In this document: one piece after another, positions 1 through 64,000 of the stretch
Position numbering within the stretch: position 1 is the stretch's first letter
Layout of the letters: each line of letters begins with the position of its first letter
Source of the DNA: an uncultured bacterium
Lineage (GTDB): Bacteria > Babelota > Babeliae > Babelales > Vermiphilaceae
Length of the DNA stretch: 64,000 nt
Direction of reading: 5' to 3'
NCBI GenBank assembly: GCA_963701085.1
Contig: OY969561.1
Span: 480,001-544,000 of the forward strand
The notes under the pieces: model-generated
Databases searched by the model: none
What the model was told of the DNA's origin: nothing
The model's input: the letters and a program-made list of their open reading frames with translations, nothing else
Program-made: the position numbers and the translations under genes

Positions 1-871
1 AGCCGCAACCGGAGAAGGTCTCGGCAACCAATTTTTAAGCAACATTCGTGAAGTTGATCTTATTTTACACGTTCTACGTTGCTTTGAAGACCCAAGCATT
101 ATCAGATCAACAGAGGTTGATCCTATCAGCGATTTTGATATTATCATGGCAGAATTAATGCTCAAGGATATTGAATCAATTGATAAACGTATCCCAAAGG
201 TAGAAAAGCTCCAAAAAGGCAAACTCACCGGCGCGGAAGAAAAAAGTCTTAATGATGAAATGGATCTTCTGAAAAATGCGCGCGCAAGCCTTGAACAAGG
301 GGATGCTGCTAAAACAAAAGAGTTCGTCAAAAAATCACCCGTTCAAACCGTGCCCCTCCTGAGTACAAAAAACTTTCTTGTTATTGCAAACATTGCTGAA
401 GGGGAACTAGAAGATAAGCAGTATCAAAATAATAAACATTACCAAGCACTTGTTAAACATTTTGGCACAGAATACGTTATCCCTGTCAGCGCACGCGTTG
501 AATACGAACTCACGCAAATGGACGTGGCAGAAGCACAAGAATTTATGGATATGATGGGTCTCACGCAAACCAGTTTGGATATCATCATTAAAAAAACATA
601 TGATAATCTTGGACTTATTACCTTCTTTACTTGCGGACCCAAAGAAATTCATGCATGGCCGGTACGCAAAGGCACCACCATTCGTCAAGCAGGTGGCGAA
701 ATACATTCTGATATAGAACGCGGATTTATTTGCTCAGAAACATTCAGCTACAATGATCTTGTTACACACAAAACCGAACCTGCTATCAAAATTGCCGGCA
801 AACTACGCCTTGAAGGTCAAAATTACCTCGTTCAGGATGGCGATATTGTCCATATACGCTTTAATGTTTAA
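1..871 (+). CDS. ychF: Redox-regulated ATPase YchF (5' part outside window)
   Basis: Frame continues upstream of 146 (GEGLGNQFLSNIREVD); C-terminal TFFTCGPKEIHAW, GEIHSDIERGFI, KLRLEGQNYLVQDGDIVHIRFNV typical of YchF. Confidence 0.95.
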   Translation, partial: AATGEGLGNQFLSNIREVDLILHVLRCFEDPSIIRSTEVDPISDFDIIMAELMLKDIESIDKRIPKVEKLQKGKLTGAEEKSLNDEMDLLKNARASLEQGDAAKTKEFVKKSPVQTVPLLSTKNFLVIANIAEGELEDKQYQNNKHYQALVKHFGTEYVIPVSARVEYELTQMDVAEAQEFMDMMGLTQTSLDIIIKKTYDNLGLITFFTCGPKEIHAWPVRKGTTIRQAGGEIHSDIERGFICSETFSYNDLVTHKTEPAIKIAGKLRLEGQNYLVQDGDIVHIRFNV

Positions 872-938
872 AAATTTTCATTTTAATACAACTCAGAATG
901 AAATTTTTTATTTTTTTTAACAAACTAAAAAAATGATC

Positions 939-990
939 CATGGTTAAAATTGACGGTTGTTTTTAAGTGTTCATGGTTAAAATTGACGGT
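939..990 (+). repeat. Two exact 19-bp direct repeats CATGGTTAAAATTGACGGT, period 33 bp
   Basis: Copies at 939-957 and 972-990; degenerate third copy near 1003-1023. Confidence 0.85.
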
Positions 991-1146
991 AGATTTCCAA
1001 TGCACGGGTAAAAAAACTGGCGTACACGCTACTCAAAAAAATGTAATCTTATCGATTACATGGACCTTTTGACAACATTGCAAGCCCATGATAAGCTGAT
1101 AATGCAGTTAGAAATAGAGTTTTTGCCTAAAAAAGGATCCATTTTC

Positions 1147-2847
1147 ATGATTAAAAAGAATAATTATTCATTTATAGCCCTTCTCATGCTTAGTTTAATG
1201 CCTACAACAAGCAGATCTATTGCATTATCTGAAGCACTACAGAATACTTCTATAGCTGCACGTCAACAGGCTCAATTTGCAAAAGTCATAATGGCAGCTC
1301 TTTGGAAACATGCACGCGGTCAAACAAATGAACATCTTGCCATTGAAAAAACATTAGCCCAACTATATAGTGCAGAATGCACACCTGATAACAGCGCTCA
1401 AAATCTTATTGCTGCCATACAAAACAATAAAACAGTTGCAGATTTTAACCAATTCTATCTTGGTGCATCATCTTCCGCTTATCAGATTGAGGGTGGTCTT
1501 GATGATAGTTCTGCCGCAGCTCGTTTTTATCGTGATGTGGCACAGTTACCAACAGCGGGCGATGCCATCGATTTTTATAACCGCTACCCAGAAATTATCA
1601 AGCAAATGAAAGAAGAGCTTAATATTAATGCATTCCGTATATCATTTGCATGGGATAGAATTCAACCACAACAAGATGTATTTGATCAAAATGCGATAGC
1701 ATTTTATAAAGATGTTATCCATACACTCCGTGCACATAACATTAAACCATTAGTTGTATTCCATCACTATGATGCACCAACGTGGTTTGAAGATCTGGGT
1801 GGTTTTGAAAAAGAAGAAAACGGTAAACTATTTCAGCAATTCTGCTTAAGAATGTACACAGAACTGGCTGAAGAACTTGGTGATTGTCTTATATCCATGT
1901 GTTGCGCACCAGAGGGCCCTGCATTTAAAGGCTACTACACCGGTGATGGCACACCTGGTGAAAAGAATAACTTACAAAAAACACATACTGTTATCGCGAA
2001 CATGTATTATGAACTTGTTGATACTGCATTAGAAATTCAAAAACTTTACACACAACTTAAACACACAAATCCAAACATAAAAAAGCCATTCATTGGAACA
2101 CAAATCAACATTCTGCCTCTTGATCCTCATCACAGCACCCAAACGGATTGGAAAAGTAAACTTAAAACATCATTAGGTTGTGCAATGGCATCATATATAC
2201 AATCCGGTGGAACATTTAACTTTTTAGTTAATGGACATTATTGCGTATACACACCCAATGCTAATTTTATGAAAGCTGCAAAAGGGATTAATGTCTATCG
2301 CTATCACCCACAAGCACATCAAGCTTTTGATTGGATCGGTGTAAATATTTATTCAAACAGATATCTCAATGGTTTTGAGCAAATAACGGGTGATAAACTC
2401 ATAGAAGAAGATACAGAACGATACACTGATAATCCCAATTACCGCAACTATCCTGAAGGTATTTACCGCGCGGTGCAAATGATCGCGGACAATATAGCAA
2501 TACCTCTCGGTAAACTAAAAAACAAAGATGGCAAACCACTTCCGATAATTGTTACAGAAAATGGCATCGCAACAAAAGATGATGCAAAACGCACCCGTTA
2601 TTACCAACGCGCAATCATGAGTATTACTGCATTAATCAACGACGGATACCCTGTTATTGGTTATTTACCATGGACTTCACATGATAATTATGAATGGCCA
2701 ACACATGATAAACCTGAAGGATTTGGCGCAAAATGTTATGGATTTTTTGCCGTAAATTTTGATAAAAATTCACCTGACTACTTAAGCTGTACACTCAAAG
2801 AAGGCTCGCGCTACTATGCCAATTTTGCTCAATTATTTTTTGCATAA
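1147..2847 (+). CDS. Glycoside hydrolase family 1 protein with signal peptide, atypical acid/base motif
   Basis: GASSSAYQIEGG, FRISFAWDRIQP, HYDAPTWFEDLGGF, IVTENG, DNYEW; start at 1147 chosen after AAAGGA. Confidence 0.9.
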   Translation: MIKKNNYSFIALLMLSLMPTTSRSIALSEALQNTSIAARQQAQFAKVIMAALWKHARGQTNEHLAIEKTLAQLYSAECTPDNSAQNLIAAIQNNKTVADFNQFYLGASSSAYQIEGGLDDSSAAARFYRDVAQLPTAGDAIDFYNRYPEIIKQMKEELNINAFRISFAWDRIQPQQDVFDQNAIAFYKDVIHTLRAHNIKPLVVFHHYDAPTWFEDLGGFEKEENGKLFQQFCLRMYTELAEELGDCLISMCCAPEGPAFKGYYTGDGTPGEKNNLQKTHTVIANMYYELVDTALEIQKLYTQLKHTNPNIKKPFIGTQINILPLDPHHSTQTDWKSKLKTSLGCAMASYIQSGGTFNFLVNGHYCVYTPNANFMKAAKGINVYRYHPQAHQAFDWIGVNIYSNRYLNGFEQITGDKLIEEDTERYTDNPNYRNYPEGIYRAVQMIADNIAIPLGKLKNKDGKPLPIIVTENGIATKDDAKRTRYYQRAIMSITALINDGYPVIGYLPWTSHDNYEWPTHDKPEGFGAKCYGFFAVNFDKNSPDYLSCTLKEGSRYYANFAQLFFA

Positions 2848-2876
2848 GATCCTATCCCTAAATTAAATTCCCTCCC

Positions 2877-2935
2877 CGCGCTCGCCCTGAACCTGTTGAA
2901 GGGTTTTCTTCGAGCGCTCGGAAAAAACCCTTCAA
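2877..2935. repeat. Palindromic repeat family A (variant with central TCGAGCGCTCG)
   Basis: CGCGCTCGCCCTGAACCTGTTGAAGGG...TCGAGCGCTCG; matches copies at 42763 and 44146. Confidence 0.85.
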
Positions 2936-3057
2936 GCCGTCCTTATAGCCCTGGTAAACCCAGGGCTATATTTCTTAAAAAACACGTACCTCTTGCTCTA
3001 TCCCTCTTTTTTGTGCTAATCTGGTAATCAATGACCAATTTAGCACAAAGGAGTCTA

Positions 3058-4242
3058 ATGAAACTATTCAATCGCGATATTGAATCAACAATTCTACGGT
3101 TTGCCAAATTTCCTGTTGTTGGTCTTTTTGGCCCGCGACAATCAGGCAAAACAACTTTGATGAAAAAAATCTTCAAAAACTACGTCTATCTTAATCTCGA
3201 AAACCCTGAAACACTTGAATTCGCAACCCAAGACCCAAAAGCCTTCTTGCAAAAATATGAAAACGCACATGGCATCATTCTGGATGAATTCCAACACTTT
3301 CCACAGCTACTTTCATACATTCAGATTGAAGTTGATACAAAAAATCGTCCTGGCTATTTTGCACTCACGGGATCGCAAAACTTTCTTATGAATGAAGCAA
3401 TCACGCAATCACTTGCCGGCAGAATTGGCATTCTAACACTCTTACCGCTCTCCATTAATGAATGTACTGAAAATAATATATTGTTAAACACAAACTCCAA
3501 TGAAATGATCGTCAAAGGAAGTTATCCACGTCTTTACACCGATAATTTTACACCGGATGAAATTTATCCTTCATACATTCAAACATATGTTGAACGTGAT
3601 GTACGACAACTCACCAATGTTGAAAACTTAAGTACATTCAAAAAATTTATGAAGCTGTGCGCTGGTAGAATTGGACAATTACTCAACATTTCTGATATTG
3701 CGACCAATTGTGGCATTACACAAAAAACTGCTAATCATTGGCTATCCATCCTTGAAGCAAGTTATATTGTTTTTCAATTACAACCATATCACGGCAACTT
3801 TAATAAACGTATTACTAAAACAGCAAAATTATACTTTTATGATACCGGCATTGCATGTTCATTGCTTGGTATCAAAGAACCAAAAGATCTTGAATTAAGT
3901 CCATTCCGTGGACATTTGTTTGAATGTTTTATTATTAATGATCTCTTTAAACAATATTTTAATAAAGGCACCACGGCACCACTCTATTTTTGGCGCGACA
4001 AAAATGGATTAATAGAAGTTGACTGTTTAATTGATGATGGCGGCACCTTGACCCCCATTGAAATTAAATCAGGAACAACAGTTGTTGCCGATTTTTTTAC
4101 CGCATTAGATAAATGGAATGAACTTGCTCAAGCAGACCCGAAACATGGTTATATTATTTATGGAGGACAAGAGGAACAAAAAAGAAACAAGGGAACAGTA
4201 ATTGGTTGGCAAGCAGCACGAAATATAATCGAAACAATATAA
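3058..4242 (+). CDS. AAA_14 ATPase with DUF4143 C-terminal domain
   Basis: GPRQSGKTT, ILDEFQ, LTGSQN, SLAGR, YVERDV, KLYFYDTG, FWRD, EVD...PIEIKSG; AGGAG before ATG 3058. Confidence 0.92.
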   Translation: MKLFNRDIESTILRFAKFPVVGLFGPRQSGKTTLMKKIFKNYVYLNLENPETLEFATQDPKAFLQKYENAHGIILDEFQHFPQLLSYIQIEVDTKNRPGYFALTGSQNFLMNEAITQSLAGRIGILTLLPLSINECTENNILLNTNSNEMIVKGSYPRLYTDNFTPDEIYPSYIQTYVERDVRQLTNVENLSTFKKFMKLCAGRIGQLLNISDIATNCGITQKTANHWLSILEASYIVFQLQPYHGNFNKRITKTAKLYFYDTGIACSLLGIKEPKDLELSPFRGHLFECFIINDLFKQYFNKGTTAPLYFWRDKNGLIEVDCLIDDGGTLTPIEIKSGTTVVADFFTALDKWNELAQADPKHGYIIYGGQEEQKRNKGTVIGWQAARNIIETI

Positions 4243-4259
4243 ATCACTAGAGACATCAC

Positions 4260-5642
4260 ATGAAGCAAACAAAAAAAACAACTTTACTTTACATTCTCGT
4301 AATAACATTAATCCATGCAACCCTGCTACCAAAAACAACATACTGGAAGTGGCAAAATATCAACACACACGCGGTAAAATTCCCTGCATCATTTGAATGG
4401 GGACTCACAACACTGGCATATGAAACTGATGGCTATGCAAAATCAAGCACCTGGTACGCATGGGAAAATCATACTGGCAATAACACCAGTACACCATTCA
4501 CTAAAACACGCTCAGGAAATGCTGCTGCTCATACACAAAATTACCAAGAAGATGTGCAACTCATGAAAGAAATGGGCATTACAACCTATTGTTTTTCACT
4601 TGACTGGAGCAGAATTGAACCAGAACAGGGATACTTTGATGAAGCTATGCTCCAATATTATGGAGATCTTTGTGATGAACTGAAAAAAAACAATATCGGC
4701 ATCACCGCAATTCTTAAAGATTATTGCGATCCTTTATGGTGGGGTTATTTAGGTGGTTTTGAATATGAAAAAAACATTCACCTCTTTGAACGCTATTGCC
4801 TGAAAATGTATGAACTGCTTGGTACAAAAGTTGATCGTTGGATTACCTTCTGGGCGCCTGAAAATTATGCGGTACTCAGTTATCTTATTGGCACCACTCC
4901 TCCCGGAATACGCAATCTGCATTGTGCGGCAACGGTATTAAAAAATGAATTTGAAGCGCATGTGCGCGTGTATAAAAGCATCAAAAACGCACCTCATGGC
5001 AACAGTTCCTGCATTGGCATTATCAAGCATATGCATTTGCTAGAACCATGGCATATCTGGGACCGTCCAAGTTGCTATATTGCAAACATGCTCACCAACC
5101 AGTCATTTTATAATTTTTTCACTACCGGAAATTTCACGCTTAAAATTCCACTTCCTGGCAAAGCCGGTGCATGGATAAAACATGTTAATGCCTACGCTCC
5201 AAAATCACTCGATTTTATTGGCATTAATTATCACAGTCATGGATACCTCAAAAATATTGTTAACCATATCAGCAATCCTGGCGAAACATCAACTGATGTT
5301 GCAGGCATGACGGTATACCCTGAAGGATTATATTTTGCAATCAAAGAGGTATCAGACAATCTCGCTAAAAAATTAAACATCCCGATGGTTATCACGCAAA
5401 ATGGCATCGCCACGCATGATGAAAGCATCAGGGACTTATTTATTAAGCGCCATATTTATGCTGTGTCCAAAGCTATGTCTGATGGCTACAATATAGAAGG
5501 TTATTATTACTACAGCTTTTTAGACGGATTTTCATGGGGCAGCTATGATACGCAGTTTGGTCTTTTCTCTGTTGACCGTACAACTATGGACCGTACACTC
5601 AAAAAGGGTGCGCACTATTTTTGTGATGTGATTAAAAAGTAA
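4260..5642 (+). CDS. Glycoside hydrolase family 1-like protein, probably catalytically inactive
   Basis: FPASFEWG, FSLDWSRIEPEQG, DFIGINY, YPEGLY, FGLFSVD; WITFWAPE replaces TxNEP and ITQNG replaces xTENG. Confidence 0.88.
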   Translation: MKQTKKTTLLYILVITLIHATLLPKTTYWKWQNINTHAVKFPASFEWGLTTLAYETDGYAKSSTWYAWENHTGNNTSTPFTKTRSGNAAAHTQNYQEDVQLMKEMGITTYCFSLDWSRIEPEQGYFDEAMLQYYGDLCDELKKNNIGITAILKDYCDPLWWGYLGGFEYEKNIHLFERYCLKMYELLGTKVDRWITFWAPENYAVLSYLIGTTPPGIRNLHCAATVLKNEFEAHVRVYKSIKNAPHGNSSCIGIIKHMHLLEPWHIWDRPSCYIANMLTNQSFYNFFTTGNFTLKIPLPGKAGAWIKHVNAYAPKSLDFIGINYHSHGYLKNIVNHISNPGETSTDVAGMTVYPEGLYFAIKEVSDNLAKKLNIPMVITQNGIATHDESIRDLFIKRHIYAVSKAMSDGYNIEGYYYYSFLDGFSWGSYDTQFGLFSVDRTTMDRTLKKGAHYFCDVIKK

Positions 5643-5659
5643 AAATCATTATGAATATT

Positions 5660-5696
5660 ACGCGCTTATTCTCTGTAAAAAATAAGCGCGTGTTTT
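5660..5696. terminator. Hairpin between convergent genes, likely intrinsic terminator
   Basis: ACGCGCTTATT...AATAAGCGCGT followed by T-rich tract. Confidence 0.6.
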
Positions 5697-5700
5697 ATTA

Positions 5701-6638
5701 TCAAATTTCTTCGCCCACAGAAATATTTTCAATAGCTGTAATTAGATTGCTTACTCGTTCATCCTGTATTCGTAATACATTCTTTAAATCTGTCAAAAAA
5801 TATTCCCTATTACCATTATTATCTTGATATAACACAAGAGCAAACCAATGCTGCTCTACTTGATTATAATGATCCCCAATTCCAAATATATGAAAATAGG
5901 ACTTTTTTTGAGATTAGCCATTAACTGTAATTTTTGCTGAATACCCCATATCATTTTATCAAGACCCATTTCTCCTTCTTTTAATTCTTTAAGGCTTTCA
6001 AAAGAATATACCCCATATGGGTCAATTCGACTAAAATCATCAATTGCTGTAAAGTCACAATATACATCTTTAGAAATAATACCTTGACCTTGTTCTCCTA
6101 ATTTTTCTTGCTCATTCCATAAATACTCTAATTCATCAGCTTGTAACCAATCACCATGACGTTTATTGTTTTGTCTTCTCTGTATAATTGCTTGTCGCCA
6201 GCTACCGTTTTCACCAAAATATTTTGCTATAAAATTAGAACTCTTTAATGTCTTTTGTAAATCATCATCACTTTTGTTATGAGCCTTGGCTTCAACTATT
6301 TGCATACCTCTCAAAAGAGTATGATATCCACAACTTGCATTGCCCCCAACATTTGACCAAAATTGAGAATAAACTGGAAATTGTGTAACCTGCTGTCCTG
6401 CAATTTCAAATCTTATAGGCTCTGTAACTCCCCTGCTCTTCCACCAATAATACAACCCACCTGCAAGACCAAGTACTATAAGTGCTCCTGGAATGTTTTT
6501 TTGTAAAGTTTCTGTATCAACAAGTTTTGATGCTCTCTTTTTAATCTCTTTCCATGAAATTGCATAATAAGATGTGACCGGTAATAATAGCAATGCCCCT
6601 GCGAATAAAAAAAAGAGATACTGTTTACAATGCTTCAT
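5701..6638 (-). CDS. Secreted/membrane protein, papain-fold cysteine protease-like, split by a 1-base frameshift near 5903-5909
   Basis: ORF 5856-6638 has Q...SCGYH; -1 frame from the A7 run continues KSYFHIFGIGDHYNQVEQHWFALVLYQDNNGNREYFLTD to stop at 5701. Confidence 0.6.
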
Positions 6639-6696
6639 AAAGCCCCCTATATTAAAATTAAATTTTACAAAAGCAAGCTTACCAAAAGGGATTACA

Positions 6697-7794
6697 ATGA
6701 AACAATATCTTATATCTGCAGCTTTTATATTATTACCATTGCAAACTCAGCCAATGAACATATCCATTAATCAACTCACGTTAGATCAAAAAATTGGCCA
6801 ACTTTTTATGGTGGCTGCGGTTGCAGATGAAGAAATTGCCAAAGATTTTTTATCAAAAAAGTCATATCGCATGGATAAAGAGTATATTGAACAGCTCATC
6901 ACACAGTATCACATTGGTGGTATCATTTATTTAGGAAAAAGTGATACAAAAAAACAGATAGAAAGAACTCAGTATTTTCAAAACATATCTGCTATTCCAT
7001 TATTAGTTGGTCAAGATTTGGAACCAGGCAGAGTTGGTGTATCACGCTTGCAAACAATGCAAAAATTTCACAACAATCAAAAACTGGGACAGATAAATAG
7101 CGAAGAAGAAACATATCAAACAGCGTTAGAAATTGGCAAATTTTGTAAACAATTAGGCGTACATATTAATTTTGCACCGGTTGCTGATGTTAACAATAAT
7201 CCCAACAATCCCGTGATTAATGACCGTTCATTTGGTGATGATCCAGAACTTGTTACACAACATGCAATTGCATTTGCGCAAGGGTTACGTGATGCGGGAA
7301 TTATCGCATGCGCAAAACATTTTCCTGGCCATGGTGACACTAATGTTGATTCACATTTTGATTTACCACTCATCCCTCACAATAAAAAGAGGTTACATGC
7401 AATTGAACTTGCTCCGTTTAAACAACTCATTGCAAACAACATTCCCGCAATTATGATTGGACATCTTGAAGTTCCTGCATTTGAAGAACAAATAAAATTA
7501 CCATCAAGTTTATCTAAAAAAATAGTCACTGATTTGCTACGCAAAGAACTTGGCTTTGAAGGTCTTATTATTACCGATGGACTTGATATGGGTGGCATTA
7601 CCCACTATTATTCTGACGGCCAAGCAGAACTACACGCATTACTTGCTGGCAATGATATCTTGCTCAGTCCTGTTGATGTTCCAGCGGCCGTTGCTGCAAT
7701 CAAAAAAGCTCTATCAGAAAATCGCATAAGCGAACAAGAAATAAACACGCATGTTGAAAAAATTTTACACATCAAAAATGCATTAACATTTTAG
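6697..7794 (+). CDS. GH3 beta-N-acetylhexosaminidase (NagZ-like)
   Basis: QKIGQLFM, NFAPVADVN, RSFGDDP, KHFPGHGDTNVDSH, IITDGLDMGGI; signal peptide. Confidence 0.9.
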   Translation: MKQYLISAAFILLPLQTQPMNISINQLTLDQKIGQLFMVAAVADEEIAKDFLSKKSYRMDKEYIEQLITQYHIGGIIYLGKSDTKKQIERTQYFQNISAIPLLVGQDLEPGRVGVSRLQTMQKFHNNQKLGQINSEEETYQTALEIGKFCKQLGVHINFAPVADVNNNPNNPVINDRSFGDDPELVTQHAIAFAQGLRDAGIIACAKHFPGHGDTNVDSHFDLPLIPHNKKRLHAIELAPFKQLIANNIPAIMIGHLEVPAFEEQIKLPSSLSKKIVTDLLRKELGFEGLIITDGLDMGGITHYYSDGQAELHALLAGNDILLSPVDVPAAVAAIKKALSENRISEQEINTHVEKILHIKNALTF

Positions 7795-9491
7795 TATGCA
7801 ATACCACCCTTAACCCAAATAGCCCATTGAGAACACGTTGCATTGTTGCAGGGATTGGTGTCAGCAAACTCACCAGAAAGACCAACACCCAAATACGGAT
7901 CAAGATCATCTCTGTTATCCCACAAGCAGCCAATGTAACCAAACACTTTATGTGATAATGCGCGTGGCAAAATACCTGATTCATTATTAATATCACTATC
8001 GCTGAGTAAAATTGCAGGATTAGAACCGTTCACTTGTACTTGTGGAATAGTAAGTGCAGCTGAATCAGCTGCATTTAATTGATTTAATACTCCTGCTGCT
8101 GTTGATGCTGCCGCTGGCAAATTATCTGCATTTAAATTCTGAAAATTACCATTACCTGCGCCCTGCCCTGCTAAAATAGTTGCCATGCTTTGTGTAGCGT
8201 TTAATGCAATTGGATTATCACCCATAGCGGTAAATCCATAAATCTGCGCATCGCCTTTAATTGCATACCTATTTTCTATAAATGTCTCACGGCAATGTAA
8301 TTTTTCCTTACTATTTGCCCAAAAATTATAACCAAAATCAATCTCAAAACCATCTCTTTGATATGCCAACTTCAGCACAACATCAGCTTGCACACCAATA
8401 CTTATTTTTGTATCAAACGTAGTATAGTTGATTGCAGGAACCAAATTACCTATATATTGGTTGGCAGGAGCATTACCATTAATAAGTAAGTTTTCTGAAG
8501 AATTTATAATCTCTTCCAATAAAATATATCTACTACCATTACCATTTTTGGTAAAATCAAAAGAACGTTTTTGTTGTGATGTAAATAGATGTGATACATG
8601 CGCATCAAGATACAGTGCCACACGCTTACCTGTTTCTTTATTTTCCCACATATTCACGTGCGCAGACACACCGCCACCAATATCCCAGTGATGACGATTT
8701 CCTATAATTTCCTCAAACAGAAATTCTGCGGTAGTCGCGTTACCCGTTGGTGCTCCTATGCGAAAACTGATACCCACATGATACCATGGTTGATTATAAT
8801 TCCATCCCAATGTTGTTTGCAGCTCCGCAATTCTACTGCGCGTTTGTCGACCAAAAATTTTACCATATTGCAGCGGTGCATCCATATCACCAAATGTCGT
8901 CTTACCCTGCATTGCTTGAGTAACGCTCTGTGGCAAGCTTGATGCAGGAATATTTGTAGTACTCATATAACCTGCAGGATAAAAATCTGTTCCGGGATTA
9001 ATACCAACTTCACACATATACAGATTCCACTTTGTTTGCACAACCGGCATATGCACCATAATAAAAAGACCAGGCAGATATGCATCAAATGCCTGGAACC
9101 AATCAAAATCAATAATGGTATTGCTGATATGCGGTGAAAAATTAACCGTACTAGAAAAATCAGCGGGCAAACCAAAATAATCTGCTAAAATATCACCTGC
9201 TTGCCGCTCTGCCCGACTACCAGAAAAACGCAGCTTATTCGCACCAAATAAAAAATCAGCAATCTGTTGTGGTCTAAAAGATCTTGTATATTTAGCTGCT
9301 ACTGCAATGGTTCCATAATTACTATCTTGATCGTATTTATAAATATTTTGTTGCCACCCGGTGAGCTCAAGAACACTATCTAACCCTTGAGAACGAATAC
9401 CAAATATAGTTTTTTTTCCAAAACAATATACGTCCATAAAATTAACCAGAACAATACCAACTGCCACATACATAAAAAATTTTTTCATCAC
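7791..9491 (-). CDS. Uncharacterised paralog family member 1 (putative outer-membrane beta-barrel)
   Basis: Signal peptide; RSQG, LADYFGLP, APTG, GNxxHW, SRYIL, GYNFW, KGDA, HKVF, SQWAIWVKGGIAY shared with 5 other ORFs. Confidence 0.8.
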   Translation of the reverse strand: MMKKFFMYVAVGIVLVNFMDVYCFGKKTIFGIRSQGLDSVLELTGWQQNIYKYDQDSNYGTIAVAAKYTRSFRPQQIADFLFGANKLRFSGSRAERQAGDILADYFGLPADFSSTVNFSPHISNTIIDFDWFQAFDAYLPGLFIMVHMPVVQTKWNLYMCEVGINPGTDFYPAGYMSTTNIPASSLPQSVTQAMQGKTTFGDMDAPLQYGKIFGRQTRSRIAELQTTLGWNYNQPWYHVGISFRIGAPTGNATTAEFLFEEIIGNRHHWDIGGGVSAHVNMWENKETGKRVALYLDAHVSHLFTSQQKRSFDFTKNGNGSRYILLEEIINSSENLLINGNAPANQYIGNLVPAINYTTFDTKISIGVQADVVLKLAYQRDGFEIDFGYNFWANSKEKLHCRETFIENRYAIKGDAQIYGFTAMGDNPIALNATQSMATILAGQGAGNGNFQNLNADNLPAAASTAAGVLNQLNAADSAALTIPQVQVNGSNPAILLSDSDINNESGILPRALSHKVFGYIGCLWDNRDDLDPYLGVGLSGEFADTNPCNNATCSQWAIWVKGGIAY

Positions 9492-9583
9492 ATCCCCTTA
9501 AGCTGAGTGTGCTAACGCTGACAATGTTATATGTCACACTACAGCTTAAACCAAGCGATTAACGGGACGCAATATATTTAACA

Positions 9584-10624
9584 CTACTTCCGTTTCACCG
9601 CATTCAACTCATTCACGTAATCAAAAACCGTCTTTTTATTATCTCGCACCAAAGCATTTGCCATATTTATAATATGATCAGCCCAATATCCGTTGAATAA
9701 TTTACCCTGCGCAAAGTTTTTCTTCTGACATGCACCGGTTAAATTTTTCACCGAATTATAATCAAAACAATTTCTTGCATTAGGAGTAACCGATGGATTA
9801 CCATAACAACCAAAACAGACTAATGAACGATTTGGCTGAGGCGTCCCTGGAGCAGCATGTTGTTCTTCATGACATGCAATATTTTCATTCATAGTGCCAT
9901 ACATATTCTTCCAAAAATAACTCTCTACTGGCCAAGTATACTCAGTAGACTCCTCATAATTTTGTGTAAACATCAATAAACGCTTATTATTCTTACGCAT
10001 CCACCCCAATGTTGGCCATTCACCTTTTTGCCGCGCTGCTTGCCAATCTGCTGGCTTTAATATCGGGTTGTAACCATTCTTCATGATAACCTCCCTCATA
10101 TCACGCTCCATTTTTGCAGGGTCAGCATAATCATCAAAAAAAATCGTAATCACTGCTTTTGGGTGACTTTTTAAAAAATTAAAAATACGATTCATCTCAT
10201 AATGAAGCGTTTGATACAATGGCTTACCATTTTTCCGGAACACAATTGATTCTTTTGCGGGATGAGAACAAACAACACTTATCCCTTCTTTAAGAAGCGA
10301 CGACCAACTCAAATCCCAATCATACGTACTGAGCATCACACCACGCACACCTGCTGCCAACAGCCCCGGTATGGGCTGATCTTGCAACGCATATTGAGGA
10401 AAAAATCGCGGATACTTTTCTGCCGCGTGAGCTCCTACATAATGATACTGAACATAGTTCAAACCATCTGCTGGTTCTTTAAAATAATCTTTGTTACCCT
10501 CCGCTTGCCGTATGTCTTCTTGATAACGCTCATCATATGAAGGAATATAAGGAGCCGACACAGCCACCAACCACATATTTGCCACCAAAAGAACAATAAA
10601 AACGCTTTGTTTAATATAATGCAT
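9584..10624 (-). CDS. Secreted PI-PLC X-domain-like phosphodiesterase
   Basis: GAH, QDQPIPGLLAAGVRGVML, FLKSHPKAVITIFFDDY, WPTLGWMRKNNKRLLMFT resemble PLC-like phosphodiesterases; signal peptide. Confidence 0.7.
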   Translation of the reverse strand: MHYIKQSVFIVLLVANMWLVAVSAPYIPSYDERYQEDIRQAEGNKDYFKEPADGLNYVQYHYVGAHAAEKYPRFFPQYALQDQPIPGLLAAGVRGVMLSTYDWDLSWSSLLKEGISVVCSHPAKESIVFRKNGKPLYQTLHYEMNRIFNFLKSHPKAVITIFFDDYADPAKMERDMREVIMKNGYNPILKPADWQAARQKGEWPTLGWMRKNNKRLLMFTQNYEESTEYTWPVESYFWKNMYGTMNENIACHEEQHAAPGTPQPNRSLVCFGCYGNPSVTPNARNCFDYNSVKNLTGACQKKNFAQGKLFNGYWADHIINMANALVRDNKKTVFDYVNELNAVKRK

Positions 10625-10720
10625 AACATTACCCCCTTTTTTAACAACATTGCTAACTGTAATTTTACAACAATGTCATGAGAAAAAGCTAGATTTAGCA
10701 TAATTTTCAAAAAAACACCC

Positions 10721-10786
10721 CCGCTCGCCCTGAGCCTGTCGAAGGGAAAAGCGCTCTAATATTTCAACAAGTTCAATATGAGCGCA
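10721..10786. repeat. Palindromic repeat family A, inverted pair with degenerate right arm
   Basis: CCGCTCGCCCTGAGCCTGTCGAAGGG...TTCAACAAGTTCAATATGAGCG. Confidence 0.85.
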
Positions 10787-10889
10787 AATTCAACATGATT
10801 TGCAAAAAAATGTGTGGTATACTAAAGTATCTGCAAGTAATAATGATGCATAAGCACTCTCTGCTACCAATAGTTTTTTAGGTAATATA

Positions 10890-11369
10890 ATGAAAATTCG
10901 AAGAAAAAAAGGTTTCTTTTCTATTTCAGCCGTTGCCAAAATGTTTTCCGTTCATCAACAAACAGTACGCTTGTATGAAAAACAGGGCCTTATCAGCCCC
11001 AAACGATCATCAGGTAATACCCGCCTTTTTTCTGAAGAAGATATTGATCAATTAGAAGAGGTTATCTACCTGACACATGAAATGGGAATCAATTTAGCCG
11101 GTGTTGAGATGATCTTACGCCTCAAGAAGCAGATCAAAAAGATGCAAAATGAGATGAACAAAATATTTGATTCTACGCAGCAAGAGCTTGATCAGGAGAA
11201 TGAGAAATCAAAAGATATCGTACAAAGCAGCTATCAACGCCTTTTACGACTTAAAAATAAAAGTAATGCACCAGCAACACCAGATGCTCCAGTAAAAAAG
11301 GATGCTGATAATGACTCACAAGATGGCACCGTGGATGTTGACAACTGGGAAATTGAGTACGAGGATTAA
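10890..11369 (+). CDS. hspR: MerR-family regulator, HspR-like
   Basis: SISAVAKMFSVHQQTVRLYEKQGLISPKRSSGNTRLFS and GINLAGVEMIL. Confidence 0.8.
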   Translation: MKIRRKKGFFSISAVAKMFSVHQQTVRLYEKQGLISPKRSSGNTRLFSEEDIDQLEEVIYLTHEMGINLAGVEMILRLKKQIKKMQNEMNKIFDSTQQELDQENEKSKDIVQSSYQRLLRLKNKSNAPATPDAPVKKDADNDSQDGTVDVDNWEIEYED

Positions 11370-11500
11370 AAATCACATAAAACTTCACGTAATAGCACAA
11401 TTACACCAACTTTCTCAAAAATGTTTTCATAAGGGCACACAATAGTGCAAGGTTAAAAAAGAGTAGGGTGTATAAATTCCTCAATCACGAAAGGCTTAGT

Positions 11501-11968
11501 ATGAATAACGATTCATTTTCACACGACAGCAACTCACAATTCGCACTTTCGTATGAACTACTTCATTTATTACAATGGCTTGGACAAAACGATGTTGACA
11601 AACTGAAAAAAATTATCTCCAAAGCCGTTGCTCACGGATTGCACAACAACATACAAAAATCTACAACGCTACCTGACCCTAACATTCTCGAAGATATGCA
11701 TCACAGCATTATCGATTTTTTTGAACTTCTTGATACACTTCTAGCTGATGCAATTAGTGATCATGTAGAACAAAAAGCACGCGAGAAAAACCTTCTTCCT
11801 ACCATTGATCATTTTGATTCATCATTATTGGATGACAACACGCTGCGTTCGAGCGTTGAAAACACAACAAAAAAATTGGATCTCAACCCACACATGAATC
11901 CAAAAGAACAGCTTTGCAAAGAGTTTCTTAAAAAATGGAAGCCCGTCAATAAAGAAAGTATACATTAA
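11501..11968 (+). CDS. Hypothetical protein
   Basis: Open frame of about 155 aa downstream of hspR. Confidence 0.7.
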   Translation: MNNDSFSHDSNSQFALSYELLHLLQWLGQNDVDKLKKIISKAVAHGLHNNIQKSTTLPDPNILEDMHHSIIDFFELLDTLLADAISDHVEQKAREKNLLPTIDHFDSSLLDDNTLRSSVENTTKKLDLNPHMNPKEQLCKEFLKKWKPVNKESIH

Positions 11969-11983
11969 ACCGATATTTTAATG

Positions 11984-12057
11984 CCGTTCGTGCTGAGCCT
12001 GTCGAAGCATATGAACTAAATTATGTTCGCTCACTTCGACAAGCTCAGTGCGAACGG
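11984..12057. repeat. Palindromic repeat family A, complete inverted pair between convergent genes
   Basis: CCGTTCGTGCTGAGCCTGTCGAAGCA...CTTCGACAAGCTCAGTGCGAACGG. Confidence 0.9.
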
Positions 12058-12114
12058 GATTGGAAAATACCTGCACAAACAAAGTTTTTTTACGTTCGCA
12101 CGAACGTAAAGGGA

Positions 12115-12726
12115 CTAAAAAAATCCTAATTTCTCCAACGCCTCACGCACCTCAAAAAGAGGCAAACCAATAATTGTTGAATACGATCCTTGGACCATTT
12201 TTAAAAACTGATTACCAAACTTTTCAACCGCAATACCACCAGACACATCCAAAAAAGGTGTTTTTTCAAGGTAAATATCAAGCCAATTATCTGGTACCAC
12301 AAACATAAATTCAGCCGAAACAACATCAGCTATTCTTTCTTCTATTACCCATGCATCATTTTTCCACACTTTTCTATCCAAACAAAAACCTGTGCATAAA
12401 AAAGAGCCTGCTGCAGTTGCCTTTATCTTGGCAATGGCATCAGCTCTATCAACTGGCTTTCCATGAACCACGCCCATTTTATCATGCGACATAGTATCAG
12501 CGGTCAGCACAAAGCATCTATCTCCTTCATGTTTACCATCGGGCAAGATAACGTGCTGCATTTTATACAGCGCAATGCTTAAAACGAGCTGTGGTAATGG
12601 AAGACCCCAATCACACAGAGATTCGTCAGCATCCTGATTTACTGTAATAAATGGAATCTGAGACTCTTCTAATAACATCCGCCGCGATTGCGATTTGGAA
12701 CCGAAATATAAAACATTTTTAACCAT
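12115..12726 (-). CDS. maf: Maf-like nucleoside triphosphate pyrophosphatase
   Basis: GSKSQSRRMLL, TADT, GKP, GSYSTIIGLPL. Confidence 0.88.
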   Translation of the reverse strand: MVKNVLYFGSKSQSRRMLLEESQIPFITVNQDADESLCDWGLPLPQLVLSIALYKMQHVILPDGKHEGDRCFVLTADTMSHDKMGVVHGKPVDRADAIAKIKATAAGSFLCTGFCLDRKVWKNDAWVIEERIADVVSAEFMFVVPDNWLDIYLEKTPFLDVSGGIAVEKFGNQFLKMVQGSYSTIIGLPLFEVREALEKLGFF

Positions 12727-12815
12727 ATAGATAAACTTTTTTCTTTAGTCCTTCGAAGCTTTTAAAAAAGCGGAGTAGGATTGAATTTTTTTAATCTCAA
12801 GAGTACACTTAAAAC

Positions 12816-13280
12816 ATGAATTATCAATACTATACTAAGACCAAAAACATTTTTGTACCTCAAAATCAACAGATCGTCCTTGTTGGTGGCTGCTTTGATA
12901 TCATTCATTTTGGACACATACAATTTTTGGAAAAAGCAAAGCAAGCTGGTGATTATCTTGTTGTAGCACTTGAACCAGATGAGCGTATTATCAACCACAA
13001 ACACCGCACTCCAATTCATACACAAGCAGAACGTGCTCATAATCTATTAGCACTACGCCATGTTGATCACATAATTATGTTACCAATGTTATATGGATTT
13101 CAAGATTATCTTGATCTTGTACAAACAATCAAACCACACGTTATTGCAATAACCAATGATGATCCACAACTACCCAACAAACAAAAACAAGCTGACGCGG
13201 TTGGCGCACAACTTGTTACGGTAACTGATATGATTGGAAATTTTTCAAGCTCAGCGATATTTCAAGATTTAATGATTTAA
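12816..13280 (+). CDS. Cytidylyltransferase-family nucleotidyltransferase (RfaE-II/RibL/TagD-like)
   Basis: GGCFDIIHFGH, GDYLVVAL, ERAHNL, SSSAI. Confidence 0.85.
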   Translation: MNYQYYTKTKNIFVPQNQQIVLVGGCFDIIHFGHIQFLEKAKQAGDYLVVALEPDERIINHKHRTPIHTQAERAHNLLALRHVDHIIMLPMLYGFQDYLDLVQTIKPHVIAITNDDPQLPNKQKQADAVGAQLVTVTDMIGNFSSSAIFQDLMI

Positions 13281-13292
13281 AAATTAAAGCTA

Positions 13293-14084
13293 TTATTCTC
13301 TGCCATTTTTTATTTTATTGAAATCTTCACCACTCATAATTGTAAGTAATTTTCGACATATTTCTAATCCAGTAATATATTCTTGTTGTTGCCGTTGGGA
13401 CATGCGATCCGAATGCGATGCATATTCCTTCTCCAAATTATTCATTCTACTTTGCACACGCTCAATTGCACTTACTCCATAACAATTTTTATGATGTGGA
13501 TCAACATTTAATGAATGCAATAATTTCGCTCGGCGTAACACATGATTTCCTTCTAGATAAAAGTCAAAAGGTCTTCCCAGCAACTTATGCCAAAGATTCT
13601 CACCAGAATTATCTACTGCATATGGATTAACTTTTCTACGAATAGCGTACTTTATAAAGGAATCTTTTGTAACTTTCGTATTATTTGTACCTTCATCCCT
13701 AATTACGTTGTGCAAATAATTTCCACCGTGACCGTCATCTATTTTACGGATATTACAACCATGTTTTTCAAGAAGTCGTATCATATTAAGAGATTGAGCG
13801 TCCTCTATCAAAGAATCATCACCTTTAAGTATCTTATAATTTTTAAGTAACCAATCTGCCGTTTTAACATCATCTATTTCAATAGCATCCACAAGTAGAA
13901 ATCCTCGACGAAATTGCAAATCCTTTATCTTCTTTTGACCAGTCGTCTTATTAGCACAAGAATGTCGCTGCTGAAACATTTTTGGTGTCGATTGTTTTGA
14001 TGTTTTTACCAACATAGCAGTAGCATTGGGTACAACAGTAAAACTGATCACTGCCGACAACACTATACTCTTTTTCATACGCAT
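13293..14084 (-). CDS. Secreted protein with degenerate ankyrin-like repeats
   Basis: Signal peptide; GGNYLH, VNPYAVDNSGENLWH, VDPHHKNCYGVSA. Confidence 0.65.
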   Translation of the reverse strand: MRMKKSIVLSAVISFTVVPNATAMLVKTSKQSTPKMFQQRHSCANKTTGQKKIKDLQFRRGFLLVDAIEIDDVKTADWLLKNYKILKGDDSLIEDAQSLNMIRLLEKHGCNIRKIDDGHGGNYLHNVIRDEGTNNTKVTKDSFIKYAIRRKVNPYAVDNSGENLWHKLLGRPFDFYLEGNHVLRRAKLLHSLNVDPHHKNCYGVSAIERVQSRMNNLEKEYASHSDRMSQRQQQEYITGLEICRKLLTIMSGEDFNKIKNGRE

Positions 14085-14173
14085 CCTTTTGTTGTAATAT
14101 ATAATTTAAAAATTCACCCATTATTGTACGCATCATCAGATATTTAGCAACAATAAATGTTCTTTTTAAAAAC

Positions 14174-14208
14174 AAAAAAAGCCACGTGCAAAACACATGG
14201 CTTTTTTT
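14174..14208 (-). terminator. Intrinsic terminator downstream of tRNA-Gln
   Basis: A7-GCCACGTG-CAAAA-CACATGGC-T7 hairpin flanked by A/T tracts. Confidence 0.7.
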
Positions 14209-14244
14209 AATAGCAATCATTTAAAGAAAATGGCACGCCAGCTG

Positions 14245-14270
14245 TCCTTCGACAAGCTCAGGATGAGCGG
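14245..14270. repeat. Palindromic repeat family A single unit next to tRNA 3' end
   Basis: TCCTTCGACAAGCTCAGGATGAGCGG. Confidence 0.85.
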
Positions 14271-14280
14271 TAGTGAAAGC

Positions 14281-14354
14281 TGGCTGGGGCGGAAGGATTC
14301 GAACCTCCGATCGTAGGACCAAAACCTACTGCCTTACCGCTTGGCCACGCCCCA
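14281..14354 (-). tRNA. tRNA-Gln (anticodon TTG)
   Basis: Minus strand TGGGGCGTGGCCAAGCGGTAAGGCAGTAGGTTTTGGTCCTACGATCGGAGGTTCGAATCCTTCCGCCCCAGCCA; cloverleaf, GTTCGAA, CCA end. Confidence 0.97.
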
Positions 14355-14380
14355 AATAAGAATGTAAAAATTTATTACTA

Positions 14381-14668
14381 CTACTCTTCGTCAGATGAAG
14401 GTTGGCCCCCAAGATCCATATTGGTCTTGTATTCTTGAACCACGCGCTCTTCAATCATGCTACGTGTTTCAGGGTTTAAGGGATGCACAACATCGCGAAA
14501 TGTTCCGTCTTTACGTTTACGTGATGGCATTGAAACAAATAATCCTTTGACACCTTCGATCACTTTGAGATCTCGAATAATAAATGCATTGTCAAAGACG
14601 ATGGTTGCATATGCTTTCAATTTTTCGCCATCCGTCACCGGAAATACTTTAACTTCCGTTATTTCCAT
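14381..14668 (-). CDS. spoVG: SpoVG family nucleic-acid-binding regulator
   Basis: MEITEVKVF...LKAYATIVFDNAFIIRDLKVIEG..GLFVSMPSRK..DGTFRDVVHPLN. Confidence 0.95.
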   Translation of the reverse strand: MEITEVKVFPVTDGEKLKAYATIVFDNAFIIRDLKVIEGVKGLFVSMPSRKRKDGTFRDVVHPLNPETRSMIEERVVQEYKTNMDLGGQPSSDEE

Positions 14669-14788
14669 TGCTGTAACCTTTAAAGATAAGTATCGTTTTT
14701 TTGCTTCTTTACTGCTCGTATTTTAATGTATATCATTGGATGTTTTTGTCAAATACAAACATACTTCTTTTATACATTTTTTATAAAT

Positions 14789-15703
14789 TTACCCAATAAA
14801 TCGTGCAACTCTCAATTTTGCTGAACGAGATGATGGATTTTTTGCGATTTCTTCTGCTGTTGGGATCACTACACGCTTAGTGATGATCTCCAGTTTCCCC
14901 TCATCCTCTTTTTCTTTAAAGAACTGTTTAACAATCCGATCTTCCAAAGAATGAAACGAGATACATAACAATAATCCGTTAGGTTTTAACACTTGCATTG
15001 CACCTGACAAAAATCCGGTGATATTATTCAACTCTTGGTTAACAAAAATACGTAATGCCTGAAACACTTTAGTTGCAGGATGAATCTTTGAAGAACGTCG
15101 AGGAATAACTTTTTCAATGAGTGCTGCCAATTCTCGTGTGGTGTGAATCGATTTTTTTTGTCGCGCTTCAACAATCGCTGCTACTATTTTTTTTGCATGT
15201 GGCTCTTGCCCCAATTGCCAAAACATTTCACATAATTTTTCTGGTGAAGACTTATTGATCACTTGTTCTGCCGTCACCTGCTGATGAGCAGGTGACATTC
15301 TCATATCAAGTTCAGAATCTCTCTGAAAAGAAAACCCAGCGCGCTCTTTTATATGCATCTGAGATGTACCAAAATCGGCTAAAATACCATCTACTTTGCC
15401 CTCTTTTGCTTTTTGCAGCAACCGGTACACGTTAGAAAAATTCCCCCATATTATATGGAGGCGTTCTTGGTATTGTGCTTCTAATGCAGGTGCATACGTT
15501 TCAATTGAAGTAGCATCCCAATCGATTGCTACCACATGACATTTTTGCTGCTTATCTAAAATTGCTTTGGTATGACCACCTGACCCAAAAGTAACATCAC
15601 AGTAAAGACCTTGTGGCTGTGGATTAAGATAATGCAAAACCTCATCAACCATGACCGTTTTGTGATAAAAGAGCTCGGCGTTTTCTTTATTTGGGTTTAC
15701 CAT
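14789..15703 (-). CDS. rsmH: 16S rRNA m4C1402 methyltransferase RsmH
   Basis: HKTVM, DVTFGSGGH, LDMRM, HPATKVFQALRIFVN, ISFHSLEDRIVK, SRSAKLR. Confidence 0.97.
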   Translation of the reverse strand: MVNPNKENAELFYHKTVMVDEVLHYLNPQPQGLYCDVTFGSGGHTKAILDKQQKCHVVAIDWDATSIETYAPALEAQYQERLHIIWGNFSNVYRLLQKAKEGKVDGILADFGTSQMHIKERAGFSFQRDSELDMRMSPAHQQVTAEQVINKSSPEKLCEMFWQLGQEPHAKKIVAAIVEARQKKSIHTTRELAALIEKVIPRRSSKIHPATKVFQALRIFVNQELNNITGFLSGAMQVLKPNGLLLCISFHSLEDRIVKQFFKEKEDEGKLEIITKRVVIPTAEEIAKNPSSRSAKLRVARFIG

Positions 15704-15714
15704 AGTGATTTATA

Positions 15715-17129
15715 CTATTCTATTTGCGATGCTTTAACACCATTCTTTGTTGTCAACATTGAAACTAAATTTTCAAGACCAATTGCATGCGATCCTTTAA
15801 CCAAAATAGCTGGTTTTGCATCGAGCTCACTTTCAATTTTTTGTGCAGCTTCTTGCCATGATCCAACTACTTCAACACGTAGTCCCACTGGTGCTGTTTT
15901 TTTAACCCAAGCAACCAAGTTGCCCACTAAAATAACTTTATTTAATGAAGGAACTTTACGCAGGAAGCGCCCTACTTGTCTATGCCAAAAAGGACTATTA
16001 ACACCTAATCCAAGCATATCACCAAGAATAGCAATTTTTGGTGACTTTGTCTCTATTTGTTGAAACGCCAACAATGCCGCCTTCATACTCTCTGGATTAG
16101 CATTATAACAATCATTAATTAAGGTGCCACGATCACCATTCACCAAGCGCTCTTCAAAGCGACCTTCAACAACGCATGGCTTTTGAATCGCTTTAATAAT
16201 AATGTCATCAGAAACACCCAACCAATGAGCCGCAGCTGTTGCAGCAAGAGCATTAAAAACTGCTCCAATATGCGGGTGATCCAAAACAATGGAATGTTTA
16301 TTTTTATATATTTTAAGCATAAAGCTAATATGGGCTCCGGATACTCTCATTTTTCGTGCTTGAATCTGATTTGTCGTCTTTGATCCAAACTTAATCACCG
16401 GATGCTGATAAGAAACACTGGCAAGAATTGGCTGATCACCATTAATAATACCAATGCTATTTTCAGTGAAGTATTTAAAAACATCACGTTTTTCAAGCGC
16501 AATATCATTGAGTGACCCAAGACCATCCATATGCTGATGACCAATATTGGTAATTACCGCAGACGTTGGACGTAATAAATGAGAAAGCTCAGCCATTTCC
16601 CCACGTTTACTAATACCAAGTTCAAAAATAGCCAATTCGTGATCCGTTCTCATGCGAAGCATATTTAATGCAAGGCCAATTTTTGTATTTTGATTTCCAT
16701 GAGAAACAAGATATTTTTTGCCTGCATGCGTCATAATTTGAGCAAGCATTTCTTTGGTAGAAGTTTTTCCAACTGATCCAGTAATAGCAATAACTGGATA
16801 ATCAAACTGTGAACGCCAATGTGGCAGCAAGTTGAACAAGCGCCTCAAGAGGATCTTTAACCAACAAGAACTAACTTAGATTCAAGCCCTTTAATTGTGC
16901 TGAGAACATCTTTTTTTGATTCAGCAATAATCACTCCTGCTGCACCCTTTGCAAATGCTTGCGCAACAAAATCATGCCCATCACAATCAGCGCCTTTTAG
17001 AGCAACAAAAATATCTCCCGCTTGCATCCCACGTGAATCAATAGAGAATGTTGCATTCTCTGGAAAGTGCCCGAATGCAATCGACACTTCAGGCAATGTT
17101 TTAGTTATAAAAGAGCTGTCAAATCGCAT
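15715..17129 (-). CDS. murF: UDP-MurNAc-tripeptide:D-Ala-D-Ala ligase MurF, frameshifted near 16820-16865
   Basis: N part IDSR...DIFVALKG...DGHDF; C part AITGSVGKTSTKE, NDCYNANPESM, LGDMLGLG, LVKGS; two apparent 1-base insertions at the junction. Confidence 0.9.
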
Positions 17130-17283
17130 TGATAATCTCCGTTGAAAATAAAAAATACTACTACACCCAAATCTATATAAAAAAACTATTATATGTGCTG
17201 CTAAACGTTCGTCTAATGGCACTAAGATCTCTTTTTTTTTAACATTTGTCAAGGAACGCAGGATAAAGTAATAAGATAATATG

Positions 17284-19716
17284 TTAACGAATTACTTTTC
17301 TTGTCTTTCCCCCATCCTGCGGCATAATGAGTCCTTGAGACTCAAGCATATCAATAATACGCGCTGATCTATTATAACCAATGCGAAACTTTCTTTGCAG
17401 TAGGGAAATAGAGATTTCATCAATCTCATTTAAAAAATTACGAATATCATCATATAAAACATCATCTAGTGTTGCTCCATCTTGCCCTTGCAATGATGTC
17501 ATCTGATGCATATCAAGATATTCAACTTTTCTTTGCTGCCTAATATGATCCGCAACCTGCTCAATTTCTTGATCAGAAACATATGCTCCATGTACTCGTC
17601 TTAATTGTGATGTTGCCGCATCAAGAAACAGCATATCGCCCCTACCTAATAAACGATCAGCTCCCATTGTATCTAAAATAGTACGGGAATCAATACGTGA
17701 TGCAACTCTGAATGATATTCTACTCGGAAAGTTTGCTTTAATTAAACCGGTAATCACATCAACCGAAGGCCGCTGTGTTGCAACAATCATATGAATTCCC
17801 GCTGCACGTGCCATTTGCGTAATACGAGTAATAAGATCTTCAATATCACGCCCGGCGGTAATCATCAAATCCGCCAACTCATCAATCACCACCACAATAA
17901 ATGGCAACATACTTGTTTTCTTAGTTCATCATCCGCGCTCATTCTGAATCTGTTGCAAAATCGCGTATTATAATCCCCAATATTACGCGCGCCACATTTT
18001 GCCATTTTTTCATAACGTTCTTCCATTTCTTGCACCACCCAACGCAACACGGGAGCTGCATGTGCGGGACTCGTGACAATAGGAAACAACAAATGTGCAA
18101 TATCGGTAAATGCGGCAAACTCTAATCGTTTAGGATCTATCAAAATAAGTTTAAGTTCATCGGGGCTTAATTTACATAACAAACTTATCAAAATGGCATT
18201 AATGCTACCGATTTTCCTGATCCTGTTGAACCTGCAATCAAAAGATGTGGCATACGTGCTAAATCAACAACCACAGCCTCTCCAATGGTGCCCTTACCAA
18301 GAACAAGCGGCAAACTACCAGAAAACTGTTGCGTATACTGGAGATGTTGCCACTTGTGAAAACAGTACATCATTACGCGTTGTATTTGCAACTTCAAACC
18401 CAACAACTGATCTTCCAGGAATTGGCGCAATAATACGAATACTCATCGCTTGCAACGCCATAGCAAGATCATCTTCCAGCGCAATAATTTTACTCAATTT
18501 TGTATCAATATCCGGTTGATATTCAAACAACGTCACAACAGGCCCACGCTTAATGGCAACCACTTCACCATGTAACCCCAAACCGTTTTAATTTATCTTG
18601 CAAAACTTGTGCACGCTCTTGTAACTCTTTTTCAACATTACGATCTTCTTTAATGTCTTTCTCAGCAATAAAAATATCCATGTGCGGCAATGCGTATCGT
18701 GAAGTTTTTTTAGATATGGTTGGCAATTGCTTTTCATGCTTTGCTTTTTGCACACGCACGGAAGCTGTATATTCACTCATATCATTATTCACTTTCTTAT
18801 CCACTGCATGCCTCAATGATATTAATGGAGGCACAAGATTTAGCTTCAATCTACTGACTTTGTTCTTTCGCGCTCGTCCTGAACTTGTTGAAGGATATCC
18901 TCGAGCGCCAGAATATAAAACCACGTAATTTATTGATACTTCATCAAACTGAATCTCATCCGACCGGTCAGCGTCCCATTGCTGCCCAAAGTCATAATCA
19001 TCGTCAGGATGTAACAAACCTGTCTCATCAAATGCCTCACCATCAAGTAACGATTGAACAAAATGTACAAAAAACCTTGGCATCTTCAAAAAAACAGCAT
19101 ACATACATACGCCAACAGCATGCACCGTTTTGCTGACAACATGATATTTGCACATCAATGCATACGCGGCCAAAACCGCCCACATGGCATACTGAAACAA
19201 AAACATAAATGACCAACGGAATAATAAAATAAAACTCGCGCAGAGGCTACTATATAAAAATAACATGCGTCCAATGGGGTCAAAATAATAAACAAGTGCG
19301 TTTGCAAAGCGTAAGCCTACCATCCCACCCGGATAAGGACTTACGGCAACATCCATAGAATAAGCAGCCAGCAATGCAGCACCAACAAATACTAAATATA
19401 CAGAAGCAAACAAGCGTTCCCATTCATTTTTCATTGATTTTTGGGTAAAAAAAATGAATCCCCCACATAATAATGGAATCAATAGTAAAAAAGATGCCCC
19501 TCCAAAAAGGTAAAAAAGTATTGCTGCGAATTGCGCACCAAGAAAACCACCTGTGTTGGTGATAGCTTCCGGATCACTTGAAATATATAACCATGAACTA
19601 TCAGTCACGTTATATGAAACAAGAGACACTACCAAAAAAATAATGGTTGCCGTATAAAAAATAGCACCACCATACCAAAACGTCCTATTTTTTTCATGAA
19701 AAAACCTGTTCATCAA
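17284..19716 (-). CDS. ftsK: DNA translocase FtsK (4TM N-domain, motor, gamma), split by several frameshifts
   Basis: Fragments in order: TM region, [71 protein letters not shown]. Confidence 0.93.
18869..18908. repeat. Family A repeat in-frame inside ftsK linker
   Basis: CGCGCTCGTCCTGAACTTGTTGAAGGATATCCTCGAGCGC encodes [14 protein letters not shown]. Confidence 0.85.
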
Positions 19717-20097
19717 AAATCTCCCATAAATTTTTTAGAAATTTTCCATTTTTTCCACCATCTTGAAAGCTCCACCCCATGATGAAATATAAAATAATTT
19801 TACAAAACAACCTAGCAACAAAGGGATATTAGTGCGTTCAATAAACGTAAAACTCCTTCCACAGCATAATTACTTATAATTTTTCTTTACAATTTGGATC
19901 TGACAATACTATATTGTACAGTGATACGAAAATATGTTTGAATAAAAAAATAAATAACATAATTCAATGAAAGGAGATATCGCGCATAAAAAAAGTAGTG
20001 TACGTTAAAAAATTTCACTTGCCTTAATAAAAAAAGGGCGTGAAATTAATGGATCAGAAATATCTAAGATTGAGTAATGAGTAAAAGGAGTTTAATT

Positions 20098-22098
20098 ATG
20101 AAACAATATTCAAAAAAATTGTTTTCATTAGTTGTGCTTTGTAGCACAGCAACAATCGCACTCGCTGACTGCTGCGATAACGACGACAATGGTAACCACG
20201 TTGTACCATTTATCCAATGGCGTTCACAAGGTAGAAACATGGCTCGTAAGTTAGAAGGAACAACGAGCTTTGCTGTTTACCAAGGCGACATGGATAACAA
20301 CTATGGTACATTCAATATGACCGTAGAATACGACCAATCTTTCAGAGGCAAAAACATTGCTGAATGTCTTTTTGGTAACAGCTTAGTAACTGCACCAGCA
20401 GCACCAACAAATAACAGCTGCAACAATGACTGCGACAATAGTTGCAACAGCACTCTCATAATTTCTGGTAAAAATACTGCAACAAGAGCAGCAACAGATT
20501 GGTTGGCAGAAAACTTCCTGCTTCCACGTGATTTCAAAAGTGCCATTTCCTTCAGTCCAAAAGTTCAAAGCGTAATAGTTGATTTTAACTTATTCGTTGG
20601 ACTTGATAGATGGGTAAATGGTCTTTATTTCAGATTATACGGACCAGTTGTTTGGAACAAATCAAGCTTACGTGCTAATGAAACTATAATCAACCAAGGA
20701 ACTGTTGCCGGTGGATCATATTCACAAGGTTACTTTGATGCTGATGCTCCTGTAGCAAGCACATCACTTTTCCAAAGCGCACTCAATTTCTTTGGTGGAT
20801 GCCAACTTCCAAAATATACTGACCAAAATGTTGTAGTCCAACCATTGAATTTTGCAAAATTCTCTGATTGCAATTTCAATGCAAACAACAACAATAACAG
20901 CTGTGATAATGATTGCAACGGAACATCACATCACAAAACAGGATTTGCTGAATTACGTGGTGAATTTGGATGGAACTACATTCAAGAAAAATACCGCTTA
21001 ATGTTGAACATCCAAGCAGCAGCTCCAACAGGAACTCGTCCAAATGCTGAATTCCTATTGCCAGCATACGTTGGTAACGGTAAGCATTGGGAACTTGGTG
21101 GTGGATTTGGTGGAAGTTGGAAAATGTGGGGCAGTGAAGATGGTGAAAAATCATTCAACTTTATCGTTGAAGCTGATATAACTCACTTATTCAAAGCAAA
21201 ACAAAAAATGACCTTTGATCTCAAAGGCAAACCAAACAGCCGTTACATGCTTGCAGAACAACTAGTAACTCCTGCAGCTGACGACCAACTTGTTCCTAAT
21301 ACTCCAACGTTTGATGTAAACGGCAAAGGGCTTTACATGCCAGTTGCAAACTTCAGTACACGTGATGTAAAAGTTGGCTTTGGTGTACAAGGTGATGTTG
21401 TTGCAATGTTCAACTACACACACCGCAACTTCTCATGGGATATTGGATATAACTTCTGGGGCATGTCATGTTCAGAAGTCAGCCTTTCTTGCGATGACAA
21501 CTGCAACGACTCAGATGATTGCAACCCTATAATAATTCCATTCCCTGCAAACATGGCGCTTAAAGGCGATGCGAGCATAGCTGGTTACAATGAAAATGCT
21601 CTTCTACCACCTACCGAATTTACCTTTGGTCTTGGTGCAACAGAAAGCAAAGCAACAATCTTTACTGGTACTAATGTTGGATTCGCAGCACCAGCAGGAC
21701 TTTCTAACCCTGGCATAGACAATCCAATTCCTGCAGTAGCTGCAGTTGGATCAGCAAACCCTGGTCCTTTATTTGTATTTGGTAATATTGGCACTGAAGT
21801 AATCAACACATCTAACCCGCCAGTGTTCATATCTATCGATGATCTTGATGTAGAAGGTGCTGAACAACGTGGACTTTCCAACAAAGTGTTCACTCACTTC
21901 AACTACACTTGGACAGATCGCGATAAATGGGTTCCTTATGTAGGTGTTGGTTTTAGTGCTGAATTTGGTAAGCATAGCGGTAATGATGATTGCTCAACAA
22001 CACCAGTTACAACATCATCAAATGATTGCTCTAGCTGTCACAGCTGTGCATTATCTCAATGGGGTGTTGAAGTTAAAGGTGGCGTATCATTCCACTAA
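20098..22098 (+). CDS. Paralog family member 2, Cys/Asn/Asp-rich, possible major outer-membrane protein
   Basis: AAGGAG SD, signal peptide, family motifs, ends SQWGVEVKGGVSFH. Confidence 0.85.
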   Translation: MKQYSKKLFSLVVLCSTATIALADCCDNDDNGNHVVPFIQWRSQGRNMARKLEGTTSFAVYQGDMDNNYGTFNMTVEYDQSFRGKNIAECLFGNSLVTAPAAPTNNSCNNDCDNSCNSTLIISGKNTATRAATDWLAENFLLPRDFKSAISFSPKVQSVIVDFNLFVGLDRWVNGLYFRLYGPVVWNKSSLRANETIINQGTVAGGSYSQGYFDADAPVASTSLFQSALNFFGGCQLPKYTDQNVVVQPLNFAKFSDCNFNANNNNNSCDNDCNGTSHHKTGFAELRGEFGWNYIQEKYRLMLNIQAAAPTGTRPNAEFLLPAYVGNGKHWELGGGFGGSWKMWGSEDGEKSFNFIVEADITHLFKAKQKMTFDLKGKPNSRYMLAEQLVTPAADDQLVPNTPTFDVNGKGLYMPVANFSTRDVKVGFGVQGDVVAMFNYTHRNFSWDIGYNFWGMSCSEVSLSCDDNCNDSDDCNPIIIPFPANMALKGDASIAGYNENALLPPTEFTFGLGATESKATIFTGTNVGFAAPAGLSNPGIDNPIPAVAAVGSANPGPLFVFGNIGTEVINTSNPPVFISIDDLDVEGAEQRGLSNKVFTHFNYTWTDRDKWVPYVGVGFSAEFGKHSGNDDCSTTPVTTSSNDCSSCHSCALSQWGVEVKGGVSFH

Positions 22099-22168
22099 TA
22101 ACGGATGCTCATTATTGTTGTAGCGTTAGGTAAATTACCTTAACAAAGCAAACAAAAAACGAATACTC

Positions 22169-22198
22169 AAAAAGGCTTAGCTCATGCTAGGCCTTTTT
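22169..22198 (+). terminator. Intrinsic terminator
   Basis: AAAAAGGCTTAGC-TCAT-GCTAGGCCTTTTT. Confidence 0.8.
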
Positions 22199-22210
22199 GC
22201 TTTTGACCCT

Positions 22211-22382
22211 CCTCCTACGCCAAGGCTTCGGCGGACAGGCAATTTTCATTACGCTTCAGTCGGGGACCCCATTATCCTTCGATACATTTTTGAAGACAAA
22301 AACACTCAGGATGAGCGGAAGAAAAAATAATTTGTACCTTACGCCGCTCGCCCTGAGTGCCCCGTAGGGGCGTATCAAAGGG
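22211..22382. repeat. Repeat cluster: family B unit (22211-22240), GGGGACCCC motif, two family A units with hairpin-expanded loops
   Basis: CCTCCTACGCCAAGGCTTCGGCGGACAGGC; TCCTTCGATACA..CACTCAGGATGAGCGG; CCGCTCGCCCTGAGTGCCCCGTAGGGGCGTATC. Confidence 0.85.
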
Positions 22383-22459
22383 TTTACAAAGATGATGCAA
22401 TCGTACTATATTAGGCCATAAGAAATATATGTATCACACACTTAAGGAGTAGAGAGAGT

Positions 22460-24283
22460 ATGAAGAAACAATCACACAAGTTATTATTATTAACCGCAAT
22501 TGCGTATACTGCTGGAATCCATGCATGTGCCGCTCCAACAGAATTCCGCGTAGCACCATTTGTGCAATGGCGTTCACAAGGCAGAGACACCGCACGTAAA
22601 TTAGTAGGCACCACCAGCCACCATGTCTACTTACATGATATGGAATCATTTTATGGCACCTTCAACATAACCCCACAATACGATCAAACGTTCAGAGGAA
22701 AAGAACTTGCTGAATGTTATTTTGGATCAAGTTTAATTAATGATGAAACACTCACTATCACCGGTACTGCAGCTACCCCAACTAACATAACCAGAGATTG
22801 GATGGCAGAAAATTTCTACCTTCCACGTGATTTTAAAAGCACCATCACCTTTGCACCAAAAGTCCAAGACTTTTTAGTTGATTTTAATCTCTATGTCGGC
22901 CTTGATGAATGGGTTAAAGGTATGTACTTCAGACTTTATGGCCCAGTCGTCAACAACAGAGTAAGCCTCCACCCATGTGAGAATATAGAACAAGAAGGAA
23001 CCATTGGATATGCCGCAGGATTTTTTAGTCAAAATACCGTTCCGGCAAACACATTACTCCCATCAGCACTTGCATTTTTCAGTGGAAACACAACCATTGT
23101 TGTTCCAACAATTATCGCTGATCCTTTATTAAAATCAAAAATAGCTGATCACAAAAAAAGTACTACAGGCTTTGCTGAATTGCGCGGTGAATTTGGATGG
23201 AACTATCTCGATGAAGATTACCACGTTGGATTTAACGTACAAGCAGCTGCACCTACCGGCACGCGCCCACACGGCGAATTTCTTTTTGAATCACAAGTTG
23301 GTAACGGTAAACATTGGGAGCTTGGCGTGGGCTTAAGCGCGCACTGGACAATGTGGCGCAGTGAAGATGATGAACGTCATCTTGATTTTGTTTTTGAAGC
23401 GGACGTCACTCACTTATTTAACGCATCACAACAACGCACTTTTGATCTTATTGGTAGACCAGACAGCCGCTACATGCTCGCTTCTAAAATGAATCTTAAA
23501 CCTACCACTAATCTTTTTGGTAATACAGAACCAGATCTTGGTATTACTGGCACCATAACACAAGCATCATCACAATTTAACGCTGAATATTCTCCGGTGG
23601 CAAACTTCAGCACCCGTGATGTTGACGTCAGCATTGGTGTACAGGGTGATATTGTTGCCATGCTCAATTACACTCATCATGGTTTTTCATGGGATCTTGG
23701 CTACAACTACTGGGGTATGTCACATGAACATATTGAACTGCGTGATTCAGACTGCGCACCAGTATTCCCTGCAAATACCTGGGCACTCAAAGGTGATGCG
23801 CAAACATATGGTTTTATAGCAAATGCCGCAACTGCCGTTCCATTATCTGGCACAGAAAGCCTTGCAACTATTCATCAAGGAACCAATGTTCTCAAGGCAC
23901 CTACTGCTGCCAACACAAATCCTGGCGTTGATAACAATCAATTTGCACAAGATATGGCCAACGGAGGCGATATACTGACTGTTTCTCCAAATACCGCTAC
24001 TCCTCAGATTCAAACTTCTATTCAACCAATATTCATTACAGCAGATGATCTTAATATAAGCGGCGCGGAAACTCGTGGATCATCAAACAAACTGTTTACC
24101 CACTTCAGTTATACATGGGTAGACCGTGAAGATTGGATTCCATATCTTGGCATTGGTGGCGAGGCTGAATTTGGCAATACCAGTCAAGATGATAATAATG
24201 ATAGCGGTTCTTGCGATAATGGTATCAGCTGCGCATTATCTAAATGGGCCATTCTTGTTAAAGGCGGCGTATCATTTGATTAA
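22460..24283 (+). CDS. Paralog family member 3 (closest to member 2)
   Basis: QWRSQGRDTARKL, AENFYLPRDFKS, GFAELRGEFGWNY, SKWAILVKGGVSFD. Confidence 0.85.
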   Translation: MKKQSHKLLLLTAIAYTAGIHACAAPTEFRVAPFVQWRSQGRDTARKLVGTTSHHVYLHDMESFYGTFNITPQYDQTFRGKELAECYFGSSLINDETLTITGTAATPTNITRDWMAENFYLPRDFKSTITFAPKVQDFLVDFNLYVGLDEWVKGMYFRLYGPVVNNRVSLHPCENIEQEGTIGYAAGFFSQNTVPANTLLPSALAFFSGNTTIVVPTIIADPLLKSKIADHKKSTTGFAELRGEFGWNYLDEDYHVGFNVQAAAPTGTRPHGEFLFESQVGNGKHWELGVGLSAHWTMWRSEDDERHLDFVFEADVTHLFNASQQRTFDLIGRPDSRYMLASKMNLKPTTNLFGNTEPDLGITGTITQASSQFNAEYSPVANFSTRDVDVSIGVQGDIVAMLNYTHHGFSWDLGYNYWGMSHEHIELRDSDCAPVFPANTWALKGDAQTYGFIANAATAVPLSGTESLATIHQGTNVLKAPTAANTNPGVDNNQFAQDMANGGDILTVSPNTATPQIQTSIQPIFITADDLNISGAETRGSSNKLFTHFSYTWVDREDWIPYLGIGGEAEFGNTSQDDNNDSGSCDNGISCALSKWAILVKGGVSFD

Positions 24284-24307
24284 TACTTGCACAACATGCA
24301 ATGAGAT

Positions 24308-24335
24308 AAGGCTGAGCTTATGGCTCAGCCTTTTT
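24308..24335 (+). terminator. Intrinsic terminator
   Basis: AAGGCTGAGC-TTATG-GCTCAGCCTT-TTT. Confidence 0.8.
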
Positions 24336-24343
24336 AACGATTA

Positions 24344-25231
24344 TTATTTTGTACATTCATAGACAACAGTATCATCATACATAGATGGCGTACCCGTACG
24401 ATCATAAGCTTTTATTTTTTTTATCTGCTTAAAACCAACCTCTCCAAGCAAAGCATCCATCTCTCCCGGTTGATAAAGTTTAATAGGATAATACTCCATT
24501 TCCGTTTTAAGTATTTCGGTTCTACTCATAAGCTCATAGCGTAATATTAATGGTGCTACTGAATTTTCTATGGGAAGAGGAAGTACGCTCTCAATAATAA
24601 TATTTCCATCAGGTCTTTTATACGCTTTTCCACTCCATAAACCAATATGTTCTGCTCGTGAATGATTTGTCTGAAGATCAAGAACAAAAATACCTCCCTT
24701 CTGCAATAATGCATATATTCTTTGTAAACACTTTTTGATATGCACTCGATCCTGAAAAATGCAAAATGAGGTATCAGGAATAAAAATAAGATTATACTTT
24801 TTTGCCTGTCCGACGAAGCCTTGCCTGCGCTTTGAAGCCTTGGCGAAAGAGGGGCGAAGTAGGGGAGCAGGGGCTACTTCCAAAAACTGCTCCCACACAT
24901 GAGGAGAAAGTTTTTTTTGCGCGCATTTGCTACGTAGCGCATGCAACATATGCGATGAAGCATCAAATCCTTCTACGTTAAATCCTTCTTCCAACAATGG
25001 AATCAAATAACGTCCCGTTCCACACATTGGTTCTAAAATTGGCCCCGATGATTGCGCAACATATTCCCGAAAAAAAGCATATTCTTTGACTGGCGGCTTT
25101 GGTTTATCAAGGTCCCAAAATTCAGTACACAATCCTTTATACTGTGGCAAACTTAACTCATTCTTAGCATAGCAATGCATAACTAAAAAAAAGACCATCA
25201 ATAAACTTATACGGTGCTTTTTCATAACCAT
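24344..25231 (-). CDS. Class I SAM-dependent methyltransferase with signal peptide and in-frame repeat insert
   Basis: ILEPMCGTGR, VEGFDAS, LLQKGGIFVLD; insert APAPLLRPSFAKASKRRQGFVGQAKK. Confidence 0.88.
   Translation of the reverse strand: MVMKKHRISLLMVFFLVMHCYAKNELSLPQYKGLCTEFWDLDKPKPPVKEYAFFREYVAQSSGPILEPMCGTGRYLIPLLEEGFNVEGFDASSHMLHALRSKCAQKKLSPHVWEQFLEVAPAPLLRPSFAKASKRRQGFVGQAKKYNLIFIPDTSFCIFQDRVHIKKCLQRIYALLQKGGIFVLDLQTNHSRAEHIGLWSGKAYKRPDGNIIIESVLPLPIENSVAPLILRYELMSRTEILKTEMEYYPIKLYQPGEMDALLGEVGFKQIKKIKAYDRTGTPSMYDDTVVYECTK
24804..24865. repeat. Nested family B repeat inside methyltransferase CDS
   Basis: GCCTGTCCGACGAAGCCTTG[...TGAAGCCTTGGCGAAAGAG...]GCGAAGTAGGGG. Confidence 0.75.
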
Positions 25232-25410
25232 CTCCCATTATTAAATTTTAAATAATAGCAATATGTCATCATATTCAATTATGCAATAATCTAAAGGGGT
25301 GAGTCAAGACAAACAACTTTTTTCATCTTTTTTATCGACCATTGCCTTTTTTTAGCCAACCTGCTAATGCTAATACTGTACCAATGAGCGCTTTAAAAAA
25401 AGGAAAACAC

Positions 25411-27192
25411 ATGAAAACAAAGTATCTCTCCCCCCTCGCGCTTACGATTATTTCCATTTCATCAATAAATGCAGAACAACACGTAGCAACATCTTTTAAC
25501 ACACGCTCAATATCCCGTAACGCTGCACGCGATCTTGCCGGTTGGACAAATTATATTAATAAAGACAGTTCTCGCGACACGGTCTATGGTGCCATCAGCG
25601 TAACACCAGAATACAACCATACTTTTAACAGCAGCGCCATTACGCGAACACTTTTTGGTGATAATTTAAGTGGTAATAAAAAGTGCCAGCATCTCACAAT
25701 TTCTGGTTCTCAAGTAAATAATCGTGGACCACAAGATTTACTTGCAGATTACTTCTACTTACCAACTGATTTTGAAAGTACCGTACAATTTAAACCAGTT
25801 ATTGATAACGTGATTATTGATTTTGGTTTTTACCTTGGTCTTGATGCATGGACAAAAGGACTTTATTTTTGGCTTCATGCACCATTTGCACATACACGCT
25901 GGGATCTTAATATTGATGAAACCGTTAGTAACCCTGGCATAAATAACGCAGAACAAGGTTATTACACACCAGATACATTACCACGCAATCTCCTTCTTGA
26001 TAGATTTACCGAATTTGCAAATGGTCTTTCTGTACCAAACACAGAAAATATAGGGTTTGAAGAACTCAACTTTGGTAAAATGAGCAATAAACGGCTTATT
26101 AAATCACGCCTTGCTGAAATCCGTACCGGTATTGGATGGAATTTTTTTGCGGAGCAGAACTATCACTGCGGATTTAATGGTCAACTTGCTGCACCAACCG
26201 GGCTACGACCAGATGCAGAATTTTTATTTGAACCACTTGTGGGTAACGGACATTTCTGGGAACTTGGTTTTGGCCTCAACGGACACTACAACTTTTGGCA
26301 TAACCAAGATGAAACTGCTCACTGCTCATTCTATGGAGACATCAATATTACACATCTTTTTAAAACGCGCCAAGCACGCTCATTTGATCTTACAACCGGT
26401 GGCACACTGAGTAGATACATGCTTGCAATGGAAATGATATCACCAGCAGTTAATCTCCAGGGACCCACCGGTGATATTCCGTCAGCACAATTTGATAATA
26501 ATTTTATACCACTCGCCAACATTACCACACTTGATGTTGAAGTAAGTATTGCGGTACAAGCAGATATTGTTTTAATGTTCAACGTAACAAGAAATAACTT
26601 CAGCTTTGATCTTGGCTATAATTACTGGGGACGCTCTGCCGATCACATCACATTACGAAGCAATGAATCATTTGCGGAAAAAACATTTGCACTAAAAGGT
26701 GATGCGCATGTCTTTGGATTTACCCCAAACTCAACTGGGTTTACCGCACTTTCTGCAACAGAAGACAAAGCAACCATCCATGCAGGTACAAATTTTACCT
26801 CACCAACTCCTGCAACGAACCCTAATATTGATTTTCCACAACAAGCAATTAATAAACCGGAAATAGGTCCCGGTATTAATTTACTGTATGCACAAAATCT
26901 GCCTAACGTTCCTGCCAATTTTATTAACACATCAATACCTCCAATATTTATTACCCGCAATGATCTTAATCTTGAAGGTGCACAAACAGCGGGATCATCC
27001 AACAAACTATTTAGCCATATTTCTTACACCTGGAATGATAAAACAGAATGGCAACCATATCTTGGTGTTGGTGGTGAAGTTGAATGGGGCAGCAAAACTA
27101 AAAGCAGTTGCAAGCCCTGTAACGACCATGTTCCACAATGCAGCACATCGCAATGGGGTGTATGGGTTAAAACTGGCGCAACTTTTAATTAA
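25411..27192 (+). CDS. Paralog family member 4
   Basis: ARDLAGW, LLADYFYLPTDF, APTGLRP, GNGHFW, SRYML, KGDA, SQWGVWVKTGATFN. Confidence 0.85.
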   Translation: MKTKYLSPLALTIISISSINAEQHVATSFNTRSISRNAARDLAGWTNYINKDSSRDTVYGAISVTPEYNHTFNSSAITRTLFGDNLSGNKKCQHLTISGSQVNNRGPQDLLADYFYLPTDFESTVQFKPVIDNVIIDFGFYLGLDAWTKGLYFWLHAPFAHTRWDLNIDETVSNPGINNAEQGYYTPDTLPRNLLLDRFTEFANGLSVPNTENIGFEELNFGKMSNKRLIKSRLAEIRTGIGWNFFAEQNYHCGFNGQLAAPTGLRPDAEFLFEPLVGNGHFWELGFGLNGHYNFWHNQDETAHCSFYGDINITHLFKTRQARSFDLTTGGTLSRYMLAMEMISPAVNLQGPTGDIPSAQFDNNFIPLANITTLDVEVSIAVQADIVLMFNVTRNNFSFDLGYNYWGRSADHITLRSNESFAEKTFALKGDAHVFGFTPNSTGFTALSATEDKATIHAGTNFTSPTPATNPNIDFPQQAINKPEIGPGINLLYAQNLPNVPANFINTSIPPIFITRNDLNLEGAQTAGSSNKLFSHISYTWNDKTEWQPYLGVGGEVEWGSKTKSSCKPCNDHVPQCSTSQWGVWVKTGATFN

Positions 27193-27198
27193 TATGTT

Positions 27199-29034
27199 AT
27201 GAAAAAAAAAATTATAGTTATTTTAATTTTATTTTCATTTCTCACGCACGCACAAAACACGCAGGTTATTACCTTCATCTCACCACGCTCACAAGGCTTT
27301 AATACACCACGCGTGATATCAGGGTGGGATACCATTACCCATTGCCCTGAACAAAACAAAATGTATAGCACCTATGGATTTGCTCTAGAAACAACAACCA
27401 CATTCCGTCCAGAACGGATCAACCAATGCTTATTCGGACAAAACATTGTCAGGCGGGGTAAAGATGATACGGAATGGAAAGATTTTATTATAGTATCAGG
27501 TAGCCAAACAGAAGATCGCGCTCCCCAAAAAGATTGGTTAGCTGATTATTTTGGCCTTCCAACAGATTTTAAAAGTAGAGTGCACTTTCGGCCACGAGTA
27601 AACAACGTGATTGTAGAAGCACAATCTTTTTTTGGTTTTAACAACATCAAAAAAGGATTATATGCGGAAGTTTTTTTACCAATCGTCTACACCAACTGGG
27701 AACTTAACCTCAATGAAATCGTCATAGACCGTGGCACCAATGGCTACGCTCCCGGATACTTTAATCCAGATGGCGTTGAAAGAAAAAATCTTGTCTCTTT
27801 CTTCAGTCACTATATTTCTGGATGTGTCGTTCCCAACATCACTGACCTTACATTCCAACCACTTACCCATGGCAAAATGGCACTTCATTCACGCCGAACA
27901 GTGCACTGTGCTGAATTACGAGCAAATCTTGGCTATGATCATTTTATTCATGATGAACATCATGTTGGCGTAAAAATGCAACTCGCGCTCCCTTTGGGTA
28001 ATCGTCCAAAAGGCGAATATCTTTTTGAACCAATTGTCGGCAACCAACATCACTATGAACTTGGCCTGGGGATCACCGCGCATGCCCTTGCATGGGAAAA
28101 TGAAAGAACGAATGAAAAAGTTGATTTATTTCTCGACGTAACCGCTAACCATATGTTCAAATCTCATCAGCGCCGCGCATTTGATTTAAAAGAAAAACCA
28201 AATAGCCGTTACATGCTTGCAGAAAAAATGACACCGAATATCATCAATAATCTAACAGGAAATAATGTAATCCCAATTGCGCAATTTGATCGTGAAGTTA
28301 CTTCAATCGTCAATTTTACCACGCGTGATATTGCAGTAAGTGTTAACGTACAAGCCGACGTTGCATTAAGTTGTTCATATACCAAAAAAAGTAACTATTG
28401 GACGTTCGGTTACAATGCATGGAAGCGTGGGTGTGAAAACATAACACTCAAACATTGTAACAGTTTTCCTGAAAATATCTGGGCTATCAAAGGTGATGCA
28501 CATGTATATGGTTTTGTTGCCCAGCAACCTAATCCAGCTGATTTACCTGTTGGTACCGCCGTAGCATTATCTGCAACAGAATCAGATGCAACAATTAATT
28601 ATGGTACTAACTTACCAAAACAAGGAGTGAGCGCTGATCCAGCGCAACGGGCAATACAGATAACCAATGCACAAAGAAACCCTAAAATTGATAATCCTCA
28701 ACCAGCATTTGCCGGCAACAACCAATACCTTGTTGCATCAACTAGTGATCTTTCTACTACAAACCAAATCAATACATCAATTCAACCAGTTCTGATTAAT
28801 CAAGCAGATCTTGATATTAACAGCGCCGCAACAAGTGGCTTTTCTCATAAAATATTTACTCATTTTAATCACACCATTGCCACGTTAGGACGCGCCGCAG
28901 CACATATTGGTTTTGGTTCTGAAATTGAATTTGGTAGACAAGCAGGCCCTCCTCCCGCTATTGGCGATGACAAGTGTATTAACTGTGCATTCTCAAATTG
29001 GGGTTTTTGGATAAAAGGTAGTGTTTGTTGGTAA
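27199..29034 (+). CDS. Paralog family member 5
   Basis: PRSQG, WLADYFGLPTDF, YLFEP, NSRYML, IKGDA, SHKIF, SNWGFWIKGSVCW. Confidence 0.85.
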   Translation: MKKKIIVILILFSFLTHAQNTQVITFISPRSQGFNTPRVISGWDTITHCPEQNKMYSTYGFALETTTTFRPERINQCLFGQNIVRRGKDDTEWKDFIIVSGSQTEDRAPQKDWLADYFGLPTDFKSRVHFRPRVNNVIVEAQSFFGFNNIKKGLYAEVFLPIVYTNWELNLNEIVIDRGTNGYAPGYFNPDGVERKNLVSFFSHYISGCVVPNITDLTFQPLTHGKMALHSRRTVHCAELRANLGYDHFIHDEHHVGVKMQLALPLGNRPKGEYLFEPIVGNQHHYELGLGITAHALAWENERTNEKVDLFLDVTANHMFKSHQRRAFDLKEKPNSRYMLAEKMTPNIINNLTGNNVIPIAQFDREVTSIVNFTTRDIAVSVNVQADVALSCSYTKKSNYWTFGYNAWKRGCENITLKHCNSFPENIWAIKGDAHVYGFVAQQPNPADLPVGTAVALSATESDATINYGTNLPKQGVSADPAQRAIQITNAQRNPKIDNPQPAFAGNNQYLVASTSDLSTTNQINTSIQPVLINQADLDINSAATSGFSHKIFTHFNHTIATLGRAAAHIGFGSEIEFGRQAGPPPAIGDDKCINCAFSNWGFWIKGSVCW

Positions 29035-29074
29035 AGGCATTTAAAAATGAAATGCATTAAAAAAAGGAATTTAC

Positions 29075-50320: not shown

Positions 50321-51181
50321 TTATATATAATGTTTAATTTTTTTACATCCACAAAATAGCGCTCCAATAAAGAAAACCCCTGTCATAGAGGCAATAGAAC
50401 CTGCAATGGAAACATCCGCATATGAAGCTGCTATATAGCCAAAAATGGCGGAAAGGGCTGCTAAAACTACACTCACGGCAATAAGATCATTAACCCGATG
50501 GGTTAGTAAATATGCCGTTGCGGGAGGCGTAATCATAAGCGCTACCACCATAATGGAGCCGACTGCATCAAACGTAGCAACGGTGGTGATACTCGCCACA
50601 ATCATCAAAGCATAATAAAACAGTGCTGGCGGAAAGTCTGACATTGTCGCGAGCGTTGCATCAAACGTCGTAATCAGCAGTTCTTTATAAAATAGGGCAA
50701 TAAAGAGGACATTAATGAGCAAAGCAACACCCATAATCCATAATGCATACGGGCCGCAATCAATGCCATTCAACGTAAAACGATTGAATGGCGCAAATGC
50801 CAGCTCGCCCAAGAGCACCATATCTGTATCAAGGTGCACGTTACGTGCAAACTGAGAAACTAAAATAACGCCAACGGAAAAAAAAAGAGGAAATACTAAA
50901 CCAATTGCCGCATCTTGTTTAAGACGTTTACTTTTAATAATCATTTCCGTGCACAGCACCGTCAGCACGCCACTCACTGATGCACCAATAATAAGTAATG
51001 GTGATGTTAATTGTTGAATATATAAAAACATCACTACAATGCCCAATAATATTGCATGGCTGATTGCATCACTCATCATTGCCACTCCGCGCAGCACCAA
51101 AAACACACCAGGCAGACAACACGTAACGCTCGCCAATAGTGCAATAACAACAATTTCTATGTGCAGCATATTCACCATCAT
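50321..51181 (-). CDS. Mn/Zn/Fe ABC transporter permease (TroD/MntD-like)
   Basis: DAISHAILLG, DAAIGLVF, VHLDTDMVLLGE, VGSIMVVALMITPPATA. Confidence 0.93.
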   Translation of the reverse strand: MMVNMLHIEIVVIALLASVTCCLPGVFLVLRGVAMMSDAISHAILLGIVVMFLYIQQLTSPLLIIGASVSGVLTVLCTEMIIKSKRLKQDAAIGLVFPLFFSVGVILVSQFARNVHLDTDMVLLGELAFAPFNRFTLNGIDCGPYALWIMGVALLINVLFIALFYKELLITTFDATLATMSDFPPALFYYALMIVASITTVATFDAVGSIMVVALMITPPATAYLLTHRVNDLIAVSVVLAALSAIFGYIAASYADVSIAGSIASMTGVFFIGALFCGCKKIKHYI

Positions 51182-52020
51182 GCAACACCCCTTTTTGGCG
51201 CACATAATAAAGAAAAAAGTACAATGCAACTTGCCGCAACCACAATCGCCGGGCCTGTTGGCACATGATCAATACAACTACTTGCATACACACCAGCAAT
51301 TGCTGCACAACCACCAAAGACCGCTGCAAGAAGTACCATGTGCACCAATCGCACCGTCCATTGCCGCGCCGCTGCTGCAGGGGCAATAAGCATAGTACTC
51401 ATCAACACAACGCCAACTGTTTGCAAACCAATAACAATGGCAAGCACAAGTAATATGGTTAACACTGTTTCTATAATTATCGGCTTAAACCCCAAAGAAT
51501 GAGCAAAAACAGGATCAAAAACGTACACTGAGCATTCTTTCCAACACACCATTAAACTCATCACAATAAAAAAAGATAGTAATGCGATCGCGCTAATATC
51601 TTGCTGAAGTAACGTTGACACATTACCGAAAAGAAACTTATTTAAAACTGCTTGATTACTCGTTGGTATTTTTTGTGCAACTGTCATCAAAACAAGACCA
51701 AAACCAAAAAAAACTGATAAAACAATTCCCAAAATGGTATCTTTTTTTAATTTTGTACGCGCACACACATAATTCATACCCACTACGCCAACAATGCCAG
51801 CAAGTGCTCCTCCTGTTAATAATACCCATGGATTTTTACTATGCGTGCACAAAAACATCAGTACAATACCGGGCAACGCTGCATGTGATATTGCATCGCC
51901 CAACAAACTTTGTTGCCGCAACAATGCAAAACATCCCAGTGCTCCTGCGGTAATTCCCAACAACGCAGCTCCTTGCATCACCAACAACAATGTATAATCT
52001 AGCAAAAAAGATGATGTCAT
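51178..52020 (-). CDS. Mn/Zn/Fe ABC transporter permease (TroC/MntC-like)
   Basis: SLLGDAISHAALPG, FLFGN, GLQTVGVVLM, PAAAARQW, PTGP. Confidence 0.93.
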   Translation of the reverse strand: MTSSFLLDYTLLLVMQGAALLGITAGALGCFALLRQQSLLGDAISHAALPGIVLMFLCTHSKNPWVLLTGGALAGIVGVVGMNYVCARTKLKKDTILGIVLSVFFGFGLVLMTVAQKIPTSNQAVLNKFLFGNVSTLLQQDISAIALLSFFIVMSLMVCWKECSVYVFDPVFAHSLGFKPIIIETVLTILLVLAIVIGLQTVGVVLMSTMLIAPAAAARQWTVRLVHMVLLAAVFGGCAAIAGVYASSCIDHVPTGPAIVVAASCIVLFSLLCAPKRGVA

Positions 52021-52790
52021 ACGACATCACTTTTTTGTTGTATTGTATTCCATGTCTGAGTCATAAAACTGGTGCCATAGGCACCATTAAGATTTGCTGA
52101 AGTTAAAACATTTTCCACCGGGCCACACGCAATGCACGTTTTATTCAGAAGCATCACCCAGTCGAAATAAGTTGATGCCGTAAAAAGATCGTGATGAACA
52201 ACAATAATCGTCTTGCCTTCATCACGTAATTTTTTAAAAAGCGTTATAATAATTTTTTCAGAAGTAATATCAACACCCGCAAACGGTTCATCTAAAAAAT
52301 AAATCTGCGCATTTTGCATTAATGCACGCGCTAAAAATGCACGTTGCTGTTGACCACCTGAGAGCACACCAATTGATTTATCTGCATACATTTCTAAGCC
52401 AACTGCTGCTAACACTTCATACACGTGCGCGCGCTCAGATGCACCAGGCCTTCTAAACCATCCAAGTTTTCCATAACAACCCATAAGCACCATATCAAAC
52501 ACCGTAATCGGAAAATCCCAATCAACAGAACTGCGTTGTGGGATGTATGCTATACGCTTACGCGCGTCTTTAACGAAACTACCTAAAATTGTAACATCAC
52601 CTGCAGCAACCGGGATTAAACCAAGTATTGCCTTGATAAACGTTGTTTTACCCGCACCGTTTGGGCCAATAATGCCAAGCATTACCTGCTGCGGCACCGT
52701 TACTGAAAAATCTGATAAAATAAGATTGTTATTATATTCAACAGTAAGATGAGAAACATCTAACGCTGGTATTTTTGATATATTATTCAT
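52017..52790 (-). CDS. Metal ABC transporter ATP-binding protein (TroB/MntB-like)
   Basis: GPNGAGKTT, YIPQRSSVDWDFP, LSGGQQQR, LDEPF, VHHDL. Confidence 0.95.
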   Translation of the reverse strand: MNNISKIPALDVSHLTVEYNNNLILSDFSVTVPQQVMLGIIGPNGAGKTTFIKAILGLIPVAAGDVTILGSFVKDARKRIAYIPQRSSVDWDFPITVFDMVLMGCYGKLGWFRRPGASERAHVYEVLAAVGLEMYADKSIGVLSGGQQQRAFLARALMQNAQIYFLDEPFAGVDITSEKIIITLFKKLRDEGKTIIVVHHDLFTASTYFDWVMLLNKTCIACGPVENVLTSANLNGAYGTSFMTQTWNTIQQKSDVV

Positions 52791-52851
52791 TGCATTAAGT
52801 ATAAAAAAATAGTAGATATAACACAAAAGAATTCTTTAACAAAGGTTATAC

Positions 52852-53574
52852 ATGAAGCTCACATCAAAAACTTTCTTACTCACATTATTTTTCTGTTGTT
52901 CACAAGCACTTATTTGTATGGAAAAAATGTCTCTAGATTCATATAAAGCAATAACGGAAGGAGATAAATATGGAACTCATCTTGTATACAGTATAGAAAA
53001 AATAAACGATCCCTTCAAAAGATATAAAGATGATCCAAATGAGATTATACTTTTTGAAAAACAATTAGAAAAAAACTTAGAAGACACCATTCGCAATACA
53101 AAAAGAGATACTATTTCTAACAACAAACAAATGCATATCATTTATAATGGTCATCATAAACCTGATTATTTTTCGTACATGTTGCAAGCAATGTTACAAC
53201 AAAATAATCTTGAACCAAAAAAAATTATGTCCAGAGACGGTACATCTGGTATTAAACTAGACCACAAGTTTATAGAACCACTTTCTTTGGAAGCACAAGA
53301 GACATTGTGTGCGTATTTGGTTAACATAGTAATGCATCCACATTCTACCATCACAAATAATCGTTGGATGACAGAAGAAGATTGCATGGATGAATCATTA
53401 TTTATACCATTTGCTTTACAAAACAACGACCGTGCAGCTCTATGCTATAAACTCCTCAAAGAAATAGTCCTATTAAACCTTCCTTCACAACCCTCGACAG
53501 ATCTGTACATGAAAATGTATTACTTTTATAAACGTTATGAAGAAATTGCATGGCTTAAAAAATATACTGTTTAA
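52852..53574 (+). CDS. Secreted hypothetical protein, antisense within the metal ABC operon
   Basis: 240 aa ORF with signal peptide between troA-like and troB-like genes. Confidence 0.75.
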   Translation: MKLTSKTFLLTLFFCCSQALICMEKMSLDSYKAITEGDKYGTHLVYSIEKINDPFKRYKDDPNEIILFEKQLEKNLEDTIRNTKRDTISNNKQMHIIYNGHHKPDYFSYMLQAMLQQNNLEPKKIMSRDGTSGIKLDHKFIEPLSLEAQETLCAYLVNIVMHPHSTITNNRWMTEEDCMDESLFIPFALQNNDRAALCYKLLKEIVLLNLPSQPSTDLYMKMYYFYKRYEEIAWLKKYTV

Positions 53575-54488
53575 AGTGAATCTACAATTGCATCAACATT
53601 ATATTTGATCATACCGATATAATTTGCTGCAGGCGTAGTATCATCACCAAGCGCGTCAGAATACAGTTCAGGGCCAATTGCAACAGACCATCCACGTGCT
53701 GAAACAGCATTTTGCACTGCAGCAATAGAACGCTGTGGAATTGATGATTCAACAAAAATTGTCGGGACTTTATGTTCTACAATATAATCAGCAAGCTCTT
53801 TAATATCTTTGGTGCTAATATCGCAATCAGTACTCAAGCCTTGCAAACCAACAACTTTAAAACCATATTGTGCACCAAAATAACCAAATGCATCATGCGC
53901 GGTAATTAAAATTCTTTTATTGCAGTTCAATTCACTGACGCGTTGTTGCACGTATGTGTGTAACTGCTGCAGCTGCGCACTATATTCATCACCATTTTTT
54001 TGATATATTTCTGCATGTTCACTATCAAGCGCAATAACACTTTGTTGAATATAATGCACAGCATCAATCCATAATAGAACATCAAACCAAATGTGTGGAT
54101 CGTATAAATCATCAAATTCAGCGCATCGCAGCTGCTCTTTTTTTACTGCATCTGCTGCTGCACACACATGCGTAAACCGCTGCATACCTTGCAGCACTTG
54201 TCCCATTTTACCTTCCAAATGCAATCCATTATAAATGACCAAATCTGCCGCTGCCAATTTATGCACATCACTTTCCCGTGCGCGATATAAATGTGGATCA
54301 ACTCCGGGCCCCATCAAACCATAAACTGTTATATTATCACCCACTATCCTGCGCACTGCATCTGCAAGCATGCTCGTTGTTGCAACGATGGTGAGGTGTT
54401 TTTGGGGTGCATCATGAATACGATGCATGCGTAAAAAAATAAATGCACTTACCACACAGGCAAGTGCAAAAAATAATAATCTTTTCAT
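53571..54488 (-). CDS. Metal ABC substrate-binding protein (TroA/MntA-like)
   Basis: LMGPGVDPHLY, YNGLHLEGKM, DPHIWFD, TAHDAFGYF, FVESS, LYSDALG. Confidence 0.95.
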   Translation of the reverse strand: MKRLLFFALACVVSAFIFLRMHRIHDAPQKHLTIVATTSMLADAVRRIVGDNITVYGLMGPGVDPHLYRARESDVHKLAAADLVIYNGLHLEGKMGQVLQGMQRFTHVCAAADAVKKEQLRCAEFDDLYDPHIWFDVLLWIDAVHYIQQSVIALDSEHAEIYQKNGDEYSAQLQQLHTYVQQRVSELNCNKRILITAHDAFGYFGAQYGFKVVGLQGLSTDCDISTKDIKELADYIVEHKVPTIFVESSIPQRSIAAVQNAVSARGWSVAIGPELYSDALGDDTTPAANYIGMIKYNVDAIVDSL

Positions 54489-54490
54489 AA

Positions 54491-55810
54491 TCACTGCGCA
54501 ACCCACATACCCGTAAAATCTTGTGCTACAACACCATCAAGTTGTAAGTTAAACAGCTCATTTTGAACTAATTCAGACGTTAATTGTGTGCGCATGATAA
54601 TATCATCAAAAGAAGTTGGCTGCTTACATGCTGCGATAATTTGTTTTTGCTGCTCAGAGCAATGCTCCTCCTTCGCCAAGGCTTCGGCGGACAGGGCATA
54701 CTTATTATCATCACTTTTTATATCAGTTTTTTGCGCTGCAACAAAAGTATGCAGCGTTAACTGCGCTGCTTTATCTCGAATTTTCTGCCTATCAGGCAGC
54801 ACAAGCCTGTCACCAAATTCAGTCAAAATATCGGCGCTGTTCATGACAAGTTTTGCACCATTTTGAATTAACGCATTGCACCCAGCACTCAATTCACTGT
54901 CAAATGGCCCCGGGACAGCAAACACTTCTCTGCCTTGTTCCATTGCATAATGCGCTGATATGAGTGCACCACTTTTTTGTGCTGCTTGAACAACCAAACA
55001 TCCGTGTGACAGTCCGGTAATGATACGATTGCGCGCAGGGAAATTTCCAGGGAGCCCTTCCATGGTTAATGGAAACGCGCTCACTACCAACCCGCCCCGA
55101 TCAACAATAGATTCGAATAATTTTTTATTTGAAACTGGATACACATTTAATAATCCGGAACCAAGCACTGCAATAGTTTTGCCACCATGATCTAATGTTG
55201 CTTGATGCGCCATGGTATCGATACCACGGGCACCACCGCTGACAATGGTATAGTGTGCGGCAACAAGATCCGGTACTAATGCATTAACAGCATGCTGCCC
55301 ATAATTATCCGCTTTACGCGCACCAACAATTGCAAGTAATTTTGAGGATAAACCCTCTTTATAATTACTCTGATTTTTTCCTGTGCGCTCGCCCTGAACT
55401 TGTTGAAGGGTATCTTGGAGCGCGCTTAATCCTTCAACAGGTTCAGGATGAGCGCGGAAAGAAGCAATACCATGTGCCACAGATAACACACCTTGCGCGT
55501 AAATCACTGCCGGAGCCAAATAAATTTCACGCAGCAACGCGGGATACGTATCATCTTCAACAGTTGCCCATTGAATGTTGTGACGTTCAATTAAATCAAG
55601 TTCGTAATCGAGAATTTTTTTATTCTGCAGACCATCAGACAATTTTTGCGCAGTAAGTTCAGTGAACCCACACGTGCGCATCCAGTCTGATGCAGAAAAG
55701 AGATAAAGATCTGATACCGAAATATCAGATCTTTCTAGAATTCTTTGAATAATTGCAGGGCCAATATTTTCTATTAATGTGAGGTGGAGAATAAAATTTT
55801 TGTTATGCAT
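54491..55810 (-). CDS. dprA: DNA-processing protein DprA with two in-frame repeat-derived inserts
   Basis: AIVGAR, VSGGARGIDTMAH, FPARNRIITGLS, SGALISA, GREVFAVPG; true start likely MHNKNF at 55810. Confidence 0.95.
   Translation of the reverse strand: MHNKNFILHLTLIENIGPAIIQRILERSDISVSDLYLFSASDWMRTCGFTELTAQKLSDGLQNKKILDYELDLIERHNIQWATVEDDTYPALLREIYLAPAVIYAQGVLSVAHGIASFRAHPEPVEGLSALQDTLQQVQGERTGKNQSNYKEGLSSKLLAIVGARKADNYGQHAVNALVPDLVAAHYTIVSGGARGIDTMAHQATLDHGGKTIAVLGSGLLNVYPVSNKKLFESIVDRGGLVVSAFPLTMEGLPGNFPARNRIITGLSHGCLVVQAAQKSGALISAHYAMEQGREVFAVPGPFDSELSAGCNALIQNGAKLVMNSADILTEFGDRLVLPDRQKIRDKAAQLTLHTFVAAQKTDIKSDDNKYALSAEALAKEEHCSEQQKQIIAACKQPTSFDDIIMRTQLTSELVQNELFNLQLDGVVAQDFTGMWVAQ
54667..54696. 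repeat. Family B repeat in-frame in dprA
   Basis: CCTCCTTCGCCAAGGCTTCGGCGGACAGGG, near-identical to intergenic 22211-22240; encodes LSAEALAKEE. Confidence 0.9.
55385..55456. repeat. Family A inverted pair in-frame in dprA
   Basis: GCGCTCGCCCTGAACTTGTTGAAGGG..TCCTTCAACAGGTTCAGGATGAGCGC; encodes RAHPEPVEGLSALQDTLQQVQGER. Confidence 0.9.
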
Positions 55811-55829
55811 ATATCTTTTGATGTTTGCA

Positions 55830-56013
55830 CCCTTCGATACATCCCTACGGGACACTCAGGGCGAGCGGTTGGGTATATAATCTTTTGTCTTCCGCTCATC
55901 CTGAGTGTTTCGTCTTCGAAATGTATCGAAGGATCAGGGCGAGCGGTTAGGCAATATAATCTTTTTCTTCCAGTCATCCTGAGTGTTTTTGTCCTCAAAA
56001 ACGTATCGAAGGA
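55830..56013. repeat. Family A cluster between gyrA and dprA, overlapping the gyrA stop
   Basis: Alternating CCTTCGATACA..CACTCAGG and CATCCTGAGTG..TATCGAAGGA units. Confidence 0.88.
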
Positions 56014-58643
56014 TCTTCATCTTCATCAATATCATCCGCACCATCTTCTTCATATTCTAAATCAGAGGCTGCTTCTTCATTCTCTTCATCTTGCTCATCT
56101 TCCTCGTCATCACCCTCTTCTTCTTGTTCACTCGGATCTGCCACCGGCAATGTACGAGTTTCAATGACAACACCAGATTCATCATCAACCGGTGTATCTT
56201 CGCCACCTTCAAACGCAACAACATTGTGCAGTTTTTGTGTAGCATCAAGTCTAATCAGGCGAACACCCTTTGCTTGGCGTCCCATTGCGCGAATATCTTT
56301 AGCAGAAAGACAAATAATTTTACCTGCTTGATCAATGAGTAAGATATGTGAATCTTCATGCACAATTGCAAGACCAATCACCACACCATTACGTTTATCA
56401 GTTGGGATAGTTCTAACTCCCATACCACCACGATGGGCAATACGGAAATCTGCTATGCGTACTTTTTTACCAAATCCGTGTTCAGTAGCAAATAAAATTT
56501 CACCATGATCGGCAATAATTTCCATACCAATAACGCGATCATCTTTCTTAACACGAATACCCATCACGCCGCTTGCTTGACGCCCCATACAGCGAACTTC
56601 AGTTTCATTAAAGCGAATTCCTTGCCCCTTTGATGTAGCAAGAACAATAGTATCAGTACCAGTACTCAATGAACAGAACACAAGCTCATCGCCCTCACGC
56701 AACGTAATCGCACGGATACCAGTTGCACGAATTTTTGAAAAACTAGACGCATCAGTACGTTTAATAATACCTTCACGCGTAACCATGACCATGAACTTAC
56801 CTTCCATATCACGAGAAGGTAGCAGTTTAACCACATACTCACCATCTTGTAATGGCAGCAAATTAATAATTGCACGTCCACGAGCAACGCGAGACGCTTC
56901 AGGCACTTCAAAAGTATTTAAGCTATACACACGCCCCAAGTTGGTAAAGAAAAGTAACATGTCATGAGCTTTTGCAACAAACACATCCTGAACAATATCA
57001 CCTTCAAGTGCGGTGAGTCCCATTTTACCTTTACCACCACGGCGCTGTACACCAAACACATTAAGAGGAACGCGTTTAACATAACCCTTCATGGTAAGCG
57101 TAACAACCGCTTCTTCATCAGGTATTAAATCAGCTTCTGTTAGAATATCAATCGCACCTTCAATTTTTGTGCAACGCGTATCATTATAATTTGTTTTAAT
57201 ATCTTCTAACTCTTTAACAATTTCTGCTTTGAGAACTGGTTCGTTCTCAAGAATAGATCTCAAATACGTAATTTTTGTTTTAATCTCAGCCATCTCAGCA
57301 TAGATCTTTTCTTGCTCAAGGCCGGTCAAACGCTGTAAGCGCATTTCCAAAATAGCTTTTGCTTGTTTTTCTGATAACAAGAACCTTTTATTGAGCAATG
57401 CAATTGCTTCATGTGCCGTTGGTGATTTTTTAATCAATGCAATTACTTCATCAATGGAATTCAATCCTATAATAAAGCCTGCAAGCAAGTGTTCACGTTC
57501 TTGAGCCTTGGATAAATCAAACTGCGTGCGACGGTAGATAATTTGCTGGCGATGATAAAGAAATTCGCTCAACAGCTGTCGTAATGAAAATACCAATGGC
57601 TGATTATCAAGAAGACCTAACATCAAAATAGAAACTGATGTTTGCAAATTGGTATGCTTGTATAACTGATTTAAAACAACGCTTGGAATTTCTCCACGTT
57701 TAAGATCAATAACAAGGCGCATGCCTTTTTTATCTGATTCATCTTTAATGTTAGAAATACCATCAATAATTTTATTTTTTACTAAATCAGCAATTTTGAT
57801 AGTCAAATCAGCTTTATTAACCTGATACGGCAATTCGGTAATAATAATGCTTGCGCCCTTATTTGCTTTTTCTTCAAACTCAGTAACGCCACGCAAAATC
57901 AGATTACCTCTACCCGTTTTGTATGCTTTTACAATCCCCGCGCGGCCACAAATAACACCGCCCGTTGGAAAATCTGGACCCGGAATATGCGCAAACAACT
58001 CTTCATCCGTAATAAATTCATTTTTAATCATCGCAAGAAGCGCATCAACAACTTCACCCAAATTGTGTGGTGGAATTGAAGTCGCCATACCAACAGCGAT
58101 ACCTGCTACACCATTTACGAGAAGATTTGGCAGCCTACTTGGCAAAACAATTGGCTCTACCGTTGATTCATCAAAGTTCGGGGTAAATGCAACGGTCTCT
58201 TTTTCTATATCCGCTAAAATTTCTTGTGCAATGCGCGCCATACGGACTTCAGTATAACGCATCGCCGCCGCGTTATCACCATCAACAGAACCCCAGTTAC
58301 CTTGTCCATCAAGCAATGGATAACGTTTAGAGAAATCTTGAATAAGCCCCACCATAGATTGATACACTGCTTGGTCACCATGGGGATGAAATCTACCAAG
58401 CACATCACCAACTACGCGCACAGATTTGTGATATGGTTTATTGTAAAAAAAACCAAGCTGATGCATTGTATATAAAATACGACGATGCACCGGCTTTAAT
58501 CCATCACGAATATCGGGTAATGCCCGACTCACCACAACGGACATTGCATAATCAAGAAAAGAATCTTTTAACTCTTTTTCAATTAAAATTGGTCTTATAG
58601 GTATATTTTTATTATTCACGATTAAAGTGGGACGTTCCATCAA
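55995..58643 (-). CDS. gyrA: DNA gyrase subunit A
   Basis: SRALPDIRDGLKPVHRR, HPHGD, AAMRYTE, GyrA-box QRRGGKG, acidic tail. Confidence 0.98.
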   Translation of the reverse strand: MMERPTLIVNNKNIPIRPILIEKELKDSFLDYAMSVVVSRALPDIRDGLKPVHRRILYTMHQLGFFYNKPYHKSVRVVGDVLGRFHPHGDQAVYQSMVGLIQDFSKRYPLLDGQGNWGSVDGDNAAAMRYTEVRMARIAQEILADIEKETVAFTPNFDESTVEPIVLPSRLPNLLVNGVAGIAVGMATSIPPHNLGEVVDALLAMIKNEFITDEELFAHIPGPDFPTGGVICGRAGIVKAYKTGRGNLILRGVTEFEEKANKGASIIITELPYQVNKADLTIKIADLVKNKIIDGISNIKDESDKKGMRLVIDLKRGEIPSVVLNQLYKHTNLQTSVSILMLGLLDNQPLVFSLRQLLSEFLYHRQQIIYRRTQFDLSKAQEREHLLAGFIIGLNSIDEVIALIKKSPTAHEAIALLNKRFLLSEKQAKAILEMRLQRLTGLEQEKIYAEMAEIKTKITYLRSILENEPVLKAEIVKELEDIKTNYNDTRCTKIEGAIDILTEADLIPDEEAVVTLTMKGYVKRVPLNVFGVQRRGGKGKMGLTALEGDIVQDVFVAKAHDMLLFFTNLGRVYSLNTFEVPEASRVARGRAIINLLPLQDGEYVVKLLPSRDMEGKFMVMVTREGIIKRTDASSFSKIRATGIRAITLREGDELVFCSLSTGTDTIVLATSKGQGIRFNETEVRCMGRQASGVMGIRVKKDDRVIGMEIIADHGEILFATEHGFGKKVRIADFRIAHRGGMGVRTIPTDKRNGVVIGLAIVHEDSHILLIDQAGKIICLSAKDIRAMGRQAKGVRLIRLDATQKLHNVVAFEGGEDTPVDDESGVVIETRTLPVADPSEQEEEGDDEEDEQDEENEEAASDLEYEEDGADDIDEDEDPSIRF

Positions 58644-58720
58644 ATTAGCCCTTTTCTCGCATCAAAAATAGGTATCAAAAATTGCTTAGAATATACAATT
58701 AGTATAGTGGAAAATGATAC

Positions 58721-59536
58721 TTATGACAATAAATCAATAAGCATTACCGTAATATTATCAAGCACACCTCTTTGCACCACACAGAGTACCAACATTTTTG
58801 CAAGTAAACTCATATCCTGAATACTCGATCGTTTCTCTTGTAACAGTGCAGCAACTTCTTCATTATTCATCATATTCCACAAACCATCCGAAGCTACAAC
58901 TAAAAATCCATGGTTATTAGTTAATGGTATCTCTGCATATTCCGGCTCAGAAATAATCAAATTTTTACCAACATCATAATCACCAAATGCTCGTGATACC
59001 GCCAAAATACCATTAACTCTATTATGATACACATAACCTTGCGCATCTTCTATTCGCTGTTTTTCATCATGCCTCAGCGGCTTATGATCTTGCGTAGCAA
59101 ATGCAACACAACCATCTTTCTCTAACAACGCACGAGAATCTCCCACGTGTGCAAAATGTGCAACATTATCCTTAATATAAACAACACTCGCTGTTGATCC
59201 TGATTTCTTATTCAACTGCACAAACTCATCATTATCAGCATTCCTAAATGCCTCTACCATTCTTTCACGCATTGGCCCTGAGGTTTTACCAAAATAATGA
59301 TGAAAATTCTCTGCCAAAAAGTGCGCTACTTTGTCGTTACCATGACCATCATATACCGCATATAAATTACCACCATCAACGGTGCCATGATAAAATCTAT
59401 CTTCTTGATAATCTCTTTTATTTTGATAAGAAGAAATACCTATCCTTTTTTCTACCATTACCTCACAATTTTCACTCGCACCACAAAAAACCGTTGCAGT
59501 ACATACCATCAATAATGCTAATTGTTTGTTCACCAT
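58721..59536 (-). CDS. PP2C-family protein phosphatase with signal-like N-terminus
   Basis: RDYQED, VYDGHG, GSTA, HVGDSR, DHKP, RVNGILAVSRAFGD, ASDGLW, DNITV. Confidence 0.93.
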   Translation of the reverse strand: MVNKQLALLMVCTATVFCGASENCEVMVEKRIGISSYQNKRDYQEDRFYHGTVDGGNLYAVYDGHGNDKVAHFLAENFHHYFGKTSGPMRERMVEAFRNADNDEFVQLNKKSGSTASVVYIKDNVAHFAHVGDSRALLEKDGCVAFATQDHKPLRHDEKQRIEDAQGYVYHNRVNGILAVSRAFGDYDVGKNLIISEPEYAEIPLTNNHGFLVVASDGLWNMMNNEEVAALLQEKRSSIQDMSLLAKMLVLCVVQRGVLDNITVMLIDLLS

Positions 59537-59692
59537 TATCTCCTTTCCAAAAAATAGATGTGCCGTTTTTTATTGCCTCTATTCTATAAGCAAATCACGG
59601 AACAATACAACAAAAAAATCCAAAACAGCGCACTTGCAATAACGCACCATAGATGCTAAATTTTCACCAACTGTTATAAAAAAAGGAAAGAC

Positions 59693-60343
59693 ATGATAAA
59701 ACTAAGAATTGTTGCCATGACTGCCGCATTAAGCACAACCTTTATACAAGCTAGTGAAGTACGTAATGCAATTACCATCAGACCAGCAACACTCAATGAT
59801 CTTGATGCAATTTCTGCTATTTCTCATCAACAATACCAAAATACCTTTAAACCCATGTGGCAAAAACATTATGCATGGCTGACCCCACAACACCAAACTA
59901 TTGATGAGTTTGTTAATGAAAAAGAAAAAATCAACAATGATACCAATGCTGATTTTATTACGCGACAAGCAAACAACGAAAATTGTTGTCTACTCATAGC
60001 GCAGTTAGCACAACCAAACACAACGGAATCTGTTACTGGATTTTGCAGATTTGAAAAAAAAGACGATACACATATGTATATACATTTTATTCTTGTTGAT
60101 GAACAATTACGCAGACAAGGCATCGCTAAACAATTAGCATACGCAGCAATGCACAAATGGGATACCGTGACCACGTGCAACTTCCGCGCGCTGGTGCATT
60201 ATGATTTTATTAATGAACTTTATAGTAAGCACAATTGTATAAAAACAGGAACCGTTGCTCTTGATGCTAAAACGGGAAAAATCTCCACTGATCCCGATGC
60301 AATAATCACCCACAACGATTATTCATTTACCATACAAAAGTAA
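59693..60343 (+). CDS. GNAT-family acetyltransferase with signal peptide
   Basis: IRPATLNDL, HFILVDEQLRRQGIAKQL. Confidence 0.85.
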   Translation: MIKLRIVAMTAALSTTFIQASEVRNAITIRPATLNDLDAISAISHQQYQNTFKPMWQKHYAWLTPQHQTIDEFVNEKEKINNDTNADFITRQANNENCCLLIAQLAQPNTTESVTGFCRFEKKDDTHMYIHFILVDEQLRRQGIAKQLAYAAMHKWDTVTTCNFRALVHYDFINELYSKHNCIKTGTVALDAKTGKISTDPDAIITHNDYSFTIQK

Positions 60344-60350
60344 CCCTAAC

Positions 60351-60393
60351 AAAAAACCGTGAAGACAATCATTTTCTGACTATCTTCACGGTT
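60351..60393. terminator. Hairpin between convergent genes
   Basis: AACCGTGAAGA...TCTTCACGGTT with A tract on the left. Confidence 0.6.
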
Positions 60394-60419
60394 CCAATTT
60401 TTTTGAAATTCTTAACAAC

Positions 60420-61220
60420 TTACTCGCGAGCTGTTTTTACAGCTGCTTGACACTGTTTAAAAAGATCAAACTTACTTCTTTTCATAGATGACCGATAAAA
60501 ACTATCATAATTTTTTAAATCAGAAAATGACTTGATTTCTTTTTTAACCAATTGTTTTTGATTGATAATCATTGCATTTTCAGGATTGTCCTTTAAACAT
60601 TTGTTAACTTTATTTAAAGACTCTTGTAGCTCATTTAACTGGTGACTAAAACTGCTCCCTAAGTAACCACTAAACTTAGTATATAGTTTTTTTTGCGCTT
60701 CCCTTTTTTCTGTGCGAACACCCAATACCATTTCAATTATTTTCATATCTCTAAAAGAAGCGTATATTCCCACTGGCTCAATTTGTTCTTTTAACAATAC
60801 AACTTCTGCACCCGAGACTTTTTTGCTTCTTTCTTCTCTTGTTTTATCTAATGATGCTATGAACTGAGTATAATCTTTTCTTGTTTTTGATGTATCATGC
60901 TTCTTCAACCCTTCTTTTTGATCAAGTTCTTTTGCTTGAGCATTCACTCGAATTGATCGATCTAAAAGTGCATTTAAATCCTGATCAGTTAAATCAGATT
61001 TTTTTAAATCCTGTTCAATTGAATCTATTGAATCAATTACTTGTGATAAGTTATTGAAATCTTGATCCTCATCCTGAACACCCAACACCTGCTTGATATA
61101 TCCCCTAGCAATTCTTGTAGCATTCCTTTCCTTACCTTGATTATTTGCATTATCCTTATTCATTGAATAGCTCAATGAAGCAACTGATAATAGCGAACTG
61201 AGCAATAATAGCTTTTTCAT
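60420..61220 (-). CDS. Secreted coiled-coil hypothetical protein
   Basis: MKKLLLLSSLLSVASLSYS leader, K/E/Q-rich helical body. Confidence 0.75.
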   Translation of the reverse strand: MKKLLLLSSLLSVASLSYSMNKDNANNQGKERNATRIARGYIKQVLGVQDEDQDFNNLSQVIDSIDSIEQDLKKSDLTDQDLNALLDRSIRVNAQAKELDQKEGLKKHDTSKTRKDYTQFIASLDKTREERSKKVSGAEVVLLKEQIEPVGIYASFRDMKIIEMVLGVRTEKREAQKKLYTKFSGYLGSSFSHQLNELQESLNKVNKCLKDNPENAMIINQKQLVKKEIKSFSDLKNYDSFYRSSMKRSKFDLFKQCQAAVKTARE

Positions 61221-61356
61221 ATATAACCCCTACATTGTAAATAATTTTAACTTATATACTCATTTTACCCCCCCCTTGATTTTGTCAAATGGTAATATAT
61301 ATGGAAATAGAGAAGGACCTATGGAGCGATAAGCACAATAAAAAAGTTACTATAAC

Positions 61357-61406
61357 AATTGGCCATAATTGGCTATAATTGGCTATAATTGGCTATAATT
61401 GGACAT
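61357..61406. repeat. 10-bp tandem repeat AATTGGCTAT, about 5 copies
   Basis: aattggccat aattggctat aattggctat aattggctat aattggacat. Confidence 0.9.
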
Positions 61407-61443
61407 TTGTGGTTATAAAATTAGCTCAATAAAGGATTTTTAG

Positions 61444-61623
61444 ATGGATTCAATAATTAATCGCGAATACCTAGCTCATGTAACACCAGAACTACTGAAA
61501 AAATTGCGATATATTGCCTTAATAGAAAGCATTGGCGCTTCTACACGGTTGGCTGGAGCAAAACTATCTGATAAAGAAGTAGAAAAACTGCTATCACAGC
61601 TGAAACCCCATAAAGATCAATAA
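61444..61623 (+). pseudogene. Fic-family N-terminal fragment (59 aa)
   Basis: LKKLRYIALIESIGASTRLAGAKLSDKEVEKLL resembles the ESIGSSTRIEG region; no HPFxxGNGR core. Confidence 0.65.
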
Positions 61624-61727
61624 ACCAACAGAATAGGCACATTTTACAACTCAGCCATATCTCTTTATACTTGTTCCTAAGGTTTTTCCCTTAAAAACAC
61701 CCCTAAAACCATTAGAATGAGAAACGC

Positions 61728-63548
61728 ATGAGTCAACGCATTCCCAATTTACAAGAATTTACCCCTGATAGAATCAGAAATTTTTCAATTATTGCCCATA
61801 TTGATCATGGCAAATCAACGCTATCTGACAGATTATTGGAAATATCAGGCACTATTACCGAACGGCAAAAAAAAGAACAATTTTTGGATAAACTCCAGGT
61901 AGAACGCGAACGCGGTATTACCGTTAAAGCGCAAACTGCATCAATGTTTTATGAATATAAAGGGGTAAAATACCTCCTTAACCTCATTGACACCCCGGGA
62001 CACGTTGATTTTACCTACGAAGTTTCCCGCTCATTATACGCATGCCAAGGAGCATTACTGCTCATTGATGCGGCACAAGGCGTCCAAGCGCAAACAATGG
62101 CCAACTTCTACCTTGCCTTTAATCAAGATTTGACCATTATTCCTATCATTAACAAAATTGATCTTCCCAATGCTGATATTGAAAAAGTAACCAATCAGTT
62201 TGTAAATCTATTCGATTTTAAAGCAGCGGAAGTCATTAAGGCATCAGCAAAGGCTAATATTGGTGTGACAGAGATCTTCCAAGCAGTGATTGAACGCATT
62301 CCAAGCTTGCACGTATCAGCCGATAAACCACTGCGCGCGCTGCTGTTTGATTCTTGGTTTGATGAATATCGCGGCGTAGTCTGCCTTATCGCACTCCATG
62401 ATGGCACCATCAAAAAAGGTGATATAATCTCTCTTGCACAAGCAAGCTCCAATTATGAAGTGCTAGAAGTAGGATTGATGTACCCAGAGCCAACGCCAAC
62501 CAACGTATTATATGCAGGCCAAGTTGGATACCTAATTACCGGTATGAAAACCATTAAAGAAGCCCAAATTGGTGATACCATTTACCACAACAAAAAACCG
62601 GTTGAACTATTTCCTGGCTTTAAACCAGCAAAACCAATGGTGTTTGCCGGCATATTCCCGGTGGATAGTGAAGAAATTGGCTTACTTGAGGAAGCAATTG
62701 AAAAATTAACACTCAATGATGCCAGCGTATCGGTGGAAAAAAAGACCTCTGCCGCTCTTGGTATTGGCTTCCGGTGCGGATTTTTGGGCATGTTACACAT
62801 GGAAGTGTTCAAGCAGCGCCTTGAACAAGAGTACCATTTATCAGTCATTGCAACCGCACCAAGCGTACTGTACCAAATAAAAATGGCCGGAACCGGCAAG
62901 CTTGTTGACATTGAAAATCCGTCAGATTTCCCTGAACGGAACTTTATTGAAGACATTCTTGAACCTATGATTGATGCAACAATCATCGTTCCCCAGCAAT
63001 ATCTTGGTAATGTTATTAAATTGTGCGAAGAAAAACGTGGCAGACAACAAAACCTTACGTACCTTGATGACACACGCGTCATCTTAAAATACCGCCTACC
63101 ACTTAATGAAGTTGCCATGGAATTTTTTGGTGATCTTAAGGGAATGAGCTCTGGTTATGCCAGTTTTGATTACGAATTTTCTGGTTATGAACCTGCAGAT
63201 TTGGTCAAAATGGATATTTTGCTCAACGGGAAAGCTGTTGACGCGCTTTCTATCATTATTCATAGAGATAGAGCCTTTTATATTGGTAGAGATCTCACGC
63301 AACGCTTGCAGAAGGTTATTCACCGCCAACTCTTTGAAGTTATCATCCAGGCAGCCATCGGAGCCAAAATTATTGCCCGGGAACGTGTTGCTCCATTGCG
63401 TAAAGACGTAACAGCAAAATGCTATGGTGGCGATATATCCCGTAAACGTAAGCTTCTTGAAAAGCAAAAAGAGGGTAAAAAGAAGATGAAACAGGTTGGT
63501 TCTGTTGAAGTACCCCAAGAAGCATTCTTATCCCTACTCAAGAAATAA
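61728..63548 (+). CDS. lepA: Translation elongation factor 4 (LepA)
   Basis: IRNFSIIAHIDHGKSTL, ERERGIT, DTPGHVDF, GFRCGFLG, KCYGGDISRKRKLLEKQKEGKK. Confidence 0.98.
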   Translation: MSQRIPNLQEFTPDRIRNFSIIAHIDHGKSTLSDRLLEISGTITERQKKEQFLDKLQVERERGITVKAQTASMFYEYKGVKYLLNLIDTPGHVDFTYEVSRSLYACQGALLLIDAAQGVQAQTMANFYLAFNQDLTIIPIINKIDLPNADIEKVTNQFVNLFDFKAAEVIKASAKANIGVTEIFQAVIERIPSLHVSADKPLRALLFDSWFDEYRGVVCLIALHDGTIKKGDIISLAQASSNYEVLEVGLMYPEPTPTNVLYAGQVGYLITGMKTIKEAQIGDTIYHNKKPVELFPGFKPAKPMVFAGIFPVDSEEIGLLEEAIEKLTLNDASVSVEKKTSAALGIGFRCGFLGMLHMEVFKQRLEQEYHLSVIATAPSVLYQIKMAGTGKLVDIENPSDFPERNFIEDILEPMIDATIIVPQQYLGNVIKLCEEKRGRQQNLTYLDDTRVILKYRLPLNEVAMEFFGDLKGMSSGYASFDYEFSGYEPADLVKMDILLNGKAVDALSIIIHRDRAFYIGRDLTQRLQKVIHRQLFEVIIQAAIGAKIIARERVAPLRKDVTAKCYGGDISRKRKLLEKQKEGKKKMKQVGSVEVPQEAFLSLLKK

Positions 63549-63550
63549 TT

Positions 63551-63770
63551 ATCAACCCCCTGGACCGGGAAAAAGAGAAATCCCCAACTTAGACCGTTGG
63601 GGGACCCAACCTACGTAAGAACTACGGTTAATTTACGTGGAGGTGTTCTTGTAAACACCTCCACACCTCCATACACCAATGTTCCCTTGGATTCCTTAAC
63701 GGGTTAAAAGCAAGGTCGCTGATCAAACCTGCTCCTGATCCCGCGACGGTTTGATGGCGACCGAGCCCCA
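63551..63770. ncRNA. Candidate structured non-coding RNA, family unassigned
   Basis: GC-rich intergenic stretch with stems at 63582-63602, 63637-63664 and 63714-63762. Confidence 0.45.
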
Positions 63771-63849
63771 TGTCATTTTAAGAAAAATGCCAGAAACTCG
63801 CTGGTAACCCTTCATGTACTTATTTAATTAATATTTTTATTTGTCCGCA

Positions 63850-64000
63850 CCCTTCGATACACCACTACGTGGCACTCAGGGCGAGCGGAGAGAAAAAACT
63901 ATCAAGGGAAAAGAAATTAAATATCTCTTTCTCATCACTTTCGTGATTATTTCCCCCCGCTCGCCCTGAGTGTTTTTGTCTTCAAAAATGTATCGAAGGG
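63850..64000. repeat. Two family A units with hairpin-expanded loops, inverted pair
   Basis: CCCTTCGATACACCACTACGTGGCACTCAGGGCGAGCGG and CCGCTCGCCCTGAGTGTTTTTGTCTTCAAAAATGTATCGAAGGG. Confidence 0.9.

Follow-up and report, generated by a model that had tools for sequence, protein, structure and literature searches.

The hairpin repeats scattered over the window (the whole 64,000-nt stretch of DNA analysed here, from a Dependentiae/Babeliales bacterium) are probably REP-like units of a family that recurs in many bacterial phyla; on the combined analyses, they would be gene-less derivatives of GIY-YIG elements, read by a nuclease through their single-stranded hairpin. A total of 28 copies were counted in the 64 kb, comprising 15 short (S), 11 long (L) and 2 degenerate units, with 9 pairs among them, and the core pattern was matched 19 times, against 0.52 expected and a maximum of 3 in 100 shuffles. 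The units share one plan. An oriented tag (CCGCTCR) stands at the 5′ end, next comes a stem of 4 bp (NNCT/AGNN), and above it a G-C (or A-T) pair closes a tandem G.A/A.G step; the free loop measures 5 nt in S units and gives way to a second hairpin in L units. Two subfamilies were distinguished in the window, one with tag GCGCTC and an A-T inner pair, the other with tag CCGCTC and a G-C inner pair. Pairing follows a fixed geometry, as all five S pairs are (+)(−) with tags outward and all four complete L pairs are (−)(+) with tags inward, while relative to adjoining genes units were found both ways. The copies, listed together with two stray fragments, are:

2878..2903 (+), S unit, tag GCGCTCG, stem CCCT/AGGG, A-T inner pair; just 3′ of it, a 3′ tag complement and then a decayed second unit
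10721..10746 (+), S unit, tag CCGCTCG, stem CCCT/AGGG; left of a tags-outward pair in a divergent intergenic region
10760..10785 (−), S unit, tag GCGCTCA, stem TATT/AATA; right partner of 10721
11984..12009 (+), S unit, variant tag CCGTTCG, stem TGCT/AGCA; left of a tags-outward pair
12032..12057 (−), S unit, tag CCGTTCG, stem CACT/AGTG; right partner of 11984
14245..14270 (−), S unit, tag CCGCTCA, stem TCCT/AGGA; 10 nt downstream of tRNA-Gln (14281-14354), same strand
17935..17960 (+), degenerate S-like copy within the ftsK reading frame (18.7 bits, E 0.016)
18870..18895 (+), S unit, tag GCGCTCG, stem TCCT/AGGA, 3′ tag complement reaching 18907; in frame within the linker of ftsK (minus strand)
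22275..22318 (−), L unit, inner hairpin TTTTTG-TCTT-CAAAAA; left of a tags-inward pair
22344..22382 (+), L unit, inner hairpin CCCC-GTA-GGGG, 3′ GA replaced by AA; right partner of 22275
29286..29311 (+), S unit without tag, stem TCCT/AGGA; in frame within ORF 29075-31246
42765..42790 (+), S unit, tag GCGCTCG, stem CCCT/AGGG, 3′ tag complement
42878..42900 (−), degenerate unit, GCGCTCG TCCT GAGCCTGTTCA..., convergent with 42765
~42909-42919, stray L 3′ end (GTATCGAAGGG) near the degenerate unit at 42878
44146..44171 (+), S unit, stem TCCT/AGGA; left of a tags-outward pair with common central palindrome CGAGCGCTCG
44194..44219 (−), S unit, stem TTCT/AGAA; right partner of 44146
45685..45724 (+), L unit, tag CCGCTTG, inner hairpin CCCC-GTTA-GGGG
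46462..46516 (−), L unit, long inner hairpin TCCTCC GAAGC TTTAT GCGAA GGAGGA
46561..46634 (−), L unit, inner hairpin TTCTTCG/CGAAGAA tipped by an entire S unit; left of a tags-inward pair
46586..46611 (−), S unit nested inside L unit 46561..46634
46689..46732 (+), L unit, inner hairpin TTTTTG-TCCT-CAAAAA; right partner of 46561
47801..47826 (+), S unit, tag CCGCTCG, stem TACT/AGTA
55385..55410 (+), S unit, stem CCCT/AGGG; left of a tags-outward pair, within the overextended N-terminal part of the dprA ORF call
55430..55455 (−), S unit, stem TCCT/AGGA; right partner of 55385
55830..55868 (−), L unit, inner hairpin TCCC-GTA-GGGA; left of a tags-inward pair
55892..55933 (+), L unit, inner hairpin TTTCG-TCTT-CGAAA; right partner of 55830
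~55934-55946 (−), tag-end fragment of another L unit, 3′ of L unit 55892
55970..56013 (+), L unit, tag CCAGTCA, inner hairpin TTTTTG-TCCT-CAAAAA; the last codons and stop of gyrA (minus strand, ends 55995) come from this unit
63850..63888 (−), L unit, inner hairpin CCAC-GTA-GTGG; left of a tags-inward pair
63957..64000 (+), L unit, inner hairpin TTTTTG-TCTT-CAAAAA; right partner of 63850, ending at the window edge

The repeats had been noticed in a first-pass annotation, and every example cited there was recovered in place, including the outer stems at 10721, 11984, 14245 (minus strand) and 47801 and the inner hairpins at 22344, 46689, 55892, 55970 and 63850. That annotation opened the family at 10721, yet the first unit is actually at 2878; the CGCTC tag that it gave the units is missing at 29286, and the tandem GA that it called invariant is retained at both steps in 25 of the 26 S and L units, the exception being L unit 22344-22382 with AA on its 3′ side. 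At the gathering score, Rfam matched tRNA-Gln alone in the whole window, leaving the hairpin units without a family. A lax search of 55350-56050 returned just sub-threshold microRNA-type hairpin matches, six unit-rich loci gave no Rfam matches, and literature string searches for the repeat sequence found no match.

The stem is conserved at the level of structure. In the 15 S units, pairing extends to every one of the 70 stem cells (shuffled mean 80.2%, with none of 500 shuffles reaching full pairing), the covariation score is 0.677 (0.263 when shuffled), and four of the five stem pairs have changed on both sides, which bears out the outer-stem covariation proposed earlier. Of 174 distinct copies collected across genomes, 154 are Watson-Crick at both free positions of the stem (mean 43 and maximum 59 in 1000 shuffles), with TC/GA (55), CC/GG (48), GG/CC (22), TG/CA (16) and GC/GC (10) as the most frequent stem pairs. 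Covariation had also been claimed for the inner pair: in the window, the G-C/A-T change is bound to the two subfamilies and therefore counts as about one event there; the 174 cross-genome copies (G-C in 165, A-T in 5, unpaired or wobble in 4) support the pair independently. Under RNA parameters, the GA strand is the stabler one in 13 of the 15 S units and in 10 of the 11 L units (S, −2.23 versus −1.11 kcal/mol for the complement; L, −11.65 versus −8.90); under DNA parameters, it is so in 14 of the 15 S units and 9 of the 11 L units. The mean nearest-neighbour energy of S hairpins is weak (−0.77 kcal/mol with DNA and −2.23 with RNA parameters), and the tag has an alternative pairing partner in the first bases of the core, in a fold that precludes the hairpin. 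The strand-specific, single-strand hairpin fold that had been suggested is supported by covariation both in the window and across unrelated genomes.

In one genome scan, the 22-nt core was found at at least 130 places in many bacterial phyla. The search placed no constraint on the two bases 5′ of its pattern, yet C occupies them in 149 and 163 of 170 copies, pointing to homology of these matches. A partner lies within 120 nt in the tags-outward arrangement for 85 of 191 matches and tags-inward for 38 of 191 (overlapping loci included). In one relative (locus L042) both unit types occur, with identity of 79-100% confined to the repeats, and at a distant Dependentiae locus (L039) a unit lies 3′ of tRNA-Arg on the tRNA strand, like that at 14245 after tRNA-Gln.

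Among 3930 stop-to-stop ORFs from 129 loci, a GIY-YIG cluster was the sole family that recurred and also lay next to units (4 loci; median distance from gene to hairpin unit, 19 nt), and a fifth, frameshifted copy was recovered by tblastn plus profile. GIY-YIG genes flanked by copies, one of two possibilities raised by the first-pass annotation, do occur in other genomes; the other, HUH/RAYT genes, appeared as no family in this clustering. The partner protein is a single domain of ~94 aa (Pfam PF01541) that no NCBIfam model matches; among solved structures it is matched best by 1ZG2 and 1YWL, which both carry the name UPF0213, and it is ~40% identical to B. subtilis YazA. The gene-hairpin link is drawn from eight loci in Sphingomonadales, Methylobacterium and one planctomycete, with inverted units around the gene in the first two. 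In L029, L035, L045 and L130 the gene has a unit on either side with tags outward (the arms in L029 being 31-nt perfect inverted repeats), whereas in L132 and L133 (Methylobacterium) L-type units flank it with tags inward; L046 has units on just one side and L080 no clean inverted pair. The gene-less pairs of the window share both geometries, S outward and L inward. In a reciprocal test from the protein (6 plasmid or chromid homologs out of 15 matches), units flanked the gene on both sides in 3 of 5 proteobacterial homologs, with none beside the gene in the other two (L131 and L134) or flanking B. subtilis yazA. Of 120 homologs listed, 13 exceed 100 aa, and 8 of these 13 have terminal extensions that are translated units. 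The profile of the partner protein matched nothing within the window, in line with the earlier suggestion of a reader encoded outside it, nor was a GIY-YIG gene found in the 10-kb loci of the two relatives (L039 and L042); no Dependentiae example of the gene was encountered.

Most likely, by analogy with the Ssn/NTS systems, the hairpin would form while the DNA is transiently single-stranded, on just one of its strands, where a nuclease presumably encoded elsewhere in the genome may recognize the tag and the CTGAG...TCGAAG core and nick nearby; such nicking could spread or maintain the repeats, and the window pairs would descend from GIY-YIG elements much as REPINs do from RAYT loci. A more specific version, that the CCGCTCR-NNCTGAG...TCGAAGNN hairpins are the ssDNA sites cognate to single-domain GIY-YIG nucleases near UPF0213/YazA/YhbQ that form a second, as yet uncharacterised clade, is put forward tentatively, at somewhat less than even chances. 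If it is right, this long-orphan family would include site-specific, hairpin-reading ssDNA nucleases; genes with hairpins and gene-less pairs would together form an IS/REPIN-like system in many phyla, Dependentiae and candidate-phyla bacteria included; and the recognition core would be the tandem G.A step, tolerant of any loop insert.

Read as RNA, the units might instead be transcript terminators, 3′-end stabilizers or processing signals, or tandem-G.A motifs for protein binding. In K-turns and K-loops, tandem sheared G.A pairs lie beside a 3-nt bulge or loop and are bound by an L7Ae-type protein, and the CUGA-loop-GAAG of the units presumably resembles box C′/D′ K-loops. Such a role agrees with the units that come after a tRNA gene, on that gene's strand, both here and in L039, with T-rich runs 3′ of several units (for example, 46561, minus strand) and with the better folding of the GA strand under RNA parameters; REPs in general have been proposed as RNA elements (Di Nocera et al. 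2013, PMC3733652, as there described). However, units take both orientations relative to adjoining genes, occupy the divergent promoter-side region at 10721/10760 and sit in frame inside ftsK and ORF 29075, in every pair the two GA strands fall on opposite DNA strands, Rfam has no matching family, and the gene that recurs beside the units encodes a DNA nuclease domain whose characterised relatives, the Ssn nucleases, do not bind RNA according to the account of Chenal et al. (2025, Nat Commun, PMC11893778). An RNA element is on balance unlikely. It is also improbable that the units are relics of GIY-YIG elements, now without partner or function, with complementarity inherited from master copies or kept by palindrome repair. 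The nuclease gene was found neither in the 64 kb nor in L039 and L042, copies are decayed or truncated at 17935, 42878, 55934 and after 2903, and further genes of the window also appear decayed; yet full S-stem pairing and near-complete GA retention are difficult to explain unless there is selection or the units spread recently, the copies are dense, and L042 shares both unit types over the repeats only.

Very improbable, finally, is a classical REP/REPIN system in which an HUH tyrosine transposase (RAYT or IS200/IS605-type TnpA) mobilizes the units. By published descriptions, among them that of Di Nocera et al. (PMC3733652), the likeness covers small, tagged, mostly extragenic hairpins, high copy number, inverted dimers of two unlike units as in REPINs/BIMEs, one protein gene with repeats on either side, and some in-frame copies within genes, genome-maintenance genes included. 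However, no recurrent adjacent family other than GIY-YIG emerged from the ORF clustering, which ran without a Pfam Y1-transposase scan; the flanked gene encodes a GIY-YIG nuclease rather than an HUH transposase, the tag CCGCTCR is neither GTAG nor CGTC (PMC3733652), and the core sequence is near-identical across many phyla. Against the GIY-YIG reading that we favour stand the absence of the gene from the window, L039 and L042 and a link drawn from eight loci, as well as the unit-less homologs, the weak S hairpin energies and the competing tag-core fold; the tRNA-following units of two distant Dependentiae fit an RNA role.

CGTC-tagged REPs such as dRS3 and RPE-4/6 were described in 2013 as lacking a dedicated transposase (PMC3733652) and were subsequently linked to Ssn. 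By the 2013 description, they resemble the present units in their host range (alpha-proteobacteria, deep-branching phyla and intracellular bacteria) and in an oriented tag plus hairpin, mostly as dimers (PMC3733652). Compared by description, their stem, loop and tail do not fit: their 8-9-bp stems start with complementary A/T and they have 4-5-nt loops and a CCA tail, whereas the units have a 4-bp stem with a GA step and no CCA tail (PMC3733652).

The closest parallel is offered by the Ssn GIY-YIG nucleases themselves, whose hairpin repeats are described as bound only as ssDNA and on one strand, with cutting upstream of the hairpin and tolerance of loop changes and extensions (PMC11893778). 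The published SRM motif HGTCWYN(0-2)YYVSBRHN(0-5)WNVSBRGN(0-2)RNCYNB (PMC11893778) had no matches in the window (30 shuffles, mean 0.1) or in the stretches around five nuclease genes, and in place of CGTC and an 8-9-bp stem the units have the tag CCGCTCR, a 4-bp stem and the tandem G.A step. The present proteins are nearest UPF0213 structures and, unlike for Ssn, their association with a hairpin is proposed from sequence. In the four Ssn/cd10448 columns of supplementary data 4 of that paper, whose assemblies may differ from those used here, M. aquaticum has NO throughout, M. bullatum NO/NO/YES/NO (as B. subtilis 168) and two sphingomonads YES/NO/YES/YES. Shared with Ssn as there described (PMC11893778) are a single-domain GIY-YIG protein of ~94 aa, inverted hairpin repeats of 20-50 nt around its gene in an IS-like arrangement (here in related loci), dispersal of the flanking repeats at high copy number, a conserved 5′ sequence that orients the hairpin, a loop that accepts change and extension, and many taxa, including Sphingomonadales and Dehalococcoidia-type genomes. 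As the hairpin occurs in many phyla, with copies around a tiny GIY-YIG gene, the repeat and its nuclease are therefore probably a new form of the recently described Ssn/NTS systems.

The hairpin repeat that the first-pass annotation had called repeat family A was recovered as described, with 19 matches to its core pattern in the window against 0.52 expected by chance. A census by structure-aware scan, reading of the sequence and covariance-model search counted 15 S units (the short hairpin), 11 L units (the loop replaced by a second hairpin) and two degenerate copies. The family is present across the range originally assigned to it, 10721..64000, but the start of that range did not hold, as the first unit already lies at 2878. 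In order, an S unit consists of a 7-nt tag ([GC]CGCTC[GA], sometimes CCGTTCG), NNCT, GA, a 7-nt segment RCYTGTY, a second GA and AGNN. Tag, stem and GA steps are the same in L units, whose interior, from GAG to CGA, consists of TG, an additional hairpin and YGTAT. The stems of these inner hairpins are TTTTTG/CAAAAA, TTTCG/CGAAA, CCCC/GGGG, TCCC/GGGA, CCAC/GTGG, a further stem of greater length, and TTCTTCG/CGAAGAA; the hairpin with this final stem carries a whole S unit at its tip. Two elements do not vary among S units, L units and variants from other genomes: CTGAG, on the 5′ side, and TCGAAG, on the 3′ side.

The proposal of a structure-conserved hairpin with covariation is borne out by the 15 S units: standard pairs occupy 70 of 70 stem cells, four of the five pairs have changed on both sides, and the observed pairing and covariation score was reached by none of 500 shuffles. 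The covariation signal was lost when the partner column was shifted by one to three positions. Chance or low complexity as the source of the repeat is ruled out by the excess of matches together with the covariation relative to shuffles. The inner change between G-C and A-T, also put forward as covariation, does exist, yet in the window it tracks the tag variant and thus counts there as about one event. With RNA parameters, the strand carrying both GA steps is predicted to be the more stable one in 13 of 15 S units and 10 of 11 L units; DNA parameters give 14 of 15 and 9 of 11, respectively. Taken by itself, the S hairpin is predicted to be weak (mean −0.77 kcal/mol as DNA). An extension of the stem through the tag is unsupported (position 4 versus 24 is A.C in 55 of 170 copies), and the asymmetry of G.T versus A.C as a strand test, at 27 versus 62 with position 4/24 included, was set aside. 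A hammerhead or other ribozyme core is unlikely, as the CUGANGA...GAAA core is absent when judged by eye; a K-turn or K-loop was considered as a further possible reading.

The window, of about 37% G+C, holds ordinary bacterial genes (ychF, murF, rsmH, ftsK, gltX, plsX, dprA, gyrA, lepA and one tRNA-Gln), and the LepA encoded there shares 75-79% identity with proteins named Candidatus Dependentiae or Babeliales. Features of the window that touch on the repeat or its surroundings are as follows.

15715-17252, minus strand: murF, broken into two ORFs (16857-17252 and 15715-16848)
17287-19734, minus strand: ftsK, in five segments that change reading frame (0, 1, 2, 1, 0)
17935-17960: degenerate copy of the repeat, within the ftsK motor domain
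18870-18907: S unit, in frame within the ftsK linker
20077-31246, plus strand: five paralogous genes in tandem, each of about 610-720 aa
22266-22274 and about 42848-42856: short palindrome GGGGACCCC or GGGGTCCCC beside repeat units
33500-39800, minus strand: very long array of ankyrin-type repeats, 99 nt (33 aa) each, divided into at least eight ORFs
55869-55891 and 55947-55969: two copies of the spacer between tags-inward L units, containing TATAAT
55995-56013: L unit supplying the end of gyrA, both its final codons (…PSIRF) and its stop

The split ftsK is either a pseudogene or a carrier of indel errors, and the ankyrin-type array may represent either a single giant gene in decay or several genes. 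Units of both types, L and S, occur in the spaces between the five tandem paralogs as well as within them; the paralogs correspond to repeat families D15, D17, D19 and D20, and an NCBIfam search gave no match for them. In the gyrA call, a long acidic tail extends about 70 aa past the family model. The L fragment ahead of the second spacer copy is truncated, suggesting that half an element was duplicated locally; the palindrome may be part of another small repeat family.

Beyond the window, one scan of species-representative genomes with GCTCRNNCTGARCYTGTYGAAG found at least 130 matching stretches, where our own arithmetic gives about 17 expected by chance; 5-kb flanks were covered for 80 of these loci, and the taxonomic spread is a lower bound. 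Among the matches listed are Sphingomonadales, Dehalococcoidia, SAR202 and other Chloroflexota, Acidobacteriota, several betaproteobacterial genera, Elusimicrobia, Planctomycetes, Thermodesulfobacteriota, Binatia, Anaeromyxobacter, Chlorobiota, Gottesmanbacteria, Saccharibacteria and one Dependentiae genome. The two stem positions left free by the pattern are both Watson-Crick in 154 of 174 distinct copies (shuffles: mean 43, maximum 59) and show five common pair types; 165 copies have G-C as the inner pair, 5 have A-T and 4 a non-standard combination. Moreover, C occupies the two positions preceding the searched pattern in 149 and 163, respectively, of 170 copies, which argues that the matches are homologous and not due to chance. 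About half of the matches across genomes have an inverted partner within 120 nt. One further locus (L042; 35% G+C), probably from a Dependentiae relative, carries S dimers plus one L-type unit. Rfam contains no family for the repeat, and a literature search with the unit spelled exactly as DNA, RNA or peptide returned unrelated primers only, a search by which a consensus drawn in a figure could be missed.

The first-pass annotation had placed the protein reading the fold outside the window and had proposed a genome-wide look for GIY-YIG genes flanked by copies. Via clustering of ORFs near units, and then of all 3930 ORFs of 129 loci, a single family was found to be both recurrent and adjacent: a small protein encoded at four loci (L029, L035, L046 and L080) at a median distance of 19 nt to the unit, with a fifth, frameshifted copy at L045. 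This protein is a GIY-YIG domain whose nearest solved structures are the UPF0213 proteins 1ZG2 and 1YWL; no NCBIfam model matches it. The other recurrent neighbours, among them GMC oxidoreductase-like and deacetylase-like genes, lie far from units and are ordinary genes. A search of the protein database finds 3004 relatives at E values up to 1e-5, and in the best 120 of them the named proteins belong to Sphingomonadales or to less precisely labelled Alphaproteobacteria or Pseudomonadota MAGs; translated unit sequence forms a terminal extension in 8 of the 13 relatives longer than 100 aa within the same 120. A profile of the nuclease finds no match in the window, in keeping with the earlier expectation, nor in the loci of two relatives (L039 and L042).

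GIY-YIG genes flanked by copies do exist in other genomes. At L029, the nuclease gene is flanked by perfect inverted repeats of 31 nt, each repeat being one unit, and the arrangement is alike at L035, L045 and L130, with tags outward. A protein-first search (tblastn versus plasmids) gave 15 records, six of which were examined: the Sphingomonas parapaucimobilis homolog is flanked by an S variant with the loop GCGAAGTC; the Methylobacterium bullatum and M. aquaticum homologs are flanked, tags inward, by L-type units (tag CCTCA, then TCCT GA GGTG-hairpin-CCTC GA AGGA); and the S. paeninsulae, Cupriavidus and B. subtilis yazA homologs have no units. The nuclease-hairpin link comes from eight loci, none from Dependentiae. 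In the window, all five S pairs are (+)(−) with tags outward and all four complete L pairs are (−)(+) with tags inward, 25-70 nt apart. Both geometries are those found around the nuclease gene elsewhere, with the gene missing. Because the stems of pair partners differ, a pair more likely forms two small hairpins than a single long hairpin.

A different reading, that the units may have an RNA or switching role, draws on two observations. In each of two distant Dependentiae, one unit stands 3′ of a tRNA gene and on its strand, namely after tRNA-Gln in the window and between two tRNA-Arg genes at L039; moreover, base pairing between the tag and the first part of the core is possible, giving a fold incompatible with the hairpin. 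This alternative pairing comprises five pairs in the seven S units of the window with a G-C inner pair, three in the eight with an A-T inner pair and six in 10 of 11 L units, and it is kept via two-sided change in Methylobacterium (flanks of L132 and L133). The S unit and about 35 nt beyond it are alike in the window (14245-14354) and L039 (4885-5111), DNA-level alignment between the two being limited to this unit, so that synteny is limited; the window copy is enclosed by a 7-bp stem, GCCAGCT/AGCTGGC.

If the reading of the units as partners of a GIY-YIG nuclease is true, the dense intergenic repeats here would be mobile-element debris or nuclease sites, not locus-specific genes or regulators, UPF0213-like proteins would gain a testable function, and a repeat littering genomes from Sphingomonadales to Dehalococcoidia and Dependentiae would be explained. 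The repeat also gets translated into spurious or extended ORFs, as in the end extensions of the relatives, the gyrA tail and the inserts in ftsK and ORF 29075.

The closest known system is that of the site-specific nucleases cutting only single-stranded DNA (Ssn), first described in 2025. In that system, NTS/SRM hairpin repeats flank single-domain GIY-YIG proteins of cd10448 (Ssn), which recognise the repeats on one strand and exclusively in ssDNA form, cut upstream and tolerate loop changes and extensions (Chenal et al. 2025; PMC11893778). Di Nocera et al. 2013 had catalogued these NTS repeats as CGTC-tagged REPs and found no transposase for them (PMC3733652). By analogy, the GIY-YIG nuclease is predicted to bind and cut the units, with DNA and not RNA as its substrate, and the units are predicted to be mobile. 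Literature searches for GIY-YIG together with REP gave nothing directly on such pairing, and those for UPF0213, YhbQ and SsnA nothing relevant besides the Ssn paper. The published SRM motif has no match in the window and none beside five nuclease genes, which rules out that the units are the published SRM repeat. The flanked proteins look closer to UPF0213 than to what PMC11893778 scores as Ssn: in its supplementary data 4, whose assemblies may differ from those examined here, M. aquaticum is NO on all four columns, M. bullatum is NO/NO/YES/NO, as is B. subtilis 168, and two sphingomonads are YES/NO/YES/YES. The window-type repeat family agrees with Ssn/NTS in its workings on every testable point, yet is a different repeat. 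If the link is true, its recognition hairpin would be very compact and very different from that of Ssn, with a loop accepting entire additional hairpins, and the units and their nuclease would form one further pair of the kind that the Ssn authors expect to exist in many differing specificities (PMC11893778).

Follow-up and report, generated by a model that had tools for sequence, protein, structure and literature searches.

Palindromic repeats that lie in frame within genes are known from textbooks as a peculiarity of Rickettsia. The Rickettsia palindromic elements (RPEs) were reportedly described by Ogata et al. in 2000 and 2002, and to our knowledge the means by which they spread has never been found. 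RPEs are dispersed palindromes of an obligate intracellular bacterium, located both between genes and in frame within housekeeping genes unrelated to one another; the inserts form peptide segments at fold-compatible positions, and the sections of the source that deal with them give no known transposase (PMC10969869). Three other systems are relevant here. First, GTAG- and CGTC-tagged REPs are short stem-loops that occur mostly as head-to-head dimers and are also intragenic, often in genes for DNA synthesis or repair, in tRNA synthetase genes, and in truB; in the relevant parts of the survey, CGTC REPs have no dedicated transposase (PMC3733652, Di Nocera, De Gregorio, Rocco 2013). Second, Ssn enzymes are single-domain GIY-YIG proteins of ~100 aa whose gene is flanked by a multicopy hairpin repeat (Chenal et al. 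2025, PMC11893778). The authors of that work describe an IS-like NTS-ssnA-NTS layout that is enriched in the symbionts Rickettsia and Wolbachia, and they demonstrated cutting by the enzyme next to its hairpin (PMC11893778). Third, in REPIN-RAYT systems the hairpin REP occurs as a singlet, the inverted doublet (REPIN) is the mobile, non-autonomous form, and the enzyme gene is flanked by the units (Bertels and Rainey 2011, PMC3116915; PMC3337134).

The window analyzed here is a 64,000-nt stretch from the 1,198,634-bp genome of an uncultured bacterium of the Babeliales (Dependentiae). Its dprA gene (54491..55810, minus strand) contains two unrelated palindromic inserts. The gene lies in an ORF of 54491-55855 and encodes 439 aa from the ATG at 55810 (coordinates include the stop codon), a start consistent with 11 orthologues. 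The product has both domains of the DprA class, a Rossmann-like domain (DNA_processg_A, 4.9e-70, 235.4 bits against a Pfam threshold of 29.6) and a C-terminal winged helix (DprA_WH, 23.4 bits, cut-off 22.9). It matches 3uqz (phmmer, 3.4e-42), and its AF2 model (pLDDT 87.6) resembles 3uqz_B (TMt 0.87) and 3maj (3e-24) in Foldseek. All 43 invariant DprA columns of a 115-row alignment are retained, as are the nearly invariant ones; for folding, the alignment held 114 of the 120 listed homologues, the short P0057, P0061, P0085, P0088, P0092, and P0100 being excluded. Judged from its sequence, dprA is an intact, conserved gene and not a decayed one. Fragmented genes in its vicinity are ftsK and murF.

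The first insert is a family A element (55384..55459; inverted-repeat search, nhmmer E 1e-22), in which two stem-loop units of ~40 nt are joined head to head; it had been noted as an inverted pair at 55385-55456. Its 25-nt arms, at 55385-55409 and 55431-55455, are 88% complementary and 21 nt apart. The two halves fold separately as DNA (dG -9.0 and -9.8 kcal/mol), and the mRNA-sense hairpin reaches -41.5 kcal/mol (z -5.1). Read in frame, the element encodes FRAHPEPVEGLSALQDTLQQVQGERT. It lies in an extra DprA segment, aa 111-155 (55346..55480, minus strand), at the junction between the N-terminal domain and the Rossmann domain, and this segment is absent from most orthologues. It maps between residues 102 and 108 of S. 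pneumoniae DprA; in 10 of 10 congeners the alignment to DprA passes over query residues ~108-155, and the junction segment is 22-23 aa long in 74 of 121 homologues versus 65 aa here. The 35-40 codons originally given for the insert become ~45 extra codons, with the element itself making up ~26-30. Independent short contigs from other runs match the insert and both junctions without mismatch (55357-55507). In the model, pLDDT is 46-57 across residues 111-150, below 50 at 115-126 and 138-151, and at least 94 in the neighboring blocks, although the low values may merely mirror sparse alignment rows at the inserts.

The second insert is a 30-nt family B unit at 54666..54695 (nhmmer E 4e-9, exact 21-nt core), expected at 54667-54696, and it too preserves the frame. 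It gives rise to the codons for ALSAEALAKEE (aa 372-382; 54665..54697, minus strand) in the linker that leads to the winged helix. This linker reads DKY-S-(H/N)YS in two relatives (G002/G007) versus NKY-ALSAEALAKEE-HCS in the gene studied, a net gain of 30 nt, or 10 codons. In the model, a short helix at 375-382 follows a stretch with pLDDT <50 at 361-369. Both segments are missing from most orthologues in alignments of congeners and of 121 homologues, as expected of insertions, and in the predicted structure both sit in low-confidence loops between confidently folded domains. A module of a kindred sort, a C-type hairpin unit, lies in the dprA-gyrA spacer (55829..55870; inverted match to the A arm).

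Do the inserts reach the protein? They would not if dprA were a young pseudogene, or if the inserts were excised at the RNA or protein level, and the fragmentation of the neighboring ftsK and murF would be in keeping with this. However, the 439 codons are open, with every invariant DprA column kept, and a sister homologue (P0001) that is 95% identical over conserved columns has modules at both sites. An Rfam search gave nothing but a tRNA in the window, and no contig joins across either insert in four DNA runs, which yielded short contigs only. At 76 and 30 nt, the inserts are also far smaller than known self-splicing introns or inteins; we know of none near these lengths. We therefore regard their absence from the protein as exceedingly improbable. 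Because the frame is intact and the gene is conserved, the mRNA is presumably translated through both inserts, and DprA with modules is likely still functional. The idea that repeats create peptide segments here in the manner of RPEs is borne out in that two unrelated dispersed repeats are in frame in an intact gene.

In-frame insertion occurs genome-wide and clade-wide. In the window, half an A unit lies in frame in a linker of the N-terminal ftsK ORF (18868..18916); the predicted coding insertion is there, but the gene is not intact, as ftsK is split into several ORFs. An A core remnant is found, as proposed, in ORF 29075-31246 (29294..29310), where it is read YPEPVEGE. A methyltransferase ORF (Pfam methyltransferase domains at 57-200) had also been named as a host, and it has a B-like unit, PSFAKASK, that is weak (24830..24852; nhmmer E 0.0031). 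Elsewhere in the genome, genes with internal copies include those for RecD2, a Mur ligase, CysS, PheT, PriA, UvrD/PcrA, DnaX, a PBP, TruB, and others. For example, the A insert of RecD2 is missing in 10 of 10 congeners, in which the two pieces of the match abut, and the CysS gene exceeds those of two relatives (G005/G007) by 13 codons. Genome-maintenance genes are abundant among the hosts of units. Across the clade, modules are present in 36 of 121 DprA homologues, at three hot spots. The number of module changes counted on the DprA tree is almost the number of carriers, and presence or absence differs among very close homologues.

The repeats are widely dispersed. The 17-nt A core (<=3 mismatches) has 11 occurrences in the window versus 0.19 expected, a count reached in 0 of 100 shuffles, and the 21-nt B core occurs twice versus 0.00 expected. 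Full intergenic doublets lie at 44143..44222 (family A), 10718..10787 (family A with a GC-richer arm variant), and 11985..12058 (A-like, with CGTTCG-type arms); partial intergenic A copies lie at 2875..2935 and 42761..42819, and intergenic B units at 22210..22239 (nhmmer, 21-nt core) and 46474..46503 (nhmmer). Genome-wide there are 104 family A loci, 46 full and 58 partial, and 93 family B loci, with 0 matches for either model in the reversed genome. Reading through the units is often possible, with four of six frames stop-free for family A and six of six for family B. Among full copies, core length is a multiple of three in 8 of 15 within ORFs and 6 of 25 between genes (Fisher p 0.09), a weak bias, and several in-ORF A copies are close to N-termini. 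The gene map for this census is a crude ORF proxy, such that many N-terminal copies counted as in ORFs may precede the true starts. A scan of 39 full A copies over 196 offset pairs, for which the element ends are approximate, turned up no target-site duplication, the best 2-mer match being in 10 of 39 copies versus 4.9 expected; in RecD2, the junction between filled and empty sites is too diverged for a target-site duplication to be read.

Could the units instead be signals selected for serving the host, such as DNA uptake sequences, nucleoid or regulatory hairpins, or mRNA stabilizers, with the coding copies as by-products? Such a role would be consistent with the spread of the B core through the phylum, 132 of 261 genomes having it (0 control matches), with the intergenic location of 71 of 104 A loci in a genome that is ~14% intergenic, and with the richness of the hosts in genome-maintenance genes, which resembles that reported for intragenic REPs (PMC3733652). 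On the other hand, about 100 copies of each family are few for an uptake signal, and a selected signal sits poorly with the differences in presence or absence between very close DprA homologues. A congener with 95% completeness (G001) yielded neither family. Units of both families occur in both orientations and in several frames, no bias was found between replichore and folding-strand asymmetry (11/10 and 5/7), and an Rfam search of the window at gathering thresholds returned only a tRNA. Hence, a host-serving signal is highly unlikely.

What, then, are the A and B repeats? Far from being orphans, they form the ends of small cassettes that carry a GIY-YIG nuclease gene. The genome has five small GIY-YIG ORFs, 84-127 codons long, in all of which PF01541 exceeds its cut-off. 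Three are flanked by half-A units, spaced 18-20 nt upstream of the ATG and ~10 nt downstream of the stop codon; the left unit aligns to model positions 2-48, the right one to 36-77. Each such cassette is ~400 bp and encodes a predicted 96-98-aa GIY-YIG nuclease. The fourth ORF has 54-nt C-type inverted repeats (cassette at genome positions 339183-339437), whose arm type is that of the unit in the dprA-gyrA spacer, and the fifth is flanked by two B units. The usual 76-80-nt A element consists of two cassette terminal inverted repeat (TIR) units joined at a central GAGCGC, with the gene missing. None of the five nucleases has an NCBIfam family assignment. The nearest PDB relative of the A-type nuclease is UPF0213 (1zg2, E 1.5e-13), and SLX1 is the other nearest solved relative (7wme, E 2.5e-6). 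The transposase families PF01797, PF01609, PF00665, PF07282, and PF13358 have no match in the genome; as a control, the PF01797 search was positive in 6 of 14 genomes.

This architecture is conserved in other genomes. Terminal inverted repeats scoring at least 25 are found at 21 of 29 A/C-type nuclease loci versus 0 of 150 random ORFs (control maximum 14); 30 A-type loci were fetched and 29 scored, one at a contig end (L265) giving no score. The arms at nuclease loci are inverted repeats of 31-138 nt, and divergent nuclease subtypes carry arm types of their own. A arms lie 29 nt (G181) and 41 nt (G194) from the nuclease gene, and in a third genome (G012) the sole A-arm match is 22 nt from it. 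For the B type, whose proteins are 81-84 aa long, a unit lies <=300 nt from 19 of 30 genes, 15-54 nt upstream in 13, and on both sides in 3 of the 30. Across 41 genomes, the co-occurrence counts are 11/1/7/22 for A arm versus A-type gene and 20/3/4/14 for B core versus B-type gene, both inflated by relatedness. One genome (G005) has 27 A-arm matches, yet an A-type nuclease gene was not found in it at E<=1e-8.

The cassette architecture alone would fit either direction of descent, doublets from cassettes or genes invading doublets. In the second case, the palindromes themselves would be the original selfish repeats, spread by a host function that is unknown or since lost, in line with proposals for RPEs and CGTC-tagged REPs, and the GIY-YIG genes would be secondary parasites, free-standing genes of the homing endonuclease type lodged in the palindrome center. 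The gene does lie exactly at the center of the doublet, and in one cassette the 8-nt GAGCGCTC flanks the gene segment on both sides, a pattern expected of an insertion; however, the length of the central duplication varies among the three A cassettes (8, ~3, and 0-4 nt). Also expected under invasion are the excess of 104 doublets and solo units over 3 cassettes, the retention of arms without the gene in G005, and the weak NCBIfam match of the nuclease, far under cut-off, to a group I intron endonuclease model. By contrast, subtype-specific arms across genomes are expected if enzyme and arms co-evolve as a unit, and in some genomes, such as G012, gene-adjacent solo arms are the only copies. Moreover, the layout is shared with NTS-ssnA-NTS, the enzyme of which has been shown to cut beside its hairpin (PMC11893778). 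On balance, we consider invasion of preexisting doublets unlikely.

The best explanation, which we hold to be probable, is that the dprA inserts are in-frame copies of two GC-rich, stop-poor hairpin families that come from miniature nuclease cassettes. The family A unit is a ~40-nt stem-loop, two inverted copies of which bracket a nuclease gene, and the A doublet would be the non-autonomous form, standing to the cassette as REPINs stand to RAYT genes and MITEs to ISs. In family B, the 30-nt unit goes with another GIY-YIG gene, of SLX1-like type, and is frequently nested within other families' arms. The nucleases would act on the hairpins and thereby mobilize the units, which are copied to new sites. 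Copies within genes would survive only if the frame is kept, the element is stop-free, and the site is a tolerant loop or linker; three such sites in DprA are used repeatedly across the clade. The outcome would be a DprA whose core is unchanged and which gains two additional surface segments, probably flexible.

How does this compare with the known systems? The behavior appears RPE-like and the architecture Ssn/SRM-like or REPIN/RAYT-like. As with RPEs, a dispersed palindrome lies in frame in conserved genes and adds peptide segments, and for DprA the predicted model places the inserts at fold-compatible surface positions. The differences from RPEs are the phylum (Babeliales), the unit sizes of ~40, 76-80, and 30 nt versus ~100-150 bp (a comparison of lengths and descriptions, not sequences), and the nuclease gene between the units. 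The CGTC REPs resemble the units in their hosts, here DprA, RecD2, UvrD, PriA, DnaX, CysS, PheT, and TruB, and CGTC is contained in the A arm consensus. However, the published CGTC REPs have 8-9-bp stems, 4-5-nt loops, and a tag outside the stem, whereas in A units the stem is ~10 bp and split, the loop is 11 nt, and CGTC falls within the stem (PMC3733652 for the published units). The phylum studied here is not among the five listed in the relevant part of that survey, and the two groups are set apart by description, not by consensus sequences. The Ssn system shares a small single-domain GIY-YIG protein, as in the five ORFs, with the repeat on both gene flanks for the A/C type and less so for the B type. 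It differs in its ~28-nt units, compared with inverted arms of 31-138 nt here, and the relatives nearest to the Babeliales nucleases among solved structures are UPF0213 and SLX1, making the A-type nuclease a candidate for the Ssn clade at most. The published degenerate SRM motif has 0 matches in the genome and 1 in the reversed genome. In-frame coding copies are not treated in the pertinent sections of PMC11893778. As in REP/REPIN systems, hairpin singlets and inverted doublets coexist (46 doublets, 58 partial copies), but the enzyme is a GIY-YIG nuclease in place of a Y1 HUH transposase (PF01797, 0 genome matches), and the units are often in coding frames, through which translation is likely. 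Like MITEs, the doublets have TIRs in common with a longer parent element, the GIY-YIG cassette, but this parent encodes a nuclease and not a transposase, none of the five transposase Pfam families having a match.

The cores are not confined to the phylum. The A core has 45 copies in an Anaerolineales genome and is also found in viral contigs, as is the B core, in contigs of 52-73% GC; the B core had 0 matches in five genomes from other phyla. The original prediction of an independent case in another intracellular lineage is therefore only partly right, since both cores are also found elsewhere. At E<=0.001, an A-type nuclease homologue is absent from the Anaerolineales genome, and an Omnitrophota genome has two nuclease homologues, neither adjoining its two A cores. 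Because these cores lack an adjoining nuclease homologue, the link between enzyme and core is not established across phyla. The viral contigs hold the A core at at least 130 loci versus roughly 50 by chance, given a rough estimate of collection size. It is the skew toward two of eight variants (117 of 135 cores) and the 12 paired arms that argue for genuine A copies there. A broader and more tentative possibility is that hairpin-flanked GIY-YIG cassettes and their gene-less derivatives are a general class of prokaryotic mobile element, with cores shared across phyla and viruses, which in the Dependentiae would be an engine that writes loops into essential proteins, at the same three DprA sites in dozens of lineages. 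If so, the host bias toward proteins that handle single-stranded DNA (DprA, RecD2, PriA, UvrD) might stem from a nuclease that acts on single-stranded intermediates.

What are the implications of these findings? First, what is new is that family A is, on the evidence of sequence, a gene-less doublet of the TIRs of GIY-YIG cassettes. A search of a literature collection, covering main texts, found nothing relevant on insert peptides or repeats in Dependentiae, and the Chromulinavorax paper mentions ankyrin repeats as its only repeats. RPE-like behavior extends to a phylum of intracellular bacteria that is little studied and not related to Rickettsia. Second, a 96-aa protein and a 40-nt hairpin provide a testable candidate for the missing enzyme. 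Third, three literatures are joined, those on RPEs, CGTC-type REPs, and Ssn/SRM. Fourth, there is a warning for annotation: dozens of unusual peptides in Babeliales proteins, among them PE(P/L)VEG, LQQVQGER, SFAKAS, and PECPEGVYRR, are repeat-derived. Finally, the loops of essential proteins in these bacteria are remodeled fast, with 36 of 121 DprA homologues hit and near-identical ones differing.

Repeat A, a near-perfect palindrome of 76–80 nt, and repeat B, which is 30 nt long and forms a weak hairpin, are both found in frame within dprA. The dprA ORF lies on the minus strand (window 54491–55855) and encodes 439 aa counted from an ATG at 55810, a start common to 11 orthologues. An inverted-repeat search of its A element gives 25-nt arms (55385–55409 and 55431–55455) that are 88% complementary and separated by a 21-nt gap. 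A tblastn-type search with DprA gives, in 10/10 congeners, a match split into residues 1–~110 and ~154–438, and a codon alignment places ~45 additional codons here between VIYAQG and AIVGARK, the A element lying mid-segment. This junction segment has 65 residues here and 22–23 in 74 of 121 homologues (DprA here plus the best 120 of 6354 with E ≤ 1e-20). Mapped onto S. pneumoniae DprA (3uqz), the insert lies between residues 102 and 108, where the N-terminal domain meets the Rossmann domain. The B unit (54666–54695) lies in a linker that reads DKY-S-(H/N)YS in two related genomes, G002 and G007, and NKY-ALSAEALAKEE-HCS here, a net gain of 30 nt, which equals one B unit. The two in-frame repeat insertions of the original prediction are real: A and B are dispersed repeats, most orthologues lack them at these sites, and the frame is open for 439 aa. 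The accompanying interpretation, that selfish repeats generate protein sequence in another intracellular lineage, is supported. Three of the closest DprA homologues (best 120 of 6354 listed) are named “Candidatus Babeliales bacterium” at NCBI, and a phylum-level sample of 261 genomes consisted of a single order, which places this genome in the Dependentiae/Babeliales, a group described as intracellular parasites of protists.

Is a gene with two such inserts still intact? The dprA gene is not decayed. Its product matches Pfam DNA_processg_A (4.9e-70) and DprA winged helix (23.4 bits, cut-off 22.9). Of the columns that are invariant in a 115-row alignment, which takes in 114 of the 120 homologues and leaves out six short sequences, it retains all 43. 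An AlphaFold2 model from that alignment has a mean pLDDT of 87.6 and a pTM of 0.73. In this model, the inserts fall at or near stretches with pLDDT <50 (residues 115–126, 138–151, and 361–369), between blocks at 94–98; thin alignment cover at the inserts may partly explain the low values. The B peptide forms a short modeled helix (375–382), and Foldseek matches the model to solved DprA structures (3maj, 3e-24; 3uqz_B, TMt 0.87, rmsd 2.8). The window is part of a single-contig genome of 1,198,634 bp (37.1% G+C). An assembly artefact is an alternative explanation for the A insert, but contigs from other public runs match without mismatch at 55357–55507, spanning the insert and both junctions, and at 55254–55404, spanning the left junction. 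Hence, the insert is not such an artefact, with the proviso that the source sample itself may be among these runs. DprA with its inserts probably still works, and the inserts are probably translated as part of it.

Both repeats occur throughout the genome. A 96-nt query around the A arms gives 192 blastn-short HSPs, and a 66-nt query around 54667–54696 (B) gives 55. Iterated nhmmer finds 194 A matches at 104 loci (46 of ≥65 nt, 58 partial), and nhmmer finds 93 B loci; neither model has a match in the reversed genome. The window alone contains 11 copies of the A core, where 0.19 are expected, and two of the B core, where the expectation is 0. Each A half alone is a stem-loop (dG −9.0 to −9.8 kcal/mol with DNA folding, z −2.8 to −3.2), and four of six frames of the A consensus, and all six of B, lack stops. 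By a crude gene proxy (1086 non-overlapping ORFs ≥90 aa, 86% of the genome), 71 A loci are intergenic, 24 lie inside ORFs, and 9 at ORF edges; the corresponding numbers for B are 50, 41, and 2. A bias toward 3n lengths is present only weakly, with 8/15 full A copies in ORFs having a 3n core length versus 6/25 intergenic copies (p 0.09). No target duplication was found for 39 full A copies, whose ends are approximate. At least eight A copies adjoin another conserved stretch, CCTATCCCTAAACTAATTTTTT or its complement, and five others a TATAGT-containing stretch, so there may be larger composite repeats; copies with adjoining stretches lie at genome 909776, 363308, 793281, 957697, 208013, 326004, 680243, and 26605.

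How might these units move? A concrete candidate is a GIY-YIG nuclease, which probably mobilizes the units. PF01541 matches five small GIY-YIG ORFs and one UvrC-like ORF in the genome; the nearest solved relatives of the small nucleases are UPF0213 proteins and SLX1. Three small genes (genome 1102879–1103166, 231646–231933, and 1091357–1091644) are each bracketed by two inverted half-A units, the left ending 18–20 nt before the ATG and the right starting ~10 nt past the stop. The left units match A-model positions 2–48 and the right units 36–77; thus, the 76–80-nt A element equals two units fused at a central GAGCGC, with the gene absent. The two A loop subtypes correspond to the inner ends of different cassettes, and the dprA copy is a hybrid. 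The fourth small gene (cassette at genome 339183–339437) has 54-nt inverted repeats of type C, the family that fills the dprA–gyrA spacer and codes for PECPEGVYRR in other DprAs. The fifth is of another subtype, with one B unit per side. The spacer itself (window 55811–55994) is almost entirely C- and D-type hairpin units, which produce a spurious 74-aa ORF (ARPECPVGMYRRV, ARPDPSIHFEDETLRMSGR). B units are also nested in A and C arms at one fixed place following CCTGA; both orientations occur, and some cassettes have a nested unit in each arm (genome 97984, 627323, 778044, and 1130368; loci L274 and L258), which suggests a preferred target or cut site.

The cassette architecture recurs in relatives. 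A-type nuclease homologues are present in 18 of 41 related genomes, and 21 of 29 scorable A-type loci (30 fetched) have terminal inverted repeats scoring ≥25 near the gene ends (31–138 nt, mostly perfect), a score reached by none of 150 random ORFs of the genome (median 8, maximum 14). The A model matches both flanks at 13 loci. More distant homologues have other, related arm types, some with B nested in both arms. The sole A-arm match in genome G012 is 22 nt from the nuclease gene, and in G181 and G194, from other families, the arms are 29 and 41 nt away. B-type genes occur in 24/41 genomes, often in multiple copies; a B unit lies within 300 nt at 19 of 30 loci and 15–54 nt upstream in constant orientation at 13, with units on both sides at only 3. 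Repeat and gene co-occur across the 41 genomes (both/repeat only/gene only/neither: 11/1/7/22 for A arm and A-type gene, 20/3/4/14 for B core and B-type gene), with kinship inflating both tables. Congener G001 (95% completeness) lacks A arm, B core, and both GIY-YIG types, unlike the nine other congeners.

Across the phylum, the A arm (≤3 mismatches) is found in 33 of 261 genomes, including 9/10 congeners with 17–97 matches each, and elsewhere patchily as a GC-richer variant; the B core is found in 132, and the reversed patterns match none of the 261. Farther afield, the 17-nt A core occurs 45 times in an Anaerolineales genome (G262), twice in an Omnitrophota MAG, and in none of three others. 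In G262 it is a hairpin stem inside a longer palindromic repeat (L095, L097), and no A-type nuclease homologue was found there at E ≤ 0.001. The B core occurs in 17 viral-contig stretches of 52–73% G+C (~0.1 expected by our own estimate). The A core occurs in at least 130, near a rough chance estimate; 117/135 are two of eight variants, and 12 have a paired arm. No enzyme–core link was found in the other-phylum genomes examined.

DprA itself has been colonized repeatedly. Using peptide signatures for A (PE(P/L)VEG, LQQVQGER, LSLSK), B (SAEALAKEE, PPKLSAKE, LLRQGFEG), C (PECPEGVYRR), and D (PDPSIH), modules are seen in 36 of the 121 homologues (best 120 of 6354 plus DprA here) at three sites: the junction (n = 17), the linker (n = 27), and an N-terminal-domain loop (n = 5), with 11 homologues having modules at two or more sites. 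DNA-level matches bear this out at the loci examined: G007 dprA combines a junction half A, read in the same frame as here, with a full linker A, the half A of G003 is a variant in a different frame, and a B unit occupies the N-terminal loop of G009. In a FastTree phylogeny from which the insert columns were left out, the minimum count of state changes comes close to the carrier count for all sites and families (junction A 5/6, linker A 14/17, linker B 9/10, C 7/7, N-terminal B 5/5), although this quick tree has many weak forks and the counts are blind to gain versus loss. In the sister of DprA here (P0001, 95% identity in the conserved columns), the junction contains a half A in which a B is nested, and the linker contains the same B; therefore, both inserts are older than that split.

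Other genes are affected too. A Pfam run on 51 host ORFs places copies beside or within recognized domains: A in RecD2 (residues 330–356) and a Mur ligase (267–293), and B in a PBP transpeptidase (423–433), CysS (333–342), UvrD/PcrA (675–684), M17 aminopeptidase (106–115), DnaX (two units, 507–522), PheT (284–294), M3 peptidase (600–610), and PriA (140–149). Further hosts have a copy at the C-terminal tail, and many N-terminal in-ORF copies may sit upstream of true starts. None of 10 congeners has the RecD2 insert, their two match pieces abutting, so it arose after speciation. As a raw listing, not normalized for gene length or linker content, internal-copy hosts (L044–L094) are rich in replication, repair, and recombination genes (DprA, RecD2, UvrD/PcrA, PriA, DnaX, ATP-dependent ligase, FtsK) and in translation genes (CysS, PheT, TruB, Pth). 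A D-Ala-D-Ala ligase ORF (genome 1138984–1139610) lacks all but the N-terminal domain and stops within an A element; it may have been truncated by insertion. In window 15715–19716, ftsK is in at least three ORFs (18565–19716, 17886–18191, 17284–17910) and murF in two (15715–16848, 16857–17252); gpmI is likewise split (genome 914262–914957/914991–915995). These are either pseudogenes or assembly indel errors.

The inserts behave like RPEs, as far as the accessible text describes them (PMC10969869), and resemble the intragenic REPs of Di Nocera et al. (2013; PMC3733652), which the available portion describes as dimers inside genes, many of them DNA synthesis/repair genes, tRNA synthetases, and truB; it lists CGTC-type REPs, including RPE-4 and RPE-6, as lacking a transposase. 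The architecture is like that of REPIN/RAYT, and the cassette layout like NTS-ssnA-NTS, as outlined in the accessible part of Chenal et al. (2025). The genome has no match to RAYT (PF01797), to four other transposase families (PF01609, PF00665, PF07282, PF13358), or to the SRM motif of the Ssn system. In the literature searched, we found no account of such repeats in Dependentiae or, Ssn excepted, of GIY-YIG cassettes of this form. Beyond the original prediction, the analysis adds a concrete candidate for the mechanism and shows how widely a single protein family is affected.
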